Shown in pieces: positions 1 to 64,000 of a stretch of 64,000 nt of DNA; the first letter of the stretch is position 1; each line of letters starts with the position of its first letter. The notes beneath the pieces are model-generated. The model ran no database searches. It had not been told where the DNA came from and saw only the letters and a list, made by a program, of their open reading frames with translations. This DNA is from Candidatus Altimarinota bacterium. Lineage in GTDB: Bacteria; Patescibacteriota; Gracilibacteria; UBA1369. Where the stretch lies: positions 768,001-832,000 of the forward strand of contig OY782391.1 of NCBI GenBank assembly GCA_963677745.1, written 5' to 3'. The position numbers and the translations under genes are program-made.

Positions 1-2
1 AC

Positions 3-335
3 ATTCCCGACGTAATCAACAAGGGGTTGGCCTACGCTATCCTGCTCGCAGGTATTTTATCGGTTGTTTTCATCATCGTCGGAGGTTTTTCTTTCATTCT
101 TTCCGGAGGCAACGAAGAAAAAATCAAACAGGCGGTCGGTACGATCAGATATGCCATTATCGGCTTGATTATAACGATTTTGTCAGTTGTGATTGTTCAG
201 GCGGTCGGCCAGTTTATAGGACTGAATGTGGTTAAATATCTGGATCTTGGCGAAATCTACCGCAATGTCCAGAGTCTCGGCGAAGCCTTCCAAAGCAGTG
301 GTGGCAGCTCCGGAGGCACGGTCTCCCTGGATTAA
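3..335 (+). CDS. TrbC/VirB2-like pilin-family membrane protein (5' end outside window)
   Basis: Frame is open from the window start. Two hydrophobic helices around GG-x-EEKIKQA-x-TIRYAIIG match the CPR pilin pattern and resemble 60012..60392. Confidence 0.7.
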   Translation: MPDVINKGLAYAILLAGILSVVFIIVGGFSFILSGGNEEKIKQAVGTIRYAIIGLIITILSVVIVQAVGQFIGLNVVKYLDLGEIYRNVQSLGEAFQSSGGSSGGTVSLD

Positions 336-341
336 ACCGTT

Positions 342-1187
342 TTATTTGGTCAGCAATATCAATACCAGAATCAGCAGAAACCCAATAAAAAGTTTCTGCT
401 TTTTGTGATCCTCTTTGAAATACAGCAGTCCCGACAGGGATGACCACAGTATGCCGCTGGCTCTGCGCGCGGTCAGAATGACCGAAGGGGCGGCAAAGAC
501 ATAGGCATAGGAAGATAACATTCCCCCAAATGCCATGCTCAGGGCCTGTACCATTGAGACCGGTTTGAAAAGAAATTTGGAAAGTTTCTCCCTGGTTTTA
601 AACCTCAAAATAAGCAGCAAAAACAGTGTCAAAATCGCATAAATGATCAGTTGTTCAGCCGCCACCGAATTAAAATTGGTTATGTCGTATTTATAAATGG
701 TAATGGCCAGCACGGGATTGATTGAGGAAAAAATCAGCAGAGCCAAACCTTTTTTACTCGTTACGTTTTTGGAAAAACTGTAAAGAATAATGCCGCACAA
801 AAGCAGCATGGCAATGATTTGAATCGGGTCGATCAGATAGCCGATGCTGATGTCGATCAACAAAAGCAGCGGGACTGTCAGAATTTTAACAAATGAAAAA
901 GCTGTTCTCTCGGCTATTTCAATTGCCTTCAGCGTAAAGTATACCTGGGCCATATCCAGCACCGCCCGCATTCCCAGAAAGGGCACACTGGCCCAGTTGA
1001 ATCGGAATTGCTCAAATCCCAGCAGAACTATCAGCAGCATTAAAATCATCGTGCTGAAATGTTGCAGAAATCCCATCATGAAAATGCTTTCGTGGCCTTC
1101 CTGTGTTTCTTTTTTACCGACGCTGCAGGAAATCTCCTCGAAGAGGTTGGCGATGCTTTCCAGAAATATTCCCAGGGCTGCGCCCAT
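342..1187 (-). CDS. Multi-pass membrane protein, EamA/DMT-like
   Basis: 281 aa with about 10 hydrophobic segments in two halves; the second ends GLLYFKE. Confidence 0.55.
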   Translation of the reverse strand: MGAALGIFLESIANLFEEISCSVGKKETQEGHESIFMMGFLQHFSTMILMLLIVLLGFEQFRFNWASVPFLGMRAVLDMAQVYFTLKAIEIAERTAFSFVKILTVPLLLLIDISIGYLIDPIQIIAMLLLCGIILYSFSKNVTSKKGLALLIFSSINPVLAITIYKYDITNFNSVAAEQLIIYAILTLFLLLILRFKTREKLSKFLFKPVSMVQALSMAFGGMLSSYAYVFAAPSVILTARRASGILWSSLSGLLYFKEDHKKQKLFIGFLLILVLILLTK

Positions 1188-1192
1188 GATAA

Positions 1193-1936
1193 TTATCTAA
1201 AAAGTTTTCTCACGATGTGCTGCCAGTCATAGGGGAATTTGAATGTTTCCAGGGCTCTGACCATGGCTGCAAAAACGCTCCACAGGTCGTGTTTGTCGAA
1301 TAAAAAGGCGTTTCCGGTCTCTTCATTGGGTTTATAATTTTCCAGCAGCACCGAAGTTTCTTCGGCCACAATTACCACACCGTAATTCATCAGAAGCTTG
1401 ATCAAATCTTCCTGATGATGGAATATCACGGCAATATCCGCGGCCAGCAGCAGCCGGTCGATTTCCTTTTCTTCCCTGCCCCGTCCGCTGTCATCCTGTT
1501 GGGGGTTATACCAGATGATCTGGCCGGCCTTGTGATTGGCCAGCTCCGAAAGATTATTCAAATCCGAAGGTTGCTGTGTATCTACCACCACTACCTTGAC
1601 GTTCAAAACAAGCAGACCATCCAGCAAGCTGAAAAGTTTTTCGCGAGGAAAAAGTTCTCTTTCTCCGTTCAGTTCGGTGGCGAATACCATTACCAGAGCG
1701 GTTTTCAGGTCTTCTTTGCTTTCACATTTTCCCTTTTTATCAAAATGACAGAGTATCTCCTGTTTGGCCTCTTTTTTTGCCTGCATCAGCATTGACAGCA
1801 TTTTCTGGCCGTGGGCGGTGCTTTCCTCCTCCATCATGTCCAGATAAACCTGGCCCTTGGAAAAGGCTTCCAGATCGGTCTTTTTGACAGTTTTTTTGAG
1901 GAGTTTTTTACCGGTGATGTTTTTGGACTTGGGCAT
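1193..1936 (-). CDS. Hypothetical protein resembling the C-terminal domain of glycogen synthase (GT-B)
   Basis: LLAADIAV...GNAFLFDKHDLWSVFAAMVRALETF..PYDWQHIV resembles the GlgA C-terminus; the N-terminal domain is absent. Confidence 0.5.
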   Translation of the reverse strand: MPKSKNITGKKLLKKTVKKTDLEAFSKGQVYLDMMEEESTAHGQKMLSMLMQAKKEAKQEILCHFDKKGKCESKEDLKTALVMVFATELNGERELFPREKLFSLLDGLLVLNVKVVVVDTQQPSDLNNLSELANHKAGQIIWYNPQQDDSGRGREEKEIDRLLLAADIAVIFHHQEDLIKLLMNYGVVIVAEETSVLLENYKPNEETGNAFLFDKHDLWSVFAAMVRALETFKFPYDWQHIVRKLFR

Positions 1937-2042
1937 GGTTGGTGACTATTGTTTAAAACGGTTGGATTCTGTAAATTGCTTTTGAAATTGATTGATCTCT
2001 ACATTTTAGCAAATTTTTCGTTTTCCATAAAGCCCCCGGCCC

Positions 2043-2960
2043 ATGAAAAAACTACTTCTGATTGACGGAAATGCGATTTTCCATCGCGCATTCCATGCCC
2101 TTCCTCTTCTTACCGATGCCCAGGGGCGTGTTACCAACGCGGTTTATGGTTTTACCAGAATGCTTTTTGAGATAATAAAAAAGGAAAAACCGGACTATTT
2201 GGCCATTGCTTTCGACCATAAGGACAAAACCTTTCGTCATCATGAATTTACGGAATACAAGGCTACCCGGGCCGCCCCTCCCCCGGAACTTTACCCGCAG
2301 CTGCCGCTGCTGATGGAGCTGCTGGAAATTTTTGATATTCCCGTTTTCCAGAAATCCGGATTCGAAGCTGATGACATTATCGGGACTCTGGCTACCCAGG
2401 GCGAACAGCAACCGGAATTGAATACTCTGATTCTGACCGGCGACAAGGACGCTTTTCAGCTGGTTTCACCGCATGTCAGCGTGATCGTTCCTATCAAGGG
2501 GATGAGTGAGACAGCTACTTTCGACCCCTCCGCCGTGCAAAATAAAATGGGCCTCAAGCCCGAGCAAATCGTCGACTACAAAGCCCTCCGGGGCGATGCC
2601 TCCGACAATATTCCCGGCGTCAAAGGAATCGGTGAAAAACAGGCGGTGGAGATGCTGCAAAAATACGACAACCTCGACAATCTTTACCGGCACCTTGATG
2701 AACTGAAGCCGGCCCAACGGCAGAAACTGCAGGAGAAAAAAGAGACCGCCTACCTCAGCCGGAAAATGGCCACGATTATCCGTGATATGCCGATTCATCT
2801 CGATCTGGAAGCCTGCCGGTTACACACCCTGCCTCTGGAAAAAGCCCGGGAAGCGCTGACGACACTGGGTTTTAAGACTCTGCTCAAAAATCTGAATGAG
2901 CTGTCTTTGCTTTTTGAAGCCAGACAACATCAGGAAAGACAGCCAAGCTTATTCGAATAA
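2043..2960 (+). CDS. Stand-alone 5'-3' exonuclease / flap endonuclease (PolA N-terminal domain only)
   Basis: LLIDGNAIFHRAFHA, EYKATR, EADDIIGT, TGDKD and GDASDNIPGVKGIGEK motifs; stops at 305 aa. Confidence 0.92.
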   Translation: MKKLLLIDGNAIFHRAFHALPLLTDAQGRVTNAVYGFTRMLFEIIKKEKPDYLAIAFDHKDKTFRHHEFTEYKATRAAPPPELYPQLPLLMELLEIFDIPVFQKSGFEADDIIGTLATQGEQQPELNTLILTGDKDAFQLVSPHVSVIVPIKGMSETATFDPSAVQNKMGLKPEQIVDYKALRGDASDNIPGVKGIGEKQAVEMLQKYDNLDNLYRHLDELKPAQRQKLQEKKETAYLSRKMATIIRDMPIHLDLEACRLHTLPLEKAREALTTLGFKTLLKNLNELSLLFEARQHQERQPSLFE

Positions 2961-3028
2961 AAGTTGTTTTTTAGTAGACTTTACTATATATTTTCTGGCG
3001 GACTACAAGCGAATTTTCATTTTATCAA

Positions 3029-4267
3029 ATGGCAAAAGTAAGAGTAATCGCCAGTCTCGACATTGGTAGCTCCAAAATTCGTACCGTTGTTGGTACCCTG
3101 GAGGAAGGATCACAGGTGCCAAATATCATTGGGGTGGGCATTGCTCCCTCCACCGGTATGCGTAAAGGAGCCATTATCGATGTGGAAGAGACTATCAATT
3201 CTATTTCCTCCTCACTGGAGGATGCTGAAAGAATGGCTGGAGAACCTATCAACCACGTATTTCTGGGTATTGGCGGCAATAACATCGAATCGATCAATTC
3301 CAAAGGTGTAATAGCTGTATCCCATGCCGGCAACGAAATCACCGAGGATGACGTGGACCGGGTTCTGGAAGCCGCCCAGGCTGTTTCCATCCCCTCCAAC
3401 CGCCGCATTCTGCGCATCATTCCCAAATCGTTTACGGTTGATGAACAAAAGGGCATTAAATATCCGGTGGGCATGACGGGTATCCGTCTGGAAGTGGAAG
3501 CCCATATTATTACCGGACTGGTTCCCGCCATCAAGAATGTCGAAAAATGTGTTCTGCAGGCCGGCGTGGACATCGATGATATTATCCCTTCCTGTCTGGC
3601 TTCCGCTGAAGCGGTCTTGTCCAAGAGACAAAAAGAGCTGGGCGTGGTGGTGGTGGACATCGGTTCCGGCGGAACTTCCGTCAGTGTTTTTGAAGAAGGC
3701 ACCACCCTGCATACAGGAGTGATTCCGGTGGGCGGGGAAAATGTCACCAATGACATCGCTATCGGACTGCGGACTTCCATCGACACCGCTGAAAAAATCA
3801 AGATTGAATACGGCACCTGTTCACCTCTGGACGTTAACGAGCGCGAAATTATTGATCTCTCCCTGATCAGCAAGATCGACACGCAGAAAGTGGCCAAGAG
3901 GCATATGGCTGAAATTATTGAAGCCCGTTATCATGAGATCTTTTTGCTGGTTCGAGATGAGCTGGCCCGCATCAACCGTGACGGCATGTTGCCGGCCGGA
4001 GCCATCCTTACCGGCGCTTCCGTGAAAATCCCCGGAATTCTGGATCTGGCCAGAGAAACTTTGAATCTGCCGGTACAGATAGGATTCCCCCAGAACTTCG
4101 ACGGCGTGGTTGATAAAATCGACGATCCGGCGTATGCTACCGCCATCGGTTTAATACTGTGGGGCTCCAGACTGGAACACCGTTCTTACGGTTTCAATCT
4201 CAAGGGAATAAATATCAAAAAATCACTGGGCGGCGTCAAGGATTGGTTTAAGAGTTTGTTTCCTTGA
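3029..4267 (+). CDS. ftsA: Cell division protein FtsA
   Basis: LDIGSSKI, VVDIGSGGT, VGGENVTNDIA and YATAIGL motifs; lies upstream of ftsZ. Confidence 0.97.
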   Translation: MAKVRVIASLDIGSSKIRTVVGTLEEGSQVPNIIGVGIAPSTGMRKGAIIDVEETINSISSSLEDAERMAGEPINHVFLGIGGNNIESINSKGVIAVSHAGNEITEDDVDRVLEAAQAVSIPSNRRILRIIPKSFTVDEQKGIKYPVGMTGIRLEVEAHIITGLVPAIKNVEKCVLQAGVDIDDIIPSCLASAEAVLSKRQKELGVVVVDIGSGGTSVSVFEEGTTLHTGVIPVGGENVTNDIAIGLRTSIDTAEKIKIEYGTCSPLDVNEREIIDLSLISKIDTQKVAKRHMAEIIEARYHEIFLLVRDELARINRDGMLPAGAILTGASVKIPGILDLARETLNLPVQIGFPQNFDGVVDKIDDPAYATAIGLILWGSRLEHRSYGFNLKGINIKKSLGGVKDWFKSLFP

Positions 4268-4319
4268 TTGATTTGAGAAAAAAGCCCTGAAAGCCCCGTC
4301 TGTGAATTAGAAAATACTA

Positions 4320-4349
4320 TTGACACATAATCAAATTAACGGTAATAAT
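4320..4349 (+). promoter_or_regulatory. Putative sigma70 promoter of ftsZ
   Basis: TTGACA at 4320 followed after 17 nt by TAATAAT. Confidence 0.5.
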
Positions 4350-4443
4350 TATCCCCTCCTTGTAAAAAGGAGCAAGGTATAGCCACAGGTTAAAAATAAC
4401 ATTAACAATATACCGTCCAAGTAATAATATAGCACCACAAACT

Positions 4444-5664
4444 ATGGCAATCAGCAATCACCAAAAAGACTCTCTCCGAAACCTCTTTTCCGGTTCCAGT
4501 TCATTGGGAAAAAAGACCATGGAAGTAGTCCCGGAAGGGGTTACACCGGTTGCCCGTATTAAAGTGGTCGGAGTCGGAGGTGGTGGAAACAATGCTCTGG
4601 AAAGAATGATTAAATCCAACCTCAACGGTATTGAATATATTGCTGTAAACACCGATGCTCAGGCTCTGCATCATTCCAACGCCAATTTCAAAATCAACAT
4701 CGGCAAGGCCACCACGCGTGGTCTGGGAGCCGGTGCCAATCCGGATATCGGCCGTCAGGCCGCTGAGGAAAGTGCCGAGGAACTGCGCGAGGCGTTGATG
4801 GGTACCGACATGGTTTTCATCACTGCCGGAATGGGAGGTGGAACCGGTACAGGTGGTTCTCCGGTTATTGCCGAAATTGCCAAAGAACTGGGTATTCTGA
4901 CTGTAGCCGTGGTTACCAAGCCCTTCTCCTTTGAAGGCAACCGCCGCAGACAACAGGCCGAAGACGGTCTGGAAAATCTGCGCAATAAGGTTGATACGCT
5001 CATTACTATTCCAAACGACAAAATCCTTTCCATTATTGATAAAAAGACTCCTATTACCGAGGCCTTTACCGTGGTTGACGATGTTCTCCGCCAGGGCGTA
5101 CAGGGTATCGCCGACCTGATCACCGTACACGGCATGATCAACGTGGACTTTGCCGATGTTAAGACTGTCATGGAAAATTCCGGTTCCGCTTTGATGGGTA
5201 TCGGCTATGGTACCGGTGAAAACCGTTCCATTGATGCCGCCAAGGCCGCCATTGAATCTCCTCTGCTGGAGCTCTCCATCGACGGTGCCAAAGGCGTGCT
5301 GTTCAACATTACCGGTGGTAACGATCTGAGCATGTTTGAGGTTGATGAAGCTGCCAGAATCATTACCGAAGCCGCCGATCCGGATGCCAATATCATCTTC
5401 GGTGCGGTTATCAACGACTCTTACACCGGCGAAATCAAGATCACCGTGGTTGCCACGGGCTTTGATGACAGCCCCCGCGAAAAACCGACTATCCTGCGCC
5501 AGCACATGCCTTTGACCAGCGGTATCAGAAGCTCCAGCGTCAATACTTCCGAGGCTATTGCGGCTACCCGCAATACCGACGGCAGCGGCAATGTCAGTGC
5601 CACCAAGAGTATTGAAAGCGAACTGGATGTTCCCGCTTTCATCCGCCGCAAGATGGACAGATAA
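4444..5664 (+). CDS. ftsZ: Cell division protein FtsZ
   Basis: [10 protein letters not shown], the GGGTGTG tubulin motif, INVDFADV and C-terminal LDVPAFIRR. Confidence 0.99.
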
Positions 5665-5709
5665 GCAGTTACCCTGCTTTTCTCCGTGCCATTGTCTATC
5701 TGGAATTAT

Positions 5710-6579
5710 TTATCTCCCGGTTTTGTTGTGCGTGGTCAGCAGGGCGGTCATGATCAATCCCCGCGTTGCTTCGCCCAGGTCGGTTCCTTCCGGCAGCAGA
5801 CTTTGAGGACTGCGGCCTTCGGTATCACCGGTCAGTATCGGCAAAACGAGCTTCAGTCCGGTGCGCACCGAGACGGGTGGCAGGCTGTCTGTAGTTTGAA
5901 TGTTTTTTCTCACAAAGGCTAATAGCTGCTCCTTGAATAGCCACAATTTTATGTCATCAATCACTATATCCCGGCCATCAATCCGGTGTTTTTCCGGATG
6001 CCCGGCGGTCGGGGAAGTGACAGCGGCATTTTCCAATAAGGGCAGCGCTTCAGCAAAATCGGGTTCCCTCGATTTTGACAGGTCATTGCTCACGCCAAAA
6101 GTTTTCTCCAGATAGGCGGTCACAACTTCCAGCAGATTTAACGATTTTAACAGTAACTTATGCGGTTCTTTCGACAAATGCTGATCAGGGAAAATCGGAG
6201 GTTTTACATTTTCCAGCACCCTCAGCACATCGGTGTGTTTTTCATCCGGACTGGAGTTAATGTCCAGGGAATAGGCGGTGATTTCCAGATCACCGGACTG
6301 CCTGTTGATTCTGAGCACAGGCAAAAGAGCAATCGAAGGGGGCACCGAAACTGCAATTGAGGAAACCCTGCCCTGTCTGATTTTTTCGGCTATCAGCATC
6401 ATAATTTCACGGCAATCCTGCACGAATTCGTCCGTACTCTCCTGTGTCGCCACCAACAGGAGCTGCATCAATTCCAAATCAGCTTTTTCCTCCTGTGAGG
6501 TAGATCTGTCCGCAACTTTGTCCTCCACTGCACCGTCGCCGCCAGAAATCTCTTCTGCCCCTCCTTTTTGCATGGACAT
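5710..6579 (-). CDS. Hypothetical protein
   Basis: 289 aa ORF filling the gap between ftsZ and murB; no motif recognised. Confidence 0.6.
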   Translation of the reverse strand: MSMQKGGAEEISGGDGAVEDKVADRSTSQEEKADLELMQLLLVATQESTDEFVQDCREIMMLIAEKIRQGRVSSIAVSVPPSIALLPVLRINRQSGDLEITAYSLDINSSPDEKHTDVLRVLENVKPPIFPDQHLSKEPHKLLLKSLNLLEVVTAYLEKTFGVSNDLSKSREPDFAEALPLLENAAVTSPTAGHPEKHRIDGRDIVIDDIKLWLFKEQLLAFVRKNIQTTDSLPPVSVRTGLKLVLPILTGDTEGRSPQSLLPEGTDLGEATRGLIMTALLTTHNKTGR

Positions 6580-6657
6580 AAGCCAAAATTAGGTTAATCA
6601 AATTATTCACATTCCTCAAAAAAGTTTACACCCCCCTCCCTAAAACACAACATAAAC

Positions 6658-7638
6658 TCAGGATGGGGCAAATTCGTCATGCAGAAAACCGTGCTCGCCC
6701 ACCAATGCCACTTCCCTTTCCATTTTTATCCGGAACTTTTCCCATACTGTTTTTTGGATTTCCCGGCTCAACTTGATAATGTCTTGTTGTGTTGCAGTTC
6801 CGTCGCTCATCAAAAAATTGGCGTGCTGTTCACTGATATACGCGCCACCCAGATGTTTGCCTTTAAATCCTGATTGTTCGATCAGCTGCCCGGCCGATTG
6901 CCCCACACCGATCGAATTGCGGCAGGGATTTTTGAAAAAAGATCCTGCCGATGGCCCATGGGGATGTTTTCCCAGTCGTGAAGTGATTATTGCTTTAGCT
7001 TCTTCCAGAGCGGCCTGGCCATCACCGGGAATCAGTCTCAGCCAGACTTTCAGGACAATCTCATTGTTGGTTTTGAATTTGGAATGTCTGTAGGAAAATC
7101 CGGCATAATCCGGGCCCACCTCTTTAATTTCTCCGCTTTCCGGATCCAGGACCAGGGCTTTCTCAAAAAGATGTTTGATTTCCAGTCCGTAAGCACCCGC
7201 ATTGCCCCTCACCGCTCCGCCGATTGAGCCCGGAATTCCCATCATTTTCTGCATACCGGTAAGATTGTGTTTCAGGGCATACTGAATGATCTGTGAAAGC
7301 AGGGTTCCGCTGTCGGCTTCCAGCAATTGGCCTGCCGGGCGGTAATTGTCATCGCCTTCCCCGCCGACTGCCTCAGCCGGCTCGCCGAGCGTTATTTTGC
7401 GGGCGAGATTGCGTATCACCAGCCCCCGGAAACCCTTTTCCGAAAACACAACATTACTGCCCCAGGCCAATAGAATAAAAGGCAGTTTGTCCTTGCGACA
7501 GCCCTCAATCACGGTTGGAATAGTCATAATGTCACGGGCCTCATAAAAATAGTCGGCCGGCCCGCCGATCTGAAAAGTAGTGAACTGGGATAAAGGCACA
7601 TTTTTCTGTATTCCCTCAATTTTTTCCAAAAAGGACAT
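6658..7638 (-). CDS. murB: UDP-N-acetylenolpyruvoylglucosamine reductase
   Basis: TTFQIGGPAD, GSNVV, GIPGSIGGAVRGNAGAYG, SAGSFFKNP and HANF motifs. Start placed at MSFLEK (7638). Confidence 0.96.
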   Translation of the reverse strand: MSFLEKIEGIQKNVPLSQFTTFQIGGPADYFYEARDIMTIPTVIEGCRKDKLPFILLAWGSNVVFSEKGFRGLVIRNLARKITLGEPAEAVGGEGDDNYRPAGQLLEADSGTLLSQIIQYALKHNLTGMQKMMGIPGSIGGAVRGNAGAYGLEIKHLFEKALVLDPESGEIKEVGPDYAGFSYRHSKFKTNNEIVLKVWLRLIPGDGQAALEEAKAIITSRLGKHPHGPSAGSFFKNPCRNSIGVGQSAGQLIEQSGFKGKHLGGAYISEQHANFLMSDGTATQQDIIKLSREIQKTVWEKFRIKMEREVALVGEHGFLHDEFAPS

Positions 7639-7759
7639 AACAAAAAAATCAAAATTATTAACGCGCCGACAGGTTACACCAAAATAAAAAATTTTCCAAC
7701 AAAGGGGTGGGTTGGCCGGCCGCGGAGCTCTCAAAGCGCCCGCAACCGGCCAAAACCTC

Positions 7760-8443
7760 TCACAGCTGGTCAGAATGATGGATGATGTCGTCCGGCCGGG
7801 TCGAGATCACCTTGAAGATGTCCCCCATTTCCTCTGACGAGGCCATCCTGGTGAATCTCACGTTCGCCAGGGCAAATATCTCCATGATATGCAGGACCCA
7901 GAGATTCCACTGCAGATCGTTGAGAGGCCCGTAATACGGCGACGTGATGTATCGTGTCTCCATGATCTTGGGACCGCCGGGAGTGGGGATGCTCGTCATG
8001 ATCCGGCCACAGTCACGCCTGTTCACCACGATCTGAACATCGGGGCAAACGGAGGGCTTGTGATGGCGACGGACCGGCAGCTTCAGCAGGTCTTCACCTA
8101 CCAGCATCAGGGCCTGAAGGTTGATCGAGGCCGAGTTGCAGATGTTGGTCTCTCCCACCTGATAGCCGCACCAGTCGAGCAGCTCTACAATGATTCGCAC
8201 CAGCTCATGCCTCAGAAACATGGGGATTCCCAGTTCCCAGGCATTATGGAGGAACCACGGTTGGCCACGAGTGGCCGACAAGAATCCCATCGGCTGAAAC
8301 CAGCATTCGGGATCTTCGCGAATCAACGCGACTCTTCCTTCTGCTTTCAGCACCAGATGTGTCGCATCTTTCAGCGACCTGCGCGTTCCCCGGTCATCCA
8401 GATAGGGATTCCACTGTCCCGGGAAAAATTCGACTTGATTCAT
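7760..8443 (-). CDS. Hypothetical protein (GC-rich orphan cassette)
   Basis: 227 aa. Has its own promoter (TTGACT-16-TAAAAT, minus strand near 8512-8539), a purine-rich leader AAGGCGGAATAGG before the ATG, and a GC hairpin after the stop. Confidence 0.6.
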   Translation of the reverse strand: MNQVEFFPGQWNPYLDDRGTRRSLKDATHLVLKAEGRVALIREDPECWFQPMGFLSATRGQPWFLHNAWELGIPMFLRHELVRIIVELLDWCGYQVGETNICNSASINLQALMLVGEDLLKLPVRRHHKPSVCPDVQIVVNRRDCGRIMTSIPTPGGPKIMETRYITSPYYGPLNDLQWNLWVLHIMEIFALANVRFTRMASSEEMGDIFKVISTRPDDIIHHSDQL

Positions 8444-8567
8444 CCTATTCCGCCTTGTGAAAGGTCAAACAGCCTGCATTCCCAACCAGTTGAGAAGCAG
8501 ACAACGCCGGCATTTTAGTTATTATTTGTCAAAAGTCAAATAACATTTAAAAAGTAATTTTGCGAGC

Positions 8568-8596
8568 TTGACTTGCCCAACCCTTTCGCCTATCAT
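8568..8596 (+). promoter_or_regulatory. sigma70 promoter of tRNA-Thr
   Basis: TTGACT-17-TATCAT. Confidence 0.65.
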
Positions 8597-8644
8597 CAAG
8601 CCCGCCAAAGCAGGCAGCAGAACTTAAACAATTGGCTTACTTAT

Positions 8645-8720
8645 GCCACTTTAGCTCAGTTGGTAGAGCAACTGTTTTGTAAACAGTAGGTCGTCGGTTC
8701 GAGTCCGACAAGTGGCTCCA
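8645..8720 (+). tRNA. tRNA-Thr(UGU)
   Basis: GCCACTTTAGCTCAGTTGGTAGAGC..., anticodon arm ACTGT-TTTGTAA-ACAGT, T-arm GGTTCGAGTCC, encoded CCA. Confidence 0.98.
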
Positions 8721-8855
8721 GTTTATAATCAACAGGCCGGCAATGCTTATCTGCACCGGCCTTTTGATAATCCCCCCGTTTTTGCTCCCAACTACTTCTC
8801 CCGCTACACAGAAAACTTCACATAAGCATAGTCCGGCAGCGCCCTTTTTCCCAGG

Positions 8856-8895
8856 TGCGACATCCGCAAACGTAAGATTTTCTTACTTTTTCGAA
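8856..8895 (+). repeat. 40-bp palindromic intergenic element, copy 1
   Basis: TGCGACATCCGCAAACGTAAGATTTTCTTACTTTTTCGAA; 34/40 identical to 31789..31828. Confidence 0.8.
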
Positions 8896-8972
8896 TCCCG
8901 TTAGTCCCGTTACTCCTTCCACCAGCTTACTGGAAGAGGCGATCCGGGCCATGTCGGATTGCGTAAATTCTA

Positions 8973-9001
8973 TTGCCAAAAAAAATACCGCCGCTTATAT
9001 T
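8973..9001 (+). promoter_or_regulatory. sigma70 promoter of tRNA-Tyr
   Basis: TTGCCA-17-TATATT. Confidence 0.6.
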
Positions 9002-9036
9002 TAACACGCCGAAAACTACGGTACATTGACAGTCCT

Positions 9037-9123
9037 GGGCGGGTACTCAAGCGGCCAACGAGGACAGACTGTAAATCTGTTGACTTCTAGTCTACGAAGG
9101 TTCGAATCCTTCCCCGCCCACCA
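9037..9123 (+). tRNA. tRNA-Tyr(GUA)
   Basis: GGGCGGGTACTCAAGCGGCCAA..., anticodon arm ACAGA-CTGTAAA-TCTGT, long variable arm, GGTTCGAATCC, CCA end. Confidence 0.98.
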
Positions 9124-9293
9124 TGAAAAAACAGTCTCAGCAAAGCTGAGATATTTTTTTCATTGGGGAAGGATGAGAACCATAGGTTCGTTGACTGCAG
9201 CGAGCGAAACACAATCTGAAAATTTGTTTTCAGATTGTTGAGCGAGCAAAGGAACCCAAATGCGCAGCATTTGGTACACTTCCCCGCCCACCA
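9124..9293 (+). repeat. RtT-like tRNA-linked repeat ending in a copy of the tRNA-Tyr 3' end
   Basis: CTTCCCCGCCCACCA at 9109..9123 is repeated at 9279..9293. Internal GGGGAAGGATGAGAAC is near-complementary to the tRNA T-arm/acceptor. Several hairpins lie between. Confidence 0.7.
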
Positions 9294-9294
9294 G

Positions 9295-9327
9295 AATAAA
9301 AACGCACCCGCCGGGTGTCTTTTTATT
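9295..9327 (+). terminator. Intrinsic terminator
   Basis: AATAAAAAC-GCACCC-GCC-GGGTGT-CTTTTTATT. Confidence 0.6.
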
Positions 9328-9435
9328 CAAATTTATCCACTGATTATATTGTCATTCATCTAACAGACCGGAAGTTGACGGGGGGAGAGAAAGATGTTAA
9401 ATTGAGTGTCCGTTGTGATTTACAATTATAAACTT

Positions 9436-9828
9436 ATGACTAATTTAAAAGGAATTATAGCCGTTGGTGGTATGGTGTTAAGTGCTGCCGGCAGCACCGG
9501 TTGCAAAGCGGAAAACACTTCTCAGCCCGACTATCAATGTCAGCAGATTCCCCTGCCCGGAGAAAGAGAACTTACCGATCGGCAGGCCGTCGATCAATAT
9601 TGTCTGGAAAAACGTAATGGTATATTAAACTGTCTGGTGTCGTCCGGATTTCCCAAGCAATTAAGCGTGGGCTTCGGCCAGGTCGCCTGTCAGGATCCGG
9701 ATTTTGCCAAAAAGATGGACTACCTTTATTCGTCCGAAAATCATGTCAGCCATTCCTGTGTCACCGGCGGCGAGCCCTTGTCAAAATCATGTGAGGAGAT
9801 CAAAGTCAAAATCACCTCCCTTCCCTAA
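9436..9828 (+). CDS. Putative Cys-rich lipoprotein
   Basis: Hydrophobic N-terminus ending GSTG-C, with six further Cys. A TTGACG promoter lies upstream. Confidence 0.55.
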   Translation: MTNLKGIIAVGGMVLSAAGSTGCKAENTSQPDYQCQQIPLPGERELTDRQAVDQYCLEKRNGILNCLVSSGFPKQLSVGFGQVACQDPDFAKKMDYLYSSENHVSHSCVTGGEPLSKSCEEIKVKITSLP

Positions 9829-9843
9829 CCAAAAGTTTTAGCA

Positions 9844-10341
9844 ATGTCCCAAGAGAAAAAAGATGGCCCTGAAGTGCCGGGAGAAGATGGTAAAGCCTTA
9901 CCGGAATTAGCTAAACCCACCGCCGATCCCCTTGCTTTACCTTTGTCCGCACCAATTGACGACACCGCGCGGGATACCCGCGACCGGGTAACTTTCAGTA
10001 CGACTTTTATCGAAGACGTTGATTTGCTGGCCAAATACCATATGGATTATCAGTTGCTGATGGCAATGCAAGATAAGGAAAATGAGTGCCATAATTTAAC
10101 CTTTCCCAACTTACTGCAATCCCTGCGCAACGTTGTGGAATCTTATGATTATCTCTACAAAAAACAATTTTCCATCCCCGACCATCTGGTTGCAATCAAA
10201 TTTATTTGCAGTGACGGTGAATTTTATTTGGGATTGAATAACGGTTATCCCTGTTTATTTAAGGATCCACATGCCAAAGACAGAATTCCTTTTCCTCTGG
10301 TGGAAGGCCCTCTTAGTCAGGAAATCAGACGATCCAACTAA
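9844..10341 (+). CDS. Hypothetical protein
   Basis: 165 aa ORF co-oriented with the lipoprotein gene. Confidence 0.55.
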   Translation: MSQEKKDGPEVPGEDGKALPELAKPTADPLALPLSAPIDDTARDTRDRVTFSTTFIEDVDLLAKYHMDYQLLMAMQDKENECHNLTFPNLLQSLRNVVESYDYLYKKQFSIPDHLVAIKFICSDGEFYLGLNNGYPCLFKDPHAKDRIPFPLVEGPLSQEIRRSN

Positions 10342-11666
10342 TCCGCCCTGCCTGTCAATTTCTCTTTGATTTTCGCTTCCAACCCTCTGTCCGTGGGATG
10401 ATAAAATTTGGTGCCGGTTAGTCTGCCCGGCAAATGTTGTTGTTCCACTACCGCCCCCTCAAAATTGTGGGCATATTTATAGCCTTTACCATAACCCCAT
10501 TCTTTCATCAGCTTGGTCGGTGCATTGCGGATTTCCAGCGGAACTTCCAGATTTCCGGTATCACGGATAGCTTTTTTGATTGATCCCACGGCCATATACA
10601 GGGCATTCGACTTCGGCGCCATGGACAGGTGAACGACTGCCTGGGCCAGATTGACTTCGCATTCCGGCATACCGTTAAAATGGCAGGCGTCCTTGGCGGC
10701 CACGGCCACCAGTAAAGCGTGCGGATCGGCCATACCGATATCCTCGGAAGCAAATCTGATTAGTCGTCTGGCTACATAAAGTGGATCTTCTCCACCCTCC
10801 AGCATCCGCATCATCCAATACAACGCTCCGTCCGGATCGCTGTCCCGCATACTCTTATGCAAAGCGGAAATAATATTGTAATGCTCCTCGCCTTTTTTGT
10901 CATAACGCAGATTTTTCTTCTGCAAAATCGTCCGCATTTGCTCCACATCCACCGGCCATTTATCAGCTACTTTCAGGATAACCTCCAGGGTATTCAACAT
11001 ATTACGCGCGTCGCCGTTGGAAAAGCCGATCAGAAATTCCATTGCTTCCTTTTCCAGTTCAAATTTCGCACCCTGGACGCCGTTCTCTGCCGAAACCATC
11101 TCAGCCGCTTTCCCCAGAGCCCGTGTACCGATATTTTCCAGGGCGGTCTCGTCCAGTTCTTTAAAAACAAATACCTGTGCCCGTGAAAGCAAAGCGGAAT
11201 TAACCTCAAAAGACGGATTTTCCGTGGTTGCGCCAATCAAAGTAATCGTTCCTCTTTCGGTATGAGGCAATAAAAAATCCTGCTGCGATTTATTAAAACG
11301 GTGGATTTCATCCACAAACAGCACCGTGGCGGTACCCAGCCTGCGGTATTCATCTGCTTCGGCCACAATTGTCCGCAATTCAGGTACGCCCGCCGTCACG
11401 GCACTCACAGTAATGAACCTTGAAGCCGTCTTCTCGGCAATAATCTGGGCTAAAGTCGTCTTCCCCACCCCCGGCGGGCCATAAAAGATCATCGAATGCA
11501 GCTGGTCGGATTCGATCAGCTTCTGCAGGGTCTTTCCCTGCCCAACCAGCTCCTCCTGCCCGTAAAATTCCTCCAGTGTCTTGGGACGCATCAGATTGGC
11601 TAACGGTTCATGTAAAACCGCACTCATTTTAGTCGGGATTTTGGTCGCTTCAGGCTTCTTTTTCAT
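10338..11666 (-). CDS. rarA: Replication-associated recombination protein A (MgsA/RarA AAA+ ATPase)
   Basis: PLANLMRP, GPPGVGKTT, FVDEIHRFNKSQQD, ATTENPSF, ISALHKSMRDSD and ASEDIGMAD motifs. Confidence 0.97.
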   Translation of the reverse strand: MKKKPEATKIPTKMSAVLHEPLANLMRPKTLEEFYGQEELVGQGKTLQKLIESDQLHSMIFYGPPGVGKTTLAQIIAEKTASRFITVSAVTAGVPELRTIVAEADEYRRLGTATVLFVDEIHRFNKSQQDFLLPHTERGTITLIGATTENPSFEVNSALLSRAQVFVFKELDETALENIGTRALGKAAEMVSAENGVQGAKFELEKEAMEFLIGFSNGDARNMLNTLEVILKVADKWPVDVEQMRTILQKKNLRYDKKGEEHYNIISALHKSMRDSDPDGALYWMMRMLEGGEDPLYVARRLIRFASEDIGMADPHALLVAVAAKDACHFNGMPECEVNLAQAVVHLSMAPKSNALYMAVGSIKKAIRDTGNLEVPLEIRNAPTKLMKEWGYGKGYKYAHNFEGAVVEQQHLPGRLTGTKFYHPTDRGLEAKIKEKLTGRAD

Positions 11667-11769
11667 GGCCTCACAGTACACCCGTTCTTCAGCTTTGACA
11701 AATTCCTAAAAAATGCGATAATACTGGCCTGGCAGAGCTCAATGTCTGCCGAAATTTACCCAATCAATT

Positions 11770-13830
11770 ATGCCTCCCCAATTAAAAGAAAATTTCCTCG
11801 GCGATTATCCCGAACTGGGAAAGTTTGACCTCAAAGCCCTCAACCCGGCATTCGAGGAAACCATGTTTGATTTGGCCAAACAGGTTCCTGAATACGGCTT
11901 CTGGGAGGACGAATATATCGAACCTTTCGCCGGTAAAAAACCGGAAACCCTCATCACCCCCGCCACGCGCCGGGCCATCGATCAGGTTTTGGGGCTTTTT
12001 CTGCATAAAGAGGGCGGTAAATTGGAAGCATATTCAAATAAGGGGATCAGAAACCATATCGCCGCTTTTATCATCAGTGTACGCGCCAGAATTTGGCAAA
12101 TGTCGCCTAATCAGCGCTGGATTGATAATATGTACGGACGCCTGCAGGCCGAAGATGAACGGGTTGAAAACCACAGAAGGCTGATTGCAGCGGGTCAGGA
12201 AAATGTCTGGTATCCGAACATCACTCACCAGCCGGTTCAGAGCTGCACAAAGCAACAATTCGAGGCATCCCCCAATAACCATGCCAAAAGAGTACAGAGG
12301 ATCATGACCAATGAAACCGACAGGCTGATTATTCCGGATGAAAAGGAAGCTTTTACCCCGGAAGCGATTGGCTCTTTAATTATCGACCCTTACGGACTGA
12401 CCGATCGCCAAGTGGAGGGTTTGGGGATCAGTCTCCCCTGGACCGGGAAAAAACGCACATCCAGACTGGAAAAAATCGAATACTTCAGTACTCTGCCCCC
12501 CCGGCTCAAAACAGAGCTCTCCGCCTTAAATCCTATTGGCAAGGGTGATCCCCATGACAAATTTGGTCGTTGGCGTCTATATGGCAACGTTGAAGGTAAT
12601 GTCCTTAGTACAACCACGTCATCAGGCAAAGACAGCTATAATGTAGCCCGTTTAAAGGATGCTATCCGCGCCCGGGAACATACCCGCACCGGCTCTTTGT
12701 CAGAAACCGGTAAGATAGCCGGGGTAATCAGGAGAATTCTTGATGTCGATAAGCAGCTGCAAAAAGGTAAATGGGAACAGGTTAAGGACAACGAAAAGCT
12801 GGCCGAAGCCAAAAACACTCTTTTTCAAGCTTTCGACGCCCTCAAAAACGTTCGTAATCCGGACAAAAAGGAAGCCAGGGATTTGCTGGAAAAAGCTATG
12901 ACTTTGGAAACAACCTATACCAGAGTTATCAAAAGAAATGGAAAGCCACCGGAGACTATTGTTACAGTCAAACTGAATCCCGGCGCCAAGAGATCGCAGC
13001 TGGAAAAAGCCCTGCGCAAATTGAAAACCAGAAAAGCTCATTCCCTGCCCCGCATTTCACGTTATACCGCCAATGACCGGCAGATTCTGGAAGAAGAATT
13101 GGCCGAGCACCAGAATATTCCCTTCAATCAATTGGAGGCTTATCTGGACCGCCACTTCCGTGGCTCCAGCCCGCTTGACCACAAAAAAATGAGTCCTGCC
13201 CAGAGGGAGGGAGTTGTTTCCCGTCTCAACGAATGGCTGGAACGTTTTGTTGAGTTTCCGGCAGAAAGAAAGGCCTGGCTTGAGCCATACCGCAGTTTTG
13301 TGGATCTGATTCAGGAAGATCTCAACCAGGCAATAGAAACCGTGGATAATGAGGAAACGGCTGTCAGTGATCTTAAAACCGACCTTGCTGAATTAAAAAT
13401 TTCCCTGCGTCTGAAAAAATTCTGGGAAAGTTGGGAGCAGCTTTATGACCAGCATCTGACCCAGAAAAAATTGCCGACTTTCGTCTATATGATAAGAGAC
13501 CTGGTCTTGCTCAAGAAAGAAATTAATGATATCCCCACCACTTCTCGATCCGGGTTTATTTTTGAGACCTATCTGACCAAGATTGATGAAATGACCGCTC
13601 TCTGTCGGGAAGCCTTTGACAATTGGCATGAGCCCGACGGTAAGAAGAAAGCCAAAGTCATTCATCAGCAATTGAAAGTCAAAGCGCGCGAAGCGGATAT
13701 CGTCGCCCTGCTGAAAAAGAAAAAGGAATTTGAATATGAAGAAAAGCAGCTCGATGATATGTTCGGGCCACCGTCCGCAGATGAGGATGGGTACCTGGGG
13801 GAACTCGGGGAGGATGGCTTTGACGATTAG
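11770..13830 (+). CDS. Large hypothetical helical protein
   Basis: 686 aa ORF with an upstream TTGACA..GATAAT promoter (11695-11722) and an acidic C-terminal tail; no family recognised. Confidence 0.7.
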   Translation: MPPQLKENFLGDYPELGKFDLKALNPAFEETMFDLAKQVPEYGFWEDEYIEPFAGKKPETLITPATRRAIDQVLGLFLHKEGGKLEAYSNKGIRNHIAAFIISVRARIWQMSPNQRWIDNMYGRLQAEDERVENHRRLIAAGQENVWYPNITHQPVQSCTKQQFEASPNNHAKRVQRIMTNETDRLIIPDEKEAFTPEAIGSLIIDPYGLTDRQVEGLGISLPWTGKKRTSRLEKIEYFSTLPPRLKTELSALNPIGKGDPHDKFGRWRLYGNVEGNVLSTTTSSGKDSYNVARLKDAIRAREHTRTGSLSETGKIAGVIRRILDVDKQLQKGKWEQVKDNEKLAEAKNTLFQAFDALKNVRNPDKKEARDLLEKAMTLETTYTRVIKRNGKPPETIVTVKLNPGAKRSQLEKALRKLKTRKAHSLPRISRYTANDRQILEEELAEHQNIPFNQLEAYLDRHFRGSSPLDHKKMSPAQREGVVSRLNEWLERFVEFPAERKAWLEPYRSFVDLIQEDLNQAIETVDNEETAVSDLKTDLAELKISLRLKKFWESWEQLYDQHLTQKKLPTFVYMIRDLVLLKKEINDIPTTSRSGFIFETYLTKIDEMTALCREAFDNWHEPDGKKKAKVIHQQLKVKAREADIVALLKKKKEFEYEEKQLDDMFGPPSADEDGYLGELGEDGFDD

Positions 13831-14744
13831 TTCTGTGGATAATAGCCGAAAATATGACTGGTATTGTCCTTGCCGGGCAGGGATTTGATCATGGAACAGC
13901 TGGAGGTTCGCGCCCACAACTGGAAATTCCCGCTCCCGGAATCTTTCATCAATTTCGTCATCAGATAAATCACCGGGGCCGAATCTATTGCCACGGCATC
14001 AGGGGTTTCCGTGTCCAGACTGGCGGAAACCATTTTGGAAGACTCACAAAGGTCGGCGGAGGCGGGAGGGGTTTCCAGCCATTTAATGGTGCGCCAATCA
14101 TTTTGGGCGGCCAAACTTTCGGCGCTGTAATGGGTAAAATCCAGACTGGCCAGAAAAAGCGTTTTCCCCCCCGACAGTTGGTCCAATTCCTCCAGTTTGG
14201 CCGCCAGCTCATCCAATTTGATACAGGAAGTATTATTTTTTACGGTGATGGGGACTATCTTCGCTTCCGGAAAATATTTTTTCACAAAAGGATAATGGAC
14301 ATAAATGCCGTGTTCTTGGCCAAAATCTTTTGGTTCTATTGCTGCCAGGTCACTTTCATCCAATAATTTTATCGATTGCCGGTCGAGTGCCACTCCCTCC
14401 GCTCCTTTGACGCCCTCGACCTGATCGGTTGTCTGCACATAATTGAATCCGTATCCGAAATGATTGGGTGACAAAATAACCACTCTGTCGTAAGAATTTT
14501 CCCGCGCGATTTCCGTGTAAAACTTATCTATATAAGCGGACACCAGCAGATGGTGGGGCAGTATCATCCCTTTCACTTTGGCGACCGTAACCCCGTCGCC
14601 CTGGGGAAATTTTGTCTCCGTAGTGGACACGGGACTAGACAGCTGTTGACACCCTGTAGACAGCAGTAGACAACAAACCAGGAGCGCCGTCGCGGCACCC
14701 CTGGTTCTGATGATTTCCCCAAATGAATTTATCTTATTTGCCAT
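13827..14744 (-). CDS. MEMO1-family (AmmeMemoRadiSam protein B-like) lipoprotein
   Basis: ILPHH, ILSPNH, EHG and ASLDFTHY motifs; lipobox LSTG-C. Confidence 0.8.
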   Translation of the reverse strand: MANKINSFGEIIRTRGAATALLVCCLLLSTGCQQLSSPVSTTETKFPQGDGVTVAKVKGMILPHHLLVSAYIDKFYTEIARENSYDRVVILSPNHFGYGFNYVQTTDQVEGVKGAEGVALDRQSIKLLDESDLAAIEPKDFGQEHGIYVHYPFVKKYFPEAKIVPITVKNNTSCIKLDELAAKLEELDQLSGGKTLFLASLDFTHYSAESLAAQNDWRTIKWLETPPASADLCESSKMVSASLDTETPDAVAIDSAPVIYLMTKLMKDSGSGNFQLWARTSSCSMIKSLPGKDNTSHIFGYYPQN

Positions 14745-16585
14745 CCGTCGGATGAAGTGCCTCCCCATTCCACGACCGTAAATCCTTTTCTGGGTAGTGC
14801 CGTGAAGGTCTGTGCCGGCATCTCAATTTTCTGCCAGAGCGGTTGATAGTACATGAATACGCGGATTACCGTATCGGGTTTTGGTTCAATGGTCAGAGGG
14901 GCAATTTTATTGAATTCGGTCGCTCCAACAAAACTTACCAGTACATATGGTTCTGAGGTTGCCATCATTTTGGGTACCCAGAATTCCCTGAACTCGGCTG
15001 ACTCTTTTTCATTCAGTCCCAATTTGGTCAGACTGTCCTTCAGAAATCCCTCAAGGTCGGCCTTGGCCACCACCGATCCGCTGTTCATACTCAGTTGTTT
15101 AGCACTTTTGCCTTCCCAGAACAGATATTCATACTGTTTTCCGTCTGCCAGATTGGTCAGATCCCCATTGGGTTCGGCCATTACATTCCAGCCGTTTCCA
15201 TAGGCGGGCTCGGTGACGGTAAATTCATCGATTCCCACTTTTACGCTGACTGAGGAGGTCTTTTCCGGATAGAGGTAAATTACCGGCTTGCCGCATTCGG
15301 CCGGAGCCTTGAATTCGGTGGCGATTATTCCGGAATATCTTCCAAACGGATCCTGCCAGTAAACAATTGGTTTTTCGGCCAAAAATTCCTCATAAGTTTT
15401 TACTTTTGCTGCCCGGGAATCATCCGGCAGATATTGCTGCATATCCACGTACAGATTGTAGTAGTAGTTCAGAGCCCACTGTGGCTGATCTTTATCCACC
15501 AGACCGTCCAGGTCGGTTTTATCCTCAATCCGCTGATTGTTTTTTGCCACAAATATTTTTGTCCCTTTCTGAGTCTGTCCGACTTCCACCAGCTGGCTGG
15601 CATCGGTATTTTCCACGTTATAACAGGAATTGCCGATTCCGCAGCCCCCGGTCATATAATCATATCCGACTCCAAACCACCCGGATCCTGTACCGTCATT
15701 CCATTTAACCGTATCCCCGGCCTTATCCCCGACCAGATCGGGATCAAATTTATAGGTGGAAATTACACTGTCCGGTCCGATTACAAACACACAGCCGGTC
15801 ATTTCGAGAGCCGACAGATAAACCGGTCCGACTTTCGGGTCGGTGAAGGCGACTTTTCCCAGATCGACAAACACAGTTCCATCCTCATTGCCATTTTCTC
15901 TGGTCATACCGGACCGGAAATCCACGTCTTTGCTGACCAGCTGCACTGAATTGCTGCCATCCGGCAGCATGATGCTGTTGGGCAGAATTAAGGCCTTGAG
16001 CGTGAGTTCCTTGTCGGAGTTTTTCAAAACAGGATTGAGAAATTCCGGAATATAATCACTATAACTGTGATTGGTCAGATAGGTTAACTTGCCGCTTTGT
16101 TCATCCCAGGCAAATCTGGAAATTTGATCGGAAAAACAGGGGCCTTCACAGCCCTCGATCATCACCAGCAGCTTTTGGCCCTGATATGGATCGGCTTTTA
16201 ACGTCCCGACTTCATAGAAAGCCAGCATCGTTTTTACATAAGTATTTTCATCGCCGTTTTTTCCGGTATTGATGTCGGTGGTCGCCGATTCTCCCAGAAT
16301 TTTATTCATTTCTTTCAGATTGTCTCCCAGCACCTTTAACGTATCCAGTTTTTTCGGACTGGAAAAGTCCACCTGATCGTCTTTCACCACCGGAGTAACC
16401 ACCTCATTCTCGGCGGTTTCGGTTTTCGTGGAAGTCTCTTCTTTGTTCTCTCCGGTTTGAGTTTGTGTCGATTCGGTCTTGGTATCGGGTTTATTTTCTT
16501 CTCCTACGGTACAGGCGGACAGCATGGTCAAGGCCAGTAATCCGGACAGCAAAAGAGCAAGCAGCTTTTTCGAGTTCATGGACAT
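14729..16585 (-). CDS. Lipoprotein with C-terminal KPVIYLYP domain
   Basis: Lipobox LSA-C; ECGKPVIYLYP...YLFWEG...EFWVP...IRVFM...VVEWGG. Confidence 0.75.
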   Translation of the reverse strand: MSMNSKKLLALLLSGLLALTMLSACTVGEENKPDTKTESTQTQTGENKEETSTKTETAENEVVTPVVKDDQVDFSSPKKLDTLKVLGDNLKEMNKILGESATTDINTGKNGDENTYVKTMLAFYEVGTLKADPYQGQKLLVMIEGCEGPCFSDQISRFAWDEQSGKLTYLTNHSYSDYIPEFLNPVLKNSDKELTLKALILPNSIMLPDGSNSVQLVSKDVDFRSGMTRENGNEDGTVFVDLGKVAFTDPKVGPVYLSALEMTGCVFVIGPDSVISTYKFDPDLVGDKAGDTVKWNDGTGSGWFGVGYDYMTGGCGIGNSCYNVENTDASQLVEVGQTQKGTKIFVAKNNQRIEDKTDLDGLVDKDQPQWALNYYYNLYVDMQQYLPDDSRAAKVKTYEEFLAEKPIVYWQDPFGRYSGIIATEFKAPAECGKPVIYLYPEKTSSVSVKVGIDEFTVTEPAYGNGWNVMAEPNGDLTNLADGKQYEYLFWEGKSAKQLSMNSGSVVAKADLEGFLKDSLTKLGLNEKESAEFREFWVPKMMATSEPYVLVSFVGATEFNKIAPLTIEPKPDTVIRVFMYYQPLWQKIEMPAQTFTALPRKGFTVVEWGGTSSDGWQIR

Positions 16586-16756
16586 TTAATTATTTAATAA
16601 AATTATTTCTCGTCAAATATAACATTTCTTCGCCTAAATGTATTACAAAACAGAAGACAAAAAACAAAAATTTGATCCAATACGGTTCAAAGAGGCCTGA
16701 AAAACATTTAAATATACTGAAAAACATGCTAAAATAAAAAGATTTAACTGTATCTT

Positions 16757-18202
16757 ATGGCACCAGGTGACGGTAACCCATCAATGGATTCCCCGGTCAA
16801 GGCCGGTGATCAGGCCAGAGTGGAGGCTGTAGAAGCCGCCAAGAGATTTGAGGAACAACAGAAAAAGGCCGAAGAAGAATGGAAAAGACAGCATGTTGAG
16901 GCTGCTACTGAAAGACGTGAGGCTGGACGTGATGCTGTAAAAGATAGTGCCGCCAAAGCACGTGAAGGTATATTTACCCCTGCACCCGTAGCGTCAGCCG
17001 CTCCAACAACTGCACCTTCAACTTCTGAGACCGTCCCTGCTCCTTCGACGAGCCCGGAAGCCGCCCCTCAGGCTGCCCCGGCTCCTGCGGCGACCGCACC
17101 GGCAACTCCTGCGCCCGCTCCCGGTACAACGCCGGCCCCATCAGCAGCTCCCAGCGCTGCTCCTGCCGCCGCACCAACACCATCAGCTGCACCAACCGCC
17201 GCCCCCTCAGCAGCACCAAGTGCCGCACCTTCATCCGCTCCATCATCAAATCCCACCACGACTCCCACCAGCTCCCCTGCTGCGACACCGGGGGCGTCAA
17301 CCCCCACCTCCGGCACGGAAGCACCTCCGGTTCCCCCTCCTCCGGCGGCAGAAGAAGGCTTTGGGGGGAAAATCAAAGAATTTTTCAAAACTTTTCTTGC
17401 AGGAATGTTTGGCGGAAAGATGCCTGACTGGTTAAGTAAATTTTTTGGCGGGAAAGACACGGGCACAGCTACAGCATCAGCTTCCTCCACACCCTCCTCA
17501 ACGCCTGCAGCGTCACCTTCGGGCACATCAGAAAGTTCTCCTGAAAGCGGAAAAAGCTGGCGTGAAGTAGTCAACGCCGAAGCAGCCAGACTTGGTATCG
17601 AGCCGCCTTTTGCGCTGGCCATCGTCACCGTCGAGGCGGGCAAGGAAGGAATACAAAAAGACGGCAATCCCACCATCCGTTTTGAACCCGGATATTTCAA
17701 CAGATTACTGGCCAAAAAAGGCGTCAACGAACGTCATGCCACAGCCAACGGTTACAGTGACAGAAAAGTCGACGGAATCTCCTGTGAAGGAGGACAGGCC
17801 GCCGAGCAGGCCTGTCTGGCCAAAGCAATTTCCATCGATCCCGAGGCTGCCTATCAGTCGGTCAGTATGGGCCTGGGACAGATTATGGGTGAGTATTCAA
17901 AGTCAGCCGGCTATCCGACCGCCGAGGCCATGTATAAGGCCTTCAGTGCTTCCGGTGGTGGAGAAGCCGCCCAAGTGAAGGGCATGTTTAAAATTATCGA
18001 AGGCAGCCCCGCTCATCTCAGGGCCGCCCGCAACAAAGATTTCAGTGCTTTTGCCAACGTTTATAACGGCGCGAAAGTAGGTACTCCCAAACACAGCCAA
18101 TACATGGCGGCCCTGGAAAGAGCCTACCGCAATAATGGCGGAACCGGTGGATCCGGTACGGGTAGTCGCCCCTCCTCCGGCAGTCCCAGCGCAGTGGCGT
18201 AA
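16757..18202 (+). CDS. N-acetylmuramidase-domain (DUF3380-like) protein with long Pro/Ala/Thr linker
   Basis: C-terminal AIVTVEAG...PTIRFEPGYF...SMGLGQIMG...FANVYNG. No Sec signal peptide. Confidence 0.8.
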   Translation: MAPGDGNPSMDSPVKAGDQARVEAVEAAKRFEEQQKKAEEEWKRQHVEAATERREAGRDAVKDSAAKAREGIFTPAPVASAAPTTAPSTSETVPAPSTSPEAAPQAAPAPAATAPATPAPAPGTTPAPSAAPSAAPAAAPTPSAAPTAAPSAAPSAAPSSAPSSNPTTTPTSSPAATPGASTPTSGTEAPPVPPPPAAEEGFGGKIKEFFKTFLAGMFGGKMPDWLSKFFGGKDTGTATASASSTPSSTPAASPSGTSESSPESGKSWREVVNAEAARLGIEPPFALAIVTVEAGKEGIQKDGNPTIRFEPGYFNRLLAKKGVNERHATANGYSDRKVDGISCEGGQAAEQACLAKAISIDPEAAYQSVSMGLGQIMGEYSKSAGYPTAEAMYKAFSASGGGEAAQVKGMFKIIEGSPAHLRAARNKDFSAFANVYNGAKVGTPKHSQYMAALERAYRNNGGTGGSGTGSRPSSGSPSAVA

Positions 18203-18298
18203 CATCCGCCGCCACTTGATCATTTCCATTCAAATTCAGTTTCGTACCCCAATCCCAATCGCAGCCGCTGACCCCCCCGGTTAAGTTGATAATACCAA

Positions 18299-18330
18299 AA
18301 GCGGCAGGGGGGAAATTCCCCCTGCCGCTT
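18299..18330. terminator. Hairpin terminator between the convergent muramidase and rnj genes
   Basis: AAGCGGCAGGGGG-GAAATT-CCCCCTGCCGCTT perfect stem, T-tract on the minus strand. Confidence 0.75.
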
Positions 18331-18337
18331 ATCTGCA

Positions 18338-20473
18338 CTAATCAATCAATATCGGTATGATCAGCGGCTGGCGGTCAATCTTGCTGACCACAAACTGATC
18401 CACGCTCTCGCGTATATGCAGTTTGGCCTCTTCATAATTGAATCCGGGATTGGATTTCACGAATTCGGTATAGGATTCGGCTGCTCGGCGGCAAATGCCG
18501 TTGATGATTTCACGTGATTCCTCCATATAGATAAAGCCGCGGGTTTCCACGCGAATTTCTCCGCGTACCGCCCGGGTGTTTTTATCAATGGGAAGAGTCA
18601 GTATGATTACGCCGTTCTCGGCCAGGATCTGCCTGTCCATCATAACCTGCGAACCGATGTCTCCACCGCCCATACCATCAACCAGAATATAATTGGTCTT
18701 AACTTTTTCACCGGTTACTTTGAGTTCGCCGTTGCACATTTCCAGCACGTCACCGTTTTCCACCATGATGGCCCGATTTTCCGGATGGCCCAGTTCATGC
18801 GTCATCAATTCGGCATGGGCTTTTCTCATGAAAAACTCGCCGTGTATCGGCACGAAGTATTTGGGTTTGACCAGACTGAACATCAGTTTCAGGTCTTCCT
18901 GGTGTCCATGCCCGGAAGCATGCACATCCATAATATTGTTATTGATCACCTTGGCTCCCAGTCTGACCAGGTTGTTGGTCACCCGCACCACGGCCATTTC
19001 ATTGCCGGGAATCGGTGTAGAGCTAAGTACAACGGTATCACCTTTTCCGACTTTCACCTGGGCATGTTCGTCCAGAGCCATACGGCTCAAGGCGGCCACG
19101 GGTTCACCCTGCGATCCGGTAGTCAGAATAATCGAATTGTCACCGGGATGTTTCTTGGACTTTTTAATGTCCATGATCAGTCCCTGGGGATATTTGAGAT
19201 ATCCCAGTTCAGCCGCCATCACGCAGTTATCAATCAGGCTCCTGCCGCTCAGGAAGATTTTCCTGTTATGGAGGATAGCTGCGTCGATAATCTGCTGTAT
19301 GCGGCCGATTTGCGATGAAAAAGAAGCGATGATTACTCTTCCTTTGGCCTCCTTGATTATAGTTTCCAAGGTCTGGCCGATTTTCTTTTCGGACATTGTA
19401 TAGCCGGGTCTGGTGGCATTGGTGGAATCACTGAACAGAGCGGTAATATTACGCTCGCCCAGCGCGGCTATTTTGGAAAATTCCGGAGGCATTTGTGCCC
19501 CCGCGGGACTCAGGTCGATCTTAAAGTCGCCAGTATGTACCACCGAACCTGCCGGAGTCTCAATCAAGAGGCCGGAGGCATCGGGTATGGAATGGGTAAC
19601 GCGGAAGAATGAAACTTTCATTTTTCCGAAATAAAGCACGTCGGATTTAAAATCGACCACTTTTAGATTGGCGCTTTGCATCAATCCGTGTTCCTCCAGT
19701 TGTTTGGAAATCAGTCCCATCGTCAATTTGCCGGTATAAATGGGCGGATTGCCCAGTTTATTGAGCAGATAAGGGATTCCTCCAATATGATCCAGATGTC
19801 CGTGAGTTACTACTATTCCTTTGATTTTATTAATCTTATCTTTCAGATAATTAATATCGGGAATCACATAGTCCACCCCCAGCATGTCTGCTTCGGGGAA
19901 TTGAAAACCCAGATCCACCAGGAATATTGCGTCTTCGTATTCGAAGATCATGGTGTTCTTGCCGACTTCATCCAGACCGCCTATCGGTATGATGCGGAGT
20001 TTCCCCCGGGGATCATACGTTTGTTGGGCAGGCTGCGCTTCGCTTGCCCGCCTAAGAGCACTCTGAAACTTGTGCCGCTGGTTGAAATTACCCTGAAAGG
20101 CATTTTTGAAGCCGCCCTTGCGTTTTTTTCCTGCGCCTGGCTGATTTCCACCACCACCGGGACCTTTTTGAGGAGGTCTCTGAGGCGGTTTTTGCCCGCC
20201 CGGCTGATTATTGTGGGTCTGATTGTTCTGGCCGCCGAAATTCCGCTGCATCGCCGGATTGTTCTGCCGTTGGTGGGGGTTGTTCTGCTGCCTTGGTTGG
20301 TTTTGATTGCCTTTTCTTTGTTCAGGGCGGCTATCCTTAAAAAACCCTGTCTTTTGTTCGGGAGTTGACTGTGTCGCTGGTGCTTCTGTCTTTCCTATGT
20401 TTAAAGTTTGCTTTAACCACTGGTCGAGAATATCTAGCTTCTTGCCTTTCTCCTCTTTTCTGAGATCGTCCAT
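18338..20473 (-). CDS. rnj: Ribonuclease J with long N-terminal low-complexity extension
   Basis: IGGLDEVGKN, THGHLDHIGG, HSIPD, HTGDFK, TGSQGEP, HASGHG and PIHGE motifs. Confidence 0.97.
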   Translation of the reverse strand: MDDLRKEEKGKKLDILDQWLKQTLNIGKTEAPATQSTPEQKTGFFKDSRPEQRKGNQNQPRQQNNPHQRQNNPAMQRNFGGQNNQTHNNQPGGQKPPQRPPQKGPGGGGNQPGAGKKRKGGFKNAFQGNFNQRHKFQSALRRASEAQPAQQTYDPRGKLRIIPIGGLDEVGKNTMIFEYEDAIFLVDLGFQFPEADMLGVDYVIPDINYLKDKINKIKGIVVTHGHLDHIGGIPYLLNKLGNPPIYTGKLTMGLISKQLEEHGLMQSANLKVVDFKSDVLYFGKMKVSFFRVTHSIPDASGLLIETPAGSVVHTGDFKIDLSPAGAQMPPEFSKIAALGERNITALFSDSTNATRPGYTMSEKKIGQTLETIIKEAKGRVIIASFSSQIGRIQQIIDAAILHNRKIFLSGRSLIDNCVMAAELGYLKYPQGLIMDIKKSKKHPGDNSIILTTGSQGEPVAALSRMALDEHAQVKVGKGDTVVLSSTPIPGNEMAVVRVTNNLVRLGAKVINNNIMDVHASGHGHQEDLKLMFSLVKPKYFVPIHGEFFMRKAHAELMTHELGHPENRAIMVENGDVLEMCNGELKVTGEKVKTNYILVDGMGGGDIGSQVMMDRQILAENGVIILTLPIDKNTRAVRGEIRVETRGFIYMEESREIINGICRRAAESYTEFVKSNPGFNYEEAKLHIRESVDQFVVSKIDRQPLIIPILID

Positions 20474-20658
20474 ATCGTAATTTAGTTCTATTTATTATTT
20501 ATTATGTATTTTGAAGGAACTTTACTTCAACTAATTTCATTATACCACGAAACTAGTAAAACATTCTTACATAATATTTACAAAAACACAAGGAGTGTTG
20601 TCCAAAAGCCCCTTCTCGAACGGAGTTTCCGGCTTGGTGGAGGGGATTTGGAGCTAAC

Positions 20659-20686
20659 TGGACAAAAGTAAAAAAGTTGTTATAAT
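20659..20686 (+). promoter_or_regulatory. sigma70 promoter of the small-ORF cassette
   Basis: TGGACA-16-TATAAT with extended -10 TG. Confidence 0.7.
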
Positions 20687-20764
20687 GCAAACGTGTCCAA
20701 AGCTGACTAAGACAATGTCGGTCGGCTGTACGACTGATAAGAAAGGAAAAAAGGCAATAAACAG

Positions 20765-20959
20765 ATGGGGAAAATCTTCTCAAGGGCCGTCATGGGCGTC
20801 GAAGTAGGCGATCACTCCATCGTCATCAACAAAAGGTGGTATCATTTCTGGCGGCTTGCCGCCCTGAGCTACCTTCCGGCGATGGCATTCAACCTCCTGT
20901 TCGGACATCGAACTGTCTACCAGGAGAATTCGGAGGAGATCGAGATATACTTCCTCTAG
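20765..20959 (+). CDS. Small 64-aa hypothetical protein (GC-rich cassette)
   Basis: Strong promoter, AAAGGA/AAGG leader, C/G-ending codons, downstream GC hairpin. Confidence 0.55.
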   Translation: MGKIFSRAVMGVEVGDHSIVINKRWYHFWRLAALSYLPAMAFNLLFGHRTVYQENSEEIEIYFL

Positions 20960-21030
20960 CCGCATCCTTTCACCGATTGCTCCGCGCTCGCAGTCCAAGC
21001 TGACTCGCGCGGGGCACTTCGTCCTGCCCG

Positions 21031-21834
21031 TTATTCGCTTTGCACCCCTTTCAGAAAACCCTCTCTATATAAATAACTGAGCACCCGTCCGTCTTCGCTG
21101 TACTTTTCCAGAGCTTCCCCGACGCTGATTTCCCCGGCTTTAAGCATCCGGATAATTTCATCGGCCTGCCGTTTGGAGTGTTTGTGCATTTTGTCTTCGC
21201 GCACGATCAAAGACATTCCGATGGTGAATATCACTGCCATCATCATCCAGAACACCGATCTTTCGATTTCCACGCCCAGTGTTTCAAAGGACAGTTTGAC
21301 GCCCACAAAAAACACCAGTTGATAAGCCAGATCCTCCAGTTTCGGAAATCTCTCAATGGCTTTTACAAAGTATCCAGAAAGATATCTCATCAAAATAATT
21401 CCCATTATTCCGCCAAACCACAACACCCACAACTTATCGCTGAAAGCCACGGCGGTGGTAATGCTGTCGATCGAGAATACAATGTCTGTCAGTTCCACGG
21501 CCAGCACCACGCCCCAGAAAGCTTTGGCGGTGGAGTAGGTTTTAACCTCTTTTTCTACCCCGATCCCAAAAAACATGTGCTTGATGGCCAGATAAATCAG
21601 ATATGCGCCGCCCAGCAGCTTGAACACCGTGAATTTAATCAGGTAAGTCGCAAAAATCAGGGCGATAAAACGGAAAATAAAAGCTCCCCAGATACCATAA
21701 CGCAGGGCTTTTTTTCTGGTGTTTTCCGGCAGCGGACGCACCAGAATCGCCAACACCAGGGCATTGTCCACCGACAGAATTCCTTCCAACAGGGCCAGTG
21801 TGACTACCGTCAATATGTCGTGAACATCAAACAT
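21031..21834 (-). CDS. TerC-family membrane protein
   Basis: LEGILSVDNALV and ELTDIVFSIDSI motifs. Confidence 0.92.
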   Translation of the reverse strand: MFDVHDILTVVTLALLEGILSVDNALVLAILVRPLPENTRKKALRYGIWGAFIFRFIALIFATYLIKFTVFKLLGGAYLIYLAIKHMFFGIGVEKEVKTYSTAKAFWGVVLAVELTDIVFSIDSITTAVAFSDKLWVLWFGGIMGIILMRYLSGYFVKAIERFPKLEDLAYQLVFFVGVKLSFETLGVEIERSVFWMMMAVIFTIGMSLIVREDKMHKHSKRQADEIIRMLKAGEISVGEALEKYSEDGRVLSYLYREGFLKGVQSE

Positions 21835-23354
21835 CAGTCTAATTCGGGATAAAGTCTAAATTTTTCCAGGAGGATTTTAACCTGATTTTTAATGGAAGTC
21901 TTCAGATTATTATCCAGATGGTATTTGGAAAGGGTCGGTTTACCGTCGGGACCCGGTAAGGCCTTGGTAGCAGACAGGACAGCCTGTATCATTCCGGCAA
22001 TTTCTTTCATTTCTTTTGTTCCCATGCCCAGAGTGGTCAGAGCCGGTGTTCCCAGTCGCAGTCCGCTGGTATACCAGACACCTTTCGGGTCAAAGGGAAT
22101 GGCATTGCGGTTCATTGTCAAACCGCATTCGCGCAGGGCGTCTTCGGCCTGGCGGCCGGTCAGTCCGAAACTCTCAAAGACATTGATTTGGAGAAGATGA
22201 TTGTCCGTGCCACCCGTTAATACTTTCATGCCCAGTGTCATACACTCGGCGGCCAAGGCTTGGGAATTTTCAACTATCTGCTGTGCGTACCGGCGGAATT
22301 CCGGCTGGAGAGCCAGTTTGAAGGCCACGGCCTTGGCCGCCATCATCTGCGGCAGCGGGCCGCCCAGCATGGTCGGGCACCCTTTATCCACATATTCGGA
22401 CAGCCACTTTTTGCAGAGTACTATACCGCCGCGCGGCCCGCGCAATGTCTTGTGGGTAGTCGAGGTCACAATATCCGCATAGGGAATCGGATCAAATTCG
22501 CCCTGAAAAACTTTCCCGGCCACCAGCCCGGCAAAATGTGCCATGTCCACCATCAGTACGGCGCCTACCATATCGGCGATTTTCCTCATTCTGGCAAAAT
22601 CGATCTTGCGCGGATAGGCGGAAAAACCGGCCAGCAGAATCAGTGGTTTTACTTCCAGCGCCATTTTTTCGATCACATCATAATCCAGCACTCCGGTTTC
22701 CTTTGATACCGAGTATTGGTGAATTTCAAACAGCCAGGAGGAAATATTCATGCGGTAGCCATGGGTCAGATGTCCGCCCGAACCGATATCCAGAGCCATC
22801 ATTTTCTGATGCAGCGTCTTTTCCCGCAGAGTATCCCAATCCTTGGCCACCAGCCCGCGTATATCCTTGGGGGCCATTTCCGCACCTTTGCCCTGTTTGG
22901 TCAGCATGGCACTCACCTCGTCCAAAAAACCTCGATGCACTTTGGCGGCCAAAATTGCCGTAAAGGCGACCATGTTGGCATCCGCACCGGAATGGGGCTG
23001 TACATAGGCATGCTCTGCCCCGAATAATTCAGTGGCCAGCTTAACCGCTTCTCTTTCAATAGTATCAACATTCTCGCAGCCGGCATAGAAACGTGCACCG
23101 GAAATACCTTCGGCATATTTATCTGTCATCAAATTACCCATGGCCTGTTGTACGGCCAGATTGGAATAATTTTCCGAGGCAATCAGTTTCAGATTGGATC
23201 TTTGATCCGCCAGTTCTTTCAAAATCGCCTCGGCAATCAGCGGATTGACGGCTGTCACAGTGTCCAGGGAAGAATAAAAAGACACCGCTTCACTTCTGGC
23301 GTCGGCGGGTGAACGGTCTTTCAAATAATTTTTCAGATACGATGTAGTTTGCAT
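21834..23354 (-). CDS. glyA: Serine hydroxymethyltransferase (long form)
   Basis: LIASEN, KYAEG, QPHSGADAN, GGHLTHG, DMAHFAGL and TTHKTLRGPRGG motifs. Its stop overlaps the terC start (TGATG). Confidence 0.97.
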   Translation of the reverse strand: MQTTSYLKNYLKDRSPADARSEAVSFYSSLDTVTAVNPLIAEAILKELADQRSNLKLIASENYSNLAVQQAMGNLMTDKYAEGISGARFYAGCENVDTIEREAVKLATELFGAEHAYVQPHSGADANMVAFTAILAAKVHRGFLDEVSAMLTKQGKGAEMAPKDIRGLVAKDWDTLREKTLHQKMMALDIGSGGHLTHGYRMNISSWLFEIHQYSVSKETGVLDYDVIEKMALEVKPLILLAGFSAYPRKIDFARMRKIADMVGAVLMVDMAHFAGLVAGKVFQGEFDPIPYADIVTSTTHKTLRGPRGGIVLCKKWLSEYVDKGCPTMLGGPLPQMMAAKAVAFKLALQPEFRRYAQQIVENSQALAAECMTLGMKVLTGGTDNHLLQINVFESFGLTGRQAEDALRECGLTMNRNAIPFDPKGVWYTSGLRLGTPALTTLGMGTKEMKEIAGMIQAVLSATKALPGPDGKPTLSKYHLDNNLKTSIKNQVKILLEKFRLYPELD

Positions 23355-23765
23355 GTTCAAAATTGGTTAATAGATACCAGGTCTGATCGCTCCATGAGGG
23401 GTAAAGCAATGGGGGCAGCCATTGCCGACCGGCCAAAAAAGCCACTTTGTTGTGCAACTAAATCATACTTTATAACCTAAGAAATAAGCTGCCGCCAGAT
23501 TAACACAGGAGTGTTGTCGTGCCAAGAAAAATAGACTTGTGTAGGAGTTTGTGTTGGGAGTATATTCCCGCCTTGCCTTAAAAGGCTGATATTTGATTTT
23601 TAGAACAATTTTTAACCGTAATCAGGAGAGGGCTCTCTGCCGTTAACCAGAGATAACTCCCCGGAAGAACTACGAAGTGGCAAGTTTGGGCACTTGTAGT
23701 CAACCGGAGTGCTGCGTGAACCGGCGAGAGTTCACTCTCTGTCGGTTAAGGATTGGTACAAGTCA

Positions 23766-25019
23766 ATGAAGCAGATCAATGTGATCAACTCTCTGACTGT
23801 CGCTGGACTGCTGGCCGCGATCTTCGGCGACGAAAACACGTCGCCGGTTCAGATCAAACTCCAGCGCAACAAGGTTGCGGAGAAGACAGGCCGGTGGGCA
23901 TGGAGCGTCTCGCTGCCTCTGAAAAACGGGGAAGTCGAGAACCTCTTCGAGTCGCTGATTCTGCGTTCGCTGCAGGTCACCAACGACGAGCTGCCCGCCA
24001 CTCTCACCATCACGGCGTGCGCTACGAATGTTGGGTACGAGCCCTGCTTCCAGCTCATCAACTGCACCTTCCTCAAGCGCGGCGTGCGCCGGCTGCGAAG
24101 AGCGTTCACGGAGACCATGGAACGCTGGGAAGCTGCGCGCGGTTGCGTCGCCTGTGCCTGGGAGGTGGGGGGACTTCAGATTCAGACGGAGCTCAAAGCC
24201 ATCCAGCTCAGCCAGTGTGATTCTCCCGGTCTCGTTCACAGCCTTCAGGTCAGGATGCGACCCGTCAACTCTCAGAAGGGGCTCCTGGCCATCATCAAGG
24301 CACAGAGCGAGGACGCCCTGGTGTTCTTCGATTTTGATCGCTCCCTGGCCGAGTCAGGGTTCCGTTCAGCCGTTCAGCAAAAACTGGAGGACTACCTGCG
24401 CAACCTGATCAAGAAGGGCATGGCCGAATGTCTCGACCAGATCCAGGAAGAAGTGGTCGGGTACCACCCCACAATTCTGCTGAAGACACTTTTGGAACTC
24501 GGCGAGCAGCGGGAACGGGTGGAAGAAGCTGGAATCCCCATTACGTTCAATCACCTCCTTCCCGAGTTGATTTCGCGTCTGCAGGAATACCTCGACTACA
24601 AGAAGCAGGCGGAGAAGCCGGGGATTCCCATCACCTTCAACGTCTACAGGTCCGGCGCGCTGGTCGGGAAGCACACCCTCTCCAACAAGGTCATCAAGAT
24701 CGGCCGGACTCCCGGAGATAACGTCGTCCCGCTCCAAGTCAAGGACACTTTCATTCCCGGCATCCACTCCGTGATCGAACAGAGCTGCGGGAGGATCTGC
24801 CTGATCGATCTGGCTACCGAGCTGCCGACATTCGTTAACGGCGAGCCGGTGCCGGGCAAGCGCAACCTGCACAGCGGCGACCAGATCGGGGTGGGAGACC
24901 TCTTCACCATCAAGGTGGAGTTCCAGGAAACCGCCACCGATGACGTCCCGGCCCAGGAGGCCTTCGCTGCACCTGACCCCGAGACTGCTTCGTCGCAGTT
25001 CGACAACCAGCCCGCCTAG
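23766..25019 (+). CDS. Protein with C-terminal degenerate FHA domain (GC-rich cassette)
   Basis: IKIGR...IPGIHSVI...LIDL...TFVNG...LHSGDQIGVG. Codon usage is visibly GC-rich relative to neighbours. Confidence 0.75.
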   Translation: MKQINVINSLTVAGLLAAIFGDENTSPVQIKLQRNKVAEKTGRWAWSVSLPLKNGEVENLFESLILRSLQVTNDELPATLTITACATNVGYEPCFQLINCTFLKRGVRRLRRAFTETMERWEAARGCVACAWEVGGLQIQTELKAIQLSQCDSPGLVHSLQVRMRPVNSQKGLLAIIKAQSEDALVFFDFDRSLAESGFRSAVQQKLEDYLRNLIKKGMAECLDQIQEEVVGYHPTILLKTLLELGEQRERVEEAGIPITFNHLLPELISRLQEYLDYKKQAEKPGIPITFNVYRSGALVGKHTLSNKVIKIGRTPGDNVVPLQVKDTFIPGIHSVIEQSCGRICLIDLATELPTFVNGEPVPGKRNLHSGDQIGVGDLFTIKVEFQETATDDVPAQEAFAAPDPETASSQFDNQPA

Positions 25020-25111
25020 TCACCCGCAGTCGGCCCGGCCTTTGTACCAATCCTTTTGCTCTTCGTGAGCGTCTGGTCTGCCAACCAGAAAATCTTCGAC
25101 AGGGGGAAAAT

Positions 25112-25141
25112 AATCACCGGCCGGGCAGGGTCGGTGATTTT
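25112..25141 (+). terminator. Intrinsic terminator of the FHA cassette
   Basis: AATCACCGGCC-loop-GGTCGGTGATTTT. Confidence 0.6.
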
Positions 25142-25180
25142 CAATATCCGTTGATTCTAAAATATTTCCCAGCCGGAAGC

Positions 25181-26917
25181 TTAAGGATTTCCACTATCGT
25201 TAATTTCCGCACTGCTGGCTTCAACAACATTTTCATTGGCGGCGCCGGCCTTGGCCACCGTTTCCAGATTGGCTTTCGCCCCGTCACCGGTTACCGGCAT
25301 TTTTTTCTTGATCACCAGCATCATCATTTCCTTGGTCAGAGCTCCTGTCAGAATCAGCACGGCAAAATAAACTATTCCGCCCAGCGGAATCAGTAAGATG
25401 AAATTTTTATTCTGCATTCCCCACAGATAATAAGTCGGCTCTTTGGCATAATAAACCACTGCGGCCATCAACCCCGTGGCCAGCAGCATTTTGAAAAATC
25501 GTCCCAGTTTGATTTGGAATTGTACATAGCGGCGCGCCAAAATATAGGTGGCCACAAAAATATAAAATTCGGTAATGATGTTGGCAAACGCCGCGCCGCG
25601 TACTCCCCACTGGGGTATCCACCACCAGGAAAGCAATACGGTTAAAGCCGCTCCGATGATATTGCGTATCAGTAATTTATCCTGATGTTCGGAAGCAACC
25701 AGTACATAGCCGAAAAGCCCGTTTAGGAAACTGAACAGCAGGGCGATGATCAATATCTGCAGGACAATGTCCGAACCGACATAGCCGGCGCTCCAGTTGG
25801 TCAAAAATTCCGGGGTGGAAATCAGATAGATAAACTGATAGGCCAGAATAAAAGTTCCTGTCACTATTGGCAGGGCGCTCATCATCAGAAAATCAAAACA
25901 GGTTTGGATAATCGGTTTATGAGATCCGTCCTTGGCATGTAGGGCGCGGGTCAGAAAGGGCAGAATGGCATTCATGAAATAAAGCGGTACTATCCCCGCC
26001 GCTTCCAGCATGGTGGAAGGAGCGGAATAAGTAGCCACATAGGTGGCGCCAAAACCCGGCATGTTCAAAAGCATCACCGAACCGATCCGGAAATAAATCT
26101 GATTCAGGATCAGGGCTATCCCATAAGGCAGGGCTTTCCAAAGCACTTCTTTCCAGAACCACAGATCAAAACGGTAACGGATTTTTACCAGTTTTCTGGC
26201 AAAATAGGCCGTCACAATATACATGGCAATGTTGCCGACCAGACCGGCCAGTACCAACTGGATAAAAGCCCCGTCCGATACGGCGCAGGCACTGCCGTCG
26301 TTGACCAGAAATTGTACTGTCTGCGGAGCACAATCATGGGGAAAAAAGAAATATATTACCACTGCCATATAGGCCAGCGAGACCAGTTTCCCCACCACCG
26401 AACCCAGCGAATTTTTTTCCATTTGCAGATGCACCTGCAGGGCGGTCGAGACTGTTCCGGTCAGTATTGCAAAGACCGAACCAACCGCCGCCAGGGCCAC
26501 GGCATAGGGTGCGATTGACCCCTTATATTCATCAATCAAAAACGCCACGGCAAAGGCAACTACGGAAATCAGCACAATTACGATTGTCCTGGCCATCATC
26601 ATATTTCCCAGCACCATCTCCTCACGCTTGGGATCCTTGCTCATTTCCCGGACGCCGATCGTGTACAGTCCCATATCCGCCACGATGGCGAACAGGGCCA
26701 GATATTCGTAGATCGACTTGTAAATTCCATATCCCTGTTTACCCAGATAGGTCGTCAGCATTTTCAGAATAAAAACCGAAAAAAGACCGATTATTATTTT
26801 GGCCGCCACCTGGGAAGCGGTATTCATCAGTATTTTCCGGGCAACATGCGGCTGCCCCGCTTTGGGGGCAAAACCTGACCCCGAATGACCGGTTGAGGAG
26901 GATGCTGTCAGTGCCAT
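25181..26917 (-). CDS. Oligosaccharide flippase (Wzx/MOP superfamily)
   Basis: ARKILMNT...YLGKQGYGIY...ADMGL; about 14 TM segments; WGVRGAAFA. Confidence 0.85.
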   Translation of the reverse strand: MALTASSSTGHSGSGFAPKAGQPHVARKILMNTASQVAAKIIIGLFSVFILKMLTTYLGKQGYGIYKSIYEYLALFAIVADMGLYTIGVREMSKDPKREEMVLGNMMMARTIVIVLISVVAFAVAFLIDEYKGSIAPYAVALAAVGSVFAILTGTVSTALQVHLQMEKNSLGSVVGKLVSLAYMAVVIYFFFPHDCAPQTVQFLVNDGSACAVSDGAFIQLVLAGLVGNIAMYIVTAYFARKLVKIRYRFDLWFWKEVLWKALPYGIALILNQIYFRIGSVMLLNMPGFGATYVATYSAPSTMLEAAGIVPLYFMNAILPFLTRALHAKDGSHKPIIQTCFDFLMMSALPIVTGTFILAYQFIYLISTPEFLTNWSAGYVGSDIVLQILIIALLFSFLNGLFGYVLVASEHQDKLLIRNIIGAALTVLLSWWWIPQWGVRGAAFANIITEFYIFVATYILARRYVQFQIKLGRFFKMLLATGLMAAVVYYAKEPTYYLWGMQNKNFILLIPLGGIVYFAVLILTGALTKEMMMLVIKKKMPVTGDGAKANLETVAKAGAANENVVEASSAEINDSGNP

Positions 26918-27053
26918 TAATGCGATTCGTAAATAAAGCGCGGCAATTCTATCACCAAATTATTTTCGTGGCGAACATTCGTTTACAGTTTTCCACATCT
27001 ATAATATGATTCCCTGCGTACGAAAACCGCCGCAATCATTAATAGCCAACAGT

Positions 27054-29417
27054 ATGTCTGCCATCAAAAAGAAATTTTATTGTCTGGACATGTTCCCCTA
27101 TCCCTCCGGCTCCGGCCTGCACGTGGGGCACGTGGAAGGATATACCGCCTCCGACATTGTCAGCCGGCTGATGCGGATGAAGGGCTTTGATGTAATACAC
27201 CCCATGGGTTGGGACGCTTTTGGACTGCCCGCCGAAAACTATGCCATCAAGACCGGTGTTCATCCCAGCCAGACCACCGACACCGCCATTGCCAATTTTA
27301 AACAGCAGATGAACCGTGTCGGGCTTTCTTATGATTGGGAGCGTGAAATACAGACCAGCAAACCTGAATATTATAAATGGACACAATGGTTTTTCCTGCT
27401 TTTTTATAAAAACGGACTGGCCTACAAAAAGAAGGCCAAAGTCAACTGGTGCGACCATTGCATGACTGTGCTGGCCAATGAACAGGCCGAAGGAGGCGTC
27501 TGTGAACGATGCGGCAATCAGGTTGTCCAGAAAGACCTGGAACAGTGGTTTTTCCGCATTACCGATTTTATCGAGGATCAGAAATATGAAGGCCGCACCA
27601 TCAAAGGTCTTTTAAGCGGACTGTCGGATCTGGACTGGCCGGACTCCACCAAATCGGCACAGATCAACTGGATCGGCCGCAGTGAGGGGTCAATGGTCAC
27701 CTTCCCGGTCAAAGACAAAAAATCCATACTTTCAGAATTGGAAGTATTCACCACCCGTCCCGATACTTTATTCGGATGCACCTATATGGCCATCAATCCC
27801 GAGCATCCGATTTTGCAAAAATATGCCGGACAGATTGAAAATATTGCCGAAATCAAGGCTTACGCCAAAGAAGCACAATCCAAAACCGAGCTGGAAAGAA
27901 CCGATTTGAACAAGGAAAAAACCGGCGTGGAAATCCAGGGACTCACCGCCATTAATCCGGTCAACGGCAATGAAATAAAAATCTTTGTGGCCGATTATGT
28001 GCTTTCCACCTATGGAACCGGCGCAGTGATGGCCGTGCCGGCACACGATGAACGCGACTATGATTTTTGCAAAAAATACAAACTTGAGATGATCGAAGTG
28101 GTTAGCGGCGGAAATATCCAGAAAGAGGCCTACACGGAAAACGGCGTCATGGTTAATTCTCATTTTCTAAACGGACTGCAGTCTGACGAAGCCAAAACCG
28201 AAATGATCAAATGGCTGGAAAAAGGCGGTCATGGCAAAATGCATATCAACTACCGCCTGCGCGACTGGCTGATTTCACGTCAGCGTTACTGGGGCGCCCC
28301 CATCCCGATTATTTATTGTGATAAATGCGGCACCGTGCCGGTTCCCGAACTAGAGCTGCCGGTTTTGCTGCCGACAGATGTTGACTTCAAACCCACCGGC
28401 GAATCCCCGCTGGTCCATTCCAAAACCTTTCATGACGTCAAATGTCCGACTTGTGGCGCCGCCGCCCGCCGCGAAAGTGACACTATGGACACCTTTGCCT
28501 GCTCCTCCTGGTACTTCTTCCGCTTCCTCGATCCGCACAATGACCGTGAATTCGCTTCCCGCGCGGCCATCGAAGCCGGCCTGCCCGTGGATATCTACAT
28601 CGGCGGCGCCGAGCATTCCGTACTCCATCTCCTCTACGCCCGCTTCTTCACCAAAGTTCTCCAAAAATACGGTTACATCGATTTCAACGAACCTTTCCTC
28701 AAGCTCCGCCATCCCGGCACCATCCTGGCCGAAGACAATACCAAGATGAGCAAGTCCAAAGGCAACGTCATCAATCCCGACGACGTGGTTAAACAGTTCG
28801 GCGCGGACAGTCTCCGTCTCTACGAAATGTTCATGGGCGTTTTCAATGAGTCCAAGCCCTGGAACACCAAGAGCATCGTCGGGGTACGCCGCTTTCTGGA
28901 CAAGATTTTGGCCCTGGCCGACCGGGTCAGTGACAAAGTTGAACTGGATGCCCGCCATCAAAAGCTCACCTTCGAACTTCACCGATCCATCAAAAAAGTC
29001 GGTGATGATATCCGTGATTTCAAGTTTAATACGGCCGTTTCCCAGTTGATGATTTTGGTCAATGAATTTGCCAACCACAACGCCATCCCCCGCGACTATT
29101 TCGAGAAATTTCTTCTGATTCTGTCCCCTCTTGCCTCCTTTACTGCCCAGGAATTGTGGCAAAAACTCGGATATGGCGATTCCATCCATGAACAGTCCTG
29201 GCCCGAATATGACCAGTCCCTGCTGCTTCAGGAGGATGTCACGCTCTCGGTGCAGGTGAACGGTAAATTGCGCGGGGTGATTCAGATACCGCGTGATGCC
29301 GCCGAAGCGGAGGTTCTGAAAATTGCCCAGGAAGATCCGGCCATCGGCAAATACCTCGCTGACGGTTATAAAAAGCATATCTACATACCCAACAGAATCC
29401 TCAATTTTGTTGTTTAA
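27054..29417 (+). CDS. leuS: Leucine--tRNA ligase
   Basis: MFPYPSG-GLHVGH, GWDAFGLPAEN, FTTRPDT, RLRDWLISRQRYWG, KMSKS and QVNGKLR motifs. Confidence 0.98.
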   Translation: MSAIKKKFYCLDMFPYPSGSGLHVGHVEGYTASDIVSRLMRMKGFDVIHPMGWDAFGLPAENYAIKTGVHPSQTTDTAIANFKQQMNRVGLSYDWEREIQTSKPEYYKWTQWFFLLFYKNGLAYKKKAKVNWCDHCMTVLANEQAEGGVCERCGNQVVQKDLEQWFFRITDFIEDQKYEGRTIKGLLSGLSDLDWPDSTKSAQINWIGRSEGSMVTFPVKDKKSILSELEVFTTRPDTLFGCTYMAINPEHPILQKYAGQIENIAEIKAYAKEAQSKTELERTDLNKEKTGVEIQGLTAINPVNGNEIKIFVADYVLSTYGTGAVMAVPAHDERDYDFCKKYKLEMIEVVSGGNIQKEAYTENGVMVNSHFLNGLQSDEAKTEMIKWLEKGGHGKMHINYRLRDWLISRQRYWGAPIPIIYCDKCGTVPVPELELPVLLPTDVDFKPTGESPLVHSKTFHDVKCPTCGAAARRESDTMDTFACSSWYFFRFLDPHNDREFASRAAIEAGLPVDIYIGGAEHSVLHLLYARFFTKVLQKYGYIDFNEPFLKLRHPGTILAEDNTKMSKSKGNVINPDDVVKQFGADSLRLYEMFMGVFNESKPWNTKSIVGVRRFLDKILALADRVSDKVELDARHQKLTFELHRSIKKVGDDIRDFKFNTAVSQLMILVNEFANHNAIPRDYFEKFLLILSPLASFTAQELWQKLGYGDSIHEQSWPEYDQSLLLQEDVTLSVQVNGKLRGVIQIPRDAAEAEVLKIAQEDPAIGKYLADGYKKHIYIPNRILNFVV

Positions 29418-29536
29418 TCAAGCATTTTAGGCCTTTCCAGCGGTCAGGGGCCGCTCCATTCAGCTTGTCAGTAAAGGCGTTGACAAGAAAGCTAAAAGGT
29501 GGTTAAATAAGCTCTTGGTTGTTTTTTAAATTAAAT

Positions 29537-30805
29537 ATGGATATTCCCAAGTATACATATAGCGAGCTGGCAGAGCTGAAAGAAAGGCAGGAGCAAAATC
29601 AGCGCCGTAAAGATAAAATGATTAAGGAAATCCTTGAGGGGAACCCCACCTTCAGAGAGATGCAGTCCCGTGTCCGCGGTCATTTTGAACAGTTGCTGAA
29701 ATACCGTGCCGATAATTTATATTGGATTTTTCTCAGCGCCAATGTGTCCTTAAAAGTAAAACGGGTACTGGATTCGACCGAAAAACTCAAAGCTCCGAAT
29801 CAGGAAAACTTCGATCAAACTGTTCAGGTAATCGATTACCGTGACATTGAAACTATTTTTTCCGAATTTGATACAAGCAGTCTGATGTCTTTACTGTCCC
29901 CCCATCTTCATTCCGACAATAAAAACACCGCAATAGGTTATGATGTCTGTAATAATTTACTGGATTGGAAAGACCCAAAACACAAACTCACTTTTACGGT
30001 CAACCTGTTATTTTTGATTATGTCGCTTATATATTTTTCCGACAGGTCAGGCGCGTTCGGACACCGGTTAACCAACATAGATTTTTCTCCGGCCACTGAC
30101 CTTATCAGCGGAGGAGCATTATTAATGGAGACTCTGCTTTTTGCCCTCGGGCTTTATGTCATTTATTCAAAATACAAATATCATCCGGAACAAAATATTT
30201 TCAATCTATTGGAAGGCAAGGCCAAGCACGCTCCTGAAATGGTCAAATTGCTGCCGAAATTGCAGAAAGCGGCAGGATTCTTACAGGAGAGCAGCCAATC
30301 CAAACGTGATGACGCGCAGCTCCGTGAAACCGTTGCCGAAGTTGCGGAAGCTTTGGTGGAATTGGAGGAATTCCTCTGCACCGAAAAAGTCACTCCCAAA
30401 ATTGTTGATCTTGGAGCCTATCGGGGTCTGCATTTAGCCGAGCAGCCGGGAGGTTCGGAAAATGACCCGGGAGACATAATCAAGCAGGTCAGACTTGGCA
30501 CTGAATCCCTTCGCAGAAAGAACAGGGTCAGAAATTGGAGTCCTCTTCGTACCGGTCAAAAGAAACAAGATGACACAAAGGCTTTACAGACTTTCTCCGA
30601 AAAAATTATTGATGCCGAATTGGAAGAATCACCGGTAGACCGCTCTGTTTTGGCTCAAAAGCCCAGGCTGAGAGTGGCGATTTCACCAGAATCTTCTTCC
30701 AGCCAGGTGATTGCCGAAATGGAAAATGATGAGGCGGAATTGGAACAGGAACAGCACAGTCCCGTCCAGAGTTCTCCGGTTGACTTTGCCGCCGGGAAAT
30801 CCTAA
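29537..30805 (+). CDS. Hypothetical membrane protein (two TM helices)
   Basis: Long ORF with two central hydrophobic segments; TTGACA promoter at 29480. Confidence 0.65.
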   Translation: MDIPKYTYSELAELKERQEQNQRRKDKMIKEILEGNPTFREMQSRVRGHFEQLLKYRADNLYWIFLSANVSLKVKRVLDSTEKLKAPNQENFDQTVQVIDYRDIETIFSEFDTSSLMSLLSPHLHSDNKNTAIGYDVCNNLLDWKDPKHKLTFTVNLLFLIMSLIYFSDRSGAFGHRLTNIDFSPATDLISGGALLMETLLFALGLYVIYSKYKYHPEQNIFNLLEGKAKHAPEMVKLLPKLQKAAGFLQESSQSKRDDAQLRETVAEVAEALVELEEFLCTEKVTPKIVDLGAYRGLHLAEQPGGSENDPGDIIKQVRLGTESLRRKNRVRNWSPLRTGQKKQDDTKALQTFSEKIIDAELEESPVDRSVLAQKPRLRVAISPESSSSQVIAEMENDEAELEQEQHSPVQSSPVDFAAGKS

Positions 30806-30838
30806 CATTTCACCTCCTTTGTTACCCTATCTTTTATT

Positions 30839-31759
30839 ATGGGATCCGAAAAACAACTTTATCATGTTCAGAGCGCGGGTGAAAAAACCCTTCTGCTGAA
30901 AGATCATTTACCCGATCTCAATCTGATTTCAGCAGTCCGTCATCTTTCTGAATTTTCGCAGGAAGATTTAATCAAATTAAAAGCGGGAGCCTTTGGCAGT
31001 CTGGCTTTTGATGTTGTCTTCAGCCCCGGCATTATTCCCAAAAAACGGGAACCGGAATATCGGCAGGCCTACTGTCATTTTTTCCGTGAACAATATGGTA
31101 TGGAATTGTTTGATCAGGAAGATTTATTTGTTTTCCCCAAAGAAGAGGACTTTTATTTTCAGCATCCCCAGGCCGGTCCCAATGAAGAAAGTTTTTTGAG
31201 AGAATGGGTAGCCAACCTGCGGGCCGTGGCCATGCTGCTGCGGCGTTACAGACCGATGGAAAACACCCCGGCCACCATCACCAACAATCTGATCGAAGCA
31301 GCTCTCTGCCGCATGGCCGAAAACGGTGAAGAATGGCCTGCCGATTTAATCTATGCGCTCCCCTATCCAATGCAGGAAAGGTTGGACACTCTGAGGAGTG
31401 AGGTCAAGCGTGAAACGTCAGCCGGCCGCAATCTTGCTCCCGGTCAATTTTTCCAGATGGCCAATCAACTGGAATTCAGGGAAAGAGAATTTATGCGCCA
31501 GAGCACCCATCAACGCGTGGATATGGTAATTACCGAAATTCAGGGTCATCAGACTTTGCTTCCCCCCGAGCCTGGCACCGGGCTGCGTTTTGATCTCGGC
31601 GTCGACTGGCACAATCCCACGCCGCGCCAATTCCGTCAGGTCAATTTGTCCTCCATTATGCATAACCTCGAGCAGGCCCAAAGATGGGCAGATTTATTGC
31701 TTGGCCTGAAAAAAAACAGCAACCCCCAGGCACTTCCTGATACCACGCGTTCCGTCTAA
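30839..31759 (+). CDS. Hypothetical protein
   Basis: 306 aa ORF; no motif recognised. Confidence 0.65.
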   Translation: MGSEKQLYHVQSAGEKTLLLKDHLPDLNLISAVRHLSEFSQEDLIKLKAGAFGSLAFDVVFSPGIIPKKREPEYRQAYCHFFREQYGMELFDQEDLFVFPKEEDFYFQHPQAGPNEESFLREWVANLRAVAMLLRRYRPMENTPATITNNLIEAALCRMAENGEEWPADLIYALPYPMQERLDTLRSEVKRETSAGRNLAPGQFFQMANQLEFREREFMRQSTHQRVDMVITEIQGHQTLLPPEPGTGLRFDLGVDWHNPTPRQFRQVNLSSIMHNLEQAQRWADLLLGLKKNSNPQALPDTTRSV

Positions 31760-31788
31760 GAAATTTCTCCGGGACCTTTTCCGCAGCT

Positions 31789-31828
31789 TGCGACTTTCGC
31801 AAACGTAAGAAAATCTTACTTTTACGAA
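31789..31828 (+). repeat. 40-bp palindromic intergenic element, copy 2
   Basis: TGCGACTTTCGCAAACGTAAGAAAATCTTACTTTTACGAA. Confidence 0.8.
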
Positions 31829-31919
31829 CACCAACATTGCCCTCACGCCCTCTCCCCTCTTCCACCATCCTGTCCGGCGTGTTATCATTATCGCCGACCC
31901 TCTGTTACAAATATTTCTC

Positions 31920-33005
31920 ATGCAAGAACACAAAGACAAACTGGCTACTATCAGTGCAGAAATTGAACACGCTCTGGAAAAGATTGATCTGGAAAAAATG
32001 CGCGCCCAGATGGCCGAGCTCACCACCGAAACCGAAAAACCCGATTTCTGGAATGACCCGGAAACCGCCAAGGCAAGCAGTAAACAACTGGCGGCTTTGC
32101 AAAAAGAATTTAACGACTGGGAGAAACTCGGCACGGATTGTGCCTACCTGAAAGAGCTCTCTCCCACCATCAATATGGATGAGGATCCGGCTACCGGTGA
32201 GGAATTCAAAAAGCTGGTGGACGATCTGGAAAAACACTGGCGCAAACTGGAAGTGAAAACTTTTCTGGGCGGCAAATATGATCAAGGGGACGCGATCCTG
32301 TCCATTCATGCCGGCACCGGTGGCAAGGATGCCATGGATTTTGTCGGTATGCTGCTTAGAATGTATCTGCGCTGGGCCGAGGAACAGGGCTATTCAACTG
32401 AAATCCTGGAACGTTCCGACGGGGAAGAAGTCGGTATCAAATCGGTTACCGTCAGCGTGGTCGGACCTTTCGCCTACGGTTATTTGCGTTGCGAAAAAGG
32501 CGTGCACCGCCTGGTGCGGAATTCTCCCTTCAACGCCAAGAACTCGCGCGAAACAAGTTTCGCGCTCGTTGAAGTAATGCCCGACGTCGACGTCAGCCAT
32601 CAGGCCAAAATCAACAAAGACGACCTGAAAGTGGACACTTTCCGTTCCGGTGGGGCCGGTGGGCAGAATGTCAATAAAGTTTCCAGCGCCGTGCGCATCA
32701 CCCATCTGCCCACCGGCCTGGTGGTCGCCTGCCAGACTGAACGCTCCCAACTCCAGAACAAAGACCGTGCCATGAAAATACTCACCGCCAAACTGGTTGA
32801 TCTGGCCGAAAAACAGCAGGTGCAGGAACTGTCCAAACTCAAGGGAGAACCTGTACAAATGAGTTGGGGTAATCAGATCCGTTCCTACGTATTGCATCCT
32901 TACACCATGGTCAAAGATCACCGCACCGACCACGAGGAGCACGACGTTAACGCCATTCTGGATGGCGCCATCGACGGTTTTATCGAAGCGGAACTGAAAA
33001 AGTAA
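31920..33005 (+). CDS. prfB: Peptide chain release factor 2 (no programmed frameshift)
   Basis: GVHRLVRNSPF (SPF motif), GGQNVNK and WGNQIRSYV; single continuous ORF. Confidence 0.97.
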   Translation: MQEHKDKLATISAEIEHALEKIDLEKMRAQMAELTTETEKPDFWNDPETAKASSKQLAALQKEFNDWEKLGTDCAYLKELSPTINMDEDPATGEEFKKLVDDLEKHWRKLEVKTFLGGKYDQGDAILSIHAGTGGKDAMDFVGMLLRMYLRWAEEQGYSTEILERSDGEEVGIKSVTVSVVGPFAYGYLRCEKGVHRLVRNSPFNAKNSRETSFALVEVMPDVDVSHQAKINKDDLKVDTFRSGGAGGQNVNKVSSAVRITHLPTGLVVACQTERSQLQNKDRAMKILTAKLVDLAEKQQVQELSKLKGEPVQMSWGNQIRSYVLHPYTMVKDHRTDHEEHDVNAILDGAIDGFIEAELKK

Positions 33006-33015
33006 AACCCGGCAA

Positions 33016-33807
33016 TTATTCGCACACCGGCAGCATGAACGATCTTGCCCACATCAGCTTTTTCGGATGGACTGGATCTTTTATCCCGATTTGTGCCAGC
33101 AGGGAAGCTTCCGTTTTTTTATCCTGGCAATTATAATAAAAATACATGATTGATGGATCTTTTTCGTCCATCGTCCTAGCTCTGTAATTCAAACCCTCCG
33201 GTACAATCAGACGAAAAGCGTTGGCGCCGACATTTGGGTTAATGATCTTCACCGCCACCAGCAGTTCTTTTTGGTCGGTTCTGGTAATTCTTTCCCGGAC
33301 GGGCCGCCATCTAAATTGGCTGCCTGTGGAAGAGTCAGGAGTTTCCTGGGGAAGCAGAAAAACCGCCTTGGCCTGAAGTTCCGCCCGGCCGGTTTCAAAA
33401 TCAAAATCCTTCGCTGTGGCTTTGATTTTATGGATTTGGAGTGCATTTTTCAGATCCTGATTGGAGCGGATTGTTTCGGGGATATCCGTATTATCGGATG
33501 ATTCCGCGGAAGCGCTGCCGGACGGAACGCCGCTGGCTTCGGTTTGTGTCACACCTGCGGAAGAATCCGGGGCAAACGGGAATTTCTTATTGATATATTG
33601 ATAACCCAATGTGGCGATTGATCCTCCAGTGGCCAGGCTGATACACATCACGGCAATCACGCTGCAACCGACGCCTTTCCGCGTTTCCTGGATTTCGGTG
33701 CCGGGGATTTCAATTTTATCCGATTTAATCCTGATGGTCGGGGCAAATTCCATCGAATCTGGAGGTGTAGCGAGGGTTTTTTGCTCCGAATTGTGCTTTT
33801 CAGTCAT
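33016..33807 (-). CDS. Hypothetical single-TM protein
   Basis: One hydrophobic segment followed by a Ser/Ala-rich linker and a C-terminal domain. Confidence 0.6.
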   Translation of the reverse strand: MTEKHNSEQKTLATPPDSMEFAPTIRIKSDKIEIPGTEIQETRKGVGCSVIAVMCISLATGGSIATLGYQYINKKFPFAPDSSAGVTQTEASGVPSGSASAESSDNTDIPETIRSNQDLKNALQIHKIKATAKDFDFETGRAELQAKAVFLLPQETPDSSTGSQFRWRPVRERITRTDQKELLVAVKIINPNVGANAFRLIVPEGLNYRARTMDEKDPSIMYFYYNCQDKKTEASLLAQIGIKDPVHPKKLMWARSFMLPVCE

Positions 33808-33958
33808 ACTAATATTGTTTACATTTTCTGTAATTCATTACTTAAAAGACAGTTTCGGCCGAATAATTACAGAGAAAAGTGATTATGCCAAATTTTTATG
33901 GGCGTGTTTGACTACCCATTGCCCCTATTGTATCATTCCACCTTCATTATAAATTTAT

Positions 33959-34690
33959 ATGGCCGGTTTGAAAACGTTACCCGACGAACTGCCCCTGGAG
34001 ACCGACGAATACCAGATGGATCGCTATCTGCTGGATCTGGTCGATCTGACCACGGAACGAATTTGCGAGCGCGCCAATGCCATTGTCCCACCGGAGGCGG
34101 TTGATTATATCGGCCGGGAAAGATCCGCCATGAACGAAAAGATCCACGTAATCAGTGAACTGGGTTTTCAGATGAGAAACTGTTTTGCCAAATCCCTTGA
34201 CCGCGAAAAACTGAATGAATCTATCAGAACTCTGGTTTCTGCTTCCTCCAATCCCGCCCAAAGCATGGCAATAATTTCCCGCATGTGGAAACATTTGGCC
34301 TATAACGGTAACATCCCTTTCAAACCGAAATGGAATTTTATGGAATCTCCCTGCTTTTACCCGGTTTTGGCCGATTACGCCCGCCAGCAGAATTTATCGC
34401 CACTAAGTGTGGCCGAAGACAGTGAATTATGCTTCGACATCAGGACCTGGAAAGACGGCACATCGCCGGAACGGATTTTAAAAAAGCTTGATGCGGAAAT
34501 CCGGAAAACGGAACAGGCGGATGCAACAGCTGAACGTGCTTTAAACACTCCTGCCCGCCGCCAAAGAAGGCACCGGAGTCGTATGCGCGAACACATGGTT
34601 TCCAGGGTTTACATCAAACGCCTGCTGGAAATAAGAGCCTTCCTCGAAAAACTCTTTCAGAAAAAAGACCAGGTCTCTGACCATCGTTAA
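33959..34690 (+). CDS. Hypothetical protein, tandem paralog A
   Basis: LPDELPLE...VPPEAV..IG.ER.AMNEKI shared with the next ORF. Confidence 0.75.
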   Translation: MAGLKTLPDELPLETDEYQMDRYLLDLVDLTTERICERANAIVPPEAVDYIGRERSAMNEKIHVISELGFQMRNCFAKSLDREKLNESIRTLVSASSNPAQSMAIISRMWKHLAYNGNIPFKPKWNFMESPCFYPVLADYARQQNLSPLSVAEDSELCFDIRTWKDGTSPERILKKLDAEIRKTEQADATAERALNTPARRQRRHRSRMREHMVSRVYIKRLLEIRAFLEKLFQKKDQVSDHR

Positions 34691-34723
34691 ATTGTTTTAC
34701 ATAATCCTTTACTCATAATTTAT

Positions 34724-35506
34724 ATGGCCGATTTGAACAAATTGCCCGACGAACTTCCCCTGGAAGTGGACAATCATCAGGTGGAACAATATATCTTACA
34801 GCTGGCCGAACTTACCACAGATCATATCCGGCGCAGGCCGAACTCTCTGGTTCCTCCAGAGGCGGTAGAATTTATTGGGAAAGAGCGCGTGGCAATGAAT
34901 GAAAAAATCAACGCGATAGTCCAAATGTCTTTTCAAATGCAGGAAGCAATACGCGAAACCGGCAAAACAGAAACTTTATGCGAACAGGCGTTGCCGGGCC
35001 CGGATGAGAAGATCGGGGACGCCAATCCCAGGATAATAAAACTCAACGAAATGATCAGATCTTTGGTATCTTTTTCAGTTGATCCGGCCTTAAGCATGTC
35101 CTTAATCTCCCGGCTCTGGAAATATCAAAAAGTGACGATGGAAACACCCTATGACCCGAAGGAATATCGCCTGAGTCCGTCGACTTTTCATATGAATCTG
35201 GAAAGATACGCCCGTGAGCGCAATCTGCCGCCGTTTACCGAAAACGAAAAATTCCAGCTGTTCTCCGCAATCAAAGACTGGAAACTGGGCAAGCCTCCTG
35301 AACAAATTTTAAAAATGCTCGGCTACTCAATCGATGCCGCTTCCCACCGTGCGAGCTTCCCCACCCGTGCTTCCCGTGAATATGCCCGTAACCGTGGCAT
35401 TAATCGTGCCGCTCTCAGCGAAAACGTCTATCGTCTGAGGGAGATTGAGACTTTTCTCAAAGATCTGTTCCGGCAAAAAAAAGATCCACCCGTCTCCCCT
35501 TCTTAA
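34724..35506 (+). CDS. Hypothetical protein, tandem paralog B
   Basis: Clear end-to-end similarity to 33959..34690. Confidence 0.75.
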   Translation: MADLNKLPDELPLEVDNHQVEQYILQLAELTTDHIRRRPNSLVPPEAVEFIGKERVAMNEKINAIVQMSFQMQEAIRETGKTETLCEQALPGPDEKIGDANPRIIKLNEMIRSLVSFSVDPALSMSLISRLWKYQKVTMETPYDPKEYRLSPSTFHMNLERYARERNLPPFTENEKFQLFSAIKDWKLGKPPEQILKMLGYSIDAASHRASFPTRASREYARNRGINRAALSENVYRLREIETFLKDLFRQKKDPPVSPS

Positions 35507-35520
35507 CAGCACCGGCGACA

Positions 35521-35560
35521 ATCGTAAAGGTAAGAAAATCTTACGTTTACCTAAACCGCA
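35521..35560 (-). repeat. 40-bp palindromic intergenic element, copy 3 (inverted)
   Basis: Reverse complement reads TGCGGTTTAGGTAAACGTAAGATTTTCTTACCTTTACGAT. Confidence 0.75.
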
Positions 35561-35596
35561 GGTGCCACTCGGCACCCCCAAAAATAGAATGCTTTT

Positions 35597-35833
35597 TTAT
35601 CCGTTCTTTTCCACCTTGATTATCCGCACCGGGCAGGCTTCGGCGGCCTGGACGTTGGCACGGTGGTCATGTTCCTGAATTTCCAGTACGTCACATTTCC
35701 CTTTGTGTTCGCCGCCGATTAATTCGGCGCGGCCGGTTTTCATGTTCATCCGCCAATGCCCCGGGGCAATCAGGCAGCAGGAATTACAGCCAATGCAGTT
35801 TTCCGGATAATGTATTACTTTAATTTTGGCCAT
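35597..35833 (-). CDS. Ferredoxin (single cluster)
   Basis: CIGCNSC...AAEACPV. Confidence 0.9.
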   Translation of the reverse strand: MAKIKVIHYPENCIGCNSCCLIAPGHWRMNMKTGRAELIGGEHKGKCDVLEIQEHDHRANVQAAEACPVRIIKVEKNG

Positions 35834-35847
35834 GATTAACTTTCAAT

Positions 35848-37152
35848 TTATTTATAATTTACCCGCTCGGTGATTATGTAAATCTTATCGTTCAGACGGA
35901 CTTTTTCAGCCAGGGGAATAGTCACGACGGTATTTTTTTCAGCCGTTTTCAAAGTCACCCCGTCCTTTATGATTTTGCTGACAACGCCTCGCACCACTCC
36001 GGTCTGCCGTCCGACAAACATCAGCCGGTCGCCCAGTTTCAGCCGGGAGCTTTGCAGCTTGATTTCAGCAACTTTGGCCTTTGGATAATAATGGACGACC
36101 ACACCCAGATGGGTTTTCTCCTCGGTAGCCTGACTACCCGAACTTCTGGCCCACTCGGGCAGCGGTTTGCCCATATAATATCCTTCGGCAAAGCCGCGAT
36201 TATAAACGGATTTCAGGCGCTTCATCAGCTTATTGATCAGGGCCGCGCCGAACTTTCCAGCGGCAATTGCGTCGACCGCCTCCCGGTACACTCCCACCAC
36301 CACGCTCACATACTCGGGCGCGCGGCCCCTTCCCTCGATTTTAAAAACGTCAATCCCCGCCTCCGCCAGTTTGTCCAGAAAAGGCAGGGTGCACAAATCG
36401 GCGGGACTTAAAACAAATCCGTCCTGCACCACAAATTCGGCCTGGGTTTCCTCATCAATAATCCGGTATTTTTTGCGGCATTCCTGCAGACAGGCACCCC
36501 GCTGCGCGGAGGTATTGCTCTGGATCAGGCTCATCTGGCAGCGTCCGCTCTGGGCTATACAAAGGGCTCCGTGCACGAACGCTTCAATCTTGACCGGTTT
36601 GCCGGAAGGCCCGCACACTTTTTCTTCGCGGACACCTTTTACAATCGACTCAATCATTTTCAGATCCAGCTCGCGGGCCAGCACAATCGTATCGGCAAAT
36701 TGTGCATAAAATTTTACGCTTTCCAGATTGGAAATCGACAGCTGGGTTGAGGCCTGTACCGATACTCCCTTGCTGCGCGCATAAAGTACCGCTGCCATAT
36801 CCTGCGCAATCACGGCGCTGATACCGGCTTTTGCGGCCGCATCGACAATCCGCCGCATCAAAGTCATGTCGTGCGGGTAGAGCAGAGTGTTCAGGGTGAG
36901 ATAGGATTTGACTCCGGCTTTTCGGCAAATCTTTGCCACCTCCGGCAAATCCTCCAGACAAAAATTATTGGCCGAACGGGCCCGCATATTCAGATGCTGC
37001 ACCCCGAAATAAACGCTGTCGGCGCCGGCCTTAATCGCTGCGGCCAATGATTCAAATGATCCGGCCGGCGCCATAATCTCCGGCTTTTTCAACTTCTGCC
37101 CGGCGGACTTGCGCGACCTGGCCGATCTGCGCGGCTTGGTAATTTTTTTCAT
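35848..37152 (-). CDS. U32-family protein (TrhP/RlhA-like Fe-S hydroxylase)
   Basis: PEIMAPAG, GADSVY, ARELDL, FVHGALC...SGRC, RGACLQECR and KIEGR motifs. Confidence 0.9.
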   Translation of the reverse strand: MKKITKPRRSARSRKSAGQKLKKPEIMAPAGSFESLAAAIKAGADSVYFGVQHLNMRARSANNFCLEDLPEVAKICRKAGVKSYLTLNTLLYPHDMTLMRRIVDAAAKAGISAVIAQDMAAVLYARSKGVSVQASTQLSISNLESVKFYAQFADTIVLARELDLKMIESIVKGVREEKVCGPSGKPVKIEAFVHGALCIAQSGRCQMSLIQSNTSAQRGACLQECRKKYRIIDEETQAEFVVQDGFVLSPADLCTLPFLDKLAEAGIDVFKIEGRGRAPEYVSVVVGVYREAVDAIAAGKFGAALINKLMKRLKSVYNRGFAEGYYMGKPLPEWARSSGSQATEEKTHLGVVVHYYPKAKVAEIKLQSSRLKLGDRLMFVGRQTGVVRGVVSKIIKDGVTLKTAEKNTVVTIPLAEKVRLNDKIYIITERVNYK

Positions 37153-37158
37153 TCCCAG

Positions 37159-37674
37159 TCAGATATTTAAATGTCTTTCTCTTTTTTCCATCTGTTCCAG
37201 CACGTTGTTTTCGCGTTTTTCGATCTTGTCCACAAACAGCACTCCGTCCAGATGATCAATTTCATGTTGCACCACCCGGGCATTTAGTTCCGAGAGTTTG
37301 AGCATCTGTGATTTCCCTTTTTTATCCAGGAATTTAACGATAATATCGCGGTAACGCCGTACCGGTTCAAATACTTTTGGAATGCTCAGGCAGCCTTCCG
37401 TATCCACCTCGGTTTCCTCGGAATGAAAAACAATTTCCGGATCTATCATCGGCAGATTCACCTCTTGGTCTGTCTGCTGATTCAGTTTCACGATAATTAT
37501 TCTCCTGGACTCCCCTACTTGTGGAGCAGCCAGTCCGCAGCCGTTTCCCTCCTCCATGGTCTGTTCCATATCCTGAACCAGTTTCAGGATTACCCGGTCG
37601 ATTTTTTTAACCGGCTTGGCCGTTTTTCTCAGTACCCGATTGTCTGTACCCGTTTCGATTTTAAGTCTGGACAT
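37159..37674 (-). CDS. def: Peptide deformylase
   Basis: GCGLAAPQ, EGCLS and QHEIDHLDG motifs. Confidence 0.97.
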   Translation of the reverse strand: MSRLKIETGTDNRVLRKTAKPVKKIDRVILKLVQDMEQTMEEGNGCGLAAPQVGESRRIIIVKLNQQTDQEVNLPMIDPEIVFHSEETEVDTEGCLSIPKVFEPVRRYRDIIVKFLDKKGKSQMLKLSELNARVVQHEIDHLDGVLFVDKIEKRENNVLEQMEKRERHLNI

Positions 37675-37879
37675 GTCCTCTGATAAATGTCTTTGGATAA
37701 TTGATTCTAGACGGATGGTACTTGAAAATCAACAAAAGTCGAGTATGATTGCACCTTCTTTGTCACTTTTCGGACAGGCCGTCAGGGTCTGCGAAAGCGT
37801 AACAGGGAGATCAAAGTCTTTCGCCTAACGGATCCTTGACATCCTGAATTTCTGATAAACCACGACCTGGAGGGAAATC

Positions 37880-39022
37880 ATGAAGGCTTCTCACCTCAAA
37901 TGGCTGGCACTGTATCTGGTCCTGCTGTTGGCGGGTGTGATTGTTTTCATTACCCTCGACGGCTGGCCTCGCCAATACCTGATGATGATCCTGGTGGGAG
38001 GGGCTCTGGTAGAGACCCTTCACCTGATCACACCGCCCTGTCTGCTCAAGTACGTCGGAACCTGGCCGTTTGGTGCACCCAACTGGCAGTCCATCGAGAG
38101 GGTCCCGATAACGCTTTTGGCCTTTCTACTTGTCTACGGGGCTGGCGGTGATCCGTTCATACTCTGGACCGGTTTGCTGATCGGCATCGTCGGCATCTAC
38201 ATGGACCGGCTGGACGGCAAAACGGTCAAGAGCCTACTTGCCCGTCTGCGCATTCTCAAGGAGATCCAGATCATCAAGCCGGATGGCAGGAGAATCACCG
38301 CTTCACCGGAAGTGGCCGAACCTCCCCTTACCAAATCCGGAGAACTCTGGGCCTGGTTCGAGATGGAACAGAAGGTCAAAAAGGTGGTCAGGAAAACTCA
38401 GGTCAGGGTGCTGGTAGAAGACTGGCTCTACTACCTGAAAAGTCCCGGCACCAGATTACCCATGTTCCAGCTGGACAGGAGCGAAGATCCCCGCTACCCG
38501 GGCTTGCGTCTTTCCCTGACCGGCTTGGGAGAGGTGATCGATCCCCTGGCGGACAAGGGCTGTTTCATACCCGCCTTCATCCATCTGGCTCAGGCCGGCT
38601 TGGTGAATCCCTGGGTGGCCGCTCTGATGATTCTCTCCGACCTGATCAGCACGGTTTTCCGTCGGCCCTTCGACCGGCTGCCGGTTTTCCGCCACCTGCA
38701 AAGGCTGGTCAAAAATGACCAGACTTCCGGCTATGGCAAGCCGAAGAAGGAAGAAAAAGCCTCCGCTTTCGGTAAAACGAAGGTGGTCTGGCAATTCATC
38801 GTTCTTCTGGCGACCCTGCCGGCCTCCGCCGGCTGGTTGAATCCGGTGGAGATGTACTGGAGCAGATCGATCGCTTCCTGGACCCTCGGATTGGGAGTAC
38901 TGGCCGGCGTGTTCAGCACTCTGTCCCGGCTCAAGATCTGGCAGGTGATTCTGAGGCGGTTCGGGCTGCGGCGCTGGAATCAGAATTTCAAGGAGGTCTT
39001 CGACCACGATGTGGAGGACTGA
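37880..39022 (+). CDS. CDP-alcohol phosphatidyltransferase-like membrane protein with large insertion (GC-rich cassette)
   Basis: PNWQSIER, DRLDG...GEVIDPLADK and GKTK motifs. SD GGAGG; promoter TTGAAA..TATGAT at 37722-37749. Confidence 0.7.
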   Translation: MKASHLKWLALYLVLLLAGVIVFITLDGWPRQYLMMILVGGALVETLHLITPPCLLKYVGTWPFGAPNWQSIERVPITLLAFLLVYGAGGDPFILWTGLLIGIVGIYMDRLDGKTVKSLLARLRILKEIQIIKPDGRRITASPEVAEPPLTKSGELWAWFEMEQKVKKVVRKTQVRVLVEDWLYYLKSPGTRLPMFQLDRSEDPRYPGLRLSLTGLGEVIDPLADKGCFIPAFIHLAQAGLVNPWVAALMILSDLISTVFRRPFDRLPVFRHLQRLVKNDQTSGYGKPKKEEKASAFGKTKVVWQFIVLLATLPASAGWLNPVEMYWSRSIASWTLGLGVLAGVFSTLSRLKIWQVILRRFGLRRWNQNFKEVFDHDVED

Positions 39023-39023
39023 A

Positions 39024-39055
39024 AACAGGCGGGTGCGCATGCGCGCCCGCCTGTT
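39024..39055. terminator. Strong hairpin between convergent genes
   Basis: AACAGGCGGGTGCGC-AT-GCGCGCCCGCCTGTT. Confidence 0.7.
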
Positions 39056-39077
39056 CAGCGAATTAAATTTTAATCAT

Positions 39078-40364
39078 TCAGGAAGGATTGGCAGGTGTAA
39101 TCCCTCCGGGTCCCGTTGTCTGTCCCGGTCCCGGACCGGCGGTGGTTGGTATTCCCTTATTTTTCAGCACCATAAATACTACCGCCAATACGATGATTAT
39201 GGCCGCCACCAGGGCAACGACATTGTGAAAAACCATTGCCACCAATATTGTGACGCCGCTTAGTACCAGTGCAGTGACAAAAGTGATTATTCCAATCAAT
39301 CCTCCGCTGATCATTCCTAAAAACGGCAGGAAATCCGTCAGTACTTTGATCGGCGCCAGGATCATACTGAGGCCTATCCACATCATCAAAAATCCAATGC
39401 CTCTGACTATCCAGATCCACATTACGTAGGATTGATGAAGCGATACAATTGCCTCTTCCTTTGTTCCCAGAAAGAGCTGATAGAAACGGTTGTTGTTACC
39501 ATCAAGATACGGCCCGAAAGTTTTGTCATTCAGTTTCCCGAACAGGGTAACTTTTGTCTCATTGTTTAACACACGGTAGCTGATCCGTATATCTCCGATC
39601 TGGGGAGCGGCAAAGCTGGCTCCCTGAGACCGGCTGATGTAGAGGAATTCCCCGTTCATCAGCTGGGGGGTGTTGGGGGCGGCATTACCGGGCTGTGCCA
39701 ATACGGCGGGAGTGACAGAGGAAAGAGCGGCGGTATTTACATTATTAATCAGAGGCAGATCGACGGTTTTTAAATCGGTATTTTCCGCAGTCAGAGTCAG
39801 TTTATTTAGCTCCGGTAGAGTGATGCTTTGCATGTCCACATTATACATTCCGATGGTGGCGTCGCTTACCCTTTTCTGCAGCTGCCCGAAAGGCAAAGAC
39901 GGATTACTGTGATCAGCGGGATACCTGAAATCCGCGGAATTTTCAGGAGAACTGCTCCAGGTTTTTTTATATTCATAAGTTCTGGTGGTGGTCTCTGACC
40001 CCCCGGCACTGCTTTGGGTGGAGGTTTTTTCGTCTTCCTCCCAGGAATACATTTCTACTTTTCTTTCCAGAACCAGATATTTTCCGGGCTTTAAAAACTG
40101 TCCGTCATCCAATGTTTCGGCAGAGATCAGAGGCGCAGTGGTGACCAGCAGTTTTTCACTCATTGCCGGATCGGTAACTGCAGTATCGGCTTTTATTTCC
40201 ACGGCGGTTTTGGCGATCTGTGAATAATCGACGCTGCCCTCGTTGTTATACAGCACTATGAAAGAACCGAAAAAAAACAAAACTCCCACAATGATTCCCC
40301 CGATGGAATTGGAAATTCTCTTCCCGTAACCGGTGGTGGTTACTTCGGTAAAACGATCTGCCAT
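39078..40364 (-). CDS. TMEM43 (DUF1625)-family membrane protein
   Basis: N-terminal TM + NEG, LERKVEMYSWEE, PQIGDIRISY, and several C-terminal TMs. Confidence 0.85.
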   Translation of the reverse strand: MADRFTEVTTTGYGKRISNSIGGIIVGVLFFFGSFIVLYNNEGSVDYSQIAKTAVEIKADTAVTDPAMSEKLLVTTAPLISAETLDDGQFLKPGKYLVLERKVEMYSWEEDEKTSTQSSAGGSETTTRTYEYKKTWSSSPENSADFRYPADHSNPSLPFGQLQKRVSDATIGMYNVDMQSITLPELNKLTLTAENTDLKTVDLPLINNVNTAALSSVTPAVLAQPGNAAPNTPQLMNGEFLYISRSQGASFAAPQIGDIRISYRVLNNETKVTLFGKLNDKTFGPYLDGNNNRFYQLFLGTKEEAIVSLHQSYVMWIWIVRGIGFLMMWIGLSMILAPIKVLTDFLPFLGMISGGLIGIITFVTALVLSGVTILVAMVFHNVVALVAAIIIVLAVVFMVLKNKGIPTTAGPGPGQTTGPGGITPANPS

Positions 40365-40395
40365 GTTTATAAAACGTTAAGGATATTAATGGGTA

Positions 40396-40938
40396 TTACA
40401 AGTTCTCATAGATCTCGTCCAAACTTTTTTTTAAGGCTTCAATATCGCCGTCATTAGTCACCAGATAGTCGGCAATGGCTATCGGACCTCCCTTTTCGGA
40501 ATTTTCAATTTCGGCTTTGTCGCGGCCGAAGGCCTCCTCGTTATTCAGAGGTCTTACCTTACGCATGGACAGTCTTTGATAACGGATTTTCCTGGTTGTA
40601 TAGACTGCCAATACCGTCAAAATACCGGGGAATTTTTCCCGTAAAACTTTGTATTCGGACCAGCTGTATAATCCGTCGATTATCACGCTTCCCTGGATCA
40701 GCGCGGCTTCGATTTTGGGCAGGTTGATCAGGGCGTAGGCAGCCATCCCCAGCTGCTTGCGCAGGTCTTCCCGCACCAGCTTTTCATTGGTTTCATTAAC
40801 CTCCAGACCGCGCTTTTTGACTTCCTCCAGAGTAGCGCCCCCAAAATAGACGGACTGATATCCTTTCTGTTGAAAGAATTCATTGACCACCGATTTTCCC
40901 GATCCGGTCATTCCCACCAAAGCGATTATTTTATTCAT
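40396..40938 (-). CDS. P-loop nucleotide kinase (dephospho-CoA kinase-like)
   Basis: GMTGSGKS, IIDGLYSWSE and RDKAEIE...IAIADY motifs. Confidence 0.75.
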   Translation of the reverse strand: MNKIIALVGMTGSGKSVVNEFFQQKGYQSVYFGGATLEEVKKRGLEVNETNEKLVREDLRKQLGMAAYALINLPKIEAALIQGSVIIDGLYSWSEYKVLREKFPGILTVLAVYTTRKIRYQRLSMRKVRPLNNEEAFGRDKAEIENSEKGGPIAIADYLVTNDGDIEALKKSLDEIYENL

Positions 40939-42055
40939 GGACGGCTTGATTGTCTTTGACTAATAGTTTTTGGACCTGCAGACCCTGTACAAAGGCCTTG
41001 CCCCCAAAATATATCTTCCCGATATTACCTGTAAAAGATCCTGTCGTAAGGGCTTTTTCTATCGAATCAAAATCCCCGTTATTTTCCGAAATCAATTTTA
41101 CCAGCAGGTCCAGGGCGTCGATCGTGGCAGCCGTATAAAAAACATTTATTCTTTCCATAGGGCCTTTTTCGGCCATCAGTTGATTGCGGTAATCGATGAA
41201 CTTGGCATCCGCCACCACCGGCGAATCAAGGATTATCATTCCGTTAACCACCTGCGGGGCTCTCGACAGTACATCGGGATCATTATAGGAGGCCTCACCC
41301 AATAATTGTATTTTTAGATTGGCTTTTTCTACGGCTTTCAGCATATTCAGGGCCATCTCATGCGTACTGGGATTTAGCCATAATATTTCCGCACCGCTGG
41401 ATTTAATTTTTGCCATTATTTCATCGAAATCTTTTGTCTCCGGCGGGACTTTTTCGTCAACGGCAATTTTTAGATCTTTGTACTGGCTGTACAGTAAGTT
41501 ATCCAGATCCTCTTCATACGTGGTGGAATCCAGAGATTTTTCGGAAAGAGTGGCGATTATTTTATACTTCGCCAATTCCCGGGCGGTCGCTTCGTTGATC
41601 AATGAAACCGGGTATGAAAGAGACATCGTTCTGGGACTGGTTCCCTCCAGACTCGAATTGGAGGTGGTGGCGGAAAGCAATATGACTTTTTTCTCTTTGG
41701 TGTAGGGCGCGGCGGCAAAAGTGGCCGCAGAACAAAGCCCGCCGATTACATACTGAATTTTTTCGTCTTCCACCAGCTTTCTCATGCTCTCGGCCGCCGC
41801 GCCTACTTCGCATTGTCCGTCTTGATAGACCAGCTCCACCTGAAAATCATTTTTATCGTTTATTTCTTTAACACGGTAATCCAGTACGTTTTTCTGTTCC
41901 AGGCCAAACGGAGCAAACTCCCCGCTCAGCGGCGTGATTACCCCGATCTTATAGACTTTCCCCAGCTTTTTGGAATCGGGGCTGCTATCCGAACAGGCTG
42001 ATAAAAAAAGCACTCCAACCAGTAACAGGGCGCTTATTGAAGACTTATTAAACAT
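40931..42055 (-). CDS. LivJ-like periplasmic-binding lipoprotein
   Basis: Lipobox LSA-C; KIGVITPLSG, LVYQDGQC and IGGLCS motifs. Confidence 0.85.
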   Translation of the reverse strand: MFNKSSISALLLVGVLFLSACSDSSPDSKKLGKVYKIGVITPLSGEFAPFGLEQKNVLDYRVKEINDKNDFQVELVYQDGQCEVGAAAESMRKLVEDEKIQYVIGGLCSAATFAAAPYTKEKKVILLSATTSNSSLEGTSPRTMSLSYPVSLINEATARELAKYKIIATLSEKSLDSTTYEEDLDNLLYSQYKDLKIAVDEKVPPETKDFDEIMAKIKSSGAEILWLNPSTHEMALNMLKAVEKANLKIQLLGEASYNDPDVLSRAPQVVNGMIILDSPVVADAKFIDYRNQLMAEKGPMERINVFYTAATIDALDLLVKLISENNGDFDSIEKALTTGSFTGNIGKIYFGGKAFVQGLQVQKLLVKDNQAVHE

Positions 42056-42159
42056 ATTTTTTAGGGTAACAAACCTTACAAACTCAAAGACTATCACCAG
42101 AATTCAAAAAAGCCAAATCCACAAGCGGAAAGACTGTAATTAAAGAACATAAATTCGTT

Positions 42160-42188
42160 TTGACAACAACGCCTGAAAGATGTATCTT
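42160..42188 (+). promoter_or_regulatory. sigma70 promoter of the RND operon
   Basis: TTGACA-17-TATCTT. Confidence 0.65.
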
Positions 42189-42212
42189 TGGCGCTCCTAA
42201 ATTATTGATTAC

Positions 42213-43952
42213 ATGAAAAAATTTCGCGCCCTTATCTTTATCATCTTATTTCTGGGAGCAATTGGCTTGCTGATCTGGTATTTATCCGGCTTCATCAACA
42301 GTCAGCTGGATGCTCCGTCAAACACCAAAGAGTCCCAATCAGTCTCTACTCCAACCGCCACAGATAGCTCTTCGCCCTCAGCAGCCACTCCCGGTGAATC
42401 ATCCGATCTCGCCGAAGTAACCACGACCCGTCTTTCCTCTCTGGGAAATTCCTACTTTGAAACTATCGGCACCGTGACTTCCCGTGGCACTGTCAGCGTC
42501 TATCCACTGGCCTCGGGCTCGGTTAAAAAAGTCAATTTTCAGGAAGGTGATTATGTCAAAGCAGGTGACGTCCTGCTGGAAATAACCGGCGCCAATCTGT
42601 CCGATCATCTTGCGACTACACAGCTGCAGATTGCTCAGACTACTCTCGCCAATGCCAGGGCTTCCTATGAAAATCTTCAGAAAACCAGCGCCGAGAGTCT
42701 CCGCACTGCCGGTCTTCAATTGCAAAGCGCCACCAATCAGGCTTCCGCCATTCAGTATGACCTGGCGGTGATTGAAAACAACAGATCCGCTTTGGAAGAT
42801 TCTCTGGGCCTCCTGCAGGATTCTTTCAACAACACCGAGGATAAAAACAACCGTGATCAGTACAAAGCTGAACGGGATATCGACAATCTGATTTTCACAC
42901 TGAATGCCGCCCAGGACGACCGTTCGCGTAATCAGCGGCAACTGGATGATCTGGAAAATCAGTTGCAGAATCTCCAGTCACAGACATCCGATCCGGCCAA
43001 TCCGCAGATTGCAGCTCTGCAGACCAGTATTTCCAAAATTGAAACCGCCCTGGCCGCCCAGGACAAAGGTATCGAAGAATTATATGTTGCCATAGATAAA
43101 GCCCGTTACGGCTACAGTACCGCCGAGAATGGCGCCAACCTTGGAGAAAATACCGTGCAGGGACAAATAGTCACTGCGGAAAACCAGGCCCGCGTTCTGG
43201 ATCTTACCCTGGAATCAACCAGGACCAAGCTCGGTTATACCGGCGATTCCAGTGATGCTTTGCTGCTTGCCAGGCAGGCTTACCAGGCCACCAAAGTCCA
43301 GTTGCAAACCGCCTTGGACAGCGCCGAAAACGCCATCAAACTGGCCGAACTGAATGTTGAACTGGCCAACAATCAGGCCGCCGCCCTCCAGGTCAAAGCC
43401 CCTTTTGCCGGCATCATCACCGTCCTCGATCTCTATCCCGGTCAGTCCGTCAACCCCCAGCTGGCGGCGGCCGAAATCATTGATCCACAGAGCTTCCAGC
43501 TCAAAGCCGGCGTTGATATCAGTACCGCTGAACGGATCTCCTCAACTTCACCCGCTTTGATCGAACTGGGCGGACGCACCATCGAAGTACCCGTTAAATC
43601 GGTTTCCCTGAAAGTGGATGACAAAACCAAACTGGTCAATGTAACGCTGGCTCTGCCCAATATCTTCTTCAAGATCAATCAGAATCTGAAAGTTAAATTA
43701 CCTCTCTCCACCGCTTCCGGTCTTTCGTCCGGAACCAGTTATCTGCCTTTGGATGCCGTTGTCATCGGGACGGAGAGCCAGTTTGTGTATATCAATGACG
43801 GCGGAAAAACCAAAAAAGTTGAGGTGAAAATAGGCCAGGTTTCCGGTGACCAGATTGAAATTCTTTCCGGACTGCCCGCCGACGCCGAAATAATCCTGAC
43901 CGGAGCCAAGAATCTGGCCGAAGGGCAGGAAATCAAAGTTGTAAATTCCTAA
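42213..43952 (+). CDS. RND efflux periplasmic adaptor with very long coiled-coil hairpin
   Basis: N-terminal TM, SGSVKKVNFQEGDYVKAGDVL, VKAPFAGII and IEILSGL motifs. Confidence 0.9.
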   Translation: MKKFRALIFIILFLGAIGLLIWYLSGFINSQLDAPSNTKESQSVSTPTATDSSSPSAATPGESSDLAEVTTTRLSSLGNSYFETIGTVTSRGTVSVYPLASGSVKKVNFQEGDYVKAGDVLLEITGANLSDHLATTQLQIAQTTLANARASYENLQKTSAESLRTAGLQLQSATNQASAIQYDLAVIENNRSALEDSLGLLQDSFNNTEDKNNRDQYKAERDIDNLIFTLNAAQDDRSRNQRQLDDLENQLQNLQSQTSDPANPQIAALQTSISKIETALAAQDKGIEELYVAIDKARYGYSTAENGANLGENTVQGQIVTAENQARVLDLTLESTRTKLGYTGDSSDALLLARQAYQATKVQLQTALDSAENAIKLAELNVELANNQAAALQVKAPFAGIITVLDLYPGQSVNPQLAAAEIIDPQSFQLKAGVDISTAERISSTSPALIELGGRTIEVPVKSVSLKVDDKTKLVNVTLALPNIFFKINQNLKVKLPLSTASGLSSGTSYLPLDAVVIGTESQFVYINDGGKTKKVEVKIGQVSGDQIEILSGLPADAEIILTGAKNLAEGQEIKVVNS

Positions 43953-43977
43953 GTCCCCAGCGACACCACACAGCATC

Positions 43978-46900
43978 ATGATGCCAAATCCCCCCACCAA
44001 TGAACGGCCCGAAAAAGAGCAAAAAGACTCTGACTCAATCTACCTGAGCCAGCTCACTTTCGATCCGGCCAAGGCCAACAAATTTCTTAATTTTCTGCTG
44101 ACCAATGTCCGGGTAATTGCACTTTTCATCATCGGCATTCTACTCTGGGGATTTTATTCTTTTAATGTCCTGCCGCTTGAATCCATGCCGGAGGTAAAGA
44201 TACCTTACGCCATTGTCTCGGTCAGCCTGCCGGGGGCCAGCCCCTCTGATGTGGAGGAATTGGTGGTGAAAAAAATCGAAAACAAAATCGCCAACCTTTC
44301 GGGGGTAAAAACCATGTCTGCCACGGCTATGAATTCTTTTGCCAGTGTCAGGGTGGAATTCCGCGCCGAGGAGGATTTAAAAGAAGCTATCCGCAGATTG
44401 CGTGACGCTGTGGCCAATCTCAAGGCAGACCTTCCGAGTGACGCTTCCGAACCGGTAGTCAGCGAAGTGGCCATCAGCAACTCCCCCGTCTGGACTATGG
44501 TCATGACCGGACCCTATGATAATTTTGCTTTACGCCGCTACGCCCAAGATCTCAAAGATGAATTTCTTAAACTCCCGGGAACCAGTGAGGTGAATATCAG
44601 TGGCGGGGATGAAACGGAAATACGGGTTACCTACGACCCTCAAAAACTGGATCTCTATGGTCTTTCCATGGATCAGATTAACGCCGTGGTAAAAGCCAAC
44701 AACATTACTTTGCCGCTTGGCACCATCAATGTCGGCAACTTTGAATATACGCTGCGGCTGGACGGCAAATTTAAAAACGTCGCGGAATTGAGGGACCTGC
44801 CGGTTGGTACTTTCGGGACTTCCGTTATTTATTTAAAAGACGTCGCGGACGTGGTGGAGCGGGCGGCGGAGCGCAAGTCGACCACCCATTTTTCCATCGC
44901 CGGCGGCCAGCCGCAAAACGCCGTCTCGATCAGCTTGGTCAAGAAAACCGGTTTTTCCATCGTCGAGCTGATTGACCAGGGAAAAGTTAAGATCGAGACT
45001 CTGAAAAAAGACCATTTCCCCGCCGACCTGTACGTTGAAACCACTTACGACATGTCGGACACCATTCGCGAGGATTTCAACAATCTCAGTCATGAAGCAC
45101 TCAATACCATTATTCTGGTGACCATCATCCTGTTCCTGTTCGTCGGACTCAAAGAAGCTTTTACCGCCGGTATTGTTATTCCTCTGGTATTCGCTTCGAC
45201 TTTTGGATTGATGGCCGCCGCCGGTCAGACTTTGAACTTTCTTTCTCTCTTTTCCCTGATACTTTCGCTTGGTTTGCTGGTGGACGACGCCATCGTCGTG
45301 GTACAGGCCACCAAACAGTATATGTCTACCGGCAAATTCACGCCGGAGGAAGCGGTGTTACTGGTTTTCAAAGATTTCTTTGCCATTATTCTGACCACCT
45401 CTCTTACCACCATCTTTGCCTTTTTGCCCCTGGTACTGGCCACCGGAATTATCGGACAGTTCATCCGCGCCATTCCTATCACCACTTCACTCACTCTGGC
45501 CGCTTCCACCATCATTGCCATCACTATCAACCATCCGATGGCGGCCATACTGGAGAGATTCAGGATGACCAGAAAATCATTCAAAATAGCCATTATAATT
45601 TTTATTGCGCTGTTTGTCTGGTCACTGCTATCGGCTATTCAGGGGTCTGTGATTGCCATTGTTTTGACGGCCATTTTCCTCTTTTTGATCATATCTCTTC
45701 TGCTGGCTTATCGCCGCGCGCTTAAACAATATTTTCTGGAAAACGAACGGCATCTGCTGGAAGAGCAGGCCTTGCCGGAAAAAATCAGGGAAAAACTGCA
45801 GCATCATTATGCTCCGGAAACCCAGAAAAACTGGTGGGTGAAAGCAACCAGCGGTCTGGTCAAACTGGAAAAAATCATGCCGTCCTACGAAAGACTGCTC
45901 AACAGCTTTCTGAAAAATAAAATCCGTTCCTACCTCCTGATTGTTGTCCTAATCATTATATTTCTGGGATCGCTCCTGTTACCGGCCACCGGCATTCTCA
46001 AATCCGAATTTCTGGCCGCCTCGGACCAGGATCTGATGTACTTGAGCATCGAGGGCCCACCCGGATTACTGCTGGAAGATACCCAGAAAATTGCCGACCA
46101 GGTGCAGCAAATATTATTGGAAGAAAAACAGCTTAAAAATTTCTCCGTGACCGTGGGGGCAGCCGGTGTCAGTCTGAAAGGCGGAGGATTGACGGGGGGA
46201 GGAGCGGGCAGTGGAGGACAGACTAATAAAGCCCAATTCGCCATCAATCTCCTGCCGGAAAATGAACGTCCGGTTAAACAAAAATCCTATGTTTATGCCC
46301 AGGAATTGCGTAAAAAACTGGCCGGTATAAAAGGTGCCACGATTACTCTGGAAGAGCTGAGTGGAGGGCCTCCATCCGGATCGGATTTTGAAGTCCGTTT
46401 CAGCGGTGAGGATCTGGTTAAGCTGGAACAGCTGGCCAATCAATACAAAGGATATCTGGCGGACATACCGGGAACCGTCAACATCAAGACCAGTCTGTCC
46501 CTCAGTCCCGGAGAATTTACCATCAAGCTCAAACCGCAGGAAATGCAACTCAGGAGTATCACTCCCGCTCAACTGGCCGGCACTTTGCGCACTGCCGTTT
46601 CCGGAGGAGATCTGGCCAAAATTATTGAAGGCGAGGATGAAATTCAGATCAAGGCTGAATATGCGGAAAACTCTGTCAACAGTCTGGATGCTTTAAAATC
46701 ACTTCCCCTCATTAACAGCAAAGGACAAAAATTCCAGTTCTCCGAGGTGGCCGAGATCAGTCTGGGGTCATCACTCACTTCCATTAGCCGTATGGACCAG
46801 AAGCGCGTGGTGGTCCTGTCAGCCAGCGTAGTCAAACCTGTGCTGCCCGGAGAGGTACTGGCTAAATTCCAGAAAATTCTCAATGAAAAACCTTTGCCCC

Positions 46901-47500
46901 AAGGCTACACCGCCATTTTCGGCGGCCAGGCCGACACCAATACCGAATCGATTTATTCCATCTTCCGCGCCATGATTGTGGCATTTATCCTGATTATTTC
47001 CATATTGGTCATCCAGTTTAATTCTTTCCGCAAAGCCATGCTGGCCCTTATGACTATTCCTCTGGCCATGTCCGGAGTGTTTTTCGGCCTCACTCTGGCC
47101 GGCTTTACTCTTTCTTTCCCGACCCTGATCGGTATCCTGGCATTGTTTGGCATTGTGGTGAAAAACGCCATCATTCTGATCGACAAAATCAATCTCAATC
47201 TGCGCGTCGGCATACCTTTTCAGGAATCCATTATTGACGCCTCCAAATCCAGGCTGGAAGCCATCTTTTTGACCAGTACCGCTACCATCATCGGTATGCT
47301 GCCGATTACCTTCTATGACGAAACCTGGCAGGGACTGGGGGGCGGCTCTCATTTTTGGCCTCTCCACCTCCACCGTTCTGACCCTGCTCTTGATCCCCGT
47401 TCTGTTCAATCTGATCTTCGCCAAAACCGCCGCCCGTGACGCCCAAATTCAGAAAATTCGGAGAGCAGCGGCAGAAAGCCAAAAAACATCGGTTAAATAA
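43978..47500 (+). CDS. AcrB/AcrD/AcrF-family RND permease with an apparent frameshift in a G6 run near the C-terminus
   Basis: PGASPSDVE, GLLVDDAIVV, GIVVKNAIILID and SRLEAIFLTS motifs. The last TM (GAALIFGLSTSTVLTLLLIPVLF) is in another frame after 47337..47342. Confidence 0.9.
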
Positions 47501-47545
47501 TCCCGAAAAACAACCGGTTCCCGGAGCTGAATAATTCTCAACCCA

Positions 47546-47571
47546 CCCGCTTCCAAAAAAGCGGGTTTTTT
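47546..47571 (+). terminator. Intrinsic terminator of the RND operon
   Basis: ACCCGCTT-CCAAAA-AAGCGGGT-TTTTT; immediately followed by TGGTATAAT (extended -10 for the next cluster). Confidence 0.75.
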
Positions 47572-47614
47572 GGTATAATATTCAGAATATATTTAAATCA
47601 ATAAATAACTTCCC

Positions 47615-48394
47615 ATGACACCAGAAAAAGCAGCCGCGGAACAGTATCCGGATCCGGCCGGAGAATTGGAAGCCGAACAGGCCGACCGCCCGGCCAATGA
47701 TAATGCCGAAGTTGCTGCCAATGACAATGCGGAAAAACCAAAAAACAACACCGAAGCGGCAGCAGACCTTGTAAACAGCGATAAGGGCAAAGCCGCCCTG
47801 GATAAAATAAAAAAATGGGCCGAAGATCCTAAATCCGTTGAAGGTATCGGCAAATCCCTCAGCTGGCTGGACACCAGTGCTCCCATGAGGTCTTTCCGCG
47901 CCTGGTGGAACAGACGAAGCCGCCTGGCCCAATGGGCTATCATGTACGGCAGTACCGCCGCGGTTACCCCGACCCTGCTCGTACAAAACAGCGGAATCAT
48001 CCAGACCATGATAAAATTTGGCTTTATTACCTACAAGGGACATGTCAGCGAAAGCGGAGAGCCTCTGGAAGATGCCAAAAAGATGGAAGATGAAATCGAC
48101 CGGATGGGAGGTATGAGCGATTTCCTGGTCAAATATGGAGTCAAAGTCGGCAAGTATGTCTACCCGGAATTGGAAGCCGTCGAGCCATTTATTGAACCTC
48201 TGATGTCGGCCAAAGGCAGCGCCAACAAAGGTCTGCGCAACCTGCGTGCCAACATCCGCCGCCGCCGGGGCAAATTTGAACGCGAAAATTTAAAACCCGC
48301 TGATGTCGCCAATGACACCGAAGCGGCAGTTGATGATACGATCCGGCACCCGGCCATTACCGAAAGAGCCCCGGAGGAAGACCTGGCAGCCTAA
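47615..48394 (+). CDS. Hypothetical protein, first gene of the orphan cluster
   Basis: 259 aa with an acidic N-terminus containing ANDN repeats. Confidence 0.7.
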   Translation: MTPEKAAAEQYPDPAGELEAEQADRPANDNAEVAANDNAEKPKNNTEAAADLVNSDKGKAALDKIKKWAEDPKSVEGIGKSLSWLDTSAPMRSFRAWWNRRSRLAQWAIMYGSTAAVTPTLLVQNSGIIQTMIKFGFITYKGHVSESGEPLEDAKKMEDEIDRMGGMSDFLVKYGVKVGKYVYPELEAVEPFIEPLMSAKGSANKGLRNLRANIRRRRGKFERENLKPADVANDTEAAVDDTIRHPAITERAPEEDLAA

Positions 48395-48404
48395 TTTAAA
48401 ATTC

Positions 48405-48911
48405 TTGACCAACAACACACTCCAAAATCAGTCGCTGCAGTCTCTTCTGGAAATTTCCAGAAGCGTCAGACTTCTTTTGCCCGCTTACCGCCAGGTTCTG
48501 AACGAATTGGCGGCGGGTGACAATCTGGCCATGCAGAAGGCTGTCTTGATGATCCTTAAAAGGGAAAAACCCGCCGATCTGCAAAGCGTTTATTTTACCG
48601 AGGAAGTGTTGAGGAATTTTGTGGAGAAAAATCTCCAAATATCACAAACGCCTGGCTTGCTGCAGGAGTACCGGGATTACGCCCGCCAGCTGATCAACAA
48701 TTTTTTGTTTTTCAATGAAAAAGAAAAAGCCGAAATCCTCCCCTATCTTGACACTCTGGATTTGGCGGGGCTGAAAAAACTGATTGAACTTTACCGGCTG
48801 GGTCATCACAAACAGGCCCAGTATTTACAGACTTTCGCTGAAAAAGATCCCAAAACAGCAGTGAAGTTCAGCGTCATTTTGCATCAAAACACCAAAACAA
48901 CGAAAGAATAA
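48405..48911 (+). CDS. Small helical hypothetical protein
   Basis: ORF between the 259 aa and 1960 aa genes. Start uncertain; TTG at 48405 avoids overlap. Confidence 0.6.
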   Translation: MTNNTLQNQSLQSLLEISRSVRLLLPAYRQVLNELAAGDNLAMQKAVLMILKREKPADLQSVYFTEEVLRNFVEKNLQISQTPGLLQEYRDYARQLINNFLFFNEKEKAEILPYLDTLDLAGLKKLIELYRLGHHKQAQYLQTFAEKDPKTAVKFSVILHQNTKTTKE

Positions 48912-48925
48912 CAAATATTTTCCCG

Positions 48926-51900
48926 ATGGCACCAGGCGACCAACAACAACAGCAACCGCAATTGCCGGATCCGAATTCTCCGGAGGCCCGCGAACGTGCC
49001 CAGAAAGAAGGTGCGGCAGAAAAAAAAGAAGACCTGCGCGCCGAGACATTGAGCTCTCTGCAGGCCAACGCCAAAACCGAGGTGACCAAATCGGCGGCCG
49101 AGCTGGCTTCTTCCGGCCAGAAAGACGTGGAAGGACCGGTGATCAGTCATCTGCAGACCTATTTTCAGGGAAACATTGATCGCTTTGATGCCGACAAGGA
49201 CGGCCGTATCAGCAGACCGGAAGCCGACGCTTTCAGGGACAAAATGATGGCCAAGACCCGGGAGCTTTTGGGCGGTTTGAAAAAAGGGGCCGAAGAGCAG
49301 AAAAAAACGGCGGAAGCTGTTTCCAAAGTCGAAGCATTGAGTGCCAAAGAAGTTTCCGACAACCTCAATTCGGTAAAAGATTTGCCCGAAAACGCGGGCT
49401 ATCAGGAATCAATGCAGCAGCTTCAGGCTATCCAGATGCAGAATACCGCTTTCCAGCAAAGCGTCGGGGAACAAATTTCCTCGATCCGGGAATTTGGCGC
49501 AAGTTACCAGAAATTTCAGGAACAGCAGTCCGGCTGGCATGCCTGGGGACAGGTTTGGGATGCGGTTTTCAATAGTTCCAAACGGGACCAGTGGATAGCC
49601 GAAATGAATGGCAAACTGGAAAGCACCAAAGCCGCCGCCAACCAGGCTTTATCCCAGCTGGAGGCAAAAAATAAAATTCTGACCGCCAACGGCCAAAAAA
49701 TTCAGAAGGCCATTGCCGCCGAGCGTGCCAAAGCCATTGAAACCCGTGACCGGCAGGCCGCCGAAATTGAGGCCCAGAAAGGAAAAATGGGCAAAGAAGT
49801 GGATGAAAAAAAGGCCAAATACGGTGAACTGGAAAAAGCCAAACAGGGAATGGAAGGCCGCAAAAAAGAAATAATTGAAAAACAGGCCAAAAACGCCGAC
49901 CTGAAAAAAGCCTGGCAGGGTACCAAAGAAGAGGAAAATCTGAATCTCAAACAGCAGGAATACCAGTCCTCCCGAGGAGAAATCGAGGAGCAGGTCAAGG
50001 CCTATGAACTTATTTTAAATGATCCCAATGTACCCAAGGAGGCCAAGGACCAGATCCAGCCGGAATATCAAAAAGCTCTTAAAAATCAGAAAGACGTCAA
50101 TACAGGACTGCAGGTTATTGATTTGAAACAAAAACGCGGCCAGCAGGTCGACGTGCAGATGGATCAGGGCCAGCAGGCAGCCGCCAAAGAACTGGAAACG
50201 GCCGAAGGTCATCTCCGCAGACAGGGTGAAACGCTGACCTCACTCGGAACAAATATCCAGAGAATGGAGGAACTGCAACTCCAGTACGCCACGGAGTCGG
50301 AGCAGGTAAACACATACTATAACGGCAAGGTTACCGAACTTGATAAATTGAGCGAAGACATCTCCGGCTATGTGCTGGACAGCGCCATGGGGCGCAATCA
50401 GGCTATCGGCGTTCTCCGCACCGCCACCGAAAGTATCAACAACCTGAAGGTGGAAGTAAACAGTGCCTGGAACCCCCTCAATCTGGTTCAGGGAACTTTC
50501 TCCGGAGTTGCCGGCTGGTTTTCGGATTTCGGCAAATGGATAGATGGAGGAATGCACAATGCCGCGCAGGAATCTTCCGGTGTGACACATGTCCTGGTTC
50601 AGGTCGGGCAGTTCTTTACCGGAATAGTCAGCGGAGCCAGTGAAATGGTCGGAGGTCTTTTTACCATGGTAGCCCACCCTCTCGACACACTCAAAGGGCT
50701 TGGCACATTGGTTGGAATAGATGCCAACGAAGGCACCTGGACGGTCAAAACACTTGGTGAAGGATGGAAAAATCTTTTTAAAACTTTATTTGCCTTTGAG
50801 GATTTTGAAAAAGGAGATGTCGGTACCGGACTCGGAAAAATCGGGATAAACGTTGCTTCGATGTTTATCGGCGTCGGTGAAGTTGGCGGGGCTGCCAAAG
50901 TTGGGGCGGCCGCAGCCAAAGTCGGTTCCGTCGCCGCTGCCAAGACCGCGGCTGCGGCCGCCAGGATCGCCGCCATCGATGCCGCCAAGGCGGCCGCCCT
51001 GGCCGGCGGCAAAGTGGCCGCTGGAACAGCCGTCAAGGTTGGCCGATTCACAGGGGTTGGCGCGGCCACCTGGGCTTTTGCCAAAACTCTGGTCACCGAA
51101 ATGAAACCGCAGTTCGCCGTCAGAGCCGGAGAAGATGCAGCAGTGGCCGCCAGACTGGGCGAAAACGCCACCTGGGCAGCCACCAAAAGTGTTGCCTCCT
51201 CTGCCTGGAGCGGGGTTAAAGCTATCCCCTCGGCTACCAAAAACTTTGTAGTCGACACCTTGCCCAAAGCAGCCAAAAGCGCCGTGAAATCGAGTGCCAA
51301 AATGGCCGGCGACCTGGTGATGTTTCCACCCAAAGTTCTCTACAATACCGGAAAAACTATTTACAAACTGGCCCGCGACGGATTCCGTCCGGGAACCTCT
51401 GAAGCTGTCCAGAAGGCCGCTCGCGTTTCCAAGGCCACCAGGGCTCTGGAAGAAGCCACTGAAAACGGCCGTTATGTGGAAGCCCGTCAGAGAATAGACG
51501 AGGTGATTTCCAAAGACACCGCTAAAGGCGGTCTGGCCGAAAGGGCCGCTGCCATTGATCAGCAAATAGCCAAAACACCTCAAATCAATTTATCCGAGCA
51601 CAGCCGGCTGGCCATGGAAAGAGCCTCAGTGGAAGCCGAAGCGGCCTCCCGATTGGCTTCCACGGCCGAAGGTGCGGCCCTGGCCGATAGCTATGTCAAA
51701 GTCAGACAGGGCAGCGAAGTCCTTCAAAAAGAAATGGATGATCTGGCGGCAGCCGCAGGCAAAGAAGCCGAAGCGGTTACTTCCAACCAGCGTTATAAAG
51801 TTGATTTTGAAGAGCATGAAGCCTTGAGGACACAAAGAAATTCAGCCCAACATGAATTGGACAGATTGAAAAAAGATCCCGCCTCCGATCCTGCTTTGCT

Positions 51901-54808
51901 GCAGCAGGCAGAACAAAAACTGCAACAGGCGCAGCAGCAATTACAGGCTTTCCCTCCGGAACGGACTTCCAATGCCAGACAGTATCGAGCCGCCCGCGAA
52001 CAGATCGACCAGATTGCCGAAATTCAGAAACAGCGGGCCGCCCTCAATGACCAATACCTTGCCAGTCCCCATCAGAGCCCCGATATCGCCCGTCTGGACA
52101 GCGATATTTTGGAGGCCCGGCGCGCCACCGCCACCGATTCAAGAATTGGTACCTCCTATAGTAACACTCCCAAATTCGCCGAGGAATTTGTTAAGAAATA
52201 TGAACAGGCCTTGGCGGCGGGTGACGATCTGGCCAGACAGCAGTTGATTCGCGATTCGCTGGGCGGTGTACACCATGGAGGACCGCTGGAGGAAGTATTG
52301 GAAGGGTTGAAGCTGAAGAGTGAACGCAAGATTCCCCGTGAACCGGAAATGCCGGCAGAATTTCTGGCGCAGCGCGACAAGGTGATGAACATGATGGAGC
52401 ATAATCTGGGCACCGGCAGAGAACTGGAGGTATTGGATAGGCTGAAAAAGACTCCCCAATACGCCAATGCTGCCCAGTATTTGGACTGGATGCAGGATGT
52501 TTATCTTAGGCCGGGTATCTCCCCCGCCGACGCCCGCAGCATCATCCGCACCGATGCCGCCACCTTCAGAAAAGCACTTTTGGATAACCACAAAACCAGT
52601 ATTGCCAAAGTCGACCAGTACCGCCAGCTTCTGGCAGAGGGCGATCGCGCCAGGATTGAACAGTTTACTAAAGAATGTCCTGAAAGCTGGGGCAAGGCTC
52701 TGGAGCAGATACGCGAAAGAAACACCTTTATCAACAGAAACAAAGAATTGGCGCATCAAATGTCCGCCCAAAAAATCAAAGCGGAACTGCCGCAGGTTAT
52801 CACCGACAGTCTCACTACCCGTGAGGCTGCCGATGCCGTTGCCAAACGTTACTCCCGGGAAACTTCACCCACCACGGGTACCGGCCGTCTGGAAATGGAA
52901 ACCAGAACTTTGCAACAGGGGCAGTGCAAGGTAGTACTGATGCCTGATGGTGAGGTAAGGATTTTCAATGCTCAAAACGAGCTGATTCCAACCGGCAAAG
53001 AAGCCGCCAAACTGCAGAAGAATCTCAAAATCAAAAAGACCACCAAAGCGGAGGAACTGGCCGACAATCTCTACGGCAAAAAAGTCGACCGCCCGGCTTC
53101 CCTTCCCGGCGGCGATCCGGTCTTTATTGCCGACGATCTGGTACTGGAAAACGGCCAGAAATATTCGCTCAAACTGAGCGCCGACAACGAACTGCAATTA
53201 TTTGATTCTACAGGGACACAGGTGCGCGGACCAAAAGCTCAGGCCGCTCCGGCCCCTGCACCCACCGCCGCACCCACCGCGGCTCCCGCAGCAGTTCCCT
53301 CCTCCCCCCTGGTCAAACAATACGAACAAACCCGGGCGACTATTCAGAGTCATGTGGAAAACGACCCGCGGCTCAAAGCAATCAGTGAAAAAAGTGATGC
53401 GGGCGCGCGATTGGCCGAGGCCCATGCCGAGGTCAAAATCAATCTCGACCGTAACGAAAGGGTTTACGAAAAATTATTGGAGAGGGAAAAAGCGGCTGCC
53501 GAGAAACTTCAAAAAACTCCCAACACCGCTGCCCGCGAATTCAAAGCCGCACAGGATGAATTGCAGAAAGCCGCTGACGCCCGCGTCGAATTCGAAAAGA
53601 AACTTTCCACCGAGCGTCAATTTGCTCAGGAACTTGATCAACACCTCCAGACTATCGAAAGCAATCCGCAGGGGCTGGGCGCCGCCGAAATCGAGAAATT
53701 CCACAAGGACCGCTTCAACACCTCTCTCCGGCGGCGCCTGGAGAGCCAGTCCGCCGACGATGTGGCGGAAATGCTGGCCCGTGAAAAACCGCTCGCCGTA
53801 GCGGGACAAAAAGGTTCGCTGGAATTGGGCGAACTGAAATTGAAAGACAAACAAACTTATAAAGTCCGCCTCACGGAAGAGGGCCAATATGAATTAATAA
53901 ATGAAAGCGGGGTTCTGCATACGGCTCCTTCTGCGGCGGCCGTCCCGGCCGCCGCCCCTGCGGGTGGCCGCCTGAACCGGGCTTATGAAAGAGTCAAAGG
54001 AGCCAGAGAGGCCGCCGTTCAAAAAATTGAACAGGCCAAGAAAGCTTTCAGAAACAATCCCGACCGGATTATTGAAATGGAAAAACGCAAAATGCAGCTG
54101 GAGAAAGATCTGGAATCGGCCCAAAAAACCGATCCGAATTCCCCTGCCGCCAGGAGTTATCAGCAGCAGCTTGATGACTTGACCCTGGAGCAGGAAGCTC
54201 TCCTGAAAGAACTGGGAACAGCCAGAGAGGGCATCTGGGGAGCTCGATACGACCGCATGGCCAACCGTTTCAAACAGAACGGCCTGGGTGCCGCCAAAAA
54301 AATTGTCGACGGTTACACGGGAGTACAAAACCGTCTGGAAAAAATGTCCGGCCGGCTGGCTTCTGCTTCCCGGACAGTCTGGGATATCGCCAAGGCTCCT
54401 TTCGAAGGGCTCCGCAATGCATATAACGGCCAGTGGACCATTGCCCGTTCCCCTGCCAATTTGTTTAAAATCACGTTGGCCGCACAGGTCGGCAAACAGG
54501 TGGCCGAACAGTTGGAAAAGGTCCATGAAGTTGCCGGGGATCAACCCGACATAGCTGCTGATTTGCAACAGCTGGCTCAGGAACAATATGAGATCCTGCA
54601 TGGACTGACCGAAGGTGAAGATCCTTCCATTATCGGACTTCCGGCTCCCGATCAATTCACCGCACTTTCGGCGAAAGATAAAATTGCCGTCTTAAATTCC
54701 GCCTATTCACAATTACGGGGAATAGATTCCCTAACGTCCGGCGCCACGGCTGCCCCTTCACCAGCTCCGGCTGCGGGGAGTGACCGTCAACCCGGGCCAG
54801 CCAAATAA
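48926..54808 (+). CDS. Giant 1960-aa protein: EF-hand-like motif, coiled coil, Gly-rich hydrophobic pre-toxin-like region, Ala-rich tract, three beta-type repeats
   Basis: DADKDGRIS motif, long heptad region, GLFTMVAHPLDTLKGLG...GLGKIGINVASMFIGVG, and repeated L.L..G..Y.V.L..DG...I.N..G modules. Confidence 0.85.
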   Translation: MAPGDQQQQQPQLPDPNSPEARERAQKEGAAEKKEDLRAETLSSLQANAKTEVTKSAAELASSGQKDVEGPVISHLQTYFQGNIDRFDADKDGRISRPEADAFRDKMMAKTRELLGGLKKGAEEQKKTAEAVSKVEALSAKEVSDNLNSVKDLPENAGYQESMQQLQAIQMQNTAFQQSVGEQISSIREFGASYQKFQEQQSGWHAWGQVWDAVFNSSKRDQWIAEMNGKLESTKAAANQALSQLEAKNKILTANGQKIQKAIAAERAKAIETRDRQAAEIEAQKGKMGKEVDEKKAKYGELEKAKQGMEGRKKEIIEKQAKNADLKKAWQGTKEEENLNLKQQEYQSSRGEIEEQVKAYELILNDPNVPKEAKDQIQPEYQKALKNQKDVNTGLQVIDLKQKRGQQVDVQMDQGQQAAAKELETAEGHLRRQGETLTSLGTNIQRMEELQLQYATESEQVNTYYNGKVTELDKLSEDISGYVLDSAMGRNQAIGVLRTATESINNLKVEVNSAWNPLNLVQGTFSGVAGWFSDFGKWIDGGMHNAAQESSGVTHVLVQVGQFFTGIVSGASEMVGGLFTMVAHPLDTLKGLGTLVGIDANEGTWTVKTLGEGWKNLFKTLFAFEDFEKGDVGTGLGKIGINVASMFIGVGEVGGAAKVGAAAAKVGSVAAAKTAAAAARIAAIDAAKAAALAGGKVAAGTAVKVGRFTGVGAATWAFAKTLVTEMKPQFAVRAGEDAAVAARLGENATWAATKSVASSAWSGVKAIPSATKNFVVDTLPKAAKSAVKSSAKMAGDLVMFPPKVLYNTGKTIYKLARDGFRPGTSEAVQKAARVSKATRALEEATENGRYVEARQRIDEVISKDTAKGGLAERAAAIDQQIAKTPQINLSEHSRLAMERASVEAEAASRLASTAEGAALADSYVKVRQGSEVLQKEMDDLAAAAGKEAEAVTSNQRYKVDFEEHEALRTQRNSAQHELDRLKKDPASDPALLQQAEQKLQQAQQQLQAFPPERTSNARQYRAAREQIDQIAEIQKQRAALNDQYLASPHQSPDIARLDSDILEARRATATDSRIGTSYSNTPKFAEEFVKKYEQALAAGDDLARQQLIRDSLGGVHHGGPLEEVLEGLKLKSERKIPREPEMPAEFLAQRDKVMNMMEHNLGTGRELEVLDRLKKTPQYANAAQYLDWMQDVYLRPGISPADARSIIRTDAATFRKALLDNHKTSIAKVDQYRQLLAEGDRARIEQFTKECPESWGKALEQIRERNTFINRNKELAHQMSAQKIKAELPQVITDSLTTREAADAVAKRYSRETSPTTGTGRLEMETRTLQQGQCKVVLMPDGEVRIFNAQNELIPTGKEAAKLQKNLKIKKTTKAEELADNLYGKKVDRPASLPGGDPVFIADDLVLENGQKYSLKLSADNELQLFDSTGTQVRGPKAQAAPAPAPTAAPTAAPAAVPSSPLVKQYEQTRATIQSHVENDPRLKAISEKSDAGARLAEAHAEVKINLDRNERVYEKLLEREKAAAEKLQKTPNTAAREFKAAQDELQKAADARVEFEKKLSTERQFAQELDQHLQTIESNPQGLGAAEIEKFHKDRFNTSLRRRLESQSADDVAEMLAREKPLAVAGQKGSLELGELKLKDKQTYKVRLTEEGQYELINESGVLHTAPSAAAVPAAAPAGGRLNRAYERVKGAREAAVQKIEQAKKAFRNNPDRIIEMEKRKMQLEKDLESAQKTDPNSPAARSYQQQLDDLTLEQEALLKELGTAREGIWGARYDRMANRFKQNGLGAAKKIVDGYTGVQNRLEKMSGRLASASRTVWDIAKAPFEGLRNAYNGQWTIARSPANLFKITLAAQVGKQVAEQLEKVHEVAGDQPDIAADLQQLAQEQYEILHGLTEGEDPSIIGLPAPDQFTALSAKDKIAVLNSAYSQLRGIDSLTSGATAAPSPAPAAGSDRQPGPAK

Positions 54809-54816
54809 TTTAAAAA

Positions 54817-55134
54817 ATGAACGAACCAAAATTTACAATTGAAAATCTCCGCAGTCTGATGGCCACTTCACCGGCCTATCAGGGACTGCCGCAGGAACAG
54901 AAGGACAATATCGAAACCTATATCAGACAAAACAATAAAAGGGTTTTGCTCTACGTATACCAACAGCTGCGGGAGGAAGCAGGAGCTCATCAGATCGCCC
55001 GTGAGAGTCTGGCCAAAAAAATTCTGACAGTGAAACCCGCCGATCTGACATCAGTCCGGGAGGACATCAAAACGGATTTCTCCGACTCCCGAAAAACGCA
55101 GTCATCCAGCCCAAAAACTTTAAATGACCTCTAA
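54817..55134 (+). CDS. Small helical hypothetical protein
   Basis: 105 aa starting 8 nt after the giant gene. Confidence 0.65.
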   Translation: MNEPKFTIENLRSLMATSPAYQGLPQEQKDNIETYIRQNNKRVLLYVYQQLREEAGAHQIARESLAKKILTVKPADLTSVREDIKTDFSDSRKTQSSSPKTLNDL

Positions 55135-55168
55135 AACTTGCTATAATATATAGATTAACTATCCGACA

Positions 55169-58100
55169 ATGTTCATTCGCCATCAAAATCAGAATTCCCC
55201 GCTGCAGCCGAACCGACTGGTTTTTCAGAACTATGACATGCCCAGGGCTTCCACGGACAAACTGGATAGTCAGGAATTTGAGAATAAGAAACAGGAAATT
55301 TACCAAAAAAAACTTGACGGATTAAACGTCAAAATCGCCGATCTGGAAAAAGCCGGCAAAGACACCCAGCAAATCAAGGATGAACTGAAAAAAGAAAAAG
55401 AGCAGCTGATCATTGAGAGTATCAATCAGGCCCTGATTGACCTGAAAATCGAGACTCTGGACGATCAGCGCAGACCGGTACAGGCTACCTATGATCTGAT
55501 GATGAAGGACTTTGATCCGCGTATTGCCAGACGCGCCTCAAATTATCGGGACGCCCTCGCGGTCAATTATGAAAAGGATGTTGATAAAGCAGTAGATGAT
55601 TATTTTGCCCAGAAAGGCGCCGCCACCAAGAAAACCCAGGTAGCCCTGGGGGCTCTGCCCGCGCCAACCGAACAGGTTGACCTGAAATCGGCCAATGATG
55701 AGACAGCCAAACTGCAGGAAGTTCTGTCCAAAAGTCAGGAAACCAAATCCAAAGCCGCCGAGGAAAGGGCTGCTCTTTCCCGTGAAGTTAAGCAGAACTA
55801 CCACACCCGCATGGAAATTGCCGACCGCTTGACTGCTCCCGAAGGCGGGATAGTCGACGATTATGACGATGGCTGGACCGGCCCCGAGACTGATTCTACC
55901 GCTTCCACGCGCATGCGCCTCAACGGTTATCTTTACGCCAGCGACATCTTTTATGGAGGCAGTGTCAGTGGAGAAGCAGCAGTCAACGAAGCCATCCAGG
56001 AAGCTGTTCCCCTGTACAAATCCAGTATGTGGGATCACATTTTCAAGAAAACGGATCTGGAAGACGGTCTGGGTTTGCGTTCCTACATCAATGAAGCCAC
56101 CCGTTTTGCCCCGGCCGCCAATAACCGCGTCATTGGAACGATTGCCGGTCTGCTCAAATTCACCGACCGCATTGCCATCGATTCCAAGGAATATCCTTTC
56201 AACAGAAAATACAAGGAATATCTGAACAGTCAGTTTAGTAAACTGAAGAGTTTCAGGGACGAGGAAAAACAAATGGAATTTCTCTATACAATCCGTTCTT
56301 TTCCCGAGTTTATCGGTTCCGATCTGGATTGGAAGGGCTCTTTCGCCCAGGTCCAGGAAAAAACCGATCCCAACCGCGTCGGCGATGATGTTATTGATGA
56401 TTATCGCGAAGCTTCGGAAGGAGACAAGGATAACAAAGATAATAAGGTTCGCAACACCCTCAACGGCTATCTCTATGCCGCCTACGTTTTTGGAGACAAA
56501 GATCAGGTGGCCATGGATAACGAATACAAACGTGCCTACAATATTTACAAACACGATGCCACTTTCGGCACAATTCTCAATTGGGATCATCTCACCAGAA
56601 AATCGCAGGGAACCGACGGCGACGAGGATGGTTTTGATCTGAAAAACTGGCTGGATGAAGCCGCTCCTTACTCCAAATTTGACGATGTCAGGGGATTCAT
56701 TGCCGGTGTCAAAAAAATTGCCTTTGATAAGCTCTCCGACCCTGCCTATACCCAGTACAACAATTATCTGATGGGTATTATCGAAACGCTCAATCCTTCC
56801 CAAAGCCGCGACGCCCAGATGATGACTTTGAGCAGAATCAAATCTCCCGATAAATTCAAGGAATACCAAACCTCCCAGGAACACGAGAATTTGGTTAATA
56901 TGTTGATCGAGGCAACCAGACAGCATAATCAGTTTACTCCGGCTCCCGGCACCAAAGAGATTCTGGCCCTGCCTATGGATCAGCAAAATTCAGACATTCT
57001 GAAAGCTGAGGCCGCCAAAAATAAAATCCAGATGAATTCATTCATCCTGGCCCATTCCGGCAAAGCCCGCAATGATCTGGACAGCAAATTCAAACTGCTC
57101 AAGGATCTCAATTCCAAGCTCCCCGAACCGCTTTATAACACGCAGGAATTGGATCCGCTGGACAAAAATATCCGCAATAATATCGACAGCTTTTTCAAGA
57201 CCGAAACTGTTGTCAAAGAACCTGATTTCTCGGGAGCCGTTTACAAAGGTTATCTGAAGGATCTGTCCGAAGCCGAAGGGGTGTACTACAGCCTGGCCGA
57301 AGAACTGGATGCCAAACTGAAAGAAGTGGACGACCAGTCCAAAGCTCCCCCAAAACCCAATGTCGTCCCTGTCCCCGTTCCCGGACCGGGCGAGACCGAG
57401 CCGAATCCGGAGGCCAAGGAAGAAGATGAGGTGTTATCCAATTGGAAAGAGGCTAAAAATGTTACTCCCGAACTGGGTGATTATGTCGGAGCTCTGATTG
57501 TCGACAGCAGCTCGGATACCGAAAAAGTGGCTGCACGCAATGCCAATGGAGGGGTAATCAAAGAACTGGATAATCGTACCGAAGTGACCAGGACGGAAGA
57601 AGACAAGAAAGTTCCGGGTAAAGAGGTTAAATATCAGGATGCCTCATTAACTTATATTCAGGTGCATCTGGACGGCAAAGCGATCTGGCTGCCGGAACAG
57701 CAGCTTTATAAAAAAGAAGAATACGAAATCCCCGCCGTTCCCGCCACGCCCGAAACTCCCAAAACACCCGAAACTCCCAAGACTCCGGAAAAAAACGCTG
57801 AAGTCCCCCGTTATTCCCCCAGTTATTTTGACGGCCTGTTTGACCGCCTGAAAAAAGAGGTGGCCACGACACCCGGCGGAATCCCCTTTGAATTGGGTTA
57901 TGACGGCATCAATGCCGGCTGCCGCGTTGAAAAGGTCGGCGGCGGTTTTAATCTGAATGTTAATCATGCCGAGGCCGGCTCCTTTGTACTCACTTTCAAA
58001 AGTCTGGACGAAATGCGGGATTATCTGGAGACCCTGCAATTGCGTCAATATATGGCCATAGCTTCCCTCAATAACCGTAAAAACTGGGAACGCCCGAGTT

Positions 58101-58807
58101 GGACGCCCGCCTGGAAGCCCGACATCAAGAAACTGGAAAACAAAGGTCCCAACTCCTTTTTTGCCGAATTGGACTGGCACGGAGGAGGAGCTTTTGATAC
58201 CGGCAACGCCAAAGTTAATCTGGACGTCAATCCGGACGGACGCATTCATTTTTTGATCCGCGCGCCCCATGTCGGTCCCGGAGGGGAAGATCAGCGCGAG
58301 GGGTATGTCAATGACATGGAACAGTTGCAGGAAATGCTCTCACATTGCCGGAACTGGTCCGAAGGCTATCACCGGCTGGAAGGCAGCGATGCTTTTGAAA
58401 CACAAACTACCCGGGAAAAAGTCTTTAGCGAACTGATGAACGGCAGCACTTTTGACAGGCTTTATCCCAAGATCGGTGAAAAATATCTGTTCAATAACTT
58501 CTCCTGGAGCGGTTATGCCCATATGTATCTGAACTGGGATGGAACGTCCAATATCTATGACCGTCACCGGGCCACCGCCAATCCCCTGCTGGAAGTTAAA
58601 TTGAACGCCGACAATACCATCAGCTGGAAACTGGTCAGCCGCACCGGTCCTGACGGCAGTGAAGTGGGGGTAGCCGGACAGGCCAGGGATATTGATGATT
58701 TGGGCAATCGTATTGCCCAGGTCAAGCGCAATCCCAAAGCTGCCATGACTGTTCCCGCCCAAAACCTGGTCAATCTGGGTGGAGCCGGATTCAACCTGTA
58801 TCTTTAG
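55169..58807 (+). CDS. 1212-aa repeat protein with SH3b-like module and Pro-rich linkers
   Basis: Two LNGYLYA...WDH...EDG..L repeats, VAARNANGGVIKEL...YIQVHLDGKAIWL module, PETPKT repeats, and two C-terminal L.W.G...N repeats. Confidence 0.85.
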   Translation: MFIRHQNQNSPLQPNRLVFQNYDMPRASTDKLDSQEFENKKQEIYQKKLDGLNVKIADLEKAGKDTQQIKDELKKEKEQLIIESINQALIDLKIETLDDQRRPVQATYDLMMKDFDPRIARRASNYRDALAVNYEKDVDKAVDDYFAQKGAATKKTQVALGALPAPTEQVDLKSANDETAKLQEVLSKSQETKSKAAEERAALSREVKQNYHTRMEIADRLTAPEGGIVDDYDDGWTGPETDSTASTRMRLNGYLYASDIFYGGSVSGEAAVNEAIQEAVPLYKSSMWDHIFKKTDLEDGLGLRSYINEATRFAPAANNRVIGTIAGLLKFTDRIAIDSKEYPFNRKYKEYLNSQFSKLKSFRDEEKQMEFLYTIRSFPEFIGSDLDWKGSFAQVQEKTDPNRVGDDVIDDYREASEGDKDNKDNKVRNTLNGYLYAAYVFGDKDQVAMDNEYKRAYNIYKHDATFGTILNWDHLTRKSQGTDGDEDGFDLKNWLDEAAPYSKFDDVRGFIAGVKKIAFDKLSDPAYTQYNNYLMGIIETLNPSQSRDAQMMTLSRIKSPDKFKEYQTSQEHENLVNMLIEATRQHNQFTPAPGTKEILALPMDQQNSDILKAEAAKNKIQMNSFILAHSGKARNDLDSKFKLLKDLNSKLPEPLYNTQELDPLDKNIRNNIDSFFKTETVVKEPDFSGAVYKGYLKDLSEAEGVYYSLAEELDAKLKEVDDQSKAPPKPNVVPVPVPGPGETEPNPEAKEEDEVLSNWKEAKNVTPELGDYVGALIVDSSSDTEKVAARNANGGVIKELDNRTEVTRTEEDKKVPGKEVKYQDASLTYIQVHLDGKAIWLPEQQLYKKEEYEIPAVPATPETPKTPETPKTPEKNAEVPRYSPSYFDGLFDRLKKEVATTPGGIPFELGYDGINAGCRVEKVGGGFNLNVNHAEAGSFVLTFKSLDEMRDYLETLQLRQYMAIASLNNRKNWERPSWTPAWKPDIKKLENKGPNSFFAELDWHGGGAFDTGNAKVNLDVNPDGRIHFLIRAPHVGPGGEDQREGYVNDMEQLQEMLSHCRNWSEGYHRLEGSDAFETQTTREKVFSELMNGSTFDRLYPKIGEKYLFNNFSWSGYAHMYLNWDGTSNIYDRHRATANPLLEVKLNADNTISWKLVSRTGPDGSEVGVAGQARDIDDLGNRIAQVKRNPKAAMTVPAQNLVNLGGAGFNLYL

Positions 58808-59889
58808 CGTCCGCTGAACATTTTGCGTAGCCGGATCAGCCAGTACCACAGCGGCTGATAGACTTTTTCCATGCCCGGGAAAAAATCCACTTTCCGTCCC
58901 CCGAATTTCAGTTTGAATTCTGTCACGCCGGCCCAGGCATGTTTCGAATCATAGTTATATTCCCCGTTTTCTTCCGCCAGCGGAGCGGTACCCAGAAAAT
59001 CATACCAGTCCTGGCCGTTCTTTTTAGCCTGTTTTACAGCTTCCCACTGCAGCAGATAGGGGGCCATGACATTGCGGTATTGATTGGCCGATGCTCCAAA
59101 ATAGTAAATGGCAAGGTTCTTGTAAAAAGTTACAATTATCCCTGCAATAAATTTCCCCTCATATTGGGCAAGATATAATTTCACCTGATCTTCTCCGAGC
59201 TTTTCCAGCATTTCCAGATAATAATTGGCCGGATGCCCGGAAAAGCTGTCGCGGCTGGTGGTTTCGGAGAGCAAAGTATAAAACTCCTTTACGGCATCCT
59301 GAAGCGGCAAATCGGTACCAGCCAACAGCACTTGTATGCCCTTTTTTTCGGCCAGTTTGATATTGTAACGGCCTTTCGGTTTCATCTGGGCCAGAATATC
59401 CTTTTCGGTTCCCCTTAAATCCAGCACCAGTGTCTGTTCCGGCTGGTAATGGGCATGGGCGGGTCGGAAACCGGTTTTCTTCCAGTCAAAAATCAGTTGT
59501 CTTCCCAGACCCTCCGGTCCGTGTTTGATCAGACCGGGTTCTACCCTTAAGAAAACCGCATTTTCCCGCTTGCCTAAACTCTGTAATTCTTGTAGAAGCA
59601 CATTTAACCGGTTTTCCGCCGATTTTTCATCATAATCCAGCAAAGGACCCTTGGGAAGATAAAGCCAGCACTTGCCAAAAGGCAGCTTCCTGCGCAAAAC
59701 CAGTGATCCCCCGCTTAAAATACCCTCCCTGAACAGTCCGATTATCCAAAAGCGCCATTCCGTGCCTCTGCCAGCCTGAAATTCCCCCCAACTGCTCAGC
59801 TGATGTAAGTCGGCAAGGCTGTGTGAAGCCACAAAAGCATCCCATTTTGGCCATTCCTCCTCTTTTAAAAGCCTTGCCTGATAGTCCAA
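58804..59889 (-). CDS. FemABX-family peptidoglycan peptidyltransferase
   Basis: WDAFV...QLSSWGEFQ, YLPKGP, KGRYNIKLAEKKG, YLLQWEA, YDFLG and FKLKFGG motifs. Confidence 0.92.
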   Translation of the reverse strand: MDYQARLLKEEEWPKWDAFVASHSLADLHQLSSWGEFQAGRGTEWRFWIIGLFREGILSGGSLVLRRKLPFGKCWLYLPKGPLLDYDEKSAENRLNVLLQELQSLGKRENAVFLRVEPGLIKHGPEGLGRQLIFDWKKTGFRPAHAHYQPEQTLVLDLRGTEKDILAQMKPKGRYNIKLAEKKGIQVLLAGTDLPLQDAVKEFYTLLSETTSRDSFSGHPANYYLEMLEKLGEDQVKLYLAQYEGKFIAGIIVTFYKNLAIYYFGASANQYRNVMAPYLLQWEAVKQAKKNGQDWYDFLGTAPLAEENGEYNYDSKHAWAGVTEFKLKFGGRKVDFFPGMEKVYQPLWYWLIRLRKMFSGR

Positions 59890-60011
59890 ATGTACTTGAA
59901 ATTAATGAGCACCATGCAGTATAAATAATAAGGATAGCAGCTTGGTAGTTGATTTTTAGCCAATTTATTGCTATCATATAGGGAAATAAGACAATTTAAA
60001 TCAAAATAAAT

Positions 60012-60392
60012 ATGAAAAGTCTCATTCAAAAAGCAAGCCTTGGTTTAACAACCATCGTTGGCAGCGCCCTTTACGGGATCAATGCTGTCATGGCTCAGAC
60101 CGGGTTTGGTGTAGATGCTCCTGAAAGCGTAAAGACCGCTACGGGTGGCGAAACCAGTGTCAGAGCTCTGATTCTGACCATCGTGAACTTCTTCCTGGGC
60201 TTCCTGGGTTTGATCGCCGTATTGATGATTATCTACGGAGGTATCCTGGTAGTTACTTCAGGAGGTGAAGCCGAAAAAGCCAAGAAAGGAAAACAGATTC
60301 TTATGTATGCCGCTATCGGTATCGTAATCATCTTGCTCTCTTTCGCTTTCGTATCAACCATCCTCAGCGCCGGTTCCGGTACAACAGCCTAA
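60012..60392 (+). CDS. TrbC/VirB2-like pilin
   Basis: Signal peptide ending VMA-Q, then IVNFFLGFLGLIAVLMIIYGG..TSGGE.EK.KKGK..L.YAAIG. Confidence 0.8.
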   Translation: MKSLIQKASLGLTTIVGSALYGINAVMAQTGFGVDAPESVKTATGGETSVRALILTIVNFFLGFLGLIAVLMIIYGGILVVTSGGEAEKAKKGKQILMYAAIGIVIILLSFAFVSTILSAGSGTTA

Positions 60393-60413
60393 ACGGCAGA
60401 AAATTGAGAATAG

Positions 60414-60442
60414 AGCGCCCCGCCGCACGGCGGGGCGCTTTT
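60414..60442 (+). terminator. Intrinsic terminator of the pilin gene
   Basis: AGCGCCCCGCC-GCAC-GGCGGGGCGCT-TTT. Confidence 0.8.
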
Positions 60443-60523
60443 AGTATGCGACTTCCGATTACCACGCAATCTATTGACACAATGGGGCTGATTAGTGCAT
60501 AATACTCTCCAAATTTAAAAAAT

Positions 60524-61723
60524 ATGTCTGATTTCCCCAAAAAAAGAACAGACGAAAATCCCTGGAGGGCAGGAGCCATTATCCTGACCGAACAGGGTAT
60601 GATTATTGAGAAAGACCGGAAAGATAAACACATCGAGGAAAACTTGCGACAACTGCGCCGTGAGGAGGAAAAACTTACTCCCGAGAAAGCTACCGAGGAG
60701 ACTCTTTATTTTCTGCACCAGGTAATCGAGGATTTTAGCACCGGACGTTACTCTCTTCCTGGAGGAAAATTGGAAGAAGTAGATTATAAAAAAGCCAGGG
60801 CCAGAGGAATTATGGACATGCCCAGAAAAGAGATGACTGAACGGGAATATCGGATGTTTGAGGATGTCGGGCGCGAAGCCGCGATCAGGGAAGTTGGTGA
60901 AGAGCTTGGTTTGAAGATCAATCGGAACTCGGCCAGGAGGGCCAAAGAGATTAACGGCAAAGACCGCAATCATCTTATTTATCTGCTTCATGTGACGGGT
61001 CTTAACCGGAGAATAAGGATTTTCCCTGATGAAATCGAAGGTGTCGGTTTTCTCCAGAGGGATGACGGAATGTCGGTTTTATCGATGGAAGGATGTTATG
61101 TGCAGCATCACTTGATCGAGATAGCCCGTGATTTTATGAATACGAAGGAAGCGCTGAGACTGGCCCGCTCCTATCAATCCGAAATCAGTGTGGACTCCCA
61201 TCTGGTTCAAGACTGGCTGGGGACGCTTGGTAACATCTATGGATTCCGTTATCTGCGGGCCGAGGAGAAGTCCCGGTACAGAATCCCGACGCCGCAAAAG
61301 TTGATTTCGAGTCCGGTTTTTTCCATATTAAGGGTGGATGTGCATAATAACAAAACAAAGCGGGTAATAGTCGATTTTAGAGACCCTCCCAGCTTTACCA
61401 GAGGTAAGAAGTCTGTATTCATTCCCCGTGATGCCGAACCCCCCGAGAAAATCAGCCGCAGAAAAAGACGCAAAAAAAAGTCCCACTGCATGCGGTCGCC
61501 TGTCTTGGACCGGGAGATTCCGGAGCAGTCGGAAATCCTCCGCAAGGAATCACCCGCAATACCCCAAATTGCTCAAGAAGCCCACGCTGGAATATCCACT
61601 GCCTTGACCATTGAATCAACCGGCCCCCGCACCGCTCTTTGGGCCGTGCTGTCAAATGACCGGTCCAATTTCATTTGCACTCCGGACGGCGAAATAAACT
61701 TCAAACCTGACAAAAACGAGTAA
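60524..61723 (+). CDS. NUDIX-domain protein with split Nudix box and basic C-terminal extension
   Basis: RAGAII...YSLPGGKLE...AAIREVGEELGL; promoter TTGACA-18-CATAAT at 60474-60503. Confidence 0.7.
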   Translation: MSDFPKKRTDENPWRAGAIILTEQGMIIEKDRKDKHIEENLRQLRREEEKLTPEKATEETLYFLHQVIEDFSTGRYSLPGGKLEEVDYKKARARGIMDMPRKEMTEREYRMFEDVGREAAIREVGEELGLKINRNSARRAKEINGKDRNHLIYLLHVTGLNRRIRIFPDEIEGVGFLQRDDGMSVLSMEGCYVQHHLIEIARDFMNTKEALRLARSYQSEISVDSHLVQDWLGTLGNIYGFRYLRAEEKSRYRIPTPQKLISSPVFSILRVDVHNNKTKRVIVDFRDPPSFTRGKKSVFIPRDAEPPEKISRRKRRKKKSHCMRSPVLDREIPEQSEILRKESPAIPQIAQEAHAGISTALTIESTGPRTALWAVLSNDRSNFICTPDGEINFKPDKNE

Positions 61724-61725
61724 AT

Positions 61726-61802
61726 TGGTCGGGGAGCCGGGACTCGAACCCGGGACCTCCTGGTCCCAAACCAGGCGCGCTAGCCAACTGCGCTACACCC
61801 CG
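61726..61802 (-). tRNA. tRNA-Pro(UGG)
   Basis: Reverse complement CGGGGTGTAGCGCAGTTGGCTAGCGCG-CCTGG-TTTGGGA-CCAGG-AGGTCCCGGGTTCGAGTCCCGGCTCCCCGACCA. Confidence 0.98.
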
Positions 61803-61980
61803 ATTGGCTTAACAATATTCTTTCAGCGACCTTCGTACACCTTTCCTTTCGCCGAAAAGCGCCTGAATTTTAAGGTATGCGGCAGTTCAAGTCAAACATT
61901 CGGCAGGCTTTTTTCCCCGGTTGCCGAAACCCTGCTGATCTGCGACAATACTTGGGAAAACAAATAGTTTTGCCAAAAAT

Positions 61981-62556
61981 ATGTATTTATCCGCCCGCCA
62001 AATTGCCGGAAGCAAGGTGTTTGATTCCGAAGGGCAGCCGGTAGGCCGTCTGGCCAGAATAATCTTGGATCCGTCCAATGGTCGGATTTTGGCATTTGAA
62101 TTGATTCAAAAAGGTGAGAAATATCTTTCACCGCGCGATGTGATTTCCTGGAAAAAGAACTATCTGGTGCTTGGACAGCAATATGAAATCCACACAGCGG
62201 CCGATCTGGTCAGGCTTCAGAAAGTGATCAGTCAGGGACGGCTGGATCTGCTGGGAAGGCCGGTTCGCACCGAAAGCGGCATCAAACTAGGAAGGGTTAC
62301 CGACTATAGCCTTCATTGCGATCATTTCATGTTGGCCAGCATTACCGTACAAAAAAGTTTTCTGGGTTTATGGTCATTCGACACCAGACTGATCCATCAG
62401 ACCAGCATCGTTGAGATCAAACCCCGCGAAATCATTGTCCATGATTCCCTGCTCAAACTCCCCGCCCGACAAGGTTCTCCCGATGAATTTGCCTTACAAA
62501 AGTCGCCCACTTTCGACCGGGCATTATCCGTTCCTGAAGACCGAACATCTCCTTGA
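61981..62556 (+). CDS. Tandem PRC-barrel domain protein
   Basis: IAGSKVFDSEGQPVGRLARIILD and LLGRPVRTESGIKLGRVTDY. Confidence 0.8.
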   Translation: MYLSARQIAGSKVFDSEGQPVGRLARIILDPSNGRILAFELIQKGEKYLSPRDVISWKKNYLVLGQQYEIHTAADLVRLQKVISQGRLDLLGRPVRTESGIKLGRVTDYSLHCDHFMLASITVQKSFLGLWSFDTRLIHQTSIVEIKPREIIVHDSLLKLPARQGSPDEFALQKSPTFDRALSVPEDRTSP

Positions 62557-62944
62557 AGGCGGCCGCACCTTCATGATCATAGCCGAAAATGTGCAGCAGC
62601 GAATGTACAAACAAAAATTCCAGCTCGTCTTTAAAACTAACGCCGTGTGCGGCCGCCTGTTTTCTTGCGGTTACGGGCTCGATAAATATTTCACCGACCA
62701 GATTGTCACCTGGAAAGCTTTGCTCCTTTAAAAACGAAAATGACAAAACATCAGTTACCCGGTCTTTGCTCCGGTATTGGCAGTTCAGCGAGCGGATTTC
62801 CGCCGGCGCGACAAAATACAATTCCAGCGCTCCCGTCAGTTTTGATTGCTTCAGTACTTCCTCAGTCCTTTTCAGCCAATAATCCAGGCGCAGTCGCGCC
62901 GGCAGTAAAACTTTTGTCTGATTTTCACGGTAAAGTTTTAGCAT
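62453..62944 (-). CDS. ybeY: rRNA maturation endoribonuclease YbeY
   Basis: LN.QYRSKDRVTDVLSF, GEIFI and HSLLHIFGYDH motifs. Confidence 0.95.
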   Translation of the reverse strand: MLKLYRENQTKVLLPARLRLDYWLKRTEEVLKQSKLTGALELYFVAPAEIRSLNCQYRSKDRVTDVLSFSFLKEQSFPGDNLVGEIFIEPVTARKQAAAHGVSFKDELEFLFVHSLLHIFGYDHEGAAAFKEMFGLQERIMPGRKWATFVRQIHRENLVGRGV

Positions 62945-62965
62945 CAGCTATTATTTCTCCCGCGG

Positions 62966-63685
62966 TTAGAGTTTTATTTGAGCGCTTTCTGCAGTCACGT
63001 TGTCGAGTTGTCCATAGTTGTCCACCAGTGACGAGGTCTGTCCTCCGGCCACAATTTTATTGGCATTTTCCAGAATTTTCAGAAATTCGTTTTTGTTGAT
63101 TGTTGAATCGGCCTCTTCTTTGGTTATCGTTTCCAGTATGCCATTTTGAACAGCCGTGGCCAGGTAACGGCTATACCACCAGCGGTCGCCGTCAAAGCTG
63201 AAAGCAAACCAGTTGTTCTGGGAAAGGTTTATTTCAAATTTTTCCTTCCAGTCCAGCATCCCGGAAGCCCCCATCGCCAGTTTAAGCGCTTCCACCCTGG
63301 TAATCGGTTGTTCGGGACGGAAAGGACTGTCTTCGGTCTGATAATAGCCCCTCACCAGGTCCAGCTTGGTGGCCAGATTAATTGATTTGTGAAAACGGTA
63401 AGCCGGATAAACATCAGGGTAGAGGATCAGCGGCTTGAACATTATCTTTTCAAAGTTGGTGCGCGATTCAAAGGCAAACAGGCAGGTTTCCAAATCCCGG
63501 TCACATTCATTCAAAAACAAATCGTTATTCTTTTCCAAATCAAAAAACTTCACAGCCAGATCGGTCGCTTCGCCTCTGGAGAGGGAATCGGCGGGAAATG
63601 ACTCGGCATTGCCCGTTCCCGGCCAGCTCAAAAGGGAAAAGAGGGCTGCCGATAAACAAAATGTTAATACGAAAATTTTCCTCAT
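62966..63685 (-). CDS. Secreted S-layer homology (SLH) domain protein
   Basis: Signal peptide; YPDV...LVRGY..FRPEQPITRVEALK and WYSRYLATAVQNGIL motifs. Confidence 0.8.
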   Translation of the reverse strand: MRKIFVLTFCLSAALFSLLSWPGTGNAESFPADSLSRGEATDLAVKFFDLEKNNDLFLNECDRDLETCLFAFESRTNFEKIMFKPLILYPDVYPAYRFHKSINLATKLDLVRGYYQTEDSPFRPEQPITRVEALKLAMGASGMLDWKEKFEINLSQNNWFAFSFDGDRWWYSRYLATAVQNGILETITKEEADSTINKNEFLKILENANKIVAGGQTSSLVDNYGQLDNVTAESAQIKL

Positions 63686-63779
63686 TTATTTTTGTTTTGC
63701 CTGCAGATTATAAACAACAAAGTAATTCTTCACAAGTTCACAATAGGGGATTGCTGTCCGGCCAAAATCCGTGCAACTG

Positions 63780-63985
63780 TCGATGGACAGACATGGACAG
63801 GGGAGTCGGCCTGTAGTCTTTTTAAAAAAGCGACTGTCTCCGTTTGTCCAGTGTTGTCGTCTACTGTCCAATAGACAGAAGTAGTCAGAATGAGCTGGGT
63901 TTGTGGCTTGTAATAAAGGTTTGACTATGTAGTGTCTACAGCTGTCTACCCGGGGTGACTACGGGTGTCTACACATGACTATATA
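63780..63985. repeat. Array of short TG(T/A)CTA(C/T)-like motifs in non-coding DNA
   Basis: Copies at 63922, 63933, 63943, 63956, 63966 and 63976, with degenerate copies upstream. Confidence 0.65.
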
Positions 63986-64000
63986 TATAGTGTAAAAAAC

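What the first reader, a model, noticed from the sequence alone, without database searches (positions are those of the whole stretch)
7700..39060. A second class of genes: GC-rich, SD-bearing, self-contained cassettes among SD-less native genes
Seen: native genes (ftsA, ftsZ, leuS, prfB, 16757, 48926) have AT-rich leaders without an SD. Four orphans (7760..8443-, 20765..20959+, 23766..25019+, 37880..39022+) each have their own sigma70 promoter, a hairpin-rich 5' UTR, a purine-rich or SD-like site (GGAGG at 37869; weaker AAGG/AAGGA in the others), C/G-ending codons and a strong 3' hairpin. Each is inserted singly with no integrase. Two encode degenerate versions of known folds (FHA, CDP-alcohol transferase). 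Inference: either repeated single-gene capture from a GC-rich donor such as the host, or, speculatively, structured mRNAs tuned for a different translation context such as host ribosomes.
Basis: partly seen in the sequence, partly recalled or inferred. Interest (0 to 1): 0.75.

Follow-up and report, generated by a model that had tools for sequence, protein, structure and literature searches.

The report
Conserved GC-rich, Shine-Dalgarno-led gene class
In this small candidate-phyla-radiation bacterium almost no gene uses a classical ribosome-binding site, but a small inherited set of unusually GC-rich genes does, which looks like a second way of starting translation, not foreign DNA.

Summary
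The central observation is real and holds genome-wide. The genome is 1.34 Mb, 47% GC. Its relatives are labelled Peribacteria/Peregrinibacteria (CPR). It keeps the 16S anti-SD, yet start regions are A-rich, G-poor and depleted of SD sites. About 2% of genes have GC3 of 0.70 or more, against a mean of 0.53. Of these, 18 of 24 carry an SD near the start, against 148 of 1081 other genes.

The "capture from a GC-rich donor" reading fails.
- The three larger window genes sit in conserved synteny in a congener.
- Two class families keep a GC3 excess of +0.2 to +0.4 in other genera, and most orthologues keep an SD, with genome GC from 29% to 51%.
- No donor-lineage homologues were found.

Class proteins evolve fast (median omega 0.37 against 0.14). 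Their mRNAs fold more stably than synonymous-codon permutations. The strongest SD in the genome precedes rpsU (bS21). An extended SD is found there in 27 of 31 relatives, which is the Bacteroidia "SD-blind ribosome" signature.

Best reading: a native, selection-maintained class of structured mRNAs that depend on SD/anti-SD pairing. Control by bS21 occupancy is possible but only inferred. The host-ribosome idea has no support.

The parts
7760..8443 (-). Orphan-1 gene (227 aa). GC3 0.706. Weak SD-like AAGGCGGA (-6.7 kcal/mol). Predicted cytoplasmic alpha/beta protein with no known fold.
   Evidence: Syntenic orthologues at 32-34% identity in G002 (GC3 0.70) and 29% in G001. The family has 8 representatives among 1.84 billion clusters. 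No Pfam family. Model pLDDT 75 with no fold match at E <= 0.001.
8512..8539 (-). Promoter-like site TTGACT-16-TAAAAT upstream of orphan-1.
   Evidence: The -10 block and the first transcribed bases are conserved in G002. This is a consensus match only.
20659..20686 (+). Promoter-like site TGGACA-16-TATAAT (with TG) upstream of the 64-aa ORF.
   Evidence: 11 of 12 matches. This is a consensus match only.
20765..20959 (+). Candidate 64-aa gene with the class's composition (GC1/2/3 0.51/0.32/0.74). Weak SD-like site (-6.0).
   Evidence: One homologue of the same length at 83% identity. Absent from the syntenic slot in G002, where 20615-21834 is an indel. My caller preferred the opposite-strand ORF 20780-20998 with a low score, so this gene is unproven.
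23361..23765 (+). Conserved, structured non-coding leader upstream of the FHA gene. It also holds the divergent promoter region of 21834-23360(-).
   Evidence: 293 of 348 nt are identical to G002, the most conserved of 44 syntenic intergenic regions. An indel breaks the 23709 GTG frame, and conservation stops at ATG 23766. Folding of 23575-23790 gives z = -3.99, with 0 of 200 shuffles as stable, and pairs the AAGGA site. No Rfam family.
23766..25019 (+). FHA-domain gene (417 aa). GC3 about 0.78. N-terminal 320 residues of no known family plus a C-terminal FHA domain with altered binding residues.
   Evidence: Pfam FHA 32.3 bits against a cut-off of 20.7. In the alignment to 6hc1, the Ser of SxxH is Pro and the Asn of STN is Leu. 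Only two homologues among 5.8 billion proteins, at 63% and 60%. The G002 orthologue is 61% identical with GC3 0.77; its flanking genes are 89-91% identical.
25020..25180 (.). Conserved 3' region shared by the convergent FHA gene and 25181-26917(-).
   Evidence: 106 of 161 nt are identical to G002. Weak terminator-like hairpin at 25120-25135.
37722..37749 (+). Promoter-like site TTGAAA-16-TATGAT upstream of the CDP-alcohol-transferase-like gene.
   Evidence: The block is conserved in G002, while the rest of the 5' UTR diverges and has a 64-nt insertion in G002.
37869..37874 (+). Shine-Dalgarno site GGAGGG, 5 nt before ATG 37880.
   Evidence: -9.8 kcal/mol. An SD is kept in the orthologues of G002, G024, G015 and G001 and G003. 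It is unclear in G004.
37880..39022 (+). CDP-alcohol-phosphatidyltransferase-like membrane protein (380 aa). GC3 0.740. The catalytic motif is split by a beta-rich insert of about 100 aa.
   Evidence: Pfam PF01066 29.3 bits against a cut-off of 22. DRLDGK and GxxxDxxxDK are invariant in 6 orthologues. The model has pLDDT 73.5 with strands at 125-213; the best fold hits are PgsA, PIPS and AF2299, but with E >= 0.1. Matches in 9 of 24 other genomes of the family (6 near full length) and 0 of 16 genomes of other families of the order.
39025..39054 (.). GC-rich perfect hairpin between the convergent genes 37880-39022(+) and 39078-40364(-).
   Evidence: Read from the sequence. The terminator scan did not list it because no T-run follows.

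Best explanation
The four window genes belong to a small, native, vertically inherited gene class of this Peribacteria-like (CPR) lineage. The class has about 20-30 genes in this genome.

Shown: the lineage's default translation initiation does not use Shine-Dalgarno pairing. Leaders are A-rich and G-poor, and SD sites are counter-selected although the anti-SD is intact. Class members differ in four ways. They carry an SD. Their third codon positions are kept GC-rich. Their start regions and coding regions are unusually structured. Their proteins evolve fast, and many are orphans or envelope and secreted proteins.

Inferred: selection of roughly constant strength (a logit GC3 shift of about 0.8-1.4) keeps these mRNAs GC-rich and folded. 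Folded mRNAs are poor substrates for default initiation, so they depend on SD/anti-SD pairing.

More speculative: the one gene with an extended, lineage-wide conserved SD is rpsU (bS21), as in Bacteroidia, where bS21 helps hide the anti-SD. The class may therefore be a translational regulon read mainly by ribosomes whose anti-SD is free, for example ribosomes lacking bS21.
For: The class is real.
- GC3 and SD are linked in G000, G002 and G020.
- Control windows show this is not just GC-richness. The -70..-54 window gives 0 of 24. Internal mock starts give 3 of 18, the same rate as other genes.

It is native and vertical.
- The window is colinear with G002, with class genes in conserved slots.
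- 10 of 10 class genes with orthologues on G002 contig C2 stay GC3-rich.
- Pairwise identities of the CDP-like gene track those of its neighbour gene (Spearman 0.67, 10 non-independent pairs).
- The CDP-like family is CPR-restricted.
- The FHA and orphan-1 families are lineage-restricted.

GC3 is held, not decaying.
- Core NG86 dS between G000 and G002 has a median of 1.64, and 7 of 59 values are undefined.
- The CDP-like orthologue in G003 (genome GC3 0.168 +/- 0.040) has the highest GC3 of 344 genes (0.406) and one of only 3 strong SDs.
- The 800-aa family has GC3 of 0.50-0.72 against flanks of 0.17-0.40 in G003, G015, G018, G024, G032 and G004.

It is not ordinary expression-linked codon bias.
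- Ribosomal-protein genes have average GC3 and prefer NNA over NNG. The class prefers NNG (AAG 0.65 against 0.28).
- Other fast-evolving genes in the window have ordinary GC3.

Structure.
- Start-region MFE is -9.2 against -5.0 kcal/mol (p = 3e-6).
- Synonymous-permutation z is -2.13 (17 genes) against -0.25 (30 genes), p = 2e-4.
- The FHA leader is conserved and structured.

Purifying selection acts on the class: omega is 0.11-0.51.

bS21 signature.
- The strongest SD in the genome (-17.4 kcal/mol) precedes a Pfam-confirmed rpsU.
- An extended SD of the type GAAAGG(A/G)GGTGA is present in 27 of 31 rpsU genes of relatives.
- The Bacteroidia mechanism comes from PMC7797042 (passages read), PMC9976891 (section 32 read) and PMC13000453 (abstract only).
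Against: - No expression, ribosome or structural data exist for this lineage. No RNA run was listed.
- The Bacteroidetes bS21 signature of a less basic C-terminal part is not seen here. The tail has 10 basic and 2 acidic residues (my count from the sequence printed). bS18 and bS6 were not examined. Anti-SD sequestration is therefore unproven and, if real, may work differently.
- In Flavobacteriales, SD control is reported to be limited to rpsU. A regulon would be a departure from that.
- Three of the four window genes have only weak SD-like sites, and 6 of 24 GC3-rich genes have none.
- Conservation across genera was shown for only two families. The 760490 and 529057 families, the FHA gene and orphan-1 are genus-restricted. 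For those, old transfer with partial amelioration is not excluded.
- Four-fold sites at conserved residues are 48.5% identical against 27.5% expected at saturation, so saturation is incomplete by that measure.
- In G003 the class is nearly reduced to one gene in the 391 kb sampled.
- Gene calls and start sites come from my own simple caller.
- The GC3 >= 0.70 cut-off was chosen after seeing the data, although mean + 2 sd gives the same result.
- The permutation z-score could be inflated by uneven GC3 within genes.
- GC1 and GC2 are also somewhat raised in the class. This fits a regional process as well as selection on folding.
Confidence: 0.55

Rival explanations
1. Old horizontal transfers from GC-rich, SD-using donors (for example a host bacterium) that keep the donor's codon usage and ribosome-binding sites because amelioration is incomplete.
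For: - The signature is the classic one: compositional outliers, orphans, singletons with their own promoter-like sites and hairpins.
- Upstream DNA is also GC-richer: 0.476 against 0.328.
- Several members are found only within the genus.
- One member has 25 MopE-type Cys-rich repeats. I recall this repeat type as common in GC-rich Myxococcota (recalled, not tested).
- Orphan-1 lies next to tRNA-Thr.
- Four-fold sites are not fully saturated between G000 and G002.
- The genome does hold evident foreign islands of the opposite, low-GC kind.
Against: - No donor-lineage homologues were found for the genes examined (the atlas leads point to CPR).
- Class genes sit in syntenic slots in the congener.
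- Two families keep a GC3 excess of +0.2 to +0.4 across genera whose genome GC3 ranges from 0.17 to 0.60. Neutral decay cannot give this.
- My rough two-state estimate is that half to three quarters of a neutral excess would be lost since the G000/G002 split (inference). Most members would then need impossible ancestral GC3 values.
- The SD is kept while the surrounding UTR diverges.
Confidence: 0.2
2. GC-biased gene conversion. Class genes are recombination hot spots, being fast-evolving surface or interaction genes exchanged among strains or between paralogues. GC rises locally, and the SD link is secondary.
For: - The class is fast-evolving: median identity 42% against 69.6%, omega 0.37 against 0.14.
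- Half the members have N-terminal hydrophobic signals.
- GC is raised at all codon positions and in flanking non-coding DNA.
- The 800-aa family appears as four pieces at contig ends or starts in G003, consistent with repeated copies.
- Gly- and Cys-rich repeat proteins could convert among themselves.
Against: - The CDP-like, FHA and orphan-1 genes gave a single match in G000.
- Other fast-evolving genes in the window have ordinary GC3.
- Conversion does not explain a correctly spaced SD that is conserved across genera.
- It does not explain folding beyond composition.
- Recombination itself was not measured here.
Confidence: 0.12
3. Artefact: chimeric assembly, contamination or wrong gene calls create an apparent class.
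For: - The genome is a metagenome-type assembly, and the gene calls are my own.
- GC-rich DNA yields long shadow ORFs. One locus was first mis-called on the wrong strand.
Against: - The same genes are in the same slots in independently assembled relatives.
- Pfam domains lie in the called frames.
- Omega is below 1 in the called frames.
- The stretch 20400-29400 is held whole in runs from two studies.
Confidence: 0.02
4. The genes are tuned for translation by the ribosomes of a GC-rich, SD-using host cell.
For: Only this: an SD together with GC-ending codons is what a typical GC-rich bacterium would use.
Against: - The GC3 of the same gene tracks each symbiont genome's own composition: 0.41 in G003 up to 0.77 in G002. 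It does not hold a fixed host-like value.
- Several members have signal-peptide-like or lipobox-like N-termini and membrane helices, consistent with export by the organism itself.
- I know of no transfer of bacterial mRNA or DNA for expression in another bacterium. This is recalled and was not searched.
Confidence: 0.02

Closest known systems
Bacteroidia 'SD-blind' ribosomes with rpsU (bS21) autoregulation through an extended SD (Jha et al. 2020, PMC7797042; McNutt et al. 2023, PMC9976891; 2026 follow-ups PMC13000453 and PMC13000457, abstracts only)
   Same: - The anti-SD is retained.
- Leaders are A-rich and G-poor, and SD hits are rarer than mock hits.
- rpsU is the gene with by far the strongest, extended SD, and this is conserved across the lineage.
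   Different: - The phylum is different (CPR).
- The bS21 C-terminal part is strongly basic, not less basic. The Tyr54 equivalent could not be aligned. bS18 and bS6 were not examined.
- Flavobacteriales typically have one strong-SD gene. Here some 20-35 further genes carry an SD, and they form a compositional class.
Horizontally acquired compositional-outlier genes / genomic islands with amelioration (concept recalled from Lawrence and Ochman; not read here)
   Same: - Third-position GC lies far from the genome mean.
- Many members are orphans, with their own promoter-like sites and hairpins.
   Different: - The genes are syntenic in relatives.
- The families are lineage-restricted.
- The GC3 excess persists across genera with very different genome GC.
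- No mobility genes and no donor were seen.
bS21 heterogeneity controlling translation of specific mRNAs in Francisella tularensis (PMC9578407 and PMC13374519; abstracts seen)
   Same: The idea that the bS21 content of ribosomes selects which mRNAs are translated.
   Different: Francisella uses three bS21 paralogues. Here one rpsU match was found in G000, and any link to the class is inferred only.
GC-biased gene conversion raising GC3 in recombining bacterial genes (recalled from Lassalle et al. 2015; not read here)
   Same: A gene-specific, persistent GC3 excess in fast-evolving genes.
   Different: It does not predict conserved SD sites or extra mRNA folding. Recombination was not measured.

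Membership tests
Recently horizontally acquired gene / genomic island | Composition far from the genome's norm | tested here: met
   GC3 is 0.71-0.78 against 0.533 +/- 0.073.
Recently horizontally acquired gene / genomic island | Absent from the corresponding locus of close relatives | tested here: not met
   The three larger genes occupy syntenic slots in G002. The CDP-like gene is next to the same neighbour in 4 genera. Only the 64-aa ORF lies in an indel.
Recently horizontally acquired gene / genomic island | Closest homologues in a different (donor) lineage with matching composition | tested here: not met
   Full-length CDP-like homologues occur only in Peribacteria/Patescibacteria records, plus one MAG labelled Gammaproteobacteria at 28% identity. 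The FHA family has 2 homologues and orphan-1 has 8 representatives, none shown to lie outside the lineage.
Recently horizontally acquired gene / genomic island | Linked mobility genes or integration scars | tested here: inconclusive
   The colinear synteny with G002 leaves no slot for a mobile element beside the three larger genes, but the neighbouring genes were not annotated for integrases. Orphan-1 abuts tRNA-Thr, but the tRNA is adjacent in G002 as well. Repeats at the borders were not searched.
Bacteroidia-type SD-blind translation with rpsU autoregulation | Canonical anti-SD kept in 16S rRNA | tested here: met
   The 3' tail reads ...GGATTACCTCCTTTCT.
Bacteroidia-type SD-blind translation with rpsU autoregulation | Genome-wide lack or depletion of SD sites; A-rich leaders | tested here: met
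   G000: (35 SD-window hits against 57 mock hits at <= -7 kcal/mol). G020: 11 against 21. G003: 3 against 13.
Bacteroidia-type SD-blind translation with rpsU autoregulation | rpsU carries an extended SD (about -14 to -21 kcal/mol), conserved in the lineage | tested here: met
   -17.4 kcal/mol in G000. Present in 25 of 28 rpsU genes (two of these read by eye upstream of a nearby ATG) plus 2 of 3 more.
Bacteroidia-type SD-blind translation with rpsU autoregulation | bS21 with a less basic C-terminal part and the signature Tyr54 | tested here: not met
   The C-terminal 26 residues hold 10 K/R and 2 D/E (sequence; criterion). The alignment to the F. johnsoniae chain 7jil_z was listed but not displayed, so the Tyr54 position is unresolved.
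Bacteroidia-type SD-blind translation with rpsU autoregulation | bS18 (Phe50, Asn56, Gln58, Lys/Arg37) and bS6 C-terminal helix (Trp100, Arg103) forming the binding site | not tested
   The criterion was read. The bS18 and bS6 genes of this genome were not examined.
Bacteroidia-type SD-blind translation with rpsU autoregulation | Ribosomes fail to use SD sites unless bS21 is missing | not testable with these tools
   This needs purified ribosomes or in-vivo reporters.
FHA domain (PF00498) | Profile match above the curated cut-off | tested here: met
   32.3 bits against 20.7, residues 330-396 of the 436-aa reading.
FHA domain (PF00498) | Phosphothreonine-binding residues (Arg of GR, Ser and His of SxxH, Asn of the S-T-N turn; their roles are recalled, not tested) | tested here: not met
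   In the alignment to 6hc1, GR and His are kept, Ser is replaced by Pro, and STN is replaced by TEL. The same holds in all three family members.
CDP-alcohol phosphatidyltransferase (PF01066) | Profile match above the curated cut-off | tested here: met
   29.3 bits against 22, but only profile positions 56-135 of 152.
CDP-alcohol phosphatidyltransferase (PF01066) | Contiguous motif DGxxAR...GxxxDxxxD (spacing recalled, not tested) | tested here: inconclusive
   DRLDGKxAK and GExLDPLxDK are both invariant or near-invariant, but they are separated by about 100 residues. That stretch is modelled as a beta-rich insert.
CDP-alcohol phosphatidyltransferase (PF01066) | Fold like the solved family members | tested here: inconclusive
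   The top Foldseek hits are PgsA 7drk (probability 1.00, E = 0.1, TM 0.45 on the target), PIPS 6wmv and AF2299 4o6n. None reaches E <= 0.001. There is no PDB hit by sequence.

The most novel reading that the evidence does not exclude
Peribacterales (CPR) run two translation regimes. Bulk genes are started without SD pairing by ribosomes whose anti-SD is unavailable. A conserved regulon of GC-rich, deliberately structured mRNAs, encoding envelope, secreted and orphan proteins, can be started only through SD/anti-SD pairing. It is switched on when bS21 occupancy falls, so the autoregulatory rpsU circuit known from Bacteroidia would here be extended into a genome-wide switch that evolved independently in the candidate phyla radiation.
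Probability: 0.25. Interest if true: 0.85.

Novelty: new variant of a known kind. Interest (0 to 1): 0.72.

Why it matters
Compositional outliers with their own ribosome-binding sites are routinely written off as foreign DNA. Here the same signature is inherited, held in place across genera with very different base composition, and tied to a distinct mode of initiation. That would be a caution for HGT detection in CPR genomes.

It would also extend the Bacteroidia "SD-blind ribosome / bS21" biology to an unrelated, uncultured lineage. I found no paper linking Peribacteria with Shine-Dalgarno use (0 papers; two searches found none either). One survey states that Peregrinibacteria frequently lack bS21 (PMC9297842), whereas I find it in most relatives.

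If the regulon idea is right, it offers a testable example of specialised ribosomes controlling a defined gene set. It also gives a reason why some genes resist a genome's mutational bias.

Tried and rejected
- Ordinary expression-linked codon bias was rejected. Ribosomal-protein and EF genes have average GC3 and no SD at <= -7 kcal/mol, and they prefer NNA over NNG, unlike the class.
- "Fast evolution alone gives high GC3" was rejected. Other low-identity genes in the window have ordinary GC3.
- Envelope enrichment is weak: 12 of 24 against 346 of 1081, p = 0.08, by a crude hydrophobicity rule.
- More copies of the FHA gene or its leader were not found. The protein-pattern scan of metagenome contigs found 0 relatives. 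A 19-nt leader pattern gave 3 loci that match only the pattern itself, so they are chance hits. Covariation in the leader could therefore not be tested.
- Rfam has no family for the leader. The only hit is a chance mir-156 match at E = 0.11.
- A natural experiment with relatives lacking rpsU failed. G020, negative with the Pfam profile, does have bS21 with an extended SD. G014 and G029 gave no match with either query.
- The protein atlas gave no usable hit for the 800-aa protein. For the CDP-like protein it gave only leads at scores up to 0.84.
- Fold search found nothing for orphan-1.
- No RNA holder was listed for the stretch.
- Supplementary files of the papers were not opened. Those of PMC9976891 and PMC7797042 (SD surveys per lineage) and PMC9297842 (ribosomal-protein presence tables) may bear on whether non-Bacteroidia lineages or Peribacteria were covered.

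Full report
WHAT THE GENOME IS. The window is bases 768001-832000 of a single 1,335,835-bp contig with 47.4% GC. A pattern scan of public genomes with an alignment of one window protein returned relatives whose record titles read Candidatus Peribacteria, Peregrinibacteria, "Altimarinota" or Patescibacteria. The 16S rRNA ends in ...GGATTACCTCCTTTCT, so the anti-SD is intact. I called genes with a simple hexamer log-odds caller of my own. It gave 1105 genes and 91% coding density. All counts below rest on those calls.

THE OBSERVATION. GC3 has a unimodal core of 0.533 +/- 0.073, a high tail of 24 genes at >= 0.70 and a low tail. The window genes are in the high tail:
- 7760-8443(-): GC3 0.706.
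- 23709/23766-25019(+): GC3 0.778.
- 37880-39022(+): GC3 0.740.
- The 64-aa ORF 20765-20959(+): GC1/2/3 of 0.51/0.32/0.74. It is the only uncalled ORF in the genome with that pattern.
These values put the three larger genes in the 98th-99th percentile. Upstream of 1104 starts, G falls to 8-13% and A rises to 40-45%, with no SD peak. Pairing to the 16S tail at <= -7 kcal/mol occurs in 35 SD windows against 57 mock windows. This is the depletion described for Flavobacteriales (PMC9976891, section 32 read). The genes of the ribosomal-protein/EF stretch include none with an SD at <= -7 kcal/mol.

THE GC3-SD LINK. SD sites concentrate in the GC3-rich genes.
- At the called start: 13 of 24 against 22 of 1080 (p = 5.5e-15).
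- Allowing any start in the first 30 codons for every gene: 18 of 24 against 148 of 1081. Mock internal starts give 3 of 18 against 162 of 861.
- The -70..-54 control window gives 0 of 24. The effect is therefore not plain GC-richness.
- With a uniform cut-off of mean + 2 sd, the link repeats in G002 contig C2 (5/8 against 10/291) and in 400 kb of G020, another genus (5/8 against 6/302). It is weak in 391 kb of G003 (1/9 against 2/335).
Within the window only 37880 has a strong SD (GGAGGG, -9.8 kcal/mol). The other three have weak sites. Six GC3-rich genes have no SD, among them housekeeping-looking ones that resemble NrdR and an rRNA methyltransferase by sequence only.

NOT RECENT CAPTURE. 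The window is colinear, in inverted orientation, with contig C2 of the congener G002. Each of the three larger genes sits in the same slot between conserved neighbours:
- FHA gene: 61% identity between neighbours at 91% and 89%.
- CDP-like gene: 51% between 79% and 70%.
- Orphan-1: 32% next to 65%.
All 10 G000 genes with GC3 >= 0.70 that have a reciprocal best hit on C2 are GC3-rich there too (0.68-0.83). Their proteins are much more diverged: median 42% against 69.6%. Omega is 0.11-0.51 (median 0.37) against 0.14 for a sample of 59 core genes.

Divergence between the two genomes is deep. NG86 dS has a median of 1.64 and is undefined in 7 of 59 genes. Identity at four-fold sites is 0.485 against 0.275 expected at saturation. 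By the second measure saturation is incomplete. My rough estimate is that a neutral GC3 excess would have lost half to three quarters since the split. This is an inference.

THE ACROSS-GENUS DATA DECIDE THE POINT.
- The CDP-like gene has a match in 9 of 24 other genomes of the family, one per genus apart from the two congeners (6 of them near full length), and in 0 of 16 genomes of other families of the order.
- It lies beside the same 171-aa neighbour in G000, G001, G015 and G024.
- It has an SD in G000, G001, G002, G015 and G024 (5 of the 6 orthologues whose starts were examined) and in G003.
- Its GC3 is 0.63-0.77 against flanks of about 0.39-0.55.
- In G003, whose genes average GC3 0.168 +/- 0.040, it has the highest GC3 of all 344 genes sampled (0.406) and one of three strong SDs.
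- Its pairwise identities track those of the neighbouring gene.
- A second class family, an 800-aa secreted protein, shows the same pattern: GC3 0.50-0.72 against 0.17-0.40 in G003, G004, G015, G018, G024 and G032, with SD-like sites at the start in G002, G004, G024 and G032.
On a logit scale the CDP-like excess is about 0.8-1.4 in each genome (my arithmetic from those calls). A constant push towards GC against a varying mutational bias would give that.

No donor appeared:
- Full-length CDP-like homologues are in CPR records.
- The FHA family has two homologues among 5.8 billion proteins.
- Orphan-1 has eight representatives among 1.84 billion clusters.
- The 760490 and 529057 families are genus-only.
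For the genus-restricted members, an old transfer with partial amelioration remains possible.

WHAT KIND OF BIAS. Ribosomal-protein genes prefer NNC over NNT and NNA over NNG. The class prefers NNC even more, but also NNG (AAG 0.65 against 0.28, GAG 0.53 against 0.28). It is a general GC shift, not the expression-linked pattern. Start regions of the 18 members that are both SD-bearing and GC3-rich fold more stably: -30..+30 median -9.2 against -5.0 kcal/mol. Their coding regions fold better than permutations that keep protein and codon usage: mean z -2.13 for 17 genes, 16 of them negative, against -0.25 for 30 core genes, p = 2e-4. This points to selection on mRNA structure. Uneven GC3 within genes could contribute.

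THE rpsU CLUE. The strongest SD in the genome (AAAGGGGGTAA, -17.4 kcal/mol) precedes a 68-aa gene that Pfam identifies as ribosomal protein S21. Among relatives, 25 of 28 rpsU genes found with the Pfam profile have an extended SD of the type GAAAGG(A/G)GGTGA. In two of these I read the SD by eye before a nearby ATG. Of 3 more rpsU genes found with the protein query, 2 have it.

In Bacteroidia the anti-SD is held by bS21, bS18 and bS6. There rpsU carries an extended SD, and ribosomes lacking bS21 translate it better (PMC7797042 passages; PMC9976891; PMC13000453, abstract). The Peribacteria signature matches in genome pattern but not in the one protein feature I could check. The bS21 C-terminal part is strongly basic here, whereas it is less basic in Bacteroidetes. 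bS18 and bS6 were not examined. In Flavobacteriales, SD control is reported as limited to rpsU. Here a further 20-35 genes carry an SD. The link between the class and bS21 is thus an inference.

THE INDIVIDUAL GENES.
- The CDP-like protein keeps DRLDGK and GxxxDxxxDK, separated by an insert of about 100 residues that the model shows as beta-rich. Its best fold matches are PgsA, PIPS and AF2299, below significance.
- The FHA protein keeps GR and His but has Pro for the Ser and Leu for the Asn of the usual binding residues. The roles of these residues are recalled.
- The true start of the FHA gene is ATG 23766. The 405-nt region upstream is the most conserved of 44 syntenic intergenic regions. 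It contains an indel that breaks the longer frame, folds with z = -3.99 and pairs the AAGGA site. It has no Rfam family.
- Orphan-1 has no family and no fold match.
- The 64-aa ORF has one homologue at 83% identity and lies in an indel relative to G002.

VERDICT. The donor-capture interpretation is not supported. The "structured mRNAs for another translation context" idea is supported in a modified form: the context is the organism's own SD/anti-SD-dependent initiation, not host ribosomes.

I searched the paper library for Peribacteria with Shine-Dalgarno (0 papers), for CPR with SD and bS21 and for SD with amelioration and transfer. I found no description of this. Limits are my own gene calls, thresholds partly chosen after inspection, two families only across genera, non-independent relatives, and no expression data.

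Noticed in passing
window 23361-23765: Highly conserved, stably folding non-coding region upstream of the FHA gene. 293 of 348 nt are identical to the congener although synonymous sites are near saturation. It is a candidate cis-regulatory RNA or small RNA with no Rfam family.
   Followed up: partly
window 20474-20614: The 141 nt upstream of the 711-aa gene 18338-20473(-) are 93.6% identical to G002. The rest of the intergenic region is unrelated. This may be a conserved leader or promoter element.
   Followed up: no
G000:C1:157606-157812 and loci L072-L099, L160-L162: bS21 genes are present in most Peribacterales relatives searched: 22 of 24 family genomes with the Pfam profile, plus G020, G026 and G038 with the protein query. 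A published survey says Peregrinibacteria frequently lack bS21 (PMC9297842). Many matches fall below the Pfam cut-off, which may explain the difference.
   Followed up: partly
G000:C1:240000-250000 and 301000-310000 (outside the window): Clusters of genes with very low GC3 (0.23-0.40). These look like genuine foreign islands of the opposite composition.
   Followed up: no
window 16757-18202: A 481-aa gene that is GC-rich through codon positions 1 and 2 (GC2 0.63) but has ordinary GC3 (0.48) and no SD. It has no orthologue on G002 contig C2. It serves as an internal contrast to the class.
   Followed up: no
window 20615-21834: This segment, holding the 64-aa ORF and the 267-aa gene 21031-21834(-), is missing from the syntenic position in G002, so it is an indel between the congeners.
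   Followed up: partly
G003 contigs C2, C4, C5, C6 (loci L131, L138): Homologues of the 800-aa class protein lie at the ends or starts of four contigs in G003. This suggests two near-identical copies that broke the assembly.
   Followed up: no
G000:C1:1307222-1311527, 913698-915652, 624752-625996 (outside the window): Small clusters of two or three adjacent class genes with GC3 up to 0.82, encoding Gly- or Cys-rich putative lipoproteins and small orphans. Class genes are therefore not always singletons.
   Followed up: no
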